NCBI GenBank assembly: GCA_051313645.2
Contig: JBNRSN020000107.1
Span: forward strand, 2,232,001 to 2,296,000
Source of the DNA: Centroscyllium fabricii
Lineage: Eukaryota
Length of the DNA: 64,000 nucleotides
Reading direction: 5' to 3'
Within the stretch, counting starts at the first letter, position 1; each line of letters starts with the position of its first letter. The position numbers and the translations under genes were made by a program. The notes beneath the pieces are model-generated. The model was not told the DNA's origin. It saw only the letters and a list, made by a program, of their open reading frames with translations, and made no database searches. Shown one piece after another: positions 1-64,000 of this stretch.

Positions 1-1745
1 GGCTCAGACGGCTGTCCAAAGGGGAGAAGAGCAGGGGAACTGGAGGCAATCATACGCTGAGAGGAATCAGACATAGTAGGGATAACTGAGACATGGCTAC
101 AGAAAAATAACAACTGGGAATTAAACATTGCAGGTTATAACATATTTAGAAAAGATAGAGCGGGAAAAGGGAGAGGTGGAGTAGCTGTACTCTTCGGCAG
201 GAGAAAAAAGAGACGCACTGTCAGCAAGACAAAATAGAATCCCTATGGATAGAGATAAAAGATCAGAAAGGATCAATCACACTAACAAGCATAGTCTACA
301 GACCACCTAATAGTGGAAGGGAGGTGGAGGAAGAAATATACAGAAAAATTAGGGAAATGAGTAAAAAACATGGAATAATAATCATGGGCGATTTCAGCTA
401 CCCCAATATTAATTGAATAGAAGAGGTTGGTAAAGGGGAGAAGGGAATTGAGTTCCTACAATGTGTACAGGATTCCTTTCTAACCCAATATGTAAGAAGA
501 CCAACAAGAGAGGATTCACTATTGGATCCAGTAATGGGGAATGAACCAGAGCAGATAAGAGAAATAAAGGCAGGGGAACATATAGGCAACAGTGAGCATA
601 ATATAATACGATTTAAGATGATAATTGAGAAGGACAGAAGTATGACGAAAACCAGGTTAATAGATTGGAGAAAAGCTGATTTTGAGGGTCTGAGAATAGA
701 ACTTGGGAAAATAAAATGGGCAACAATATTGGCAAACAATGACATAGAACAGCAATGGGAAACATTTAAAATGGTGTTCAACAGAGTGCAGGAAAAATAT
801 ATTCCACTGAAAGGAAAGAACAAACTAAACAATAATGAGACTCCATGGATGAATAAAGCCATAAGGGAACAATTGAGGGTAAGGAAAGAGGCAAACATCA
901 AGTACACGGACAACAGGGGAGTGCATGATGAGAGAAAATACAAAAAGATTAGGAGAGAAGTCAAAAAAACAAAGAGGAACTATGAAATTAAATTATCAAG
1001 GAACATAAAACAAAATAGTAAAATATTTTATAGGCACACCAATAAAAAAGGAAGGTTGTGATGGGAATAGGGCCATTAGGGGATAAACAGGATAATACCA
1101 CAGGTAACAATAGAGAGACGGCAGAAATATTAATTCATTATTTTGCTTCAGTATTTACCAGGGAGATAGAACAGGTGGACCTGACATTGGATGATGAGAT
1201 TAGTAATGAGATAAGTGCATTTAAAATATAAAAAGGGAATATATTAAATAAATTAATCTAACTCAAAGAGGATAAAACCCCTGGTCCGGATGGATTGCAT
1301 CCACACATTTTAAGAGAATCTAGGAAAGAGATAGCAGAGGCATTACTGCACATATTTAATAATTCATCAGAAAAAGGTGTAGTGCCAGAGGACTGGTGGA
1401 GAGCTAACGTAATACCGATATTTAAGAAATGGGATAGAACATGTCCAGGGAATTATAGACCAGTCAGCTTAACATCGGTGGTAGGAAAAATAATGGAATC
1501 CCTACTAAAGGAGAAAATAGAAGAATATCTAGAAACCAAAAATATAATAATGAACAGTCAACATGGATTTCAATTTCTTGCTTGACCAACCTTATTGAAT
1601 TTTTTGAAGAGGTAACAGAGAGAGTAGACAATGGTAATGCAGTAGATGTAATTTATCTGGATTTTTGAAAGGACTTCTATAAGGTACCCCATGTACCCCA
1701 TAATAGACTGATGAACAAGGTTAGAGAATGCGGAGTCAGGGGACA

Positions 1746-4700
1746 AGGGGGGATGAGGTCCTGCAGCAGGAATTCAGGGAGCTAGGTAGAGGATTAAGGA
1801 GCAGGACCTCAAAGGTTGTAATCTCTGGATTACTCCCTGTGCCACGAGCTAGTGAGTATAGGAATAGAAGGATAGAGCAGCTTAATGCGTGGCTGAAGAG
1901 TTGCTGTAGGAGGGAGGGCTTTCGTTTCCTGGATCATTGGAGCTGCTTCTGGGGAAGGTGGGACTTGTACAAGTCGGACGGTCTCCACCTTAACCAGAAC
2001 AGGACCAATATCCTTGCGGGGAGGTTTGCTAGCACTGTTGGGGGGGTGGGGGGGGGGGGGTTTAAACTAACTTGGCAGGGGGATGGGATACAGAGGGAAG
2101 CAAAAATAGGGGGCGATGTGCAGACAAATATAGAGGAAAAAATAAGTCAGCTTGGAAGGCAGAACAAATATGCCATAAGAACATAAGAAATAGGAGCAGG
2201 AGTCGGCCAATCGGCCCCTCGAGCCTGCTCCGCCATTCAACAAGATCATGGCTGATCTGATCCTAACCTCAATTTTATTTTTACTCTCCATCCCGCCCAA
2301 ACCCATGTGATCACCCGGGGGAGGTGAAAAACCAGATAAAAAACCCAGTAGCCAACTTGGGAGAAAAAATCTGGGAAATTCCTCTCCGACCCATCTAGAC
2401 GATCGAAAACTGGTCCAGGAGATCACATGGCCGATCTGAACCTAGCCTCACGTCCACTTACCTGCCCGCTCACCATAACCCCTAATTCCCTTTACTTCCA
2501 GGAAACTGTCTATCTCTGTTTTAAATTTATTCAATGTAGTAGCTTCCACAGCTCTCTGGGGCAGCAAATTCCACAGCCCCACCACCCTCTGAGTGAAGAG
2601 GTTTCTCCTCATCTCAATTTTGAAATGGCAGCCCCTTATTTTAAGATGATGCCCCCGAGTCCTAGTTTCACCCACCATTGGGAACATCCTCACCGCATCC
2701 ACCCGATCAAGCCCTCTCACAATCTTATATGTTTCAATAAGATCGCCTCTCATTCTTCTGAACTCCAATGAGTAGAGGCCCAATCTACTCAGCCTCTCAT
2801 CATATGTTAGCCCCCTCATCCCCGGAATTAACCTAGTGAACCTTCTTTGCACTGCCTCGAGAGCAAGTATGTCCTTTCTTAAATATGGATACCAGAACTG
2901 CACGCAGTATTCCAGGTGTGGTCTCACCAATACCCTGTACAACTGCAGCAAGACCTCCCTGCTTTTATACTCCATCCCCTTAGCAATAAAAACCAACATT
3001 CCGTTGGCCTTCCTGACCACCTGCTGCACCTGCATATTAACTTTTTGTGTTTCCTGCACCAGGACCCCCAGATCCCTTTGCACTGAAGTACTTTCCAGTT
3101 TCTTTCCATTTAGATAATAACTCGCTCTATTATTTTTCCTGCCAAAGTGCATAACTTCACACTTTCCAGTATTATACTCCATCTGCCAAATCTCTGCCCA
3201 CTCACTTAGCCCATCTATGTCCTTTTGCAGGTTTTTAATGTCCTCCTCACTCATCACACTCCCTCCCATCTTTGTGTCATCTGCAAACTTTGTCTCGGCA
3301 CAAGGGGGTAGGGCAAGGTTAAATGGCATTTATTTTAATGCAAAGAGTCTGGTGAATAAGGGGGATGAATTGAAGGTGTTGTTAAACACATGGGAATATG
3401 ATATTGTTGCCATTACAGAGACATGGTTGAGGGAGGGGCAGGACTGGCAGCTCAACATTCCGGGGTATAGAATCTTCAGGCAAGACAGGGAGGGGGGAAA
3501 AGAGGAGGGGGTGTCACGATATTAATTAAGGAGTCAATTACTGCTGTAAGAAGGGATGATATATTGGCAGGGTCCTCTAATGAGGCTATTTGGGTGGAAC
3601 TTAAAAATAAGAAGGGGGCAAGCACATTACTGGGAGTATACTACAGACCCCCAAACAGTCAGAGGGAAATAGAGGAACAGATTTGCAGGCAAATCTCGGA
3701 GAAGTGTGGAAATAATAGGGTAGTAATAGTAGGGGATTTCAACTTCCCCAATATTGACTGGGATAGCCAAAGTGTGAAGGGCTTAGAGGGTGCAGAATCC
3801 TTAAAGTGCATCCAGGAGAGCTTTTTGAGCCAGTATGTAGGAAGTCCTACAAGGGAGGGGGCGGTATTAGACTTAATTCTGGGAAATGAGGACGGGCAAG
3901 TGGAAGAAGTGTCTGTAGCAGAGCACTTTGGGGACAGTGACCATAATTCGGTAATATTTAAGGTAGTAATGGAAAAGGACAAAGATGGACCAGAAATAAA
4001 GGTTCTAAATTGGGGCAAGGCCGATTTTAATATGATAAGGCAGGAGCTGGCCCAAGTGGACTGGGACCAGCTACGCGAAGGAAAGCCCGCATCAGAACAG
4101 TTGGAGGCGTTCAGAAAGGATATTGAGAAAGTACAAGGGAAACATGTTCCCCATAAGGTCAAGGGTGGGACCAATAAGCCCAGGGAACCTTGATTCGGAA
4201 AAAAAGGGGGGCTTTCGGCAGACATGAAGAACTAAAGACAGAGGAGGCTCTAGAGGAGTATAGAAGGTGCAGGGGGTTACTTTAAAAAAGAAATTAGGAG
4301 AGCGAGGAGGGGCCATGAGATAACCCTGGTGGGCAGAATAAAAGAAAATCCTAAGATGTTTTATAAGTATATTAAGGGCAAGAGGATAACGAGGGAAAGG
4401 GTGGGGCCCATTAGGGACCAAAGTGGGAATCTGTGTGTAGAGCCAGAGGATGTAGGTGGGGTTTTGAATGAATTTTTTGCATCTGTGTTCACTGTGGAGA
4501 AGGGCAATGTGGACATAGAAATAAGACAGGAGGAATGCGATACACTTGGTCATATTAGTACTGACAGGGAGGAGGTACTAGCGGTTTTAGCAGGCTTAAA
4601 AGTGGATAAGTCTCCAGGCCCTGACGAGATGTATCCCAGGCTGCTGGGCAAGGCTAAGAAAGAGATTGCAGGGGCTCTGACACAATTTTTCAGAACCTCT

Positions 4701-6158
4701 CTGGCCACAGGGGATGTGCTGGAGGACTGGAGAATGGCCAATGAAGTGCCTTCAAGAAAGGTAGTGGGGATAAACCAGGGAATTACAGGCCGGTGAGCCT
4801 GACATCAGTGATGGGGAAATTACTAGAATAAATCCTGATGGACAGAATTAGTCTCCACTTGGAGAGAAAAGGATTAATTAAGGATAGTCAGCATAGCTTC
4901 GTCAAGGGAAGATCATGTCTGACTAATTTGATTTAATTTTTTGAACGGGTGACCAGGTGTGTGGATGAGGGTAGTGCAGTGGATGTGGTATACATGGATT
5001 TTAGTAAGGCTTTTGATAAGGTCCCGCATAGGAGACTGGTCAAGAAGGTAAGAGCCCATGGGATCCAGGGCACCTTGGCACAGTGGATTCAAAACTGGCT
5101 TAGTGACAGGAGGCAGAGGGTGATGTTCGAAGGTTGTTTTTGTGATTGGAAGCCTGTGTCCAGTGGGGTACCGCAGGGATCGGTGTTGGGTCCCTTGCTG
5201 TTTGTAGTCTATATTAATGATTTAGATATTAATGTAAAAGGCATGATCAGTAAGTTTGCAGATGACACAAAAGTTGGGGGGTTGGTAAATAGTGAGGAGG
5301 AACATGCAGGACGACATAGACGAGTTGGTCAGATGGGCGGAACAGTGGCAAATGGAATTTAATCCTGAAAAGTGTGAGGTGATGCATTTCGGTAGGTCTA
5401 ACATGGCAGGGGAATACACCATAAATGGTAAGACCCTAGGGAAGACAGAGGATCAGAGGGACCTTGGTGTGCAGGTACATAGGTCCCTGAAGGCAGCAGG
5501 ACAGGTGGATAAGGTGGTTAAAAAGGCATATGGGATACTTGCCTTCATTAGCCGAGGCATAGAATATAAGAGCAGGGAGGCTATGATGGAGCTGTACAAA
5601 ACGCTGGTAAGACCACAGCTGGAGTACTGTGTGCAGTTCTGGTCGCCACACTACAGGAAGGATGTAATAGCTTTGGAGAGGGTGCAGAGGAGATTCACCA
5701 GGATACTGCCTGGGCTGGGGAACTTCAGCTATGAAGAGAGACTGGAGAGGCTGGGGTTGTTTTCTTTGGAGCAGAGGAGGCTGAGGGGGGACCTGATTGA
5801 GGTGTACAAAATTATGAGGGGAATAGATAGGGTGGATGGAGTGGAACTTTTTCCCTTGGTTGAGGGGTCAATAACTAGGGGGTATAATTTCAGGGTAAGG
5901 GGCAGGAGGTATCGTGGGGATGTGAGGAAGAACTTTTTCACCCAGAGGGTGGTTGGAGTCTGGAACTCACTGCCTGAGAGGGTGGTAGAGGCAGGAACCC
6001 TCACAACATTGAAAAAGCATTTGGATGAGCACTTGAAATGCCACAGCATACAAGGCTACGGACCAAATGTGGGAAAATTGGAGTAGTATAGACTGGGATT
6101 GATGGGCGGCACGGACGCGATGGGCCGAAGGGCCTCTATCTGTGCTGTATTACTCTAT
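1746..6158 (+). mobile_element. CR1 LINE with ORF1 esterase remnant and ORF2, inserted in the first CR1 and itself split by another CR1
   Basis: SGNH-like ORF1 fragment (WDLYKSDGLHL), endonuclease (AITETWL, GDFNFP, SDHN), RT and C-terminal NFFTQRVV motif; stops and frameshifts present. Confidence 0.85.
2173..3291 (-). mobile_element. 5'-truncated young CR1 LINE
   Basis: Open ORF2 C-terminus 2448-3291 (KFADDTK ... RGDLIETYK ... FTQRVV) and 3' UTR ending in (TTCTTATG)n; near-identical to 30148-31307. Confidence 0.9.
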
Positions 6159-6715
6159 GGCAACTAGCAGAATGGATTGCTGGCTGGTTTCAGTTCAGAA
6201 AGCAGCGAGAGTAGGAGTGAAGGGAAGCTGTTCACCGTGGCAGAAGGTGGGTAGTGGTGTTCCACAAGGATCAGTGCTGGGACCACTGCTGTTCACAATT
6301 TACATTAACAATTTAGACTTAGGAATCAAAAACACAATTTCTAAATTTGCAGATGACACAAAATTGAGGGTGATAGTCAATACTGAGGAGGACTGCAACA
6401 AGTTACAGGCGGACATTAATAAACTTGCATAATGAGCATATAATTGACAAATGAAGTTCAACATAGATAAATGTGAGATACCTGTATTACATTTTGGTAG
6501 GAAGAATAGGGAGGTCACTTATCACTTGGATGGTGCGGTAGAGGAATAAAGGGATCTCGGAGTACAAATACACAAATCACTAAAAGTTGTGACGCAGCTT
6601 AGCAAAGCCATTAAAAAAAGCAAACCAAGCACTAGGGTTTATTTCTACAGGGATAGAATTGAAAGGTAGAGAAGTTATGCTAAACCCGTATCGAACCTTG
6701 GTTAGACCACACTTA

Positions 6716-7414
6716 TGCCCTAGTTTCACTGGAGGCTAAGTATGCCAAGTATCCCAAGAATCGTCCAGAATCGAAATCTTGGCGATTCTTGGTGATTCTG
6801 CATTCAAATGCAAAAAATACTTGGTTGAATCTTGGCGATTCTTGGTGAATTCTTGGCGATTCTGGACAAGGTTACGAATCTATCACGAATTATTTTACGA
6901 ATGAGGTACGAATCACTCACGAATCCACCACGAATTGCAAGAATTAATTAAGAATCCACTATGAACTCCACGAATTAGTTACGAATTCTACGAATTAGCT
7001 ACGAATTATCTACGAATTGCATTCGTAGTGCATTCGTGGACATTCGTGGTGCATTCGTGGTGCATTCTTGATTTTGAAAAAATCAAGAATGCCCAAGAAT
7101 AGTCAAGAATGCACCACGAATCCACTACGAATCAGTTACGAACGGTAAGAAAGGGTCACGAACGGTAAGAATGGGTCACGAATTGTTTACGAATCTATCA
7201 CGAATTGAAAATTCGTGAACCCTCCTACGAAATTTTTTGACAAACAAAAACTTTCCTTAAAACTAAAAGAACTCCCGCGAACTACCGCGAACTCTACGAT
7301 TCCGCTACGAATCCACTACGAATCTACTACGAATTGCAAGAATGACCCACGAATCGGCCAAATTTAAAAATCGGCACGATTCGGGAATTCGTAGCCTCCA
7401 GTGAAACTAGGGCA
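6716..7414. mobile_element. PIF/Harbinger-like MITE, copy 1 of a tandem pair
   Basis: Perfect 23-bp TIRs TGCCCTAGTTTCACTGGAGGCTA; TTA on both sides; interior built from ACGAAT/AAGAAT motifs. Confidence 0.8.
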
Positions 7415-7417
7415 TTA

Positions 7418-8157
7418 TGCCCTAGTTTCACTGGAGGCTAAGTATGCCAAGTATCCCAAGAATCGTCAAGAATCGAAATCTTGGCGATTCTTGGTGATTC
7501 TGCATGAAATGCGAAAAATACTTGGTTGAATCTTGGCAATTCTTGGCGATTCTGGACAAGGTTACGAATCTATCACGAATTATTTTACGAATGAGGTACG
7601 AATCACTCACGAATCCACCACGAATTGCAAGAATTAATTAAGAATCCACTACGAACTCCACGAATTAGTTACGAATTCTACGAATTAGCTACGAATTATC
7701 TACGAATTGCATTCGTAGTGCATTCGTAGACATTCGTGGACAATCGTGGTGCATTCGTGGTGCATTCGTGGTGCATTCTTGATTTTGAAAAAATCAAGAA
7801 TGCCCAAGAATAGTCAAGAATGCACCACGAATCCACTACGAATCAGTTACGAACGGTAAGAAAGGGTCACGAACGGTAAGAATGGGTCACGAATTGTTTA
7901 CGAATCTATCACGAATTGGAAATTCGTGAACCCTCCTACGAAATTTTTTGACAAACAAAAACTTTCTTTAAAACTCAAAGAACTCCCGCGAACTCCCGCG
8001 AACTACCGCGAACTCTACGAAACCGCTACGAATCCACTACGAATCCACTACGAATCCACTACGAATCTACTACGAATTGCAAGAATGACCCACGAATCGG
8101 CCAAATTTCAAAATCGGCACGATTCGGGAATTCGTAGCCTCCAGTGAAACTAGGGCA
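7418..8157. mobile_element. PIF/Harbinger-like MITE, copy 2 of a tandem pair
   Basis: Same TIRs, TTA at 7415-7417 and 8158-8160; removing both copies restores the CR1 sequence ccacacTTAgagtac. Confidence 0.8.
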
Positions 8158-8188
8158 TTAGAGTACTGTGTACACTTCTGGTCGCCAT

Positions 8189-8926
8189 GGGGGCGATTCT
8201 GTTAATGGGGGTGTGTTGGAGGCGGGACTGCTCCTTGGCAGGTCAATGTCCCGCCTCCTTCGATTTGTGGCCAACCCACGCCAATTTCCCTTGATTGACC
8301 TTGTTAAGCCCGCCCAGCGGGCCCAGCAGGCCAATTAAAGGAAAGCCGGTTGATGAAGCTGTCCAGCAGTGACATTCTCTGTAGTTTAATGAGGTCTTGA
8401 ATTCAAGACTTCATCAAACTTCTTTCTTTTACAGAAATGAGATGGTTGTTGCATCTACGAATGCAACGGCCATCTCTCATCTGCAACATGGAGGTCCGAG
8501 ACTCTTCGCATACACACCGACTGAAGCCTGCAGGAAGAATCAAAGGTAAGTACACTTTTACTAACACTTTGCACTTACCTCAGATACTCACCTCTACACT
8601 TGTGCCCCCATCACTCACCTTCACAGCGCACTTTCGCACCCCACAGACCCAGTACTTGCCTCGCTGACCTGGCGGGTTTTGGAGCCTTCGGGAAGCCTGC
8701 ACATGTGAGGGCTAAAAGGGGATAATCCTATTTTCTGCCCGTTAACTACGTGTTATCAGGCAGTTAATAGGCTTTAATCCCTTACCACCTCCAAGGAGAC
8801 GAGACCCGGCGCGGGACTGCTACCCGCCTCCTAGGAAGATGAGACAGAGGCAGGTTGGGCACCCGCCCCCAAATTCTGCCATTTTCCCGGCAGATCCGCC
8901 TCCCCAGGGCTGGCAGAATCACCCCC
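8189..8926. mobile_element. Non-autonomous TIR element (Harbinger/ISL2EU-like)
   Basis: TIRs GGGGGCGATTCTG ... CAGAATCACCCCC; AT (or CAT) duplication; removal restores CR1 gtcgccatattataaaaag. Confidence 0.7.
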
Positions 8927-9499
8927 ATATTATAAAAAGAATATGGAGGCACTGGAGAGGGTGCAGAGAAAGATGATACCAGAAATGCAAGGGTTTACCT
9001 ATCAGGAAAGGGTGAACAGGCTGGGTCTCTTTTCTCTTGAAAAAAGAAGGCTGAGGGGTGACCTAATAGAGGTCTTTAAAATGATGAAAAATTTTGATAG
9101 AGTGGATCCAGAGAGAATGTTTCCACCTGTGGGGAAGAGCAAAACCAGAGGCCATCAATATAAGATAATCACTAATAAATCCAATAGGGAATTCAGGAGA
9201 AAGCTCTTTACCCAGAGAGTGGTGAGAATGTGGAACTCGCTCCCACAGGGAGTGGTTGAGGAGAATAATATCGATGTATTTAAGGGGAAGCTGGATAAAC
9301 ACGAGGGAGAAAGGAATAGAAGGTTACGCTGATAGATTTAGATGAGGAAAGACGGGAGGAGGCTCGAGTGGAGCATAAATGCCGGCATGGACTGGTTGGG
9401 CCGAATGGCCCGTTTCTGTGCCGTATATCCTATGTAATCCTATATAAAAACATTCAGCCATCTTGACTAAATCAAATTACATTATGATGCATGTCTTCC

Positions 9500-10830
9500 G
9501 CAACCGTGCAGCCACCCAACACCATCCTAACTCGTCTCCCTTTACTCTTTCCCCATGGTCCTTCTCAACAGCTAGAGCCCGCCCCCTCCTCCCCCCCGCC
9601 CCCCACCCCGAAGAAGTCACCTCAGAGGAAGAGAATCCTTCTGAGGAGGCACTGTCGCGCACTCCATCACTGACAAGCACCTCCACAGAGATTGGCACCC
9701 CGCTGGGTTAGAGAGTGAGGTAGAGAGGCCAGTACGGGATGATGCATTTGGTGGCAGGGACAGCCCAGGGGACAGAGTTCCTCACCCAGCTCTGCTAACG
9801 CGGACAGAGGTGAGGACATTGGAAGCCCAGCAGTGAGAATAAAACTGCTTGCCTCATACAAGCAGTTGTACAGGTATTGGAAGTCCTGCTAAAGAGTTTC
9901 AGTCCTATGGCTGGATGTATAGAGTCCAGTTCCAGCTTCAGTGGTGTCATCTCTCATGGCATCAGCACTCTACAGTCTATGTTGGAGAGCATGGATGCTG
10001 CACCAGGGCCCACACAACAGGAGTCTATGTTGGCACGTTTTGCAGCTTTGGCGGAAGCTCAAACGACTGCCGTACAAACTCTGGGCTCAAACCTATGATC
10101 CCCTTGCATAGACAGACATACTCCAATTCTGGCCTCTTGCGCATCCCCACTTTTCATCACTCTACCATTGGCAGCCATGCCTTCAGCTGCCAAGGCTCTA
10201 AGCTCTGGAATTCCCTCTCTAAACCTCTCCACCTCGCTCTCCTTTAATTTGCTCATTAAAACCTACCTCTTTGACCAATATCTCCTTATGTAGCTTGGTG
10301 TAAAATTTTGTCTGATAACACTCCTGTGAAACGCCTTGGGACATTTTTATTATGTTAAAGTTGCTAGATAAATGCAAGTTGTTGTTGGAGAGGGAGAGGT
10401 CTGCCTTGGAGATAGTGGTGGAGCAAGTGGAAAGGGGCTTTCAAGGAGTCACTCACCTTCTGCAGCCTGCCCTCCCCCAGATCAGTGGGAGTGATGAACC
10501 CTGGCCCCATGGGACAGGCAGTGGGAGTGACGGGTGTTGCCCTCTCTCAGGATATCAGCACGTTTGCTCACTCGCCATCCCCTCAACCAGCACTCAGTAC
10601 AGTGCCAGAAAGCCAGACAGCCCCGGCAAAAGCCCAGTTGCAGCAACTCGCGGCCCGATTCTCTCAGGCTCAATCACCGAGGAGTCGTCAGCCATAGTCG
10701 TCTCCAGGCTCCCCACATGAGCAACAGGCCCTTCCACCAGCTCACCAGGAAACACTGGGGGAGCATCTCGTAGAATAGTAGAGGGAGGAAACCTTCTGTT
10801 AAGAAAAGCACTGTGGGTTGAGCATGTGGT
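9500..10830 (+). mobile_element. Decayed Harbinger Myb/SANT-gene remnant with an L2-type tail inserted at ~10110-10385
   Basis: Acidic/low-complexity fragments (EEVTSEEENPSEEAL...TSTSTEIGT) resembling the C-terminal part of shark Harbinger accessory proteins; many stops. Confidence 0.4.
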
Positions 10831-11595
10831 TGTGAAGAGATTTTATCATAGAATGATACAGCACACAAGGAAGCCATTCGGCCCATCGTACCTGTGCCGG
10901 CTCTTTGAAAGAGCTCTCCAATCAGTCCCACTCCCTGCTCTTTCCCCACAGCCCTGCACATGTTCACCCCTTCAAGTATTTATCCAATTCCCTTTTGAAA
11001 GTTATTATTGAATTTTCTTTCTTTTACATTGTCAATTTGGATATATATTAATAAGAATGGCTCTGGTACCATTTGTAAGGATGCACTTCCTCCTTGGTTG
11101 GCAGGCTGAGAATAAACATTCAATTTTTGACCATCATTCTTCACATTACTTTCCAGCAGTCAGTCATTGCTAGCTTGGAACCACAGAATCATAGATGTTT
11201 ATAGCACAGAAGGAGGCCATTTGGCCCATCATGGCTGTACCTGCTGTTTGTTAGCGCACTGAAAAACTCATCCTACTCCCCTACTTTCTCCCCATAGCCC
11301 CACGTCCTCCTCTGCTTCAAACATTCACCCACTCTTCCCTTAAAAGATGCAACAGTCTTTGCTTTACCTTTCTCTCTCTCTGTGGTAAGGCATTCTTGGA
11401 GGCCTGCAGCAAGTTGCTCTTTATATTACAGTGTGCCTTGTTTCTGTAAGTTTGTTGAATTAGTTTTGGATATGCACTGCCACGGAATGTGTCTCCATTT
11501 TGAGTAATCCATCCAGGTGCTTTAGCAAGACTAATGGGACAATTAGCTCTGTAAGTATTTTTTTATGTAGCACTGTTTAAATAACTGGGTAATAA

Positions 11596-11715
<120 letters not shown>

Positions 11716-11944
11716 TAGCCAGTGACTTAAAATGCTGTTCGTGGTATATATCAAGCATCCAGAATGCGCACCTGAAAATTGTAAATTGTATAATGTTACA
11801 AGAATGTGTACAGTGTCTGTGATTTCCCCTTTAAGAGCAAATCAGGTAATTCCATATTCTAATGCTCAGAAAATCATCGGCTGTGGGTCCAAGGTCTCTG
11901 CGTGGGTATGCTGGAGGAAAATTCCACCCAATGATTTTTAGTTT

Positions 11945-12350
11945 TTAAAAAATTCATTCATGGAATTGGGTGTCGCTGGCAAGGCCAGCATTTATTGCCC
12001 ATCCCTAGTTGCCCTTGAGAAGGTGGTGGTGAGCCGTCTTCTTGAACCGCTGCAGTCCGTGTGGTGAAGGTGCTCCCACAGTGCTGTTAGGGAGGGAGTT
12101 CCAGGATTTTGACCCAGCGACGATGAAGGATCGACCGATATATTTCCAAGTCAGAATGGTGTGTGACTTGGAGGGAAACTTGAAGGTGGTGGTGTTCTCA
12201 TGCGCCTGCTGCCCTTGTCCATCTAGGTGGAAGAGGTCACGGGTTTGGGAGGTGCTGCCGAAGAAGCCTTGGCGAGTTGCTGCAGTGCATCTTGTAGATG
12301 GTACACACTGCAGCCACGGTGCGCCGGTGGTGGAGGGAGTGAATGTTTAA
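11945..12350 (-). mobile_element. CR1-clade LINE 3' fragment
   Basis: LNIHSLHHRRTVAAVCTIYKMHCSNSPRLLRQHLPNP and tail AATAAATGCTGGCCTTGCCAGCGAC; same family as 32766-33600. Confidence 0.75.
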
Positions 12351-13026
12351 GTTGAAGATAGTTACCTTTAAAGCAGGAGTCTGCAACCATTTAGTCTTTG
12401 TGAGCCCCCAATGCACAATGCCCATTTGCACTCTAGCACGGGTTGGCGATGCTAACGGATCTTGGTGTTCTTCATTAGGATTGATCCACCAATGAGACAA
12501 CACCACTAAGAACAGCCCTTTCCAAACCTCCAGCTCCACGTGTTCAATCCACAAATAGGAAGTCTAAGCGCAAAAGGGACTGATTTGCCTGGGCTTTGAG
12601 GGCTTGATTGGTTGGGCTCAATGGACTACATGCTGAACGCCCCTTGTTAAAAGCAGTGTAATTGTAATTTATTTTCATCACCAGTCGCTATCTCATAGTG
12701 TTGCACTCTGAGTCAAGACCAAGTGCAGCATTCAGGTCATGTAGGGTTAAAGGATTAGGTAGCAATTGGAACTGATGCTGCAGCAGTCAAGAGCGGGGCA
12801 GCGGGTGGGGAAGATGAGGAGAGTGGGGGGAGGGAATAGGAGCCGGGTAGGGGGAGGGGATGGGGATACGAGGAGGAAATTCTGCTGGGGATTTGCGCTG
12901 CGCACAGACCTGGAGTTTCTGCTCCGTAGGGGTGGGGAAAGGAGTTCATTGCGCGCAGGAATGGTAGCGTAGTGGTGATGTCACTGGACTAGTAATCCAG
13001 AGGCCTGGACTAATGATCCAGAGACC

Positions 13027-13783
13027 TGGGGGGGATTTTTCCAGAAGGGCGGGAACCTGGCAGGGATTGATCTGGGCCGCCTCCGGCCTCGCCCGCCCAA
13101 ACAGTTGGGAAGGCCACGCAATTTTAGTTTAATTAGGTTGTTAAATCCCCGTCGGCGGCAGCGGGAGGTAATTAGGTCAATCGAGTCGGGCTGCACTGTG
13201 ACATCACAGTGGAGTGCAGCCAATGGGAAAGGCCAAGTTCTGGTGACTGACAGATATACGGGCGGGCTCAGAATCCCTCACAACTCGCAGCGGCTGTCAG
13301 GAGCTGTGCAGAACTGAGATTTCTCAGTTTCTGCTCAAAGCTGCTGCTGCAGCCAGAATGGAGTAACTTACTCCTCTAAGGTGCTGGAGGCATGCCAAGC
13401 ATTTGGCAGCATGTCCATCACACCTTGAAGGAGAAAGTTATAAATGCAAGAAGTCACACAACACCAGGTTATAGTCCAACAGTAATAACCAGCGCTGAGC
13501 TCCCTCTGGGTTTCACCCAGCGGGGTTTAGGGTGGCCGGGTTAGGGCGGGAAACAGAGCAAAATGGCTGAGGGCCCTTAAAATGGCATTAAAGATGCCAA
13601 TTAAGGGCCCTTAACGAGGTGACATCCCATCCCTGCCAGCCAGCGGTGGGAAGGTTTCGGGGAGGGGAATCTGGGCGGGGGAAAATGAGAAAGCGGCGGG
13701 GGAAGGTTGGGACCCGCCGGTTCCGCTATTTTGCCGGCCAGGCTGCCGAAAACCCCGCCTCATGGGGACATGAAAATCCCCCC
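13027..13783. mobile_element. Harbinger-like non-autonomous element inserted in a SINE head
   Basis: Ends GGGGGGGATTTT ... GAAAATCCCCCC; flanks join into a SINE (...gatccagagacc / gagttcaaat); short Penelope-end fragment at ~13441-13485. Confidence 0.5.
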
Positions 13784-14983
13784 CGCCCCCCCCCCCGAGT
13801 TCAAATTATGCTCGTGTGGAGCATAAACTTCGACATGGACTGGTTGGACCGAGTGGCTATTTCTGTGTTGTATTTTTGTGTCGTATATCCTATGTAATGT
13901 AATCCTATGTAAAAATATTTCTCATCATCTCCTCTCTAGCTCTTTTGCCAATGATTTTAAATCCTCTGGTCATTGACCCATTCGCCAGAGAGAATAGTTT
14001 TTCTCTCTACTTTATCAAAATCTCTCATCATCGTGAAAACCTTGATTGGGTCACCTCTTAACCTGCTCTGTTCCAAGGAGAACATTCTGAACTTTTCCAA
14101 CCTCTCCTCATAACTGAAGTCCCTCGTCCCTGGTAACATCCTGGTAAACCTCCTTTGTGTCCTTTCTAAGGTCTTTACATCTTTCCTGACGTGTGGGGCT
14201 CAGAATTGTCCACAATACTCCAGCTGAGGCCTAAACAGTGATTTATAAAGTTCTAACATGATCTCTTTGCTTTTATAGTCTATTCCTCTAATTATAAACC
14301 CAAGTAACCCATATGCTTTTTTAACCACCTTATCAACTTGAGTTGTACCTTTACGGATTTGTGTATATGGACACCAAGGTCTCTCTGCTCATCGACACTT
14401 TTCAAAATCGTGCCAGATCGCGGGGGGTTGGTGATCTCTGGGTGGGCCTGAGATTGCAGGGGTGTCGGGGGTAGAACGGGAGGGTCAGAGATCATGGAGG
14501 TGGGGGGGAATCGGCCAATCGTGGGGAGAGAAGCAAGTAAGCTTGTTGGGCCTGGAGGAAACCCTGCTGCTCCTCCTAGCCCACAAGCAGTGCTGGAAAG
14601 GCGCTTACTTTGTGGATTTAGCCCATCCCTCCCTTCCTTCCCGACTGTTGTGGCGGCACGCCCACTGGGACATCGAATCCGCCATGGGAACTCCGCGGAG
14701 CAAAGCCCCGCTCATCCGGGTGACGCGACGATGTCACCACGTTGGCCGACGCGATGACGTCACCAACCGCGGGACTGTTTAAATACGCTTGTTGCGAGTG
14801 GTTCACTCTCTTTCTTGTTTTGTTTAGTATATTAAAGCTGTGTTTTCTCTAGCTCTGGCTCACGTGTGGTTCCTAGGCCCTGCCTGCGCTACAGTGGTGA
14901 CCCCGAATTGGAACGACTTCCAAAGATGAAAAGCTGCCGCAGGATCTGGGACCACCAGCCAAAGAACTTTTTAAATAGAAAAC

Positions 14984-16912
14984 ATGGTAAACCCAAGGAA
15001 CCAAGCTCCACGAACGCAAGGACTTGGCCAGAACGTCGGACGTGGACTAACTCTACCCGAGTTCTGGGAGCAACGGCCAGCGGCCTGGTTTATGTGCATC
15101 GAGACCAGCTGCCGCACACATGGCATCCAGGGGGACGACCGATACGACCTGGTCTTCTCAGCCCTACTGCAGTCGACGATCGATCGGATGTGGTCAAAAA
15201 TACAGCGTGTGCCCACCGCAGGCAGGTATGAATCGCTCAAGGCCGCGCTTATAATTTTTTTTACCCCCTCTCAATTTGAGCGCGACTGCCAGCTCCTCGT
15301 CCTCCCCGAATTCGGGGACGCAGACCCATCGGACCTCTTAGGTCAGATGCAAGCGCTCACACCCAACCCGGCCTCCCTCTTCCGCACCGTCTTCCTTCTT
15401 AAACTGCCCCGCGCCATCAGACCGGCCTTGGCGGCCCTTGGCCAACGGAGCAATGACGAGCTCGGAGAGGAAGCCGACAGGCTCATGGAGGCGCAGCGCA
15501 CCCGCTCAACCACGTGCGACCCTAACTCCGCATCGGTAGAGCGCAGCCAATCACCCCCCAGGCATAACTTTACGCCTGAACCTAGGGCCCCGCGCCCATC
15601 TAGGCAACCGCGTCCCTCTAGCACCGGCTGGTGCTACTACCACACGCGGTTCGACAACAAAGCGCACCGCTGCGTCCAGCCATGCGCGTTCAAGCCACGG
15701 CCCATCTCAGCCCCCACCATGTCTGTAGGCCACACAGGAGCACTGCTCTTTGCTACAGACAGCGGCATAGGCCTCAGGTTCCTCTGCGACACAGGCGCGC
15801 AGCACAGCATCGTGCCAGCCTCCCCTGCAGAAACCAAACAAGGCACCCGGGGCCCGCCACTAGCAGCGGCCAACGGCTCCAGTATAAAAACGTACGGCAC
15901 CCGCAAGCTTAAAATTACCCTTGCAAGCCACACGTACACCTGGGATTTCGTTACAGCCCAGGTCACATCGCCCCTCCTCGGGGCAGATTTCCTCTGCGCC
16001 TACGGCCTACTGGTCGACGTAACCCGGCGCCGCTTGGTCAACATGAATACCATGACGACCATCCCATGCTCCACAGGGCCCGCACTCCTGGCCCACGCGG
16101 CAGCCCAATGCCGCTCCCGGGAGTCCGATGCCTACGGCACACTCCTTGCGGAGTTCCCCGCCCTAACCAACCCCACGTTCACCGCCCGACAGGCCAAACA
16201 CGGGGTGGAGCATTTTATAACGACCACAGGCCCTCGCGTCCATGCCCACGCCCGTAGGCTCGACCCGGCCAAGCAGGAGATAGCGCGCACCGAGTTCCGC
16301 ACCATGGAGCAACTCGGTATAATCCGCCGCTCCAACAGCCCCTGGGCCTCTCCTCTCCACATAGCCCCCAAGCCCGACGGAGGTTGGCGCCCCTGCGGCG
16401 ACTACTGCCGCCTAAACAACGCCACCACCCCGGATAGGTACCCCGTACCCCACATCCAGGATTTTTCCGCCAGATTAGCGGGCTGTACGATCTTTTCCAA
16501 GATCGACCTGGTGCGTGGCTACCACCAGGTGCCGGTACACCCGGCGGACATTCCTAAAACGGCCGTTATTACCCCCTTCGGGCTCTTCGAGTTCCTCAGG
16601 ATGCCCTTCGGCCTTAAAAACGCGGCCCAGGCCGTCCAGCGCCTCATGGACTCAGTCCTACGGGACTTGAAGTTCATTTTCGTCTATTTAGACGACATCC
16701 TCGTGGCCAGCACCTCCCCCCAGAAACACCTCCTGCACCTCAGGACCCTGTTCCAGCGCCTGGCCGAACACGGCCTTATCTTAAGCCCCACCAAGTGCAA
16801 ATTCGGCCTCGAAACTATTGACTTCCTCGGCCACCGCATTTCCCAAACGGGCCATACCCCTGCCCTCCAAGGTGCAGGTGGTACAGGAATTCCCCCGCCC
16901 GCACTCCATTAA
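14984..16912 (+). CDS. Gypsy gag-protease-RT (native frame lost near 16850)
   Basis: LPEFW gag start, CYYH...C knuckle, FLCDTGA protease, [20 protein letters not shown]. Confidence 0.9.
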
Positions 16913-18809
16913 AGGGCTGCAGGAATTCTTAGGCATGGTTAATTTTTATAACCGCTTTATCCCGGGAGCAGCCGCTCTCATGGCCCCCTTATACCAGGCC
17001 ACCCGCGGGCAGTCCAACAAGGCTGCGGTCGAGTGGACGGCCGACGCCGCCACCGCCTTCACCGCAACTAAAACCGCCCTGGCAAACGCCACCCTCCTAG
17101 CCCATCCTAGGCCCAACGCCAGAGTAGCCCTCACCACCGACGCCTCAGACCATGTGGTCGGGGCCGTATTTGAGCAGTGGACCGGCAACTCGTGGCAGCC
17201 CCTGGCCTTTTTCAGCCGGCAACTCCGGCCCCCAGAGGTTAAATACAGCGCCTTCGATAGGGAGCTACTCGCTCTCCATCTGGCAGTGCGACACTTTCGT
17301 TTCCTCTTGGAGGGCCGCCACTTCACAGCCTTCAGCGACCATAAGCCACTCACGTTTGCGATGGCTAAGGTCGCCGAACCCTGGTCGGCCAGGCAGCAGC
17401 GCCGACTCGCGGCCGTGTCGGAATTTACTACCGACATCCAGCACATTTCCGGCCGCGACAACGTGGTCGCTGACTGCCTCTCACGCCCCACCATTAACGC
17501 CACCCAAATGGCGGTCGATTACGCCCAGCTGGCCGCGGACCAGCTGGCCGACCCCGACCTGCTCAACGCAGCAGCTAATCTCCCCGGCCTCCACTTGGCC
17601 AATATCGCGCACGGCCCCACTGCCACCGTCGTCTGCTGCGACGTATCCCTGCCGCAGCCCAGGCCAGTCGTACCCCACGCTTGGAGGCGACACATATTTA
17701 GGACCCTCCATGACCTGTCCCACCCCGGCGCCCGCGCGTCCATCAAATTAATCTCGGCCCGGTTCGTATGGCGCGGCCTGCGCAAGGACGTCCGCGCCTG
17801 GGCCAGCTCCTGCATAGCCTGCCAGCGCTCCAAAGTGCATAAGCACATCAGGGCACCGCTGGAGACTTTTAAAGTGCCGGCCAGACGCTTTGACCACGTC
17901 CATATCGATCTCGTCGGGCCACTACCGCCATCCCGGGGCCACACGCACCTAATGACCATGGTCGACCGCAACACTCGCTGGCCAGAAGCAGTCCCCCTCA
18001 CCGCCACCGGCACCACGGACTTGGCCAGGGCGTTCATCGCCACCTGGGTCGCCCGCTTCGGCGTGCCCACAGACATCACCTCCGACAGAGGACCCCAGTT
18101 TACATCGGCATTATGGGCGGCCATCGCCCGCGACCTTGGGGTGACACTACATCGAACCACCGCATACCACCCACAAGCGAACGGGCTATGCGAACGGTTC
18201 CACCGCTCAATGAAGGCATCGCTACGAGCCACGCTCAAGGATGCGTCGTGGACCGACCGCCTTCCATGGGTTCTCCTCGGGCTGCGCTCGGCAGTCAAGG
18301 AAGACCTAAACGCCTCGGCAGCAGAGCTCGTCTACGGCCAAACTTTAACGGTGCCGGGCGAGTTCCTGGCTGAGCCCAACGCATCCTGGTCAGCCGACCA
18401 GTATTTAAAAGACTTCGCCAACCCGGCACGAGCTTTCCAGCCACTACCAGTGGCCCGGCACGGAGAGCCGGCAGCTCGGGTGCCGGACGGCATTAAAAAC
18501 GCTAAATTTGTGTTCGTCCGGCGCGACGGACACCGATCTCCACTACAGCCACCGTACGATGGCCCCTACAGAGTGCTTCGGGCGGGAGCTAAAGCTTTTG
18601 AATTACAAGTGGGCAACAGGACTGACACTGTGACAATAGACCGGCTCAAGCCGGCACACGTTATAGCGGGTGAGACAACGGTCCCCGCACAACCACCACA
18701 ACGCGGTCGCCCTCCCGCAACAAAACCCGCCCACACTCCACCGCAGAACCAGGAGCAACAGACAACACGGTCCGGCCGCATCATCCGGCCACCCCAACGG
18801 CACACATAG
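16853..18809 (+). CDS. Gypsy RNase H-integrase (continuation of pol)
   Basis: [30 protein letters not shown] zinc finger (HDLSH...CIAC), HIDLVG/ITSDRG/ERFH DDE core, GPY motif. Confidence 0.9.
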
Positions 18810-19280
18810 ACTCTGTTACTATTCCTCCCGGACGGATTCTGGGGGGAGCTGTGTGGCGGCACGCCCACTGGGACATCGAATCCGCCACGGGAACTCCGCG
18901 GAGCAAAGCCCCGCTCATCCGGGTGACGCGACGACGTCACCACGTTGGCCGACGCGATGACGTCACCAACCGCGGGACTGTTTCAATACGCTTGTTGCGA
19001 GTGGTTCACTCTCTTTCTTGTTTTGTTTAGTATATTAAAGCTGTGTTTTCTCTAGCTCTGGCTCACGTGTGATTCCTAGGCCCTGCCGGCGCTACACTGT
19101 CATATTTAAGATGACGCCAGGTCTTATTCATGAGATTGTCGGGTTGCTGAGCTACTTTGCTCCATGAGTGTGAATCCTGTGGGTTTTATGGATATTTATT
19201 TTTAGGTTTACTTTGGTTATAAGCCTAATGTCAGGTGCAAATTACAAGGTGTTTCTCATGTTGCTTATTTGTATTTGCAG

Positions 19281-19334
19281 TCCGCCTATGTGACCGGGAA
19301 AGAATTTATCATCGATGGAGGCTGGAGCTTGTGA
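19281..19334 (+). CDS. BDH2: BDH2 final coding exon
   Basis: gtatttgcag|TCCGCCTATGTG...TTGTGA; SAYVTGKEFIIDGGWSL*, continuing in phase 0 from the 11614-11706 exon; matches the BDH2 C-terminus SAYVTGNPVIIDGGWSL. Confidence 0.93.
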   Translation, partial: SAYVTGKEFIIDGGWSL

Positions 19335-19619
19335 ATATTATATACACATGTGGCAGACAATACAAATCACCCGGATCAACTGAGTTGGATCCTGTTTAAT
19401 CACTGAGTAATGTAATTTCAATTATGAATAGATTACTTATAATTTTTCAGTTCTGTAGATTTAAGGATTGATTTTTTTAAATGCGATTTCCATGCACAGC
19501 CTCACCCACTAGGACTGGGGATCAGCATATCGTGCAACTACTTGGCACAAATTTGTGTCTCTCACCCTAACCCAATAAGACTCTGTGCCATAGAAGCATG
19601 CATTCGGAAAATCAGGTGT

Positions 19620-22200
19620 TCATAGAATGATACAACACTGAAGGAGGCCATTCGGCCAATCGTGCCTGTGCCAGCTCTTTGAAAGAGCGATCCAATTAGT
19701 CCTACTCCCCTGCTCTTTCCTCATAGCCCTGCACATTTTTCCCCTGCAAATAGTTATCCAATTCCCTTTTGAAAGGTACTATTGAATCTGCTTCCAACAT
19801 CCTTTCAAGCAGCGCATTCCAGATCACAACAACTCGCTGCATAAATAATAAATTCTCCTCATGTTTCCTCTGGTTCTTTTGCCAATTACTTTAAATAACT
19901 GTGTCCTCTGGGTACTGACCCTTCTGCCACTGGAAACATTTCTCCTCATTTACTCTATCAAAACCTTTCATGATTTTGAACACTGCCATCAAATCTCCCC
20001 TTAACCTTCTCTGCTCTAAGGAGAACAACCCCAGCTTCTCCAGTCTCTCCACATAACTGACGTCCCTCATCCCTGGAACCATTATAGTAAATCTCCTCTG
20101 CGCCCTCTCCAAGGCCTTGACATCCTTCCTAAAAAATGGTGCCCAGAATTGGCCACAATACCCCACTCCCCTCTCTGAGGAGGATTGGAAGACTGTGGCC
20201 AGAGCCTCCACAATCTCCATCCTTACTTCCCTCAGCAACCGAGGATGAATCCCATCTGGACCGGGTGACTTTTCTACTTTGAGCGCTGTCAACCTGTTAG
20301 TACCTCCTCTTTATCTATTTTTATTCTGTCCAATTTCTCTCCTACCTCCTCCTTTACTGTAACGTTAGCAGCATCCTCTTCTGTAGTGAAGACAGTTGCA
20401 AAGTTCTCAATCAGTATCTCAGCCATGCCCTCTGCTGCCACAAGAAGATCTCCTTTAGGTCCCTAATCAGCCCCACCCTTCCTTTGAAACCCTTTTACTA
20501 TTTATATGTTTATAAAATACTTTTGGGTTCCCGTTCATGTTATTTGTTAATCTGTTCTCATACTCTCTATTTGGCCCTCTTTCCCTTTTTTAGATCTTCT
20601 CTGTACTTTCTGTATTCAGCTTGATTCTTTCCTGAATTATGAATCTGACATTTATCATAAGCCTCTTCTTTCTGTTTGATTTTAATCTCTATATCTTTAG
20701 TCATCCAGGGAGCTCTAGCTTTGGAGGCCCTTCCTTTCCTCTTTGGGAATGTGTCTAGCCTGTATCCAAACTGACTCCTCTTTGAAGGCCTCCCATTGTT
20801 CATTTACTGAGCTTCCTGCCAATCTTTGATTCCAATCTAGCTGGGCCAGATCCCCTTTCAATTCACTCAGCTTAGCCCTCCTTCAGTTGAATATTTTCAC
20901 ATTTGATTGTACATTGTCCTTTCCCATAACTATTCTAACCCTAATGATATTGTGATCGCTCTTTCCCAGATGCCCTCCCACTGAAGCATTCTCCACTCGC
21001 CCCACTTCATTCCCCAGAACTGGATCCAGCATTGCATCCTTCCTCATTGGGCTGGAAACATACTGAGCAAGAAAGTTCTCTTGTACGCATTTCAGGAATT
21101 ACTCCCCGTCTTTGTCCTTGAAACTGTTATTTTCTCCGTCTACATTAGGATAATTGAAGTCCCCCATTGTCATTGCTCCAACGTTCTTGCATCCTTTTGC
21201 AATTTTCTTGCAAATTTGCTCCTCTATCTCCTTCCCACTGGTGGCCTACAGTCTACACCCAGGCTCCTCTATTCCTTAATTCTACCAAATCAATTCTGTC
21301 TTTGAACCCTCAAGTATATCAACCCTTTCCAGTGCTGTATCTTTGATCAAAACTGCCTACCCTCCTTTTTATCCTCCGCTATATTTTCTGACTACATTGT
21401 AGCCAGGACTATGAAGTGCCCATTCCTCCCACTGTTTGAGCCAGGTCTCCGTTATTGCCACTATATCAATCCCATGTGGCTACTTGTGCCTGCAGCTCAC
21501 CAACCTTATTTACCACGCTTTGGGCATTTACGTTCATGCACTCGAAACCCATCTTAGTCGGCCTTACATTTGTTCCCTGTCTGATCCCTCCTATTTCTGA
21601 ACTACTCTTTATTCTAATGCTGTTAGTCTCTATCAGTCACAGAAACACAGAAGATAGGAGCAGGAGTCGGCCATTCAGCCCTTCGAGCCTGCTCCGCCAT
21701 TTTGATGAGATCATGCTGATCATCCAAACCTAGCACCCCACTCCTACCCTCTCCCCATATCCCCGACACCCCCAACTCTAAGAACGATATCTCACACACA
21801 TACTCATGGGCAATTTTTAGTATCTCCAATTCACCTAACCTGCAAGTCCTCTGTGCACCTTGTATTTCCTCTCTGATGCTTCATCCTGGTGCACCTCCCC
21901 CTGCCTATTTAGTTTAAACTCTCCCCTACAGAACTAGTTCACTTCCCTGTGAGGACATTCATCCCAGCCCTGTTGAGGTGCAACTCATCCATCTTGTACA
22001 GGCCCTTCCTGCCCCAGAACTGGTGCCAATGCCCCAGGACTCTGGAACCTTTCCTCCTGCACCATTTCTCCAGCCTTGCATTATAACCTGTCTTAACCTA
22101 TTGCTCCTATACTCACTATCTGTAACCCTTTTCCTACCAATGCCATTGGTTCCAACATGGACCACGACTTCTGGCGGTTCCCCTTCCCCTTGCAAACATT
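19620..22200 (-). mobile_element. Old fragmented CR1 LINE(s) with SINE/LINE tail insertions
   Basis: KSPGPDGIHPRLL, LGLFSLEQRRLRGDL, APWMTKDI and ORF1 VVVHVGTN fragments on the minus strand. Confidence 0.75.
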
Positions 22201-22665
22201 TGATTTTCTCATGGTTTCTATACAAAGGAAGTTGTAACTTCACCGAAGTGAAAGTGATCCAGGATGCAAGTAAAACCTAATAATGAAATAAATCTGTTTC
22301 CAGTTCTGTGTAATATATAATTGAAGAACGCCTTGTCAATATAGCCATTATCAGAAGAGATTGAACAGACTGCGTCTGTTTTCTTTGAAGAAGAGATAAC
22401 CTGATTGAGGTCTCTAAAATTATGAAGGGCTTTGATTGACTGGAGCTGGGGAAACTTTCTGCTTGTGGGCGAGTCCAGAACAAAGAGGAATAAATATAAA
22501 GTTGATGCATACATGAGGAAAAAAGGAATAGACAGATACAGGGGCAGGACAGGAAGAGGGAATTAGAGTGGGAGGAGGCTCGTGTGGAGTATAAATACCA
22601 GCATAGACCAGTTGGGCCGAATGGTCTGTTTCTGTGCTGTACATTCAATATAATTCAATGTAATA

Positions 22666-23007
22666 CAGGTACAAAATCCTTTATCCGCAACTCCGAAAAC
22701 CGAAAAGCTCCAAAAACCGAAGAACGTTTCGGAGCACAAACCTAAATCTAATCGGGGCCTGAGGCCTACACCGGGTTTCCAGCCCACCCGCGGGTACAAT
22801 TCCTCCCCGAGCCCACAATCTCCTACCGCCTCCCGGGAGCGTCTCTTCCAATTCAGCGGACAGCCCTGCGCATGCGCAGAGCGCCGTTCCGCGCCTGCGC
22901 ACTGGGCCGCCGACACGGCAATGCTGGGCACCATCCGAAAACCGAAAAAATCCGAAATCCGAGACCCGTCCGGTCCCAAGGGTTTCGGATAAAGGATTGT
23001 GTACCTG
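22666..23007. mobile_element. pogo/Tigger4-like MITE with CpG-rich interior
   Basis: TIRs CAGGTACA(A/C)AATCCTTTATCCG, TA on both sides, subterminal CCGAAA repeats as in Tigger4/MER46 ends. Confidence 0.85.
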
Positions 23008-23149
23008 TATGATGACTGTGACTCCAAATTTAATGAGGTCCAGGAATGCTTGGGCAGAATATGAAGACAAAATCTTAAAAAGTATGAAAAAGATTGATAA
23101 GAAATTCAGTGATATTATCTGAGAATCAAGTGACTTACTTTGTTCCTAT

Positions 23150-24318
23150 AAACAGAAAATGCTGGAAATACTCAGCAGGTCAGGCAGCATCTGTGGAGAG
23201 AGAGACAGAGTTAACGTTTCAGGTCGATGACCCTTTGTCAGAACTGGAGAAAGCTGGAGATGGAACAGGTTTTAAACAAATGCAGGGCAGGGAAAGGAGG
23301 GAGGGAGGAAAGGACAAAAGGGAAGGTCTGTGATAGGGTGGAAGGCCGGAGAGATTAAATGACAAAAGTGATGATGGTGCGAGGCAAAAGGAGATGATCA
23401 TGAAACAAATAAACAAAAGATAGGTCTAAAGGAGGTGTGTAAATGGGAATAGCAGAATCATCAACAGCTGCCGTCTGCAAAAATGGAGGCAGAGGTTATG
23501 GTCTGAAATTGTTGAACTCACTGTTGAGTCCGGAAGGCTGTAAAGTGCCTATTTGAAAGATAAGATGTTGTTCCTCGAGCTTACGTTGAGCTTCATTGGA
23601 ACAGTGTAGGAGGCCGAGGACAGAGAGATCGGAGTGGGAGTGCAGAATTAAATTGACAGGCGACCGGAAGCTCAGGGTCATGCTTGCAGACTGAACGGAG
23701 GTGTTCCGGCAAGCGGCCACCCAATCTGCGTTTGGTCTCCCCAATGTAGAGGAGACCGCATCGTGAGCAGCGGATACAATATACTAACTTGCAAGAAGTA
23801 CAAGTAAATCGCTGTTTCACCTGGAAGGAGTGTATGGGGCCCTGGATGGTGGGAAGGGAGGAGGTAGAAGGGCAGGTGTTGCATCACCTGTGCTTGCACG
23901 GGAAGGTGCCGTGGGAAGGGGAAGGGGTGTTGGGGGTGATTGAGGCGTGGACAGGGTTGAGAGATGTCACGGAGGGAAGGGTCCCTTCAGAATGCTGAAA
24001 GGGGAGGGGAAGATCTGTTTGGTGTTGGCATCACGCTGGAGGTGGGGGGGAATGGCAGAGGATGACCCTTTGAAAGTGGAGGCTGGTGGGGTGGAAGGTG
24101 AGGACAAGGGGAACCGTGTTGTGGTTCTGGAAGGGAGGGGAAGGGGTGAGAGCATAAGTGCGGGAAATGGAACGGACCCGGTTGAGGGCCGTGTCAACCA
24201 CGGTGGAGGGAAATCCTCGGTTGAGGAAAAAGCAAGACATATTGGAAGCACTGGTATGGAAGGTGGCATGGTCGGAACAGATGTGACGGAGACTGATAAA
24301 CTGGGAGAATGGAATCGA
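23150..24318 (-). mobile_element. Penelope-like element 3' fragment (GIY-YIG endonuclease)
   Basis: QRFTCTSCKLVYCIRCSRCGLLYIGETKRRLGGRLPEH and VPLVLTFHP; terminal region carries a hammerhead-like motif. Confidence 0.85.
23209..23245 (-). ncRNA. Minimal type I hammerhead ribozyme, core mutated
   Basis: AGTT-CTGACAA-AGGGTCATCGACCT-GAAA-CGTT-AACT; CUGAnGA core reads CUGACAA. Confidence 0.5.
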
Positions 24319-25273
24319 ATCGTTACCTTGTTCCTCAGGTTTTTGCTAAAATATGTAGGCTGAACTATCTTATAGGCTGCACTGCAGTTTCCATGCACTT
24401 CAACTACTTACAGCATTTACACTGGATTTACGCCAATATCTACTCCAAATGAGCTGACCCAGGAAACTGTAGTGTAAATGCCTCTTCAAACCACTGGTGG
24501 GTACAGATATTTTTCCATTGGTGTAACAGCAGCACAGATCCCTGTAAGAAAATTAATCCCAGTGATACCATCTTTACAGGAAGAGTCATGAGTTAGACTT
24601 TAATCTTCAGCGACTGGGCATAATCTGACGGACCGAATCGCCCGCCCTATATCGAACCCGCACGATTTTCATTCCATTGAAATTAGTTGGTCCACTCGGC
24701 AAAATTACTGACAAAGCAGTGAAGATGAACATTTACCCTAGGGATCCCAGTAAATGACACAGAATTTACAGCACAGAAACAGGACATTCGGCCCAACCAG
24801 TCTCTGCTGGTGTTTATGCTCCACACCAGCCTCCTCCCATTCTCTATACTTCATCTCAACATATCCTATCTCTCTAACTTATCTGGCAAGCTATCCCCTT
24901 AATCCTTTCTCCCACATGTTTATCCAGCTTCCCCTTAAATGTATCGATACTATTCACCTCAACCACTCCCTGTGGGAGCGAGTTCCACATTCTCACCACT
25001 CTCTGGGCAAAGATCATTGAAGAGTTTTAGGGGAGATGGCTCTCTGCCAATCTTCTATGCATACATCCACAGAAAAAGGCACTTTGCATAAACAGACCCA
25101 TGTACATTAGATTCTGAAACTAGCAAATTTGCATGTGACATGAAGGGAATAGTACGCCACATGATTAACAATTACCCTTTTTATTGCCTACTCTTGCAGA
25201 TTGTGAAGGCTGCCCATCATGCTCTCATGCCCATCCAAAAGGTAGAAACATATTGTTCAGGTCAATACTAATA

Positions 25274-26031
25274 CAGGTGGAGCACCGGTAATCTGGCACC
25301 CTCGGGACCAGGCCGGTGCCGGACCATTGAAAATTCCGAACCACTGAAGGTTCTCGCCCTCCAGTTCCATCATGACCAAATGAACACTCGGGGAATTAAA
25401 TTTGAATTTCGCAAAGGAGAACGAGTCCTCTGCTCCGAGCCAGACCCAACAAAGGCCAAGGTTTTATACGATGCCAAGGTAGCGGCGCGACTCTTTGAAT
25501 TGGTGCAGCTCCGGTTTCCACCGATTGCCTCAAACACACACCAGAGGCGGCGGCGGCTGGGGGGCCCGGGGAGCGAGATATGGGGGTGGGGGGTTCACCC
25601 TCATCCGAGCTGCACCGTCTTGCTTAGTCAAATAAAGCGGCTTGTGTCACCTGGCCTAGTTGGTCGTGGTTGTTAATCAGTATTTCTCTTTCACCTCTGC
25701 CTCCGTTTTTGCAGATAAACCTAATGGGTAGAACACTCCCCGGGGCCTGGAGCGCGCAGGTAGAACACTCCCCGGGAGGGAGCCCAGGGATAGAACGCTC
25801 CCCGGGGCCTCGAGCGCGCGGGTAGAACACTCCCCGGGAGGGAGCCCAGGGATAGAACACTAAAAAGCAGAAATCCCAACCCTCGACGCCTTTGGTGCTC
25901 GCCCACCCTTCACGGGAAACCGTGGCACCGCCGAGCGGCTGCTCCGCAAACTGAGGACCGTCGGTTTCCATTCGTGCCGGACCACTGAAGGTGCCAGACC
26001 ATTGGGTGCCGGATTACCAGTGCTCAACCTG
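25274..26031. mobile_element. pogo/Tigger-like non-autonomous element carrying a captured gene fragment
   Basis: 28-bp TIRs CAGGTGGAGCACCGGTAATCTGGCACCC / CAGGTTGAGCACTGGTAATCCGGCACCC (3 mismatches); TA at 25272-25273 and 26032-26033. Confidence 0.9.
25380..25478 (+). pseudogene. MSL3: Captured first coding exon of MSL3 (chromo-barrel N-terminus)
   Basis: [33 protein letters not shown] followed by AAG|gtagcg; matches vertebrate MSL3 ...[24 protein letters not shown]; no further MSL3 exons recognised in the window. Confidence 0.85.
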
Positions 26032-26750
26032 TAGTTGAATTTACCAAAAACAAGGTTATATAAGCTAGCTAAATCTAGTGGGAAGATAGAAGATCGGGAA
26101 GCTTTTAAATGTCAGCAAAAAATAACAAAAAGATTGATTAAGAAAGGGAAGATAGATTATGAAAGTAAATTAGCAAAAAATATAACAACAGATAGCAAGA
26201 GTTTCTATAGTTACATAAAAAGAAAAAGGATGGCTAAAGTAAATGTTGGTCCTTTAAAGGATGAGACCGGGAAATTAATGGTAGGGGACATGGAGATGGC
26301 AAAAGCGCTGAACAAATATTTTGTATCAGTCTTTACAGTAGAGGACACTCAAAATATCCCAACAATGGATAAACAGGTGGCTCTAGGGGGGGAGGAGCTA
26401 ATTACGATTAAAGTCACTGAGGAAGTGGTACTCGGGAAAATTATGGGACTTAAAGAGGATAAATCCCCTGGACATCCTAGGGTCTTGAGGGAAGTGGCGG
26501 TAGGGATTGTGGATGCATTGGTAATCATTTTTCAAAACTCTCTGGACTCGGCAAAGGTTCCGGCAGATTGGAAAACTGCTAACGTAACGCCTTCATTTAA
26601 AAAGGGTAATAGACAGAAGGCTGGAAATTATAGACCAGTTAGCCTAACATCTGTGGTTGGCAAAATGTTAGAATCCATTATTAAGGAAACAGTAACAGGG
26701 CATTTGGATAAACATAATTTAATAGGACAAAGTCAGCATGGTTTTACAAA

Positions 26751-27148
26751 TAATGTGGAGGTGCCGGTGTTGGACTGGGGTGGACAAATGCAAGAAGTCA
26801 CACAACACCAGATTATAGTCCAACGGTTTTATTTTAAATCACAAGCTTTCGGAGCTTCTGCTCCTTCCTCAGGTGAAAAAGACTGACTTAAAGAACGCAC
26901 ATGTGCGATGAGGAGAGAAATCTGATATCCCCCCCATCTCACCTCCATAGAGACAGACATATAAAAGCTTATTAACATATTTTAAGTGTTACATTTAAGC
27001 ATAGCACATATAGAGAGAGATAACAATGTGGTCTCTCCAGTTGTTTCACATCACACCTCAGCTGAGGGACATCAAAGCAGTCACAGACTTTCCAACATAT
27101 CAAAGGTTCCAGTCACCAAGGGTCAAATGTTAGTCTGCTTTAAATCCC
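26751..27148 (-). mobile_element. Penelope-like terminal repeat fragment
   Basis: Shark Penelope-end sequence (GGTGCCGGTGTTGGACTGGGGTGGACAA...) also at ~39770-39862 and ~52260-52378; short inverted copy at ~29756-29789. Confidence 0.6.
26839..26876 (-). ncRNA. Minimal type I hammerhead ribozyme
   Basis: TCAC-CTGAGGA-A-GGAGC-AGAA-GCTCC-GAAA-GCTT-GTGA: intact CUGAnGA/GAAA core, stem I TCAC/GTGA, stem II GGAGC/GCTCC, palindromic AAGCTT. Confidence 0.7.
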
Positions 27149-29714
27149 CCGCGTAGTCGGAGGCGTCGGTGGTGAGCGCCACCTTGGCGTTGGGCCGTGG
27201 GTGTGCGAGCAGGGTGGCGTTGGCCAGTGCAGACTTGGTGGAGTCGAAGGCGGCGGAGGTTTGCGCCGTCCATTCGACCGCCATTTTGCCGCTCTTCCCG
27301 CGGAGGGCTTGGTAGAGGGGGCCCAGGAGGGATGCCGCTTTAGGGATAAAGCGGTTGTAAAAGTTCACCATCCCGAGGAACTCTTGGAGGCCCTTGATGG
27401 TGGTGGGCCGGGGAAATTGCTGGACGGCCTGCACCTTGGTGGGCAGGGGAATGGCCCCGGCCTGGGTTATGCGGTGGCCGAGGAAGTCAATCTGGTCGAG
27501 ACCGAACTGGCACTTGGCGGGGCTGAGGATGAGGCCGTGTTCGCTGAGGCGCGTGAACAGGGCCCTGAGGTGTTCCTGCTTGGAGGAACTGGCTACCAGG
27601 ATGTCGTCTAGGTAGACGAACAGGAACTTCAGGTCCCGTAGGACCGAGTCCATGAGCCGCTGGAACGCCTGCGCCGCATTTTTGAGGCCGAAGGGCATCC
27701 GCAGGAACTCAAACAGCCCGAAGGGAGTGATGACTGCGGTCTTGGGGATGTCGGCGGCGTGGACGGGGACTTGGTGGTAGCCGCGCACCAGGTCGACTTT
27801 GGAGAAGACTGAGCACTTGGCCAGTCTGGCCGAAAAGTCCTGGATGTGCGGTACTGGGTACCGATCTGGCGTGGTGGCGTCGTTGAGGCGCCGGTAATCC
27901 CCGCAGGGGTGCCAGCCCCCGTCGGGCTTGGGGGCGATGTGGAGTGGTGAGGCCCAAGGGCTGTTGGAGTGGCGGATGATGCCGAGCTGCTCCATGGTGG
28001 CAAACTCGTTCCGCGCGATCTCCAACTTGGCTGGGTCTAGCCTGCGGGCGTGGGCGTGCACCGGTGGGCCGGTGGTGAGGATAAAGTGTTCTACCCCATG
28101 CTTGGCTACCTTGGCGGTGAAGGTCGGGTTGGTGAGGGCCGGGAATTCGGGCAGGAGTGCCGAGTAAGCGTCTGTGGCCCGGGCATGGCACTGTGCGGTC
28201 ATGTTGGCGGGCTGGGCAGGGGCCGTGGCGCCTGGGATGGGGGTCATGGAGTTGATGTCCACGAGGCGGCGCCGGGGCATGTCGACCAGCAGGCCGTGGG
28301 CACATAGGAAGTCTGCGCCGATGATTGGCGAGAGTATCTTGGCGGTGAGAAACTCCCACGTATAGCAGCGCCCTGCGAGATGGAGTTGGACCGTGCGGGT
28401 GCCGTACGTCCGGATGTCGGACCCGTTGGCCGCGGCAAGTGCCGGGCCTCGCGTGCCTGTTTTGATTTCGAGGGCGGAGGCGGGCACAATGCTATGCTGG
28501 GCCCCGGTGTCGCAAAGGAAGCGCCGTCCGGTTTTGCCATCCGTGACGTACAGGAGGCATCCAGCGTGCCCTACGGACATGGTGGGGGCTGATGTATGTG
28601 CGGGCTTGAAGGTGCAGGGTTGCGTGCACCGTTGCGCCCTGGCGCCGAACCGGGCGTGGTAATAGCAGTACCCAGGATTCGGCGGGTTTGGGGAACGTGG
28701 CGGTCGTGTGGGCCTGGGGGCTGGTCCTGGCGACCGCGTGGTGGGAGTGGCTGGTCGCGCCGTGGCGGCGGCTGCCAAGTCCGCGGTGCCGTGGCCCTGT
28801 GGTCCCGCCATCAGCCTGTCGGCCAGGCTGGCTAGGTCTGCCAGATTCTGGAGGTCGGACGCAACGATGGCGGGGCGGATGCTGGGGGGAAGCTGCTGTA
28901 TAAAGAGCGTCCGGAAGAGGGATCCCGGAGGACTCTCGTCCGTGAGCGAGAGCATGTGGGAGAGGAGGCGCGATGGTGAAGCGTCACCGAGGCCCTGGAG
29001 GGCAAGGAGCTGGCTGCAGCGCTGGTACTGGGAAGTAGTGAACCTTTTAAGGAGCGCGGCCTTAAGATGTGTGTACTTGCCCTGCTGCGGTGGATTCTGC
29101 AGCTCTGCCCAGACTTCCGTCACCGTGGAGCTCCCCAGTGAAGCGATGAGGTAGTCGTACTGCACGTCTTCTTTGTTGACCCGGTGTAGTCTGAACCGGG
29201 ATTCTGCCTGAACAAACCAGGCTTGGGGCTGATGTACCCAAAACTCAGGCAGCCGGACCGCGGCTGTGCTTGCGTCCACCATCATGGTGTTCGGAATGCG
29301 TTCCAAACGTCGGGGTCACCAATGTTGTGTTCGCTGGTGGGCGAAAGAACTCCTGAGACCGAGTAACAGCAAACAACCTTCTTTATTTGTTCACATTACA
29401 GAGTGTGCGTTTTCGCGCCCTTGCGCTCGAATAAGTAGCCCCCATGAAGTCATTACGCATGAGCCCGATGACGTCGGCGCGTCTGCGCGTTGGTGCATGT
29501 CGGGCGCGTTGTGCGCATGCGCGGGGACGTCTTTGCGTCGGCACCGGCCTCGGGAGAGCAGCGCACCTCGGGGCCGGTGCCTCCAGAGCGCGTTGTGCGC
29601 ATGCACGGGGGCGTCTTCGCGTCGGCCTCGGGAGAGTAGCGCACCTCGGGGCCGGTGCCTCCAGGGTCCATGAGTCCGGCGGATTCGCCGGTAAGTCTGT
29701 GGCGATCCGCCACA
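27149..29714 (-). mobile_element. 3'-truncated Ty3/Gypsy element (5' LTR 29323-29714, PBS, open gag-pro-RT-partial RNase H)
   Basis: 392-bp LTR TG...CA; PBS TGGTGACCCCGACGT (tRNA-Trp); 727-aa ORF 27123-29306 with CDTGA, YLDD, breaking off after TTDASDYAG. Confidence 0.93.
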
Positions 29715-30330
29715 ACATCATGATTTTTTAAAAACCAGGATTTTTCTTACTTAAAAACTATAATCTGGTGGTGTGTGACTTCTTGCATTTGGTTTTACAA
29801 AGGGGAAGTCATGTTTGACAAATTTGCTAGAGTTCTTTGAAGACATAACATACAGGGTAGATAAAGGGGAACCAGTGGATGTAGTGTATTTAGACTGCCA
29901 AAAGGCATTTGACAAGGTGCCCCACAAAAGATTATTACTCAAGATAAAAAATCACGGGGTTGGGGGTAATATTCTGGTATGGGTGGAGGATTGGCTTTCT
30001 AACAGAAAACAGAGAGTTGGGATAAATGGTTCGTTCTCAGACTGGCAGTCAGTCACTAGTGGTGTTCCGCAAGGGTCGGTGCTGGGACCCCAACTCTTAA
30101 CAATCTATATTAATGATTTGGAAGAAGGGACCAAGTGCAACATATCAAAGTTTGCGGATGACACAAAGATGAGAGGGAGGGTGATGAGTGAGGAGGACAT
30201 TAAAAACCTGCAAAAGGACATAGATAGGCTAAGTGAGTGGGCAGAGATTTGGCAGATGGAGTATAATACTGGAAAGTGTGAAGTTATGCACTTTGGCAGG
30301 AAAAATAATAGAGCGAGTTATTATCTAAAT

Positions 30331-30367
30331 CATAGGTCTCCAACCGCCGGTCTGCTGGGGACCACTG
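30331..30367. mobile_element. 37-bp miniature hAT (Charlie-like) element
   Basis: 8-bp TSD ATCTAAAT (30323-30330, 30368-30375); ends CATAGGTCTCCA / TGGGGACCACTG; sister CR1 copy near 3110 has the empty site. Confidence 0.75.
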
Positions 30368-32765
30368 ATCTAAATGGAAAGAAACTGGAAAGTACTTCAG
30401 TGCAAAGGGATCTGGGGTCCTGGTGCAGGAAACACAAAAGGTTAGTATGCAGGTGCAGCAGGTGGTCAGGAAGGCCAACGGAATGTTGGCTTTTATTGCG
30501 AAGGGGATTGAGTATAAAAGCCGGGAAGTCTTGCTGCAGTTGTACAGGGTATTGGTGAGACCACACCTGGAATACTGCATGCAGTTCTGGTATCCATATT
30601 TAAGAAAGGACATACTTGCTCTCGAGGCAGTGCAAAGAAGGTTCGCTAGGTTAATTCCGGGCATGAGGGGGCTAACATATGACGAGAGGCTGAGTAGATT
30701 GGGCCTCTACTCATTGGAGTTCAGAAGAATGAGAGGCGATCTTATTGAAACATATAAGATTGTGAGAGGGCTTGATCGGGTGGATGCGGTGAGGATGTTC
30801 CCAATGGTGGGTGAAACTAGGACTAGGGGGCATGATCTTAAAATAAGGGGCTGCCATTTCAAAACTGAGATGAGGAGAAACTTCTTCACTCAGAGGGTGG
30901 TGGGGCTGTGGAATTTGCTGCCCCAGAGAGCTGTGGATGCTACTACATTGAATAAATTTAAAACAGAGATAGACAGTTTCCTGGAAGTAAAGGGAATTAG
31001 GGGTTATGGTGAGCGGGCAGGTAAGTGGACGTGAGGCTAGGTTCAGATCGGCCATGTGATCTTCTGGTCCAGTTTTCGATTGCCTAGATGGGTCGGAGAG
31101 GAATTTCCCAGATTTTTTCTCCAAAATTGGCCACTGGGTTTTTTATCTGGTTTTTCGCCTCTCCTGGGTGATCACATGGGTTTGGGCGGAATGGAGAGTA
31201 AAAATAAAATTGAGGTTAGGATCAGATCAGCCATGGTCTTGTTGAATGGCGGAGCAGGCTCGAGGGGCCGATTGGCCTACTCCTGCTCCTATTTCTTATG
31301 TTCTTATTTACAACAATTACAATTACACAGCAAATAATCAGTTACACAATGTTTGAGACACAAATCAGAGCAGCTTTCTCCCACTAACCATGCCATCAAT
31401 TTTACCAGTCAGGTCGACAGAGTCTGACCAGTATATTTCCCGCCATTCTAGTGAATTTCTCTTGCTCGTGACATCTGACTTGTTTATCAGATAACTCGGC
31501 TCCAAGGCCATCCAGAGTATAAGACAAACATTTACAAGTTTTGCAACCATTTAACATTTCAAAGACATCAAGAAATTTCTGATGCAATTAATTGTATATG
31601 TAATGACTTACCTCCAGGCAGCCTACTCACCGCCCACCAAAACTATAGATTAGGGAATTGTTTTACTTTGCCCACACAGACAAAGGAACTCATTTAAGAA
31701 TACATCTAACTGAAGTCCATTTTAAATTTGCAATATTTTGGTTCATTTAAAAGTTCAGATGAAAAGTATATAACCTAGAAATGTCTACCGTTTGAGCAAT
31801 GATGGAGCTCTGCTTGTGTCACAGTGGTCACAGAAGGTGAACGTACTCCAGGACAATTCTTCGCTACCGCCACAGTTGACAGTGGTACCATGACGTATCG
31901 CTGGCAGAGTGGGCCATCCATCTGCAAGCGAACTGGGTTCAGGCCAAGTGGATAATGAAGCAGTCCACCTGGCACATTCATTGATGGGAATGAAGGGCAG
32001 TTAGGCTAGCTCTGGAACATTTCCAAATACAGGTACCAAAGCAAGCCCTACCTGAATGAAACTTGTACAGAGCATCAGTTATCATCCCCAGCTGGAGTAT
32101 TGTGTCCAATTCTGGGCAGCATACTTTAAGAAGGACCGTTCCCTCCATGACATCCTGATCCACTCTTCCATCGCTCCCAACACCCAATCCCTTTCCAAGG
32201 CTCAGTGCCTGCTTATAAACTGTTAAATCTTCTCCCAGTTCTGATGAAAGATCAGCGGCCTGAAATGTGCAATGCCTCATTTCACAAATGGTGTCATTTA
32301 GGGTTGTTAAAACTTGAAATCCCACAACCATTAACAGCAACAAGTCAGGCTTTTGGAGCTAAAATCATCTTGACTTTCATCTGTTGAAGATTATATTCCA
32401 GAGGATGAACTAATACCAAGAATGAAGAGCTGATTGATGGAAAGCTGTCCTCAGACCTTGTGTGCCCAGTCTCTGGAGGGAAAGTGAATGCTCATTTTTT
32501 CTGAAAAGCTCAATGTTGTGCATTCATGAAAGAAAAGGGTAAAGTCTATCCTGGCCTCAGAGCCACTCCACTGGGTTTTTAGGACTTTCGTTCCATGATT
32601 TAAAGATTTGGGGATAAATTTTAACCTTCATTCCACCCAGCTTTTATTACCATGAAACCAGCCACATACACGCCACGATTGGCAGTCTTTCAATGAAAGG
32701 TTATTGATTTCCAGAGATGACAATCATCTCAGCTACTAACATTAGGAACAATAAAATTCAATGGT

Positions 32766-33600
32766 CTAGCTGCAACAGGACCTGGACGACATCCAGGCTT
32801 GGGCTGATAAGTGGCAGGTAGCATTCGTGCCACATAAGTGCCAGGTAATGACTATCTCCAACAAGCGAGAGTCTAACCACCGCCCCTTGACATTCAACAG
32901 AATTACCATCGCCGAATCCCCACCATCAACATCCTGGGGGGTCACCATTGACCAAAAACTTAACTGGACCAGCCACATAAATACTGTGGCAACAAGAGCA
33001 AGTCAGAGGCTGGGAATTCATGTGCGAGTGTTTCACCTCCTGACTCCCCAAAGCCTTTCCACCATCTACAAGGCACAAGTCAGGAGTGTGATGGAATACT
33101 CTCCACTTGCCTGGATGAGTGCAGCTCCAACAACACTCAAGAAGCTCGACACCATCCAGGACAAAGCAGCCTGTTTGATTGGCACTCCATCCACCACCTT
33201 AAACATTGACTCCCTCCACCACTGGCGTACCGTGGCTGCAGTGTGTACCATCTGCAAGATGCACTGCAGCAACTCATCAAGGCTTCTTCGGCAGCACCTC
33301 CCAAACCCGCAACTTCTTCCACCTAGAAGGACAAGGGCAGCAGGCGCATAGGAACACCACCACCTCCAAGTTCCCCTCCAAGTCACACACCATCCTGACT
33401 TAGAAGTGTATCGCTGATTCTTCATCGTCACTGGGTCAAAATCCTGGAACTCCATCCCTAACAGCACTGTGGGAGCACCTTCACCACACGGACTGCAGTG
33501 GTTCAAGAAGGCAGCTCACCACCACCTTCTCGAGGGCAATTAGAGATGTGCAATAAATGCTGGCTTTGCCAGCAACGCTCAGATCCCATAAATGAATTCT
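32766..33600 (+). mobile_element. CR1-clade LINE 3' fragment
   Basis: LQQDLDDIQAWADKWQV, IYKAQVRSVMEYS, tail AATAAATGCTGG... Confidence 0.8.
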
Positions 33601-33609
33601 AAAAAAATT

Positions 33610-36151
33610 GTGGCCTTAGCACCACTCTCTAACGCCATTATGGTGCTAAAACAGCAGCCGCCGCTCATTCACCAGCTGCTGGCGGTTCCCGCGGCAGCTG
33701 CCGTTTCCATCCTTACCTTTACGTTGCTGGTAACTGGCAGCGTCATGCTGGACAAAATGGTGGCGTTGTGATGTAAATCCGCCTGCAATGACGACTTAAC
33801 ATCACAAGCGCGAACTTCGACCCTAGTCAGCGCTGGGTCTTAAGCATGACAGGTTAACCTGGCATGCAAGCAGACTGACAGTGGCGATATCTGCACCTCT
33901 TAAGGGGACACACATATCGTTCAGCTAAGTTAGGATTTAAGGATTGGAACTGTTTTTTATATTGCTTGCTGCAATAGATGTGAAAAGTTTTTTTAAGTGT
34001 GTAGGGAGTGCTGCTGGATGCTTGCAAGGGCTCGGATGGTTAAATGAAGGCCTTTAATAAGACAGAAAATGCTGCAAATAATCAACAGGTCAGGCAACAT
34101 CTATGGAGAGAAAAACAGAGTTCACATCCCGGGTCAAGATGCAGCCTGACCAGCTGGGTATTTCCAGCATTTTATGCTGTCATTTCACCTTTACAACATC
34201 TGCTCGCAGTGGGAAGAGAAGGACACAGACGAGGAGGAAGCAGAAGAGGAGGAATCAGATCGAAGGATGCATCCCAGACAGCCCCTTTGTGGTCGGGATA
34301 TCCGGGATGGAATCATCCGTCTGCGGTTCCAGTGACCACAACCCCAATTCCCCTTTCAACATTAGTCCCACACCTTACCTTCCATCTGTTACTGACCATC
34401 ACAGTGTCCTCTTGGCCATGATGCTGAAATAAAAGCCACCACAAAGCAAACTTTCCAATCCACCTATATAAGTCTATCCATCCAATGTGACTCCAAGAAA
34501 TCATCACCTGAATGTATTCTCTGAGAGATTGTCTTGTGTGTGTGTGCCTTTGCCTATCCTACTGATATCACGCAGTGCTACCCCAGTGGCTGCAGCATGG
34601 CTGGTGGAAGGCTGCTGACTTTCAGTGGGGGACACTGCAAATGGCTTTGCTGGTTGACCTTGAGGAGCTGGCGGCTAGGCTTGTCAAATCAATCATCTTT
34701 TTCACTCTCCTCTGACTCTTCTGGATCACCCATTGGCTGGGCAGGCTGCATTTCTGGGTCACCCACGGGCTGGGCAGGCTGCATTTCTGGGTCACCCACT
34801 GGCTGGGCAGGCTGCATTTCTGGATCACCCACGGGCTGGGCAGGCTGCATTTCTGGATCACCCACGGGCTGGGCAGGCTGCATTTCTGGATCACCCATTG
34901 TCTGGGCAGGCTGCATTTCTGGATCACCCATTGTCTGGGCAGGCTGCATTTCTGGGTCACCCACGGGCTGGGCAGGCTGCATTTCTGGATCACCCACTGG
35001 CTGGGCAGGCTGCATTTCTGGATCACCCACTGGCTGGGCAGGCTGCATTTCTGGGTCACCCACTGGCTGGGCAGGCTGCATTTCTGGGTCACCCACGGGC
35101 TGGGCAGGCTGCATTTCTGGGTCACCCACGGGCTGGGCAGGCTGCATTTCTGGGTCACCCACGGGCTGGGCAAGCTGCATTTCTTGGGTGCGTGAAATGA
35201 GGAAGGCACAAGGGTGGAGTTGTGGTGATGGGAGGGCGGGAAAGCATGAGGTCCATGCCAGAAGGAGAATCACGTGTGAGGATATCAGCATCTTGTGTCC
35301 TTTCGGCCCCGCTGGTGGCCAGAGGCTCAGCTATGCTCCTGCCAAGAATGGCCGGCACCATCTCCTCCAAGGATGTGAGGTGAGTCTAGGAATGGGAGTT
35401 GTGCCTCGTGTTTGGTACAGATTGTTGGTGATTGATTGGGGGTTATGCAATGAGCAGTGTGTGAGGCTAATGGTGCAGTTGGTAGGAGACGGCTTTTGAA
35501 GATGCATTCACTGACTCTGACCAGTGGTCTGAGGTCATGAAGCTTCTTTGGGCAATGGAGCCAGGTGATAGGGGGTGACACTGTTCTTTCTGGAGGGCCT
35601 CCTGGCCCCAGTGGGTAGAGGGCCTGTCTTGCAGTGTTGACCCCCGGCACAAAGCTGGAGTAATGCGTGCGAGACCCTCAGTGACCCTTCTCTGGCTTGC
35701 TGAGCAAATTTGTGTTAGTGCAGAGGCATTTTTCCCATTTTCTGAGGTTAGAAAGGGAATTCAGCTTTAAGAGCTGAATATTCATATTTGGGACTTTTTA
35801 ATGTTAAATATTTGTTTAAACGGCTGAAAACGACATTGTTCCACTTCATTTTATTTTGTATTGCTTCAGTGTGCATGGCCCCTTTAATTCTCAGACCTCT
35901 TCATTGCCCACAATTCCTTGCGAGCTCCACAGCCTTGCTTCCGGAGGCTGTGGGAAGCTGCAACGCTGCTCCTGTACATGAACTTCAGGTCGGATGCTCC
36001 AGTAACGCCACCAGGACTGCATTGCACGGAAGGTAAACGCTGTGCCAACAATCTCCATCCGCCCAGATTAATTTTGCTCCGTTAGCATTGCGGCCATTTT
36101 CAGCGACTGTTAACACCAGCAACGTTACTGGCTAAAATGAATTTCTCCCCC
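33610..36151 (-). mobile_element. Decayed Harbinger element with Myb/SANT-like gene remnant
   Basis: ITWLHCPKKLHDLRPLVR resembles the Myb/SANT-like motif RTWxQCRKKFNDL; MEEMVPAILG segment; terminal AATTTCTCCCCC. Confidence 0.55.
34720..35181. repeat. 33-bp minisatellite, 14 copies
   Basis: Unit TCTGG(A/G)TCACCCA(C/T)(G/T)G(G/T)CTGGGCAGGCTGCATT; minus strand reads (QPVGDPEMQPA)n. Confidence 0.97.
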
Positions 36152-36559
36152 AATAAATTCTGTTAAATAATGATTGCCCTACCCCTACCCCTACTAGCAA
36201 AAAATAGTGGCTGAAGTGTTGTCACAATTGCATTCGGGTTATGCTGAAAATATCCCACCATGGGACCTCTGGCTTTAACTTAGAAACTTTGAAAACTTAG
36301 AATTACCTCCTCCCAATCCTCTGTTTACAACCAGGCCGCATCCTATTCTGTGCTATGCTCATGTAAGCTGAATTTCCTCTGCTTCCATTCACATGCACAT
36401 TTTGGCCGTTCCTCTGGACCCTAGCCCGTTACTTCTAATTCTTGTTTTCTTTTCATGTCAGGCTTTTCTGTCCTGTACCCCACCTTCCTGTTACCCAGTT
36501 ATGCCTCCTTTCATTTCTCCCCTGTCAGATACTTGCCCCCCCTCAACCCCCCCAAATTC

Positions 36560-37575
36560 CTACCCCAGCCCTGCAGTATTTCTCTAGTTTCATAATCTCC
36601 TGTTGCCATCCCAGGCTTGACACCCTCTCCCACAGCTTCCCTCTGTGCCTGTTTCGACATTCTCCAAAGCGCTCATCGAGGCACTCGTCCCCGCCTCGAT
36701 TGGCCCTTGGCTGGACTGCAACAAGCACTATCAGGCCCTGCTCTCCTCTGCCAAAACTGCTCACTCCTCCAGGAGCATCCTGGAATGCAGATAAATCCTG
36801 GCTTGTTCTCTCCACTACTAACCGTCTCCGTAAACTCCTCTCCCCTGCCCCTTCCACCCCTCACCTCCAACAAATGCGAGCTCATCGACTTCTTTGTCAT
36901 TAAGATTGAGACCATCAGTTCAGCTGCCCCTGCCACAACCCTCCCTTGACCTAGCCAATATTCCCCCAAGGTTCCCCTTGCCCTGAACTCGCATCTTTCT
37001 CCAGTTTCTCTCCTATCCTCCCCTCATGCCCTCTCCCAGCTCATGTTGTCCATGAGACCCAGCTCCTACTCTCTCGACCCTATTCCCACCAAAATGCCGA
37101 CCATCCAACTTCCCTTCCTGGCCCTCATGCTCGCTGATATTGTAAAGAATTCCCTCTCTTCATGTATTGTCCCCTCCCTCTCAAATCTGTCGTTACCATC
37201 CCTATCCTCAAAAAACCTACTCTGCCCTTGCAAACTGCCGCTCCATCTCCAACCTCCCTTTCCTCTCCAAAGTCTTGGAACGTATTCTCCCCTCCAAAAT
37301 CCGTGTTCATCTTTCCCACAACTCCATGTTTGAACCGCTCCAATCAGGTTTCCGCCCCTGCCACAGCACTGAAACGCCCCTAATCAAACTCACAAATGAG
37401 ATCCTATGTGACTGTGACCGTGGTAAACTATCCCTCCTCATCCTTCTTGACCAGTCTGCAGCCTTTGACATGATTGACCACAGCATCCTCCTCCAAAAGC
37501 TTTCCTCCATTGTCCAGCCAAGTGGGACTGCACTTGCCTGGTTCCAATTTGACCTATTCAGCTGCAGCCAGAGAA
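36560..37575 (+). mobile_element. L2-type LINE RT fragment
   Basis: RSISNLPFLSKVLER, QSGFRPCHSTET, LILLDQSAAFDMIDH. Confidence 0.8.
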
Positions 37576-38189
37576 GATTGCAACTGTGCAATTATGCCCA
37601 GAAAATGTAGCAGTTCAGTGACTTTACATAAATTGCTCATCTGTATACTCTCCGTGTAAGAATGTTAAAGCTAATTGGATGGAAAATCATAGGGAGCCAA
37701 CCTGCGATTCGCGACAAGTGAAGCTCCATGTCAGAACCACTCATTTGTAAAGTTTTCCTTGCTCAGTGTTTCGGTCAGTTTACCTTCAATATTGATTTGC
37801 ATTATACCATTGGATAAGTGCCTGAAGGAAACAAATTTGCAGGGCTATGGGGAAGGGGCGGGGGAGTGGGACTAGCTGAAGTGCTCTTACAGAGAGCCGG
37901 CCTCCTTCTGTGCTGTAACCATTCTATGATTCTATAAAAGAGTTTGAATGAATTAATCCTGTAATTTGAGTCCTTCCATCTCAATGGCTTCATCAATAGT
38001 GCAAACATAGGGCTGATACTGAATCCATAATGGCATTGAGGTGAATCCTTTTATTTTGACAATCTACCAGGGTTCAAGTCATTCTTGCTTCATCTATCCA
38101 CCTTTAAAAGAGCCACGTTCCTGGTGATTTTCCCATTCCTGGTTGGCAGTTCTGTATCTGGACGGGCCCCTCAAAATGAAATAACATCT

Positions 38190-38578
38190 TACATAGAAGA
38201 TAGGAGCAGGAGTAGGCCATTCGGCCCTTCGAGCCTGCTCCGCCATTCAATGAGATCATGGCTGATCATCCAAACCCAGCACCCTGTCCCTGCCTTGTCC
38301 CCATATCCCTATCGAGACTACACCGACACATATCCCACCCTATCCCCGTAACCCCACATATTCAATCCCCCTAACACTAAGGGTCAATTTATCATGGCCA
38401 ATCAACCTAACCCGCACATCTTTGGACTGTGGAAGGAAACCGGAGCACCCGGGGGAAACCCACGCAGACACAGGGAGAATGTGCAAACTCCACACAGATA
38501 GTACCCGAGGCTGGATTTGAACCCGGGTCTCTAGTGCTGTAAGGCAACAGTGCTAACCACTAGGCCACCGTGCCGCCC
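38190..38578 (-). mobile_element. HE1-type SINE with CR1/HER1-derived tail
   Basis: tRNA-derived head GGGCGGCACGGTGG...GGTTCAAATCC, central GGAGTTTGCACATTCTCCC domain, LINE-like tail. Confidence 0.85.
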
Positions 38579-38712
38579 TTTCTTACACTCCTACATTGCT
38601 CCTTGTGCACATAAACACTTCTCAAATTATTTCACAGGTGTTGGAAAACAGTGGGTGCTGAGAAGGAGGGAAAATGTAATCAATTAGGGCAGATGGGCTG
38701 CACGCCTGGTCA

Positions 38713-39642
38713 GTAGGGATGCCAACCCTCCCGGATTGCCCTGGAGTCTCCAGGAATTGAAGATTAAACTCCAGGACACAGCCGGGAGCAAAAACACGGG
38801 AGAAAAATCAAAGGTGGCATTAAAAAAATCATTTTCTTTCAACACTTTGTTCATTAGTTATAAAAATCCTGGAGTTGGGGTTGGGAAAGTAGAGGCTGTT
38901 TAACTGACAATCAGGTAATGAAGAGTCTGTTTGCTTTCCAATTGGCCGTGGGAAGGTGTGAGGTGGTTTAATGTTACTTGCCCAGTTGGTGTCGATTAAA
39001 TAAAGAGTTCTGCCACTGGACTCGATAGAGATAGTTTTATTAACCTGCGTAACATAAAGTTACTAACAATTACAAGAAATGCACTAAAACATAAATATAA
39101 CCTCACCCACCTGCACCTTCAACCACCCCCACCTGTGACAGAGACTGTAGGTCCCCCATTGGACTCATCAGTCACCTGAGAACTCATTTTTAATGTGGAA
39201 GCAAGTCATCCTCGATTCCGAGGGACTGCCTAAGAAGAAGAGAAATATAACATGCACAGGTAAAAACAATACAATCTCAATATCTGTCCAGGACGCAAAG
39301 GTGATCAATCTTCCTCCTATCAATGGCATCACGAATTGCCCGAGTGCTCTGCCCGCTGTGTAAAGGTGGAATCCTATCTGACAGAAGGCATTGCCCCCGT
39401 GATGACGGACGTGTCCGGCGACCAATGGGGGAAGTGCAGGGCCAGGGCAGTTGGAGAGAGGAGGTCGTGTGCTGAAACCTCCAGGATTATATTTGGCCAG
39501 AAGCGGTGACCCCACTGGTCGTGCAGAAGGCTTTTTAGAAAGGTTTTGAAAATGGTAAGTGATAAGCTGGAGGGATTTGGGGCAGGCGGGGGCAGATTCC
39601 AAGCCACAGAGGGAATAATGACTGAAAAGGTTGGCACCAATA
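38713..39642. mobile_element. Degenerate hAT-like element with nested LTR-like and RTE-tail pieces
   Basis: Ends TAGGGATGCCAACC ... GGTTGGCACCAATA; internal segment ending (AAG)n at ~39240; no clear TSD. Confidence 0.35.
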
Positions 39643-39772
39643 GCAAGCGGAGGGAAACGGAAACAAGCTCCAGTTTTTCAGGCTTACAGCAGTCTAACCA
39701 GCAAAAATTACCTGTAATCATCTCGCATTGATCTCTGACTATATATGTTGTGCCTATGTGCATCTCTTCACT

Positions 39773-39809
39773 TCACCTGAGGAAGGAGCAGCGTTCCGAA
39801 AGCTTGTGA
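39773..39809 (+). ncRNA. Minimal type I hammerhead ribozyme in a Penelope-end fragment
   Basis: TCAC-CTGAGGA-A-GGAGC-AGC-GTTCC-GAAA-GCTT-GTGA. Confidence 0.65.
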
Positions 39810-40519
39810 TTTCAAATAAAACTGTTGGACTTTAACCTGGTGTTGTGTGATTTCTTACATTTAACCAGCAGGACCACTGGAGGCTACCGAAGAGACCGAT
39901 AGATGTGGTTTTTGAACTTACCTTAACATGGAGCCATGAGGAGCAGGAGTAGGCTCGGACTAGTTAGCTGCTTTGAAGCACCTGAGTGACGCCCACAACT
40001 TTATTCCAATGAGGCGGGAGGGCGAATTTAGGGCAGCCCCGGGCCTCTCTTCTGGCGCGCAAGTCCAGCACGCTGACCATTTTGCACGCATTATGAGGCG
40101 CTATCAAATTTAGGACCTGAATCCACGTCTAACAATTAATGTATCAGCCCGGAAACTCTGTGGGGGTTTTTGCAGTTTTCCACGGGAGGTGACAGAACTC
40201 TAGAATTATGGGCTGCGATGCTAACGCGGAGACGGGAAAGGTGCGTGGAAGGGGTTAAAATGGAGACCACGGTGTAAATGGCTGAAAACGGCTTGTACGC
40301 TGTTTCGTTGGGGGGTTCTGCCAAAGTTATAGTGGGCGACTGGGAGAACCCAACATGGAATTTCAAGGCCATAATCTTCATGTTTACTCCGGATAATCAG
40401 TTTCAATATTTTACATGGGATTGAAGTAAAACCAATTGGTATTGTGGTCGCCTGTGTCTGGTTTGTGGTCTGTTTGAACATTGGTCTGTTTCCATCCATC
40501 GGTATCGCCCGAAAAAAAA

Positions 40520-41237
40520 CCATACATTTCTCCAACACCTTTCACAACCTCAGGATGTCCCAAAGCACTTTACAGCCAATGAAGTACTTTTTGAAGTGTC
40601 GTCACTATTATAATATAGGAAATGCGGCAGCTAATTTACACACAGCAAGCTCCCACAAACAGCAATGTGATAATAACCAGATAATCTGTTTTTTATATTG
40701 ATTGAGTGATAAATATTTGCCAGGACACTGGGGACTCCCCTGCTCTTCTTTGAAATAGTGCCATGGGATCTTTTACGTCCACCCGATAGGGCAGACGGGG
40801 CCTCAGTTTAACGTCTTATCTGAAAGACGGCACCTCTGACAGTGCAGCACTCCCTCAATACTGCCCCTCCGACAGTGTGGCGTCCCTCAGTATTGCCCCT
40901 CCGACAGTGCGGCACTCCCTCAGTACTGCCCCTCCGACAGTGCGGCACTCCCTCAGTACTGCCCCTCCGACAGTGCGGCACTCCCTCAGTACTGCCCCTC
41001 CGACAGTGCAGCGCTCCCTCAACATTGCCCCTCCGACAGTGCGGCACTCCTTCAGTATTGCCCCTCCGACAGTGCAGCGCTCCCTCAGTATTGCCCCTCC
41101 GACAGTGCAGCGCTCCCTCAGTACTGCACTGGCGTGTCAGCCTCGATTTTCGTGCATCAAGTCTCTGGAGTGGGATTTGAACCCACAGCCTTCTGACCTA
41201 GAGGTGGGAGTGCTGCTCACTGAGCCACAGCTGACAC
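40520..41237 (-). mobile_element. Deu-domain/SacSINE-like SINE with an internal tandem expansion
   Basis: Same family as ~42975-43280, ~58150-58460 and ~59920-60320; tRNA-like head toward 41237. Confidence 0.7.
40830..41125. repeat. 33-bp minisatellite, 9 copies, inside the SINE
   Basis: Unit GCCCCTCCGACAGTGCGGCACTCCCTCAGTACT (one unit is 32 bp). Confidence 0.95.
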
Positions 41238-41582
41238 ATAGATTCGATTGACTCCCTCATCCTGAGAACCAATATCTCACAAATCTCTTTCCTAGTTTTC
41301 TTTAGCACTCTGGGATAAACGCCATCTATCCCTGAGGATTTAGTGGTTGAGCCTTTTTAGCCTACCTCGGGGCTAGCATAAATATCAAAGTCTTGCTTGT
41401 GCCTAGGTTCTCTGTATTAGGGGAGGGCAAGCTACTCGTCTTCCCTTGTGAATACTGTACTTGTGAATGAGTATTCATTCAGAATCTTCACTATGTTGTG
41501 TTCGTCGTCTGTTTTGAACTGGTTTGCTTTTTTCAAAAATGGTTCTCACCCCTTCTCTTACTGTTGAAAACCGAAAGACAAT

Positions 41583-42455
41583 GGGCCAGAAATTCCAGTC
41601 TGCTGGTTGGTGCGGGTGCAAGGACCATGTGGACACCTATAGCATCGCACCATAATCGCACATTTTTTACGGCCAAAACTTCCTGTTGGCTCCACCCCGT
41701 TCCTGGGCTGCGTGGCAGTCCAGCCACGCTAGGAGCGCTGTATATGCGCTGCCGTCGTGCGTGCGTTGGAGTGATGCCCTGCCCACAGATCCCTAATTTA
41801 AATAAAAAACACCCCCTGCTTCACAGTTGGACTTCGTAGGGAGCAGGGACGTGAGGCCTCGATTAGGACCACGCCCACTGCTGCACCCACAGACTCGGCA
41901 GTGAGCAACGGCGGCCAGGGCAGATTTTCAATGGAGGTAAGTCTCAGCGATTTCTTCTCTTCGTTTTTTTAATTAAGAAAATAGTTAAAAATTTCAGAAC
42001 TTAAAATTTAAAAATAAGCGATTTGGAATAGAAAGCAGTGTGTATAACAATTGAAATTCGGATTTAAAAGTGTTTTTTTTAAACTTTAACAGCCAAATTA
42101 AATGATAGCGATCTGGCCACATTACTCTAATTTTTTTTAATAAAACTTAAAATTAAAGGTAAAAAGATCAATTACCTTGTTTAAGAACGCACTGCTCTCA
42201 CCAATGCACAGGTTACGACTCCTTTTTCCCGTGCAGCTCAAAGGCCACTTGCCCACAGATTCACGCACTAATTTTCACCCTTTTCAATCGGGATTTTTGG
42301 GTGTAATTGACTCCTGCGTGCGATGCTGAGGGCCCTTCTCCCTCAGCATCGGAAAGCTCAGATCCATGCGCATGCCCCGTGCGATCGATCGCACGGGGAA
42401 ATTGGCCCCCCTCCGTGCGGGTGCAACTGGTGCGAGGCACCCGAATTTCTGGCCC
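41583..42455. mobile_element. Harbinger-like non-autonomous element
   Basis: TIRs GGGCCAGAAATTC ... GAATTTCTGGCCC, AAT on both sides; CpG-rich arms around an AT-rich core. Confidence 0.75.
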
Positions 42456-43284
42456 AATATTATAAAAATAGACCACACTATAAAATGTTACGAACATCTT
42501 GAACATTGTCACTTGTGTTAAGAAAAATAGTTGGTCCGTTACACGTGTTAATGCACTCAACAGCTCATTGTCGCTTCTGCACATTAATACTGAAGTAATT
42601 CCTTGCTGGTTCTCCACTGCTGCCTTCTTTGTAAGAAGTCACACACCAGGTTATTATATTAGAGGGTGGGTCCTACAGCAGCCACATCAATTTTAACTGT
42701 GCACGTTGTTTCAGTTAAAGTACAAGTATTTTGTTGTGCAGGATCTGCACTGACCCACGGATGTGCCGCTCTGCATTAGGCAAGTACACCTACATTGGCA
42801 CCCGTAGTGGAACTGCAATCAACTTTCCTCACAAGATGGGTCCAAATGAAGGAGCTCAATTGATCTTTCTTCCAGAATACTAACCATACCATCTTCCCAT
42901 GACAGCATCCAGCCATCCTTAACCACCCATCCTGCCTCGCGGTTCCAGTTGAAAGAGAAACGATTGATCAAAGAAAGACTTACATTTATATAGCGCCTTT
43001 CACGACCACAGGAGGTCCCAAAGTGCTTTACAGCCAATGAAGTAATTTTTGAAGCGTGATCACTGTTGGAATGTAGGAAACACGGCAGCCAAATTGCGCA
43101 CAGCAAGCTCCCACAAACAACAAATGTGATAATGACCAGATAATCTGTTTTTAGTGATGTTGATTGAGGGATAAATATTGGCCCCAGCACACCGGGGAGA
43201 ACTCCCCAGTCCTCATCAAAATAGTGCCATGGGATCTTTTACGTCCATTTGAGAGAGCAGACGGGGCCCTCCGTTTCCTTATCT

Positions 43285-43800
43285 GAGGAAGGATGTTCTT
43301 GCCATGGAAGGAGTTCAGTGAAGATTCACCAGACTGATACCTGGGATGGCAGGAATGACATATGAGAAGAGATTGGGTCAACTGGGCTTATACTCGCTGG
43401 AGTTTAGACGATTGAGAGGGGATCTCATCGAAACTTATAACATTTTGACAGGACTGGACAGATTAGATGCAGGAAGGATGTTCCTGATGGTCGGAGAGTC
43501 CAGAACCAGGGGTCACAGTCTAAGGATAAGGGGTAAGCCATTCAGGACAGAGGGGAGGAATTTCTTCACCCAGAGAGAGGTGAACCTGTGGAATTCTCTA
43601 CCACAGAAGGCCATAGAGGCCAATTCATTAAATATATTCAAGAAGGAGTTAGATATATTTCTTAGAGCTAAAGGGATATGGGGAAAAGGCAGGGACAGAG
43701 TTCTGAGTTTGGATGATCAGCCATGATCTCATTGAATGGCGGAGCAGGCTCGAGCGGCCAAATGGCCAACTCCTGCTCCTATCTTCTATGCTTCTATGTC
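43285..43800 (+). mobile_element. CR1/HER1 LINE 3' fragment
   Basis: LGLYSLEFRRLRGDLIETY...NFFTQRE and HER1-type tail. Confidence 0.85.
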
Positions 43801-44994
43801 TAACATAGAGATTAATGAAGGAGGCCATTTGGCTCATCACATTCTTCTCGTACTAACTCCTTAAACTGGAGCTATCTACTATAATCCCGGACCTTTCATT
43901 GCAGCACTTCAGATTTTTTTCTAAATACCTATCCAATTTTTTTAAATGATCGTGTCTGCTTTACTAATCACCAGAAGTGAAGCATTGAACTCACCAATAA
44001 CCTTTAGGTGAAATAATTTCTTAATGTTTGCAATTGAGATTTTTCATCAGAACTGGCAGAAGAGTTTCCACTCATCCTTCCGATGCTAATTATTTTTTTA
44101 ATTTTGAATGTGTTTTAGGGAGTGCAATAGTAAAGTAAGAGTTTTCTTGATAAGAACTGAATTAAGGAGCTGCATTGAATAATTTGGAATTAAAGGGGTT
44201 TCCATTTTCCTGAACCCCAAACTTGTAAATTTTGGTTGAAAAGATTTTGTTTTGTATTTAAGGTTTTGTTGCTTAAATGATTTTTTTAAAATTACGATGC
44301 TGCCTTCATGAGCTACTGCCTTGCACTTCTGTACGCGTTCTCCCCTCCTGACACTGGACTTCTCGCTCCATCTGTGTGGGTTATTCAGCCACTATGCTCC
44401 TACCCTCTGGACCTTTATACCAGGTCCCGCTGTCCTGTTCCCTCTCCCCCTGCTTTCAAAGCCCCTCCTCTGACTGTACCTTTAGTTCCTCCTCTCAGCT
44501 ACTCCATTCCTCTCCCCATACTCAGTGTCCACTGAATCCCTTTTCTCCTCATTTTGAAGTACCCTGTGACATCTTCCTGCACTGCAGAAGCACTATATAA
44601 ATGCAGTCTGTTGTCTACAGTAGGAACTGAACCATTTTATTTTTTATCTGTTAACTACCAGGGAAACAAGAACTGGAAATGGGACACAAGGAGGGTGGAT
44701 TGTAAATTACGGCACCTTCCTTTATGGTTTGTCTCATTTCCGACAGCTAGGGATAAAACATGTGGTCTACGTCTGGAGTGTTACTCATCCCCCTTCACAA
44801 ATTCGTTGTGTATCAATTGCTCGGTCAACAGTTTCCAAAAATGGCAATGCAAGTGACTACAGGATGGACCTACCCCAAGTTAGCCTCGATGCTCTGACAG
44901 TGAACCAGGTCAATTACCAGCAGTCCTTTCACGTTCAAAAGGGAATTGGATAAATACTTTAAAAAGGGGAAACATTCTGGCACAAATCTGCATT

Positions 44995-45890
44995 ACAGGA
45001 ACAGGAGGAGGCCATTTAGCACGTCAAGCTTGTTCCGTCATTCAGTGAGATCATGGCTGATGTGCGTCCTAACTCCATCTACCCGCCGTTGCCCCATATC
45101 CCTTCATAATACCTTTGGTTAACAAAAAAAATCAATCTCAGATTTAAAATTAACAATTGATTGAGCATGCAGGAGAGTTCCAAACGTCTGCCACCCGAGA
45201 GTTCCAAACGTCTGCCACCCTGTGTGTAGAAGTGTTTCCTAACATCACTCCTGAAAGGTCTGGCTCTAATTTTTAGATTATGCCCCCAAATCCAAGACTC
45301 CCCAACCAGCAGAAATAGTTTCTATTTTCCCTTAATATCTTGAAAACTTTCACCTGATCACCCCTTAACCTTCTACATTCCAAGGAATACAACCCTAATT
45401 TGTGTAATCTCTCCTCGTAACTTAACCCTTGAAGTCCGGGTATCATTTTGGTAAACCTACGCTGCATTCCCTCCAAGGCCAATACAGGTTGAGCACCGTT
45501 AATCCGGCACGGTCGGGACCAGGCCCGTGCCGGAAAAGTGAAAACTCCGAACGATTGAAGCTTCGGCGAGCGCAGACCATTCAAAATGGCCACCGCGAAA
45601 GGCTGGCGGCCATTTTGAATGGTCTGCACATGCGCTCATCGTTCGGGAAGGCCCAGGCATGCGCAGCCAAGCGCAGCGGCCATTTTGTGCATGCGCAGAT
45701 CAGTCGGCCGGATTCGTTCCAGACGACTGAAGTTGCCAGATTAACGGTGCTCAACCTGTATATCCTTCCTACGGTGTGGTGCCCAGAACTGCTCACAGTG
45801 CTCCAGGTGTGGTCTAACCAGGGCTTTGTGTAGCTGCAGCATAACCTCTACCCCCTTGTATTCTAGCGCTCCAGATATAAAAGCCAGCAG
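44995..45890 (-). mobile_element. CR1 LINE 3' fragment, split by the 45485-45758 element
   Basis: LALEGMQRRFTKMIPGLQGLSYEERL; sequence rejoins across the insert as ggccaaTAtatcc. Confidence 0.8.
45485..45758. mobile_element. pogo/Tigger-like MITE, same TIR family as 25274-26031
   Basis: TIRs CAGGTTGAGCACCGTTAATC(C/T)GGCA, TA duplication inside a CR1. Confidence 0.88.
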
Positions 45891-46143
45891 AGCTTGGTCT
45901 TGGATTGACAGGAGGAAGCCCTACCATTGTGCGCCTAGAAGTTCTGCACTGTAAAAAGGAGAATTATTTGAACACCTCTCATGCCACAAGCTTAACCTGC
46001 ATTGTGACTTTTCCGCCATTCAAGATAGATCAAAATGCATATTACTCATTCTGAGCACTGTCCTGATGGACTGTATGCAGGGGAAAATTGGCATCCACAA
46101 AAATCTCCTGTCACAGATGTGAACCAACAATTGGGACAGATGC

Positions 46144-46859
46144 TGAAGTGGGGCTTTCGAGCTCGACTATAATTAAAGGGTTAGGAATGGGAATCGAATG
46201 AGCTAAAATGCCTTTGCAGTAGTAAGCTTTTTCTAAGTTGCAGAACTGGCAGTTGAGATAAGCTAAGAATGACTTGATTTTGCAGTAGTGTTAGAATGAT
46301 CGACGACTACAAGCTGTGTGACTTGGAGACAACCCCAAATAGCCGAATGTTGAACCAGAAGAGGCCTAGAGGATGCAAGTTCTGCTGTGGCAGGAAAGTA
46401 GAACAATGAGTTGGAAGTAAAAAGGCCGAGAGGGGCAGGAAAGTAGGACAATGAGTTGGAAGCAAAAAGGCCGAGAGGGGCAGGAAAGTAGGACAATGAC
46501 AATGTTGGTGAGACCCCACCTGGCATAAACAAAGGTCATCGTTGCAACAACAGCTTGCTGTGATAACGGACATATACTTTTCCGGTAATAAAGGCAGTAC
46601 CTTAATGTAACACGGCATAGGCAACCAATCAGTAAATGTGCACACGGGACAAAACCCAATCAAATTGTTAAAATGGATCGTGCACAAGGCTAATTATGTA
46701 CCAAAATTGTGTATAAAAGACTGCTTAAAACTTTGTATCATCGAAGAGAAACCTGGCTGGACAGATGGCAGGTTGTCTCCCCACCGGTGCGAATAAAGAC
46801 TGCTTGAATCTTCGAACACAGACCTGGTGTCGAGTGTTTATTTCAAATACTCCACTTCA
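46144..46859 (+). mobile_element. Solo LTR, ERV-like (716 bp)
   Basis: TGAAGTGG...CCACTTCA termini, 5-bp TSD GATGC, 45-bp U3 repeats at 46390-46499, CCAAT ~46625, TATAAAA 46712-46718, AATAAA 46792-46797. Confidence 0.88.
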
Positions 46860-46973
46860 GATGCCAACTTGCATCTTCCAGTCAATATCTCAGATCTGCC
46901 TTGAAATCTACAAGTTTTGCATTAAAAATGAACATTGATAATGGAACATAAAGTATTTGATACAGCACTTCAT

Positions 46974-47094
46974 TTTATTTAATTGATTTGAGACTAGTTA
47001 CAGAAGTGTAAGTGACATTTTCCCCAATTAAACCACTTTAGAAGTTAAAAATTAAATTAAAAATGTTTGATTTGGTATAAAGGCAAATTTTATT
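46974..47094 (-). terminator. Candidate NANS polyadenylation signals
   Basis: AATAAA on the minus strand at 47089-47094 and 46974-46979, in the AT-rich sequence downstream of the stop codon. Confidence 0.5.
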
Positions 47095-47147
47095 ATTGGC
47101 TATTTAAATTCCATAATCTCTAGTTCTTTCACCGCCTTTGTGTAAAC

Positions 47148-47363
47148 TTAGGACTTTACGCTGCGTTTTTTGCTGCAGTTTTCAACCACGTCATGTGTGA
47201 TCGTTTCATCTGCATCTATGTTGGCTTTAACTCTCTTCCCCACCAGCTTAAAGATGTCGTCTGGTTCAATACCTTTGGGTTCTGCCACCTTCACAGTCAT
47301 CATATCCAGAGTCAGTGCTGTTCCTGCTGGAATAGTCACCTGGGCTACTATCGATTTTCTCAG
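47148..47363 (-). CDS. NANS: NANS final coding exon (antifreeze-like/SAF domain)
   Basis: tttgtag|CTGAGAAAA...TAA; LRKSIVAQVTIPAGTALTLDMMTVKVAEPKGIEPDDIFKLVGKRVKANIDADETITHDVVENCSKKRSVKS*. Confidence 0.95.
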   Translation of the reverse strand: MRKSIVAQVTIPAGTALTLDMMTVKVAEPKGIEPDDIFKLVGKRVKANIDADETITHDVVENCSKKRSVKS

Positions 47364-47443
47364 CTACAAAGACAAAATAAAAAGAATATTTTAACCACTA
47401 TAAGGCAGCGTGCAATATGTATGTTACAAGCTCCCTACACACT

Positions 47444-48149
47444 GGGCCAGAAATTCGGGTTGGAGGCTTCCCACGAGTGCAAGCCTCCAACCCACACTTA
47501 CGGAGCGCGCCGGCCATTCACCAATGCACCCGCATGGAATTCCGATGCGGGGCCCTCCTGAGATGCCGGCGCGCTGTGCTGCTGCATCTGAGCGTCGCAG
47601 TTAGTGCGAAGCTTCCCGCGGGATCACGTGATCCATGGGGGAGCCAATCGGAGCACAGAATGCTCCGTTCATAAGTTTGACAGGAAGCCCTGTCAAACTT
47701 ATGAATACTACAACCCCAAAAATCACAAAATCTTAAAATATTTTTTTTTTTAATCATTTTTAAAATAACTATCAATTACACAAATTGGCTATTTTAAACA
47801 AAAATTAAAAATTTTGAAAAAAATATTTAAAGTATTTAACAGGGCTAAAAATCAACTTACCTTTATTTAAAGTATTTAAAAATGAAAAACCTGTGGAAAA
47901 AAGTCTTTAGACTTAGGCTGAAATCCACTCTTTGTGCTTGAAATATCAGCCATAACCTTTTCAAATACTTACACTGATAAAAACCTGTAAAAAAATCGGA
48001 AGTGCATTACGCACCCACGTTCCAACCCCTGACCTTTCAGGGGATCGGAATTGCCGGTTTCGCGCGCATGCCAGAACCCGGCAATTCCGATGGGCCGACG
48101 CGCGAGTACACCGTCCGTGCTCACGCGTTGGGCCCCGAATTTCTGGGCC
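47444..48149. mobile_element. Harbinger-like non-autonomous element in the last NANS intron
   Basis: TIRs GGGCCAGAAATTCGGG ... CCCGAATTTCTGGGCC. Confidence 0.75.
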
Positions 48150-48513
48150 ATTATACTAACTGAAGTCATTTATAATTCCGTGGGAAGACAGCTGATCAAA
48201 AACGATAGCGTACTGCCACTAATTTCTTCATCATTCTGACTATTTTCATACCAGTCATTTGTTAAAAGAGCCAACGCCCCTGGAATTGTTAATTTCTCAT
48301 GCATCTGCATGGCAACAGGTGATAAAAGATTTTAAACCTAAAAAATCCATTGTAGAACAGTCTAAACTTTCTTTCCTTGCCTGCACAAGATGGTACTGAA
48401 TAATCCATTAGTACTCAAGTAATAACACAGCAATAAAAAACAAGCTTTGAACACTTGTTTAGGCTTGATTTTATTCTTTGACACTCTACCAGAACTGTCC
48501 GAGTGTAAGTTAC

Positions 48514-48780
48514 CTTGTTGTGGCAGGCCATCTCACAGGGCAGCAGGTGTTTGATGGAAGACCCAAATGCCTTCTCCACAGTACGGATCGAGCGGACCAG
48601 TTCTCGCAGCTCATCGGGTTCCAGGGAAGCTTGGTGGTCGTTGCCCTTCCAGGTTTTGTCCATGGTCACGTGACGCTCCACAACTTTGGCTCCCATAGCG
48701 ACTGCTGCTATGCTGACAGCAATTCCAGTTTCATGACCAGAATATCCAATAGGAATATCTGGAAATTCCTTCTTGTATTC
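48514..48780 (-). CDS. NANS: NANS coding exon 5
   Basis: 267 nt; EYKKEFPDIPIGYSGHETGIAVSIAAVAMGAKVVERHVTMDKTWKGNDHQASLEPDELRELVRSIRTVEKAFGSSIKHLLPCEMACHNK|gtaact. Confidence 0.95.
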
Positions 48781-49109
48781 CTGGAATTAGGAAGAAAAAA
48801 AACTTAACATCCATCTGCAGGACATAGACATGATCTCCTTTAACTTTGGCCATTTTGTCTTTAACCAGATGTAGTTTGCCAATCAGCAGCAATGTTGCCA
48901 TCAGAAATGTTGTTTGCATGGAGCAAAAATGTCTTGTAATGCTCTGCACTTCTGCTGGGAATTCAGGACATTAACTTTTTAACAATACAGACAGAAAACA
49001 ATAGGAATTAGTTTTACTTCTGAACATCAGTTCTGTCAGGGCCTCAGAAGTGTTCATGGTTTGTAACATTAAAGCTCATTCCAGTCCTTTACAATATTAC
49101 GCAGTGAAA

Positions 49110-50170
49110 TAAGAGCAGGAATCGGCCATTTGGCCCTTTGAGCCCGCTCCGCCATTCAATGAGATTACGGCTGATCTTCTACCTCAGCTCTACCTTCCCA
49201 CATATCCCCATATCCTGATTCCCAAAAATCTATCGACCTGTCTTGAATATACTCAACGACTGAGCATCCACAACTCGCTGGGTAGAGAATTCCAAAGATT
49301 CACAACCCTATGAGTGAAGAAATTCCTCATTGCAGTCCTAAATGGCCAACTGCTTATCTGAGACTGTCCCCTCATGTTCTAGGTTCCCCAGCCAGGGGAA
49401 ACATTTTCCCAGCATTAACCCGGTCAAGCCCCTTAAGAATTGTATGTTTCCATTAGATCACCTCTCATTCTTGTAAACTCTAAGGAATATAGGCCTGGTC
49501 GACTCAATCTCTCTTCATAGGGCAGGAACCAGTCTACTGAACCTTCGCTGCACTCCCTCCAAGGCAAGTATGTCTTTCCTTAGGTAAGACCACCAGAACT
49601 GTAGACAGTACTTAAGGCGTGGCGTCACCAATGCCCTGTTACTACCTATAATTGTAAGACTTCTTTACTCTTATTAGGTCTAATCCCAATTGCTTGCTGT
49701 ACCTGCATGTTAACTTTGTGATTCATGAACAAGGACACCCAGATCCCTCTGAACACCAACATTTCCCAGTCTCTCACCATTCAAAAACTATTCTGCTTTT
49801 TTGTTTTTCCTCCCAAAGTAGATAACTTCACACTTCCTACATTGTATTCCATTTGCCACAAGAAATAGGAGCGGGAATAGGCCACTTGGCCCCTCGAGCC
49901 TGCTCCGCCATTCAATAAGGCCATGTTTGTGCCCAGTCAGTCAGTCATTCATTCATTCAGTATCTCTCTGCAGCCTCTTTGCGTTCTCCTTACAGCTTAC
50001 TTTCTCACCTAGCTTTGCATCAGCAGCAAACTTGGATACGTTACACTCAGTCCCTCATCTATGTCATTAATACCCTGCTAGTTACAGCCTGCCAACCCAA
50101 AAAAGTCCAGTTTATTCAGACTCTTATCCATTAACCAATCCTCAATCTAATCCAACATATTACCCCCAAT
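49110..50170 (-). mobile_element. Decayed CR1 LINE 3' part
   Basis: Reverse-complement CR1 RT/C-terminal sequence and tail, heavily mutated. Confidence 0.7.
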
Positions 50171-50658
50171 CCCACTGGGGAAAGAGCAGTGAGAGTGGGA
50201 CTAACTGGACAGCTCTTCGAAAGAGCTAGCACGGACTCGATGGGCCGAATGGCTGGAGCGGTGAACTTATTAGCATTTATAAAAAGTGGCTGCTCTATAA
50301 CTGAGAAACAGCCCTGCCTCTTCATAGGAGCTTTGCATCACCTCCAAGTTATTGCCAATTCAAAAAGCAGTCCGCTGTAAGGAAAGAAAATTAGTAATAG
50401 ATTAAAATTATGTACCCTTCCTAAAGTGTGCTAAAAGCTGCAGGATCTTGCTCTAGAAATTCAGATAATACAGATAGCTGCAGAACAACGAACTGGTTAT
50501 TGGCTGGGGCTTTACAGGACTCAGGAGGACGTGGTCATGTTCAACTTGGTCCAGTAGAACACATTTCTTGGGCAAGCTCTGTACGATTTCCCTCGAATCA
50601 AACACGCTCGGCTCAGCTCCGGTGGCGGCCCGGGGTGGGGGAAAGTGTGTGAAGGATA

Positions 50659-51005
50659 GGGCGGCACGGTGGCATAGTGGTTTGCACTGTTGCCTCACAG
50701 CGCCAGGGGCCCGGGTTCAAATCCAGCCTCAGGTGACTATCTGTGTGGAGTTTGCACATTCTCCCCATGTCTGCGTGTGGAGTTTGCACATTCTCCCCAT
50801 GTCTGCGTGGGTTTCCTCCGGGTGCTCTGGTTTCCTCCCACAGTCCAAAGATGTGCGGGTTAGGTTGATTGGCCAGGATAAATTGACCCTTAGTGTTAGG
50901 GCGATTGAATGTGTGGGGTTACGGGGATAGGGTGGGATGTGTGTCGGTGCAGGCTCGATGGGCCGAAATGGCCTCTATCTGCACTGTAGGGATTCTATGA
51001 TTCTA
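50659..51005 (+). mobile_element. HE1-type SINE
   Basis: A/B-box tRNA head, central domain with a short internal duplication, tail (ATTCTATG)n. Confidence 0.88.
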
Positions 51006-51329
51006 AGTGAAGAACACCCCCCAGCATTCCTTAATCATTACAATGATGAAACGGCTGGAATTCGATGGTGATATTTATGTAGTTCATAGCCAGTTCCATC
51101 TGGAAGATGCACCTTACCTGCTACAAAGGCAGCTCAACAACTGAAGTGTGTCATCTTCAAATTACTCAAGGGCAATAAATGCTGGCCTTGCCAGCGACAC
51201 CCAAATTCCCATAACTGAATAGTAAAATTAAAAAATAAGTGCCAGAGTTGAGTTTCTAGTGCTATTACTTTCAATGGACTTCCTCTTACTGAGAGCATTC
51301 TGTTCACAGGAACATAAAACAGTAAAATA

Positions 51330-53950
51330 TTAACCATCAATAAAAAGGTTGGGATGGGAATAGGGCCATTATGGGATAGACATGATAATACCACAGGTAA
51401 CGATAGAGAGACGGCAGAAATATTAAATAATTACTTTGCTTCAGTATTTACCAGGGAGATGGAACAGGTGGACCGGACATCAGATGATGAGATTAGTGCA
51501 TTTAAAATAAAGAGAGGGGATATGTAAAATAAATTAATCAAACTCAAAGAGGATAAAACCCCTTGCATCCACACATTTAAAAATAATCTAGGGAATAGAT
51601 AGCAGAGGCATTACTACACATTTAATAATTCATTAGAAAAAGGTATAGTGCCAGAGGACTGGCAGAGAGCTAACAGAATACAGGTACACAACCCTATCCG
51701 AAAACCTCGGGACCGGGCGGGTATCGGTTTTCGGATAATTTCGGTTTTTAGAGTTGGCTCAGTGCGCATGCGCATTGCAGTGTTTGTGGCCCAGTTAGCA
51801 GTCGGAATATATACGAAATATCCACGAAAATAACTTTACCAAACATGACATTTACCAACATACAACGACAGTCCCTTTTCAATTAGTTTTAAACAAAGCG
51901 CAGAATCGTAGAGTTATGTACTGATTCTCCCACAGGCCCGGGAATATAGACAATTCATTCGGAGGAATATCCGTGTCGTACCTTGGTGGAAAGATTACAC
52001 AAGTGAAACCGCGGGTTGTGGTGAGCAGGACCGGTGACGCGGGCCGCGCAGCTGGGACAATCGTTGCCAGGGAGACGCATAGCCTCGGCTCACATGGCGC
52101 GAGTGCGCGCACTCTACAAGCGGGAACGGCATATCGGCCACAAGAACAGAAAACGCTGGAGAAACTCAGCAGGCCAGGCAGCATTGGTGGAGAGAGGAGC
52201 AGAGTTGACGTTTCAGGCATATCGGCCGTTTGGAACAGGAGATCGGCCGTTTTTTCCTGATGTGGAGGTGCCGGTGTTGGACTGGGGTGGACAAATGTAA
52301 GAAGTCACACAACACCAGGTTATAGTCCAACAGTTTTATTTGAAATCACAAGCTTTCGGAGCGCGGCTCCTTCCTCAGCACGGCATCAACAGCACGAACT
52401 CGAGGTAAAAACATATTTTTTCTGCTGCAGCTGGTCATTTCCTTCAATTTATTTAAGAAAAAAATGGTTATTTTGGCACAACCCTGGACTTCGGTTTTTG
52501 GAGTTGCGGATAAAGGATTGTGTACCTGTACCGATATTGAAGAAGGGGGATAGAACATGTCCAGAGAATTATTGACCAGTCAGCTTAACATCGGTGGTTG
52601 GAAAAATAATGGAATCCCTACTAAAGGAGAAAATCGAAGAACATTTAGAAACGATAATAATGAATAGTCAGCGTGGATTTCCAAAAGGGAAAACCTTACT
52701 TGACCAACCTTACTGAATTTTTTGAAGAGGTAACAGAGAGAGTAGACAAGGGTAATGCAGTAGATGTAATTTATCTGGATTTTCAAAAGGCTTTTGATAA
52801 GGTACCCCATAATAGACTGGTGAACAAGGTCAGAGAATGTGGAGTCAGGGGACAAGTAGCAGAATGGATTGCTGGCTGGCTTCAGGACAGAAAGCAGAGA
52901 GTAGGAGTAAAGGGTAGCTATTCACCGTGGCAGAAGGTGGGTAGTGGTGTTCCACAAGGATCAGTGCTGGGACCACTGCTGTTCACAATTTACATTAACG
53001 ATTTAGATTTGGGAATCAAAAACACAATTTCTAAATTTGCAGATACCACCAAAAACATTTTGGGGGGGGGGGGAAATAGTCGATACCGAGGAGGATTGCA
53101 ACAAATTACAGGAGGACGTTTATAAACTTGCAAAATGGGCAAATAATTGGTAAATGAAGTTCAATGCAAAAATAATGTGAGGTATTACATTTTGGTAGTA
53201 GGGTGGTCACTTATCGCTTGGAGGTGCAAGTCTAGGTTGGGTAGAGGAGCAAAGGGATCTCGGAGTACAAATACACAAATCACTAAAAGTTGCAACACAG
53301 GTTAGCAAGGCCATAAAAAAAGGCAAACCAAGCACTAGGGTTTATTTCTAGAGGTATAGAATTGTAAAGTAGGGAAGTTATGCTAAACCTGTATCGAACC
53401 TTGGTTAGACCAGACTTGGAGCACTGCGTACAGTTCTGGTCTCCATATTATAAAAAGGATATAGAGGCACTGGAGAGGGTGCAGAGAAGATTTAGAAGTA
53501 TGTTACCAGAAATGCATATTAGGAAAGGATGAACAGGCTGGGTCTCTTTTGAAAAAAGACTGAGGGGTGACCTAATAGAGATCTTTAAAATTATGAAAGG
53601 TTTTGATAGAGTGGATCCAGAGAGAGTGTTTCCACTTGTGGGGAAGAGCAAAACTAGAGGCCATCAATATAAGATAGTGACCAAGAAATGCAATGGGGAA
53701 TTCAGGAGAAACTTCTTTCCCCAGAGAGTGGTGAGAATGTGGAACTCGCTCCCACAGGGAGCGGTTGAGGCGAATAATATCGATACATTTAAGGAGAATT
53801 TAGATGAGGGAGACGGGAATTGAGTGTTCTACTGATAGGTTGAGATGAGGAAGGATGGGAGGAGGCTCGAGTGGAGCATCAATGCCGGCGTGGACTGGTT
53901 GGGCCGAATGGTCTATTTCTGTGCCGTATAGTCGATGTAATTCCATGTAA
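51330..53950 (+). mobile_element. Decayed CR1 LINE (same family as 1-9445), split by the 51681-52528 element
   Basis: Collinear with 1030-1745 and 6160-9440; [25 protein letters not shown]. Confidence 0.88.
51681..52528. mobile_element. pogo/Tigger4-like element with composite cargo
   Basis: TIRs CAGGTACACAA...TATCCG, TA duplication; the sister CR1 at ~1405-1420 shows the empty site gtaaTAccgata. Confidence 0.88.
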
Positions 53951-54868
53951 CATGAATCATGCATCCTGTGAATCAGCCATTATTGCCCTCCTGTTGCTCA
54001 ATGGTTGAGGAGAATAGTATCGATGCATTTAAGGGGAGGCTGGATAAACAAATGAGGGAGAAGAGAATAGAGGGTTACGCTGAGAGAGTTAGATGAGGAA
54101 AGACAGGCAGAGACTAGAGTGGAGCATAAACGCTGGCGTGGACTGGTTTCTGTGCCGTATATCCCGTGTAATCCTATGGATACTGCAATCAATGTTCCTC
54201 CCCAACATGAATCGGGAAGTCCTGCGCAGGGCGCTCACCAGCTGTTACCATACATAAAAAAAATAGGGGACATTGATCAGCATGAATCACTCAGAGGAGG
54301 CGGCGGCAGCTTTAAAATAGGGGACATTGACCAGCATGAATCACTTGTGGGTAGAGTAGCAAAGAATAGCAGGGAACCCCGTTGAGGTGGCTAAAGTAAA
54401 ATCAGGACAAACTGTTTCCACTGGCAGGAGCCTCGGTAACCAGAGGACACAAAGGTGATTGGCAAATGAACCAGCACGGAGAGAGAGAAATAATGTGCAG
54501 CAAGTTGTTGTGACCTGGAACGCGCTGCCTGAAAGGGCGCTGGAAACAGATTCAATAACTTTCAAAAGGGAATTGGATAAATACTCGAAGGGGGTAAAGA
54601 ATTGGAGTGTTATGGGAAAAGAGCGAGGAGTGGGGCTAATTGGAGCGTGGTTTCAAAGAGCTGGCACAGGCAGGATGGGCCGAGTGGCCTCCTCCTGCGC
54701 TGCATGATTCTACAAACAGTGGGGAAGGCAGGCAGAACAATAAACAGGCAACTGTCAGGAGGGGAAGAAAAGAAACGGGAGATGTGTTCCAAGTGTGGCC
54801 AGACAGGTAAACCCCAAAGTTACTGGGTATCCAGTGTGAATGCTACAGCGCATCGGCATTATACTGAC

Positions 54869-55023
54869 CGTGATGATACGCAGGTTAGCATCTTCAGGCT
54901 CCAGTGGGTAGGCACTGGTGCATTGCAGAAAGCAAAACTTGGTGTTGATGGGCTTCACAGTTTTGTAAACTTTTCTCATTGTTTCCATGCTCTGCATCCC
55001 ACTGGAGATAACCATCGGGCGGC
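54869..55023 (-). CDS. NANS: NANS coding exon 4
   Basis: 155 nt after an 85-nt intron; (G)RPMVISSGMQSMETMRKVYKTVKPINTKFCFLQCTSAYPLEPEDANLRIIT|gtcagt. Confidence 0.95.
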
Positions 55024-55108
55024 CTGACCACACAAAGAAACAAAAGTCAGTACAAGCGGAAACTGAATTGATGGAATGCAAGTGGAGAATGACTGCAGCT
55101 TTGGTTAC

Positions 55109-55208
55109 CTTTCTTGGCAGCTTTTTGCAAATATAGAAAGTTATTTGTGTCCAAAGAGCCAACTTTGAAGAAAGGCACATTCAGTTCATGAAGGAATTCA
55201 ACCGCCAT
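55109..55208 (-). CDS. NANS: NANS coding exon 3
   Basis: 100 nt, gattgcag|ATGGCG...AAGAAAG|gtaacc; MAVEFLHELNVPFFKVGSLDTNNFLYLQKAAKK(G). Confidence 0.95.
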
Positions 55209-57289
55209 CTGCAATCAGAGCAAGATTCAGCCTGCCAGTCGCACAAATTTTGATCATCTTCAAAGCTTTTATCTTTCACTCTTAACATTTTGCTACTTAT
55301 CTGGATGTCCTGCTGCATCTTTCCATTTCTAGACTTCCTTATCGCTTGCTTGCTAACTTTTTCCTTTCTTTTAACTCATTTCAACAATCTTGATTCCAGT
55401 CTGTGCCTAGTGCAAATACTCAAAGAATGAAATTATCCAGTGAACAGAACAGGTTAAAGCTTCAACGGGGATGAACAAAGAGGGTACAGTTAGAGTTAAC
55501 CAGAAAGGTTCACGGGTGTAACAGCTGACGGAATAACACACTGACAAGTGGACGAGAGCTACATCCTGCCAGAGTGCAGTTGAGCACAGCGCCACCAACC
55601 TCTTCTACAGTTTAAAAAAAAAATTATCCATTGATGGGATGTGGGCGTTGCTGGCTGGCTAGGCCTGCATTTAGTGCCCATCCCTAATTGCCCTTGAGAA
55701 GATGGTGGTGAGCCGCCTTCTTGAACCGCTGCAGTCTTATTGTTTTTCGTAGCGGTTGTTTACAACTGAGTGGCTCGCTGGGCCATTTCAGAGGGCATTA
55801 AGAGTCAACCACATTGCGGTGGGTCTGGAGTCACACGTAGGCCAGACCAGGTAAGGACGGCAGATTTCCTTCCCTAAAGGACATTAGTGAACCAGATGGG
55901 TTTTTGCAACAATCGACAATGGCATCATGGTCACCATTACTAAGACTAACATTTAATTCCAGAATGAAATTGAATTGAATTTAAATTCCACCAGCTGCCG
56001 CGGTGGGAATTGAACCCATATCCTCAGAGCATTTGACTGAGCCTCTGGCTTACTAGTCTAGTGACATAACCACTACGCCACCGCCTCCCCGATGCTTCTT
56101 GAAAGTTGAGCAGGATGAGCAAAAGGGCTATGCAGTCCTACATTTAATTGTGGGGAGGTGGGGGGTGCAGAGGAGTCAAGCAAAAGGGTATAAAGTCAGC
56201 TGAAGCAGAACTGTAACACTGCAGTCAGATTCGAGACTCAGCTGTGTTAGACACAAAAAAATGCATTTCTCTCCCCTCAACCCTCGAAGATCTAACAGAG
56301 GTGATTATGATTAAAGACGTTAATAGGGCAGATAGAGAGAAACTATTACCTCTGGTTTGGGGGGGGGGGGGGGGGGGGGGGCGTGGTGGAAAGAGTCCAG
56401 AACAAAAGGGAACCACCTTAAAATTTGAGCCAGGCCGTTGAGGGGTGATGTCAGGAAGGGTTTCTTCACACAAAGGGTGGTGGAAATCGGGAGCTCTCCC
56501 CAAAAGGTTGTAGATACTGGGGTACAATTCAAAATTTCAAAACTGAGATGAACAGCTTTTTGTTGGGTATGGAGGGCTACAGAACCAAGGCGGGTGGGTG
56601 GAGTTAAGATACAGATCAGCCCTGATCTAATTAAACGTTGGAACTGGCTCAAAGAGCCGAATGGCCTCCTCCTGTTCCTATGGACAATAAACAGCATCAT
56701 ACTCAAAACCTCTCTTTTTAAGTTACATGTAAACTCTGCTGTCCATGGAAGAACCTGGAGGGCAGTTTATAAATACAGAGAACAAAAATCCTCGAGATCC
56801 TGAGAGACAAATGGCTATCGTAGCGTTGCTGGACATCTGCTGTGGTTACCTCATTTGATCAAATGTTTGATTTACTGGTGTCCTGATAATTAAGGGCCAA
56901 TTTCCAGAGAACATGCTGCTGCTGGGGAGCCTTCCTCAACAAAACTGTTGTGCTGGTCTCAGTATTTTATGGAAAACCAGAGCAGTACACTTAGTGTGTC
57001 GATGTGTGTGGTCAGCAGGCACTGGTGCCCGCTACAAGACAGAAACATCAGCCCTTGTGAATGTTGAGGAAACGTCGAACAAGGTTTGCACCTCGCAATC
57101 CCTTTTTTCTCCCCCCACCCCTCGAAGATTAAGGGGTGATCTAACGGAGGTGATTATGATTAAAGACCACCTTAAAATTTGAGCCAGGCCATTGAGGGGT
57201 GATGTCAGGAAGGGTTTCTTCACACAAAGGGTGATGGAAATCGGGAGCTCTCCCCAAAAGGTTGTGGATACTGGCGTACAATTCAAAAT

Positions 57290-57685
57290 GGCGGCACGGT
57301 GGTTAGCACTGTTGCCTCACAGCGCTAGAGACCCGGGTTCAAATCCAGCCTCGGGTACTATGTGTGGAGTTTGCACATTCTCCCCGTGTCTGCGTGGGTT
57401 TCCTCCGGGTGCTCCGGTTTCCTCCCACATTCCAAAGATGTGTGGGTCAGGTTGATTGGCCAGGATAAATTGACCCTTAGTGTTAGGGGGATTAAATATG
57501 TGGGCTTACGGGGTTAGGGTGGGATATGTGTCGGTGCAGGCTCGATAGGGATCGAGGGATATGGGGACAAGGCAGGGACAGGGTACTGAGTTTGGATGAT
57601 CAGCCATGATCTCATTGAATGGCGGAGCAGGCTCGAGGGGCCGAATGGCCGACTCCTGCTCCTATCTTCTATGTTTCTATGTTTT
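57290..57685 (+). mobile_element. HE1-type SINE with CR1/HER1-derived tail
   Basis: Same structure as 38190-38578. Confidence 0.85.
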
Positions 57686-57836
57686 TGTACCCAACCCATA
57701 TTTAGATTTCCAAGTGCCGTGAAGAGATGGAGCTTGCTACCATGACCAGAGGCTCCCTTCCCTCTGACCTTGTACAAAACCCGATTTAAAAAAATCTATA
57801 TTTCAGGGCACCTTAAACCTAAAAATTAGAACATAC

Positions 57837-58052
57837 CTCGTCCATGCCTGATGCTGTGAAGAAGATGCCAACTTCTTGTGCAAATTTGTAGAGTTCCTTA
57901 TACTGCTCGTGATTGAACTCCAGGTGGCGCTTGTGATCTCCGTAGGTGACGCCCCACGAGTGTTTGGATGGGTAAGGCTTTTCTAAAGCTTTCTTGTTAA
58001 ATTTGTACTCCAACTCACTCTTTTGGAACTTTGCACAGTCTGCCCCACATTC
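57837..58052 (-). CDS. NANS: N-acetylneuraminate-9-phosphate synthase, coding exon 2
   Basis: 216 nt with AG/GT boundaries; ECGADCAKFQKSELEYKFNKKALEKPYPSKHSWGVTYGDHKRHLEFNHEQYKELYKFAQEVGIFFTASGMDE. Confidence 0.95.
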
Positions 58053-60393
58053 CTACAGAGAAACACAGATACAGCATAGATTCACAAAACAACACTCTTT
58101 CAAAAATCTGTGCAATTCCAATACCGGCAGGAATTTGTAAAAGAAAAGACTATCGTGTCTTTCACGACCTCAGGATGTTCCAAAGCGCTTCACGGCCAAT
58201 GAAGTACTTTTGAAGCAGAGTCACTGAATGTAGGACATGCTGCAGCAAAATATTGTGTTAATGACCAGATAATCTGTTTCGGTGATGTTGTTTGAGGGAT
58301 ATATATTGGCCAGGACACCAGGGAAAACGACCCTGCTCTTCAAAAAGTGCCGTGGGATCTTTTACTTCACTTGAAAGGACAGACGGGGCTTTGGTTTAAT
58401 GTCTCTTTAACCCACAACCTTCTGATTCAGGAGAGAGTGCTACCCACTTAGTCACGGCTTAAAAAACCTAACTAGTAATAATAGTTAGGTAGGTACTATT
58501 GCTGTTAAGTACTGATCAATCCCCAGTGGCATTTCACAAGGACTGTAGGCCGGTCATGGTCTTCAGATGAAGCAGGGCTAGAGGTCACATGATAACTTGA
58601 CCAGCGGGCACATGATAACTTGACCAGGGTACACAGGCAATTCAGCACCTATTTGAAAGTCATACAGTCGGTCCTCATTTTTATAGACACACTTCAATTT
58701 TACATTATTTATAGTCAAATAGCAAAACTGGCAGCAATTTGCAATGCAGAGTGGTAGAGTGGGCTGGGATACAGGAGTTTCTCTCCAGTGCCGGGATTTT
58801 GAGCTGTTCCAAGATGGACAAGCATCCCTTATTTTGGAGATGGACCTATGTGTCCAAACAGCAGAGTTAGGAGGACTCATGGGTGAGCAACATGAAAAAC
58901 CAAGTTTATTTGCAACAGAACTGTACAAGTAAATGTAACAATGGAGAGACAGATACACATATATAAATCTTATATATTGTATGCACTTCCTGGTCTGAAA
59001 ATCTTACTCCCGCATTACATGGTGTTATTTTGAGTTATTTTCACATCAACATTTAACGGTACAACTGCCTACACGTAACAAAATCAAAGCCAGCATGTCA
59101 CTGTTTATAAACCAACTGAACGTCACAATGCTTTTAGGAAACATGAAACATCAACCACTATTTCTTCTTCAGCAACTAAGATTTCTACATGTCCAAAACA
59201 AGGTTATTTTTTTTTAAAGATTCTATGGAGTGAGTTGTATCCTAAGCCGCCCATTATGAACAGTCGTGGACAGTAACGCTGAGCTCTCCAAGAGGCTCCT
59301 TAAAACCTGCCTTTGAGCTAGCTTTGTCTCACTTGCCCCAATACTGTGTCGCTCACTGTCAAATTTGGTCTGAATTACACTCCTGTGAAGCACCCGGGGG
59401 TGTTTCTAACATTAAAGGCACTATATAAATGCAAATTGTTGTCTTGCTCATGACCTGTCTCATGCAGAATTGAGCAGGTACCAGAGAATTGCCAGAATCT
59501 GCTGAGTCCTGTCGCAGCAAGAATCAAGTGCCTTTGGGTGAGGAGGAGAAAATTGGAATTTCCATTTTTGGGGAAAGTTGAGGGTTTTGCCCACAGAATT
59601 GGTGATAGCAGTGCTGTGATCATTTCCATCCCCCAGCAAGAAGAGGTCTCTCTCTCTCTGACTAATCACCAAGACTAATTAATGCTCTAACTGACTCCCC
59701 CGCTATTACCATGCACTCAAAGCGTACAATGCTGGACTCGATGGTGGCTCAGCTGCCAAGGACAATCGAGCTCCTAGATTCAATCTCCACGATGTGCGGA
59801 GTTAACTGATCTGACCCGAGGGGGCAGTGGAAACTCTACACGTCACAATCACTGCTCCTACTCCCCGCTGAGGCAGCAGGTGCTGGGAATGGTTCTGTTT
59901 TTCTTCCAGAGTCTTTTCTTCCGAGTCAGAAGGTTGTGGGTTCAAGTCAAACTCCAGAGCAGAGCACAAAAATCTAGGCCGACACTCGGGGCCGTACTGA
60001 GGGAGCGCCAATACAGTCAAGAGTGGCCGTCTTTCAGATGAGACGGTAAACAGACATCTGCTCTCTGGTGGACGTATCTGTTTCGAAGAAGCACAGAGGA
60101 GTTCTCGCCGGTGTCCTGGCCAATATTTATCCCTCAATCAACATGTCTAAAAACAGATTATTTAGTCATTATCACATTTGTGGGAGCTTGCTGTGCAGAA
60201 ATTGGCTGCTGTGTTTCCTACATTACAACAGTGACCACACGTCCAAAAGTACTTCATTGGCTGTGAAGCGCTTTGGGACGTCCCAAGGTCATGAAAGGCG
60301 CTATAGAAAGGAAAGTCTTTTTTAGGGAGATACTGATAGATGGAGACAGACCATATTCAAACAGACAACAAATCAGACATAGGCGACCACATT

Positions 60394-61163
60394 GGCCCAG
60401 AAATACCCGTCATCGCATATCGGGTTTAAGCTCTGCGAGCGCACCAGAGCTTAAACCCGCAGGAAGCAGCCGGCGCGCACGTTTCGGGACTTCCTGTACC
60501 ACCCAGCAGGGGGGGGGGGGGGGTCGCTGCTTCCTGCGAGGTCCAGCACAGGAAGCAGCGAACTACGGGAGCGCACAGACTTCCTGATGTTTTTTTTAAC
60601 TTTCTCTACGGACCAAGAGAAGAAAATTCAACGCTGGAAAAAAGGAGTCGTTAACACCCGTTTTCATCTGGTAAGTGTGTATTTTATTGATTTTAATAGT
60701 TGTTTTTTCAGGTTTTTAATTGTTGATAACTTTAAAGACAGGTAAGTATTTTTTTAGACCTGTTGGAAGTGAAAAAAAAATTCTGCAAATTTTTATTTTT
60801 TCTTTAAAATAGGTTATTTGTGTTAGTTGGGGTAATGTTTAAAAAATGTGGTGTTTGTAAAATTTTATTTTTGTGTTTAGATGTCTTTTGAGAATCTCTC
60901 CATTCAAAACTCGCACAGATTTCTCTGTGGAAGTTTTGAACGGAGAATTGCTTCCACTGATTGGCTCCCTGCCAATCACGTGGTCTCAAAAGCCAGCTCG
61001 CACTAATTACGCCCTTCAGATGCCCATCAAACTCGCACGGAGCACTGACAGGCTGGGCTAACGGGAATTTCTCAGTGCAAAAAAGCAAAACTGAATATGG
61101 GCAATTAAAGTGCGTTAAGCAGGTACTGCACCCGCACGAAGGCTCCACTGCAATTTCTGGGCC
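60394..61163. mobile_element. Harbinger-like non-autonomous element
   Basis: TIRs GGCCCAGAAAT ... ATTTCTGGGCC; absent from the paralogous sequence at ~40440. Confidence 0.75.
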
Positions 61164-61766
61164 AATATTTTACATGAGATTGAAGTAAAGCCAATTAAAC
61201 TGATTATCCGGAGTAAGCAGGAAGATTATGGCCCTGAAATTCCATGTTGGGTTCTTCCAGTCACCCACTTCAACTTTGGCAGAACCCCCAACAAAACAGC
61301 GCAAAAGCAGTTTTCAGTCATTTACATTTTTGGTTCAGATTTCTAGCACCGGCAGTATTTTACTTTTGCAGAAATCAACTGTGGATTAGAGAGAGTGGGG
61401 AACTGGGCAGGATCCCAGTCCCGACTGCTCCCCAAGAACCCCTGGACAGGGTGGATACATGGACCAGGCGAGGAGAGCAGCGACGGACACTCAACTCAGC
61501 CTGGCAACACTGAAGGTCCAGCATTGCACGTTAACAGCCACATGACTGAAGGGTGAGTAGGCCAGATCGTCCGCCTGGAATCAAGAGCTTCAGAAGGAGT
61601 TAGATAAAGTTCTTAGAGCTAAAGGGATCGAGGGATATGGGGAGAAGGCAGGGACAGGGTACTGTTTGGATGATCAGCCATGATCTCATTGAATGGCGGA
61701 GCAGGCTCGAGGGGCCGAATGGCCGACTCCTGCTCCTATCTTCTATGTTTCTATGAATCACTGGGG

Positions 61767-64000
61767 TGTGGCGGTTTGCCACGGACTTACGGCCGAATCG
61801 CCCGGACTCATGGACCCTGAAGGCACTGGCCCGAGGCGCGCTACTCTCGCGAGGCCAGTGCCGACGCAAAGACGCCCCGCGCATGCGCACACGCGCCCGA
61901 CGCGCGGACGTGCATACGTCATTGCCTTAATACGCAATGACGTAGCCAGCGCTACTTATTCAAGGAAAAGGGCGCGAAAGCAACCACTCTGTAGTTAAAA
62001 GCATTAAAGAAAGTCGTTTTACCGTTACCTGTCTCAGGAGTTCTTTCGCCCGCCAACAAAACACAACATTGGTGACCTCGACGTTCGAAACGTATTTCGA
62101 ACTCAACGATGGCGGACGCAAGCATAGCCGCGGTCCGGCTACCTGAGTTCTGGACAAATCAGCCCGAAGCCTGGTTTGCTCAAGCAGAATCCCGGTTCAG
62201 ACTACACCGGGTCAACAAAGAAGAAGTGCGGTACGACTACCTCGTCACTTCGCTGGGGAGCTCCACGGTGACGGAAGTCTGGGCAGAGCTGCAGAATCCA
62301 CCTCACAGGGCAAGTACGCACATCTGAAGGCCGCGCTTCTTAAACGGTTCACCGATTCCCAGTACCAGCGCTGCAGCCAGCTCCTTGCCCTCCAGGGCCT
62401 CGGTGACGCTTCACCATCGCGCCTCCTCTCCCACATGCTCTCGCTCACGGATGAGAATCCCCCGGGATCCCTCTTCCGCACGCTCTTCATTCACCAGCTC
62501 CCTTCCAGCATCCGCCCCACCATCGTCGCGTCCGACCTCCGGAGCCTGGCAGACCTAGCCAGCCTGGCCGACAGGCTGATGGCCGGGCAACAGGGCCACG
62601 ACACCGCGGATTTGGCAGCCGCCGCCACGGCGCGTCCAGCCGCTCCCACCACGCGGCCGCCAGGAACAGCCCCCAGGCCCACACGACCGCCACGTCCCCC
62701 AGACCCGCCTAAGCCAGGGTACTGCTACTACCACGCCCGGTTCGGCGCCAGGGCACAACGGTGCGCACAACCTTGCACCTTTAAGCCTGCACTTACACCA
62801 GCCCCCACCATGTCCGTAGGACATGCGGGTTGCCTCCTGTATGTCACGGACGACAAAACCGGACACCGTTTTCTCTGCGACACCGGTGCCCAGCATAGCA
62901 TTGTGCCCGCCTCCGCCCTCGAAATCAAAGCAGGCACGCGGGACCCGGCGCTCGCCGCGGCCAACGGGTCCGACATCCCGACGTACGGCAACCGCACGGT
63001 CCAACTCCATCTCGCAGGGCGCTGTTATACGTGGGAGTTTCTCACCGCCAAGATACTCTCGCCAATCATCGGCGCAGACTTCCTTTGCGCCCACGGCCTG
63101 CTGGTCGACATGCCCCGGCGCCGCCTCGTGGACATCAACTCCATGACAACCATTCCAGGCGCCGCGACCCCAGCCCAGCCCGCCAATTTGACCATACAGT
63201 GCCACGCCCGTCCAACAGACGCTTACTCGACGCTCCTGGCCGCGTTCCCGGCCCTCACCAATCCGACCTTCACCGCTAGGGTAGCCAAGCACGGGGTAGA
63301 ACACTTCATCCCCACCACCGGCCCACCGGTGCACGCCCACGCCCGCAGGTTGGACCCGGCCAAGTTGGAGATCGCGCGGAACGAGTTTGCCACCATGGAG
63401 CAGCTCGGCATCATCCGCCGCTCCAACAGCCCGTGGGCCTCACCGCTCCACATCGCCCCCAAGCCCGACGGGGGCTGGCGCCCCTGCGGGGATTACCGTC
63501 GCCTTAATGATGCCACCACGCCTGATCGGTACCCAGTACCGCACATCCAGGACTTTTCGGCTAGACTGGCCAAGTGCTCAGTCTTCTCCAAAGTCGACCT
63601 GGTGCGCGGCTACCACCAAGTCCCCGTCCGCGCCGACGACATCCCCAAGACCGCAGTCATCACTCCCTTCGGGCTGTTCGAGTTCTTGCGGATGCCCTTC
63701 GGCCTCAAAAATGCCGCGCAGGCGTTCCAGCGGCTCATGGACTCGGTCCTACGGGACCTGAAGTTCCTGTTCGTCTATCTAGACGACATCCTGGTAGCTA
63801 GTTCCTCCAAGCGGGAACACCTCGAACACCTCAGGGCCCTGTTCACGCGCCTCAGCGAACACGGCCTCATCCTCAGCCCCGCCAAGTGCCAGTTCGGTCT
63901 CGACCAGATCGATTTCCTCGGCCACCGCATAACACAGGCCGGGGCCATTCCCCTGCCCAACAAGGTGCAGGCCGTCCAGCAATTTCCCCGGCCCACCACC
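61767..64000 (+). mobile_element. Ty3/Gypsy element, 5' part (LTR 61767-62068; runs off the window)
   Basis: 302-bp LTR TG...CA, PBS TGGTGACCTCGACGT, gag from 62109 with a frameshift near 62305, protease, RT YLDD; close relative of 27149-29714. Confidence 0.93.

What the first reader, a model, noticed from the sequence alone, without database searches (positions are those of the whole stretch)
22666..52528. Four related Tigger4-like elements, each with different CpG-island-like cargo: a possible promoter/5'-exon capture system
Seen: elements at 22666-23007, 25274-26031, 45485-45758 and 51681-52528 all start CAGGT, are TA-flanked and share a subterminal GGGACC(A/G)G...CGGA block. They fall into two TIR subtypes, yet their interiors are unrelated. 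All interiors are CpG-rich against a CpG-poor background. Two contain a perfect TGCGCATGCGCA (22867-22878, 51763-51774) and one is packed with GCATGCGC and AAAATGGC/GCCATTTT. Known: these are the NRF1 and YY1 motifs of housekeeping promoters. Inference: the family repeatedly fills its interior with open-chromatin gene 5' ends, for example by gap repair with template switching, and disperses them. Four variants in 30 kb would imply many genome-wide. I know of no description of this in sharks but cannot check.
Basis: partly seen in the sequence, partly recalled or inferred. Interest (0 to 1): 0.75.

Follow-up and report, generated by a model that had tools for sequence, protein, structure and literature searches.

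The report
Shark mini-transposons amplify captured gene starts
Four small cut-and-paste transposons lie in this stretch of a likely shark genome; two carry copied starts of host genes (MSL3 and SDHAF3) that were spread to hundreds and to over a thousand sites, an unusually large scale for this known kind of gene capture in animals, and the copies are decaying, likely without function.

Summary
The four TA-flanked elements are real non-autonomous Tigger/pogo-type MITEs, each from a dispersed family. Capture is shown for two. E2 carries 5' UTR, coding exon 1 and intron start of MSL3 (TIR-free parent on another contig; 223 candidate copies). E4 carries the 5' region and first 15 codons of SDHAF3 (single TIR-free parent; 1,499 candidates). 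No parent was found for E1 (two searches). E3 looks like an internal hairpin/repeat variant and had no dedicated parent search.

The NRF1-like motif and CpG richness also occur in cargo-free backbones, and the interiors are partly related. Copies decay like methylated passengers: CpG transitions 6-11 times background, MSL3 exon dN/dS 1.03, SDHAF3 start codon lost in 30 of 30. A transposase-bearing relative (DD32D) matches the type-A ends.

This is a high-copy variant of animal Pack-TIRs that works like the 5'-capturing bat Helitrons. A 5' bias is suggested, not established. The scan already noted this family and the MSL3 cargo in this genome, and similar cases in other sharks and a ray.

The parts
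22666..23007 (-). E1: type-A MITE, inverted relative to E4; TIRs, NRF1-like repeat arm and a core of about 125 bp of unknown origin
   Evidence: 2,298 first-look candidates; 29 of top 30 with both TIRs; no TIR-free parent among 15 and 16 junction-pattern hits
25274..26031 (+). E2: type-B MITE carrying MSL3 cargo
   Evidence: 223 candidates; 23 of 30 with both TIRs
25359..25718 (+). Captured MSL3 segment: 5' UTR, coding exon 1, start of intron 1 (family cargo 406 bp = parent C335:32586364-32586769, minus strand)
25380..25478 (+). MSL3 coding exon 1 (33 codons), followed by the GT donor at 25479-25480
   Evidence: PF22732 E=2e-8; human MSL3 chains E=5e-11; processed copy joins exon 2 at this point
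25719..26031 (+). B-type backbone: short junction piece, internal tandem array, right arm and TIR; shared with cargo-free copies
45485..45758 (+). E3: type-B MITE variant whose interior is a hairpin plus repeated NRF1/YY1-like units; no host parent known
   Evidence: (2,457 candidates); 5 of 30 sampled B elements are of this type
51681..52528 (+). E4: type-A MITE carrying SDHAF3 cargo, inserted at a TA in a LINE fragment
   Evidence: 1,499 candidates; 28 of 30 with both TIRs
51681..51805 (+). A-type left arm with the NRF1-like 12-mer (51763-51774); shared with E1 and cargo-free copies; first about 75 bp related to the 3' end of the transposase-bearing element L308
51811..52123 (+). Captured SDHAF3 segment: about 269 bp upstream of the start codon plus 15 codons; start codon mutated at 52079-52081 (parent C933:166488893-166489206, plus strand)
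52142..52378 (+). Two pieces of other very common repeats, separated by backbone; one also lies about 310 bp downstream in SDHAF3 intron 1
   Evidence: depth tables

Best explanation
These are non-autonomous Tigger/pogo-type MITEs, and two of the four carry pieces of host gene starts (MSL3, SDHAF3) that were likely copied in by template switching during DNA gap repair and then multiplied, likely by a transposase acting in trans. Shown: TIRs, TA duplications, dispersed copies, TIR-free parent genes, retained intron in the MSL3 cargo, a recurrent entry point just inside the left arm next to an internal tandem array (MSL3, MAM-like, L181-type and C856 cargos in type B), nested and recombinant cargos, and neutral decay. 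Inferred: the repair mechanism (from 2-3 base microhomologies read by eye and from the Pack-TIR literature), which transposase moved them, and a preference for open-chromatin 5' ends. Each cargo traces to one founder event followed by amplification; it is not a new capture per copy. E1 and E3 are best read as backbone variants, possibly with older, unrecognised captures.
For: MSL3: exon 1 and 241 bp of intron 1 match the true gene, whose exons 2 and 3 lie 8.5 and 16.5 kb downstream; the family majority differs from the parent at 31 of 406 columns. SDHAF3: a junction-negation pattern gave exactly 1 genome hit, TIR-free, 289/314 identical to the family majority, continuing into an intact LYR exon and donor. 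In runs X3 and X5, which show no cover of the A-type arms, single contigs hold the same 313 bp and the intact start codon. A third cargo has a TIR-free parent at C856:6700012 (92%). Cargo-free backbones: 15 of 30 B and 14 of 30 A sampled (by eye). Type-A ends match a 595-aa CENP-B_N/HTH/DDE_1 element. Decay: CpG transitions 6.0-11.1 times other C/G transitions; dN/dS 1.03 in 48 MSL3 exon copies; SDHAF3 start codon lost in 30 of 30.
Against: No parent for E1, E3, the MAM-like cargo, the L181-type cargo or the second cargo of the MSL3 subfamily. No transposase with exact B-type ends among 50 of the 150 listed DDE_1 loci. The A-type relative has degraded ends, and its three copies share flanks, so it may not be the mobiliser. 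No A-type end was found within about 40 kb either side of the SDHAF3 start. The B element about 600 bp upstream of the MSL3 breakpoint is of a different subfamily, so a cis donor is not shown. Microhomologies were not tested against chance.
Confidence: 0.8

Rival explanations
1. The family is a promoter-capture system in the strong sense: all four interiors derive from gene 5' ends, and promoter cargo helps the element spread or gives copies promoter activity.
For: Both named parents are first coding exons in CpG-rich DNA. The C856 parent has a donor-like boundary (by eye). Bat Helitrons show such a bias (PMC4224331). 32 of 48 MSL3 copies keep start codon, an exon free of stops and deletions, and donor (insertions were not scored).
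Against: NRF1-like motifs and CpG richness are backbone features. About half of sampled elements lack cargo. The MSL3 cargo starts only 66 bp before the start codon, so it holds little promoter. CpG decay is 6-11 fold and dN/dS about 1. A MAM-like cargo with 1,505 candidates looks like an internal exon.
Confidence: 0.15
2. The cargos entered as RNA-derived (retroposed) inserts into resident MITEs and were then amplified.
For: A processed MSL3 fragment exists in the genome. The SDHAF3 cargo lies within a stretch held by probable RNA contigs (RNA is a guess there). LINE/SINE insertions into these MITEs are frequent.
Against: The MSL3 cargo keeps the exon 1/intron 1 boundary and 241 bp of intron. 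No poly-A tail or flanking duplication is visible at either cargo. Cargos end in mid-exon or mid-intron.
Confidence: 0.04
3. All interiors are deletion derivatives of autonomous Tiggers or other repeats, with no host capture.
For: True for part of the family: 6 of 30 sampled A elements resemble the ends of the autonomous element (for L221, the others by eye), and E4 contains other repeats. May hold for E1 and E3.
Against: The E2 and E4 cargos match single-copy protein-coding genes.
Confidence: 0.01

Closest known systems
Animal Pack-TIRs (Tan et al. 2021, PMC8277862; abstract, sections 7, 8, 9, 14 and passages read; supplements not read)
   Same: Host DNA between the TIRs of one cut-and-paste element, TIR-free parent, short microhomology, distal multicopy spread; includes Pack-Tigger1 in gibbon and a frog hAT carrying the CAPSL 5' UTR.
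   Different: There only four multicopy cases were found (370 Pack-TIRs in all), and the frog example has three copies; here single cargos reach hundreds to over a thousand candidates, with nested and recombinant cargos. 'Shark' does not occur in its main text. Its filter for a unique best hit could miss high-copy families (my inference from section 14).
Bat Helitrons, e.g. HelibatN3 with NUBPL promoter, exon 1 and intron start (Thomas et al. 2014, PMC4224331; passages read)
   Same: Vertebrate DNA transposons capturing promoters, 5' UTRs and first exons, amplified to thousands of copies, with sequential capture.
   Different: Rolling-circle elements; the elements here are TIR/TA cut-and-paste MITEs. 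The 5' bias was measured there and is only suggested here.
Rice Pack-MULEs (PMC5861414; passages read)
   Same: Non-autonomous TIR elements that preferentially duplicate GC-rich, open-chromatin gene sequence.
   Different: Plant Mutator superfamily with 8-11 bp target duplications; about 40% transcribed. Expression of the shark copies is untested.
Tigger family of pogo transposons (PMC7386202, PMC9219625; passages read)
   Same: TA duplication, short TIRs, CENP-B_N + HTH_Tnp_Tc5 + DDE_1 transposase with DD29-36D spacing; present in cartilaginous fishes.
   Different: The passages read describe autonomous elements and domesticated genes, not cargo-bearing MITEs.

Membership tests
Pack-TIR (E2, E4) | Non-TE sequence of 100-5000 bp between the two TIRs of one element | tested here: met
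   360 bp MSL3 and 313 bp SDHAF3 segments
Pack-TIR (E2, E4) | Unique parental locus without flanking TIRs, about 90% identical | tested here: met
   Family majorities about 92% to parents; window copies 86% (with gaps) and 89.5%, so borderline copy by copy
Pack-TIR (E2, E4) | DNA-level capture, not a retrocopy | tested here: met
   Met for MSL3 (intron kept); SDHAF3 cargo crosses no splice site, so it cannot tell
Pack-TIR (E2, E4) | Independent transposition of the loaded element (distinct flanks, target duplication) | tested here: met
   Different flanks; TA on both sides in 19 of 23 (E2) and 21 of 28 (E4) paired copies; empty paralogous site for E4
Pack-TIR (E2, E4) | Breakpoint microhomology beyond chance | tested here: inconclusive
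   2-3 bases at one junction each, read by eye; no simulation
Pack-TIR (E1) | TIR-free parental locus | tested here: inconclusive
   0 of 15 and 0 of 16 junction-pattern hits were parents; such patterns miss diverged parents
Pack-TIR (E3) | TIR-free parental locus | tested here: inconclusive
   All top 30 matches have one or both TIRs; no dedicated parent search; no Pfam hit
Tigger/pogo MITE | TA target duplication and short TIRs | tested here: met
   49 of 50 paired sampled elements end in TA
Tigger/pogo MITE, type A | Ends shared with an element encoding CENP-B_N/HTH_Tnp_Tc5/DDE_1 transposase, DD29-36D | tested here: met
   L308: both ends match; three Pfam domains; DD32D counted from the translation
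Tigger/pogo MITE, type B | Ends shared with a pogo transposase element | tested here: inconclusive
   Only bases about 18-65 match the 3' end of a pogo family (L303, L307), whose outer TIR differs
Tigger4 specifically | Phylogenetic or sequence placement with mammalian Tigger4 | not tested
   No named TE library; nearest proteins are 'jerky-like' in skates and mammals at 70-75%
Helitron gene capture | Rolling-circle element without TIRs (definition recalled) | tested here: not met
   TIRs and TA duplication present; works like it, not a member

The most novel reading that the evidence does not exclude
Shark Tigger MITEs form a promoter-mimicking lineage: their arms build tandem NRF1/YY1-like arrays and preferentially load first exons from open chromatin, and such loaded founders out-transpose empty ones. 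Tens of thousands of portable promoter and first-exon modules were thereby scattered, some now driving chimeric transcripts.
Probability: 0.15. Interest if true: 0.8.

Novelty: new variant of a known kind. Interest (0 to 1): 0.5.

Why it matters
Multicopy gene capture by cut-and-paste transposons was reported as rare and low-copy in animals. A shark genome with several cargos at hundreds to over a thousand copies gives a large natural sample for testing where and how TIR elements acquire host DNA (5' bias, fixed entry point, sequential capture), and whether cargo affects amplification. Practically, these copies create false MSL3 exon hits (140 partial Pfam matches besides the processed copy, nearly all to exon 1) and could mask real first exons if repeat libraries are built blindly.

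Tried and rejected
Parent of E1: two junction-negation patterns returned only element copies (0 of 15, 0 of 16). Laying reads of other organisms on E1 could not be done, so that test is open. Parents of the MAM-like cargo (11 pattern hits; 3 examined, all element copies, the other 8 judged by their listed letters) and the L181-type cargo (20 of 44 hits examined): not found. Second cargo of the MSL3 subfamily: 30 of 30 top loci are elements, and one of six further places is a TIR-free partial match within another repeat. Naming the C856 gene: no Pfam hit over cut-off in 22 unmasked frames. Pfam scan of 149 of 192 stop-free cargo frames: nothing over cut-off; best MAM E=0.006. C933:166639444 as the MSL3 gene: rejected, it is a processed copy. 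SDHAF3 exon 2 was not within 40 kb downstream. No listed holder is on record as RNA, so expression of copies is untested. Local origin of E4's repeat piece from SDHAF3 intron 1: 98% identical, but 7 of 29 hits score as high (two are that same place), so undecided. The 60 sampled elements were classified by eye, and no chance estimate for the 12-mer was computed. Sequence look-ups in earlier findings gave nothing.
Full report
Observation. The window is G000:C80:2232001-2296000 of a 7.2-Gb genome. The closest SDHAF3 proteins are from sharks (88%, 74%, 72%), so I call it a shark by inference. All four elements are at the stated coordinates, TA-flanked, with short imperfect TIRs of two subtypes. 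The shared subterminal block is at one end only, and E1 is inverted. CpG o/e is 0.79-1.16 against a window median of 0.47, but 21% of bins exceed 0.8. A paralogous LINE copy at window 1400-1430 lacks E4 and has one TA, and the LINE frame continues across E4.

Families. Each interior is multicopy: first-look candidates 2,298 (E1), 223 (E2), 2,457 (E3) and 1,499 (E4). Only 40 were scored each, and candidates are not copy numbers. Of the top 30 matches (window copy included), 29, 23, 25 and 28 have both TIRs; 21, 19, 17 and 21 of those have TA on both sides. Exact 34-base left ends occur 8,962 (B) and 5,696 (A) times, control 0. Only two of the four window elements fit these patterns exactly, so the family likely numbers tens of thousands (inference). 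Ten scattered 10-kb stretches held one element.

E2 carries the start of MSL3. Window 25380-25478 encodes 33 residues matching PF22732 and human MSL3, followed by GT. The best Pfam locus proved to be a processed copy. It led to the true gene on C335: exon 2 at 32578031, exon 3 at 32569851. E2 bases 86-445 match exon 1 and intron 1 there at 319/371. Across the family the cargo is 406 bp: 66 bp of UTR, 99 bp coding, 241 bp intron. It sits in an otherwise ordinary B backbone, with a 3-base microhomology at the left junction (by eye). A subfamily of about 40 carries a second 436-bp insert inside the MSL3 piece; its source is unresolved.

E4 carries the start of SDHAF3. In runs X3 and X5, which show no cover of the A arms, single contigs match 51811-52123 at about 94% and are longer than the match; all four runs laid read G at 52081, which gives an intact start codon (these runs are only guessed to be RNA). 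A pattern of cargo end plus non-backbone letters gave one genome hit: C933:166488893-166489206, TIR-free, 289/314 identical to the family majority. It runs into a 58-codon LYR exon and a donor, named SDHAF3 by 7 of 9 homologues. The rest of E4 is A backbone plus two common repeat pieces. Two copies (L077, L079) join the SDHAF3 half to the right half of another subfamily, which points to recombination between family members.

E1 and E3. E1's NRF1-like arm is shared with E4 and with cargo-free A elements. Parts of its core recur in other subfamilies. Two parent searches returned only element copies. E3 is a hairpin with repeated units that expand in tandem in other copies. Neither shows capture; an old capture is not excluded.

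Sample. I took the first 30 exact matches of each end pattern on contig C1 (biased to perfect left ends) and classified them by eye. B: 15 cargo-free with tandem array, 5 E3-type, 3 L181-type, 2 C856-type, 1 MAM-like, 4 other or mosaic, 0 MSL3. A: 14 cargo-free, 6 resembling autonomous-element ends, 3 L213-type, 3 L200/L222-type, 2 E1-like, 1 SDHAF3, 1 interrupted. Several B cargos enter at the same point, about 78-82 bp from the left end. The C856-type cargo has a TIR-free parent (92% over 354 columns) in an unnamed locus. The MAM-like cargo has 1,505 candidates and, if real (E=0.006, under cut-off), is an internal exon, which counts against a strict 5' rule.

Transposase. DDE_1 gave 1,715 candidates, 150 listed; I examined 50. 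The top 30 are one family with related but different TIRs. L308-L310 have A-type ends. L308 encodes 595 residues with CENP-B_N, HTH_Tnp_Tc5 and DDE_1, DD32D by my count, within the Tigger range given in PMC7386202. These three copies share flanks and have worn ends, so they are relatives, not proven mobilisers. For B only a subterminal match was found.

Fate of copies. CpG transitions exceed other C/G transitions 6.8-fold (MSL3 cargo, 51 of 53 loci aligned), 11.1-fold (SDHAF3, 30), 6.0-fold (E1 core, 30) and 6.5-fold (E3, 30). In 48 copies covering the MSL3 exon, dN/dS is 1.03 (113 N, 29 S); 46 keep the start codon, 43 the donor, and 32 all features. The SDHAF3 start codon is absent in 30 of 30. 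These sets are the copies closest to the window's, so biased young. This fits methylated, neutral passengers; expression is untested.

Mechanism. Most likely (0.8): a break in or beside the internal tandem array of a MITE was repaired by switching template to host DNA and back, and the loaded founder was then multiplied by a Tigger transposase. The cargo, parents, entry point and amplification are shown; the repair step follows the models in PMC8277862 and is inferred.

Known and new. This fits Pack-TIRs, where only four multicopy cases were reported. It works like bat Helitrons, which amplified promoters and first exons to thousands of copies, and like rice Pack-MULEs. Seven literature searches (listings only, apart from the five papers cited) showed no description in sharks. 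The library lacks most subscription papers and repeat databases, and I did not read the supplementary species list of PMC8277862. Earlier notes of this scan describe this family and the MSL3 cargo in the same genome, and similar cases in other sharks and a ray; they are leads, not support. Not seen in those note excerpts: the SDHAF3 parent, the A-type transposase relative, and the finding that the motifs are backbone. Verdict: new variant of a known kind, interest 0.5.

Noticed in passing
window 14649-19099; related copies 27123-29315 (-) and 62147-64000 (+): Young LTR retrotransposon with 248-bp direct repeats 98% identical and protease-like/RT/RNase H/integrase matches; accounts for much of the window's other CpG-rich DNA.
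   Followed up: partly
G000:C933:166639422-166639604 (L031/L135): Processed MSL3 fragment (end of exon 1 joined to exons 2-3), 98-99% identical to the gene, lying 150 kb from the SDHAF3 start; probably coincidence.
   Followed up: partly
L190:1311-1455 (G000:C1:43106796-43106940): B-type cargo with a weak MAM-domain match, 1,505 candidates, same entry point as the MSL3 cargo; parent not found.
   Followed up: partly
L414 (G000:C856:6700012-6700370): TIR-free parent of another B-type cargo (249 pattern hits), with a donor-like boundary on the minus strand; gene unnamed.
   Followed up: partly
L029:1030-1465: Second 436-bp insert nested inside the MSL3 cargo in about 40 copies; its middle part matches another repeat.
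   Followed up: partly
L218, L222 (G000:C1:47210566, 62004831): A-type cargo with RFX X-box-like motifs (name recalled) expanded into a tandem array; parent not sought.
   Followed up: no
L077, L079: Recombinant A elements joining the SDHAF3 half to another subfamily's right half through a shared repeat piece.
   Followed up: no
G000:C335 about 32587370-32587851: An E3-like B element lies about 600 bp upstream of the MSL3 capture breakpoint; not the subfamily that carries the cargo.
   Followed up: partly
L308-L310 (C823, C800): Tigger-type transposase (595 aa, open frame in L308) 70-75% identical to 'jerky-like' sequences of skates and of several mammals, a pattern that might reflect horizontal transfer; the copies share satellite-like flanks.
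   Followed up: no
window 34620-35279 and 40850-41160: Two 33-bp tandem arrays; no Pfam match for the 324-residue frame over the first.
   Followed up: no
window 29513 and 61879: The shorter NRF1-like 10-mer also occurs at these two places outside the four elements, in related repeats.
   Followed up: no
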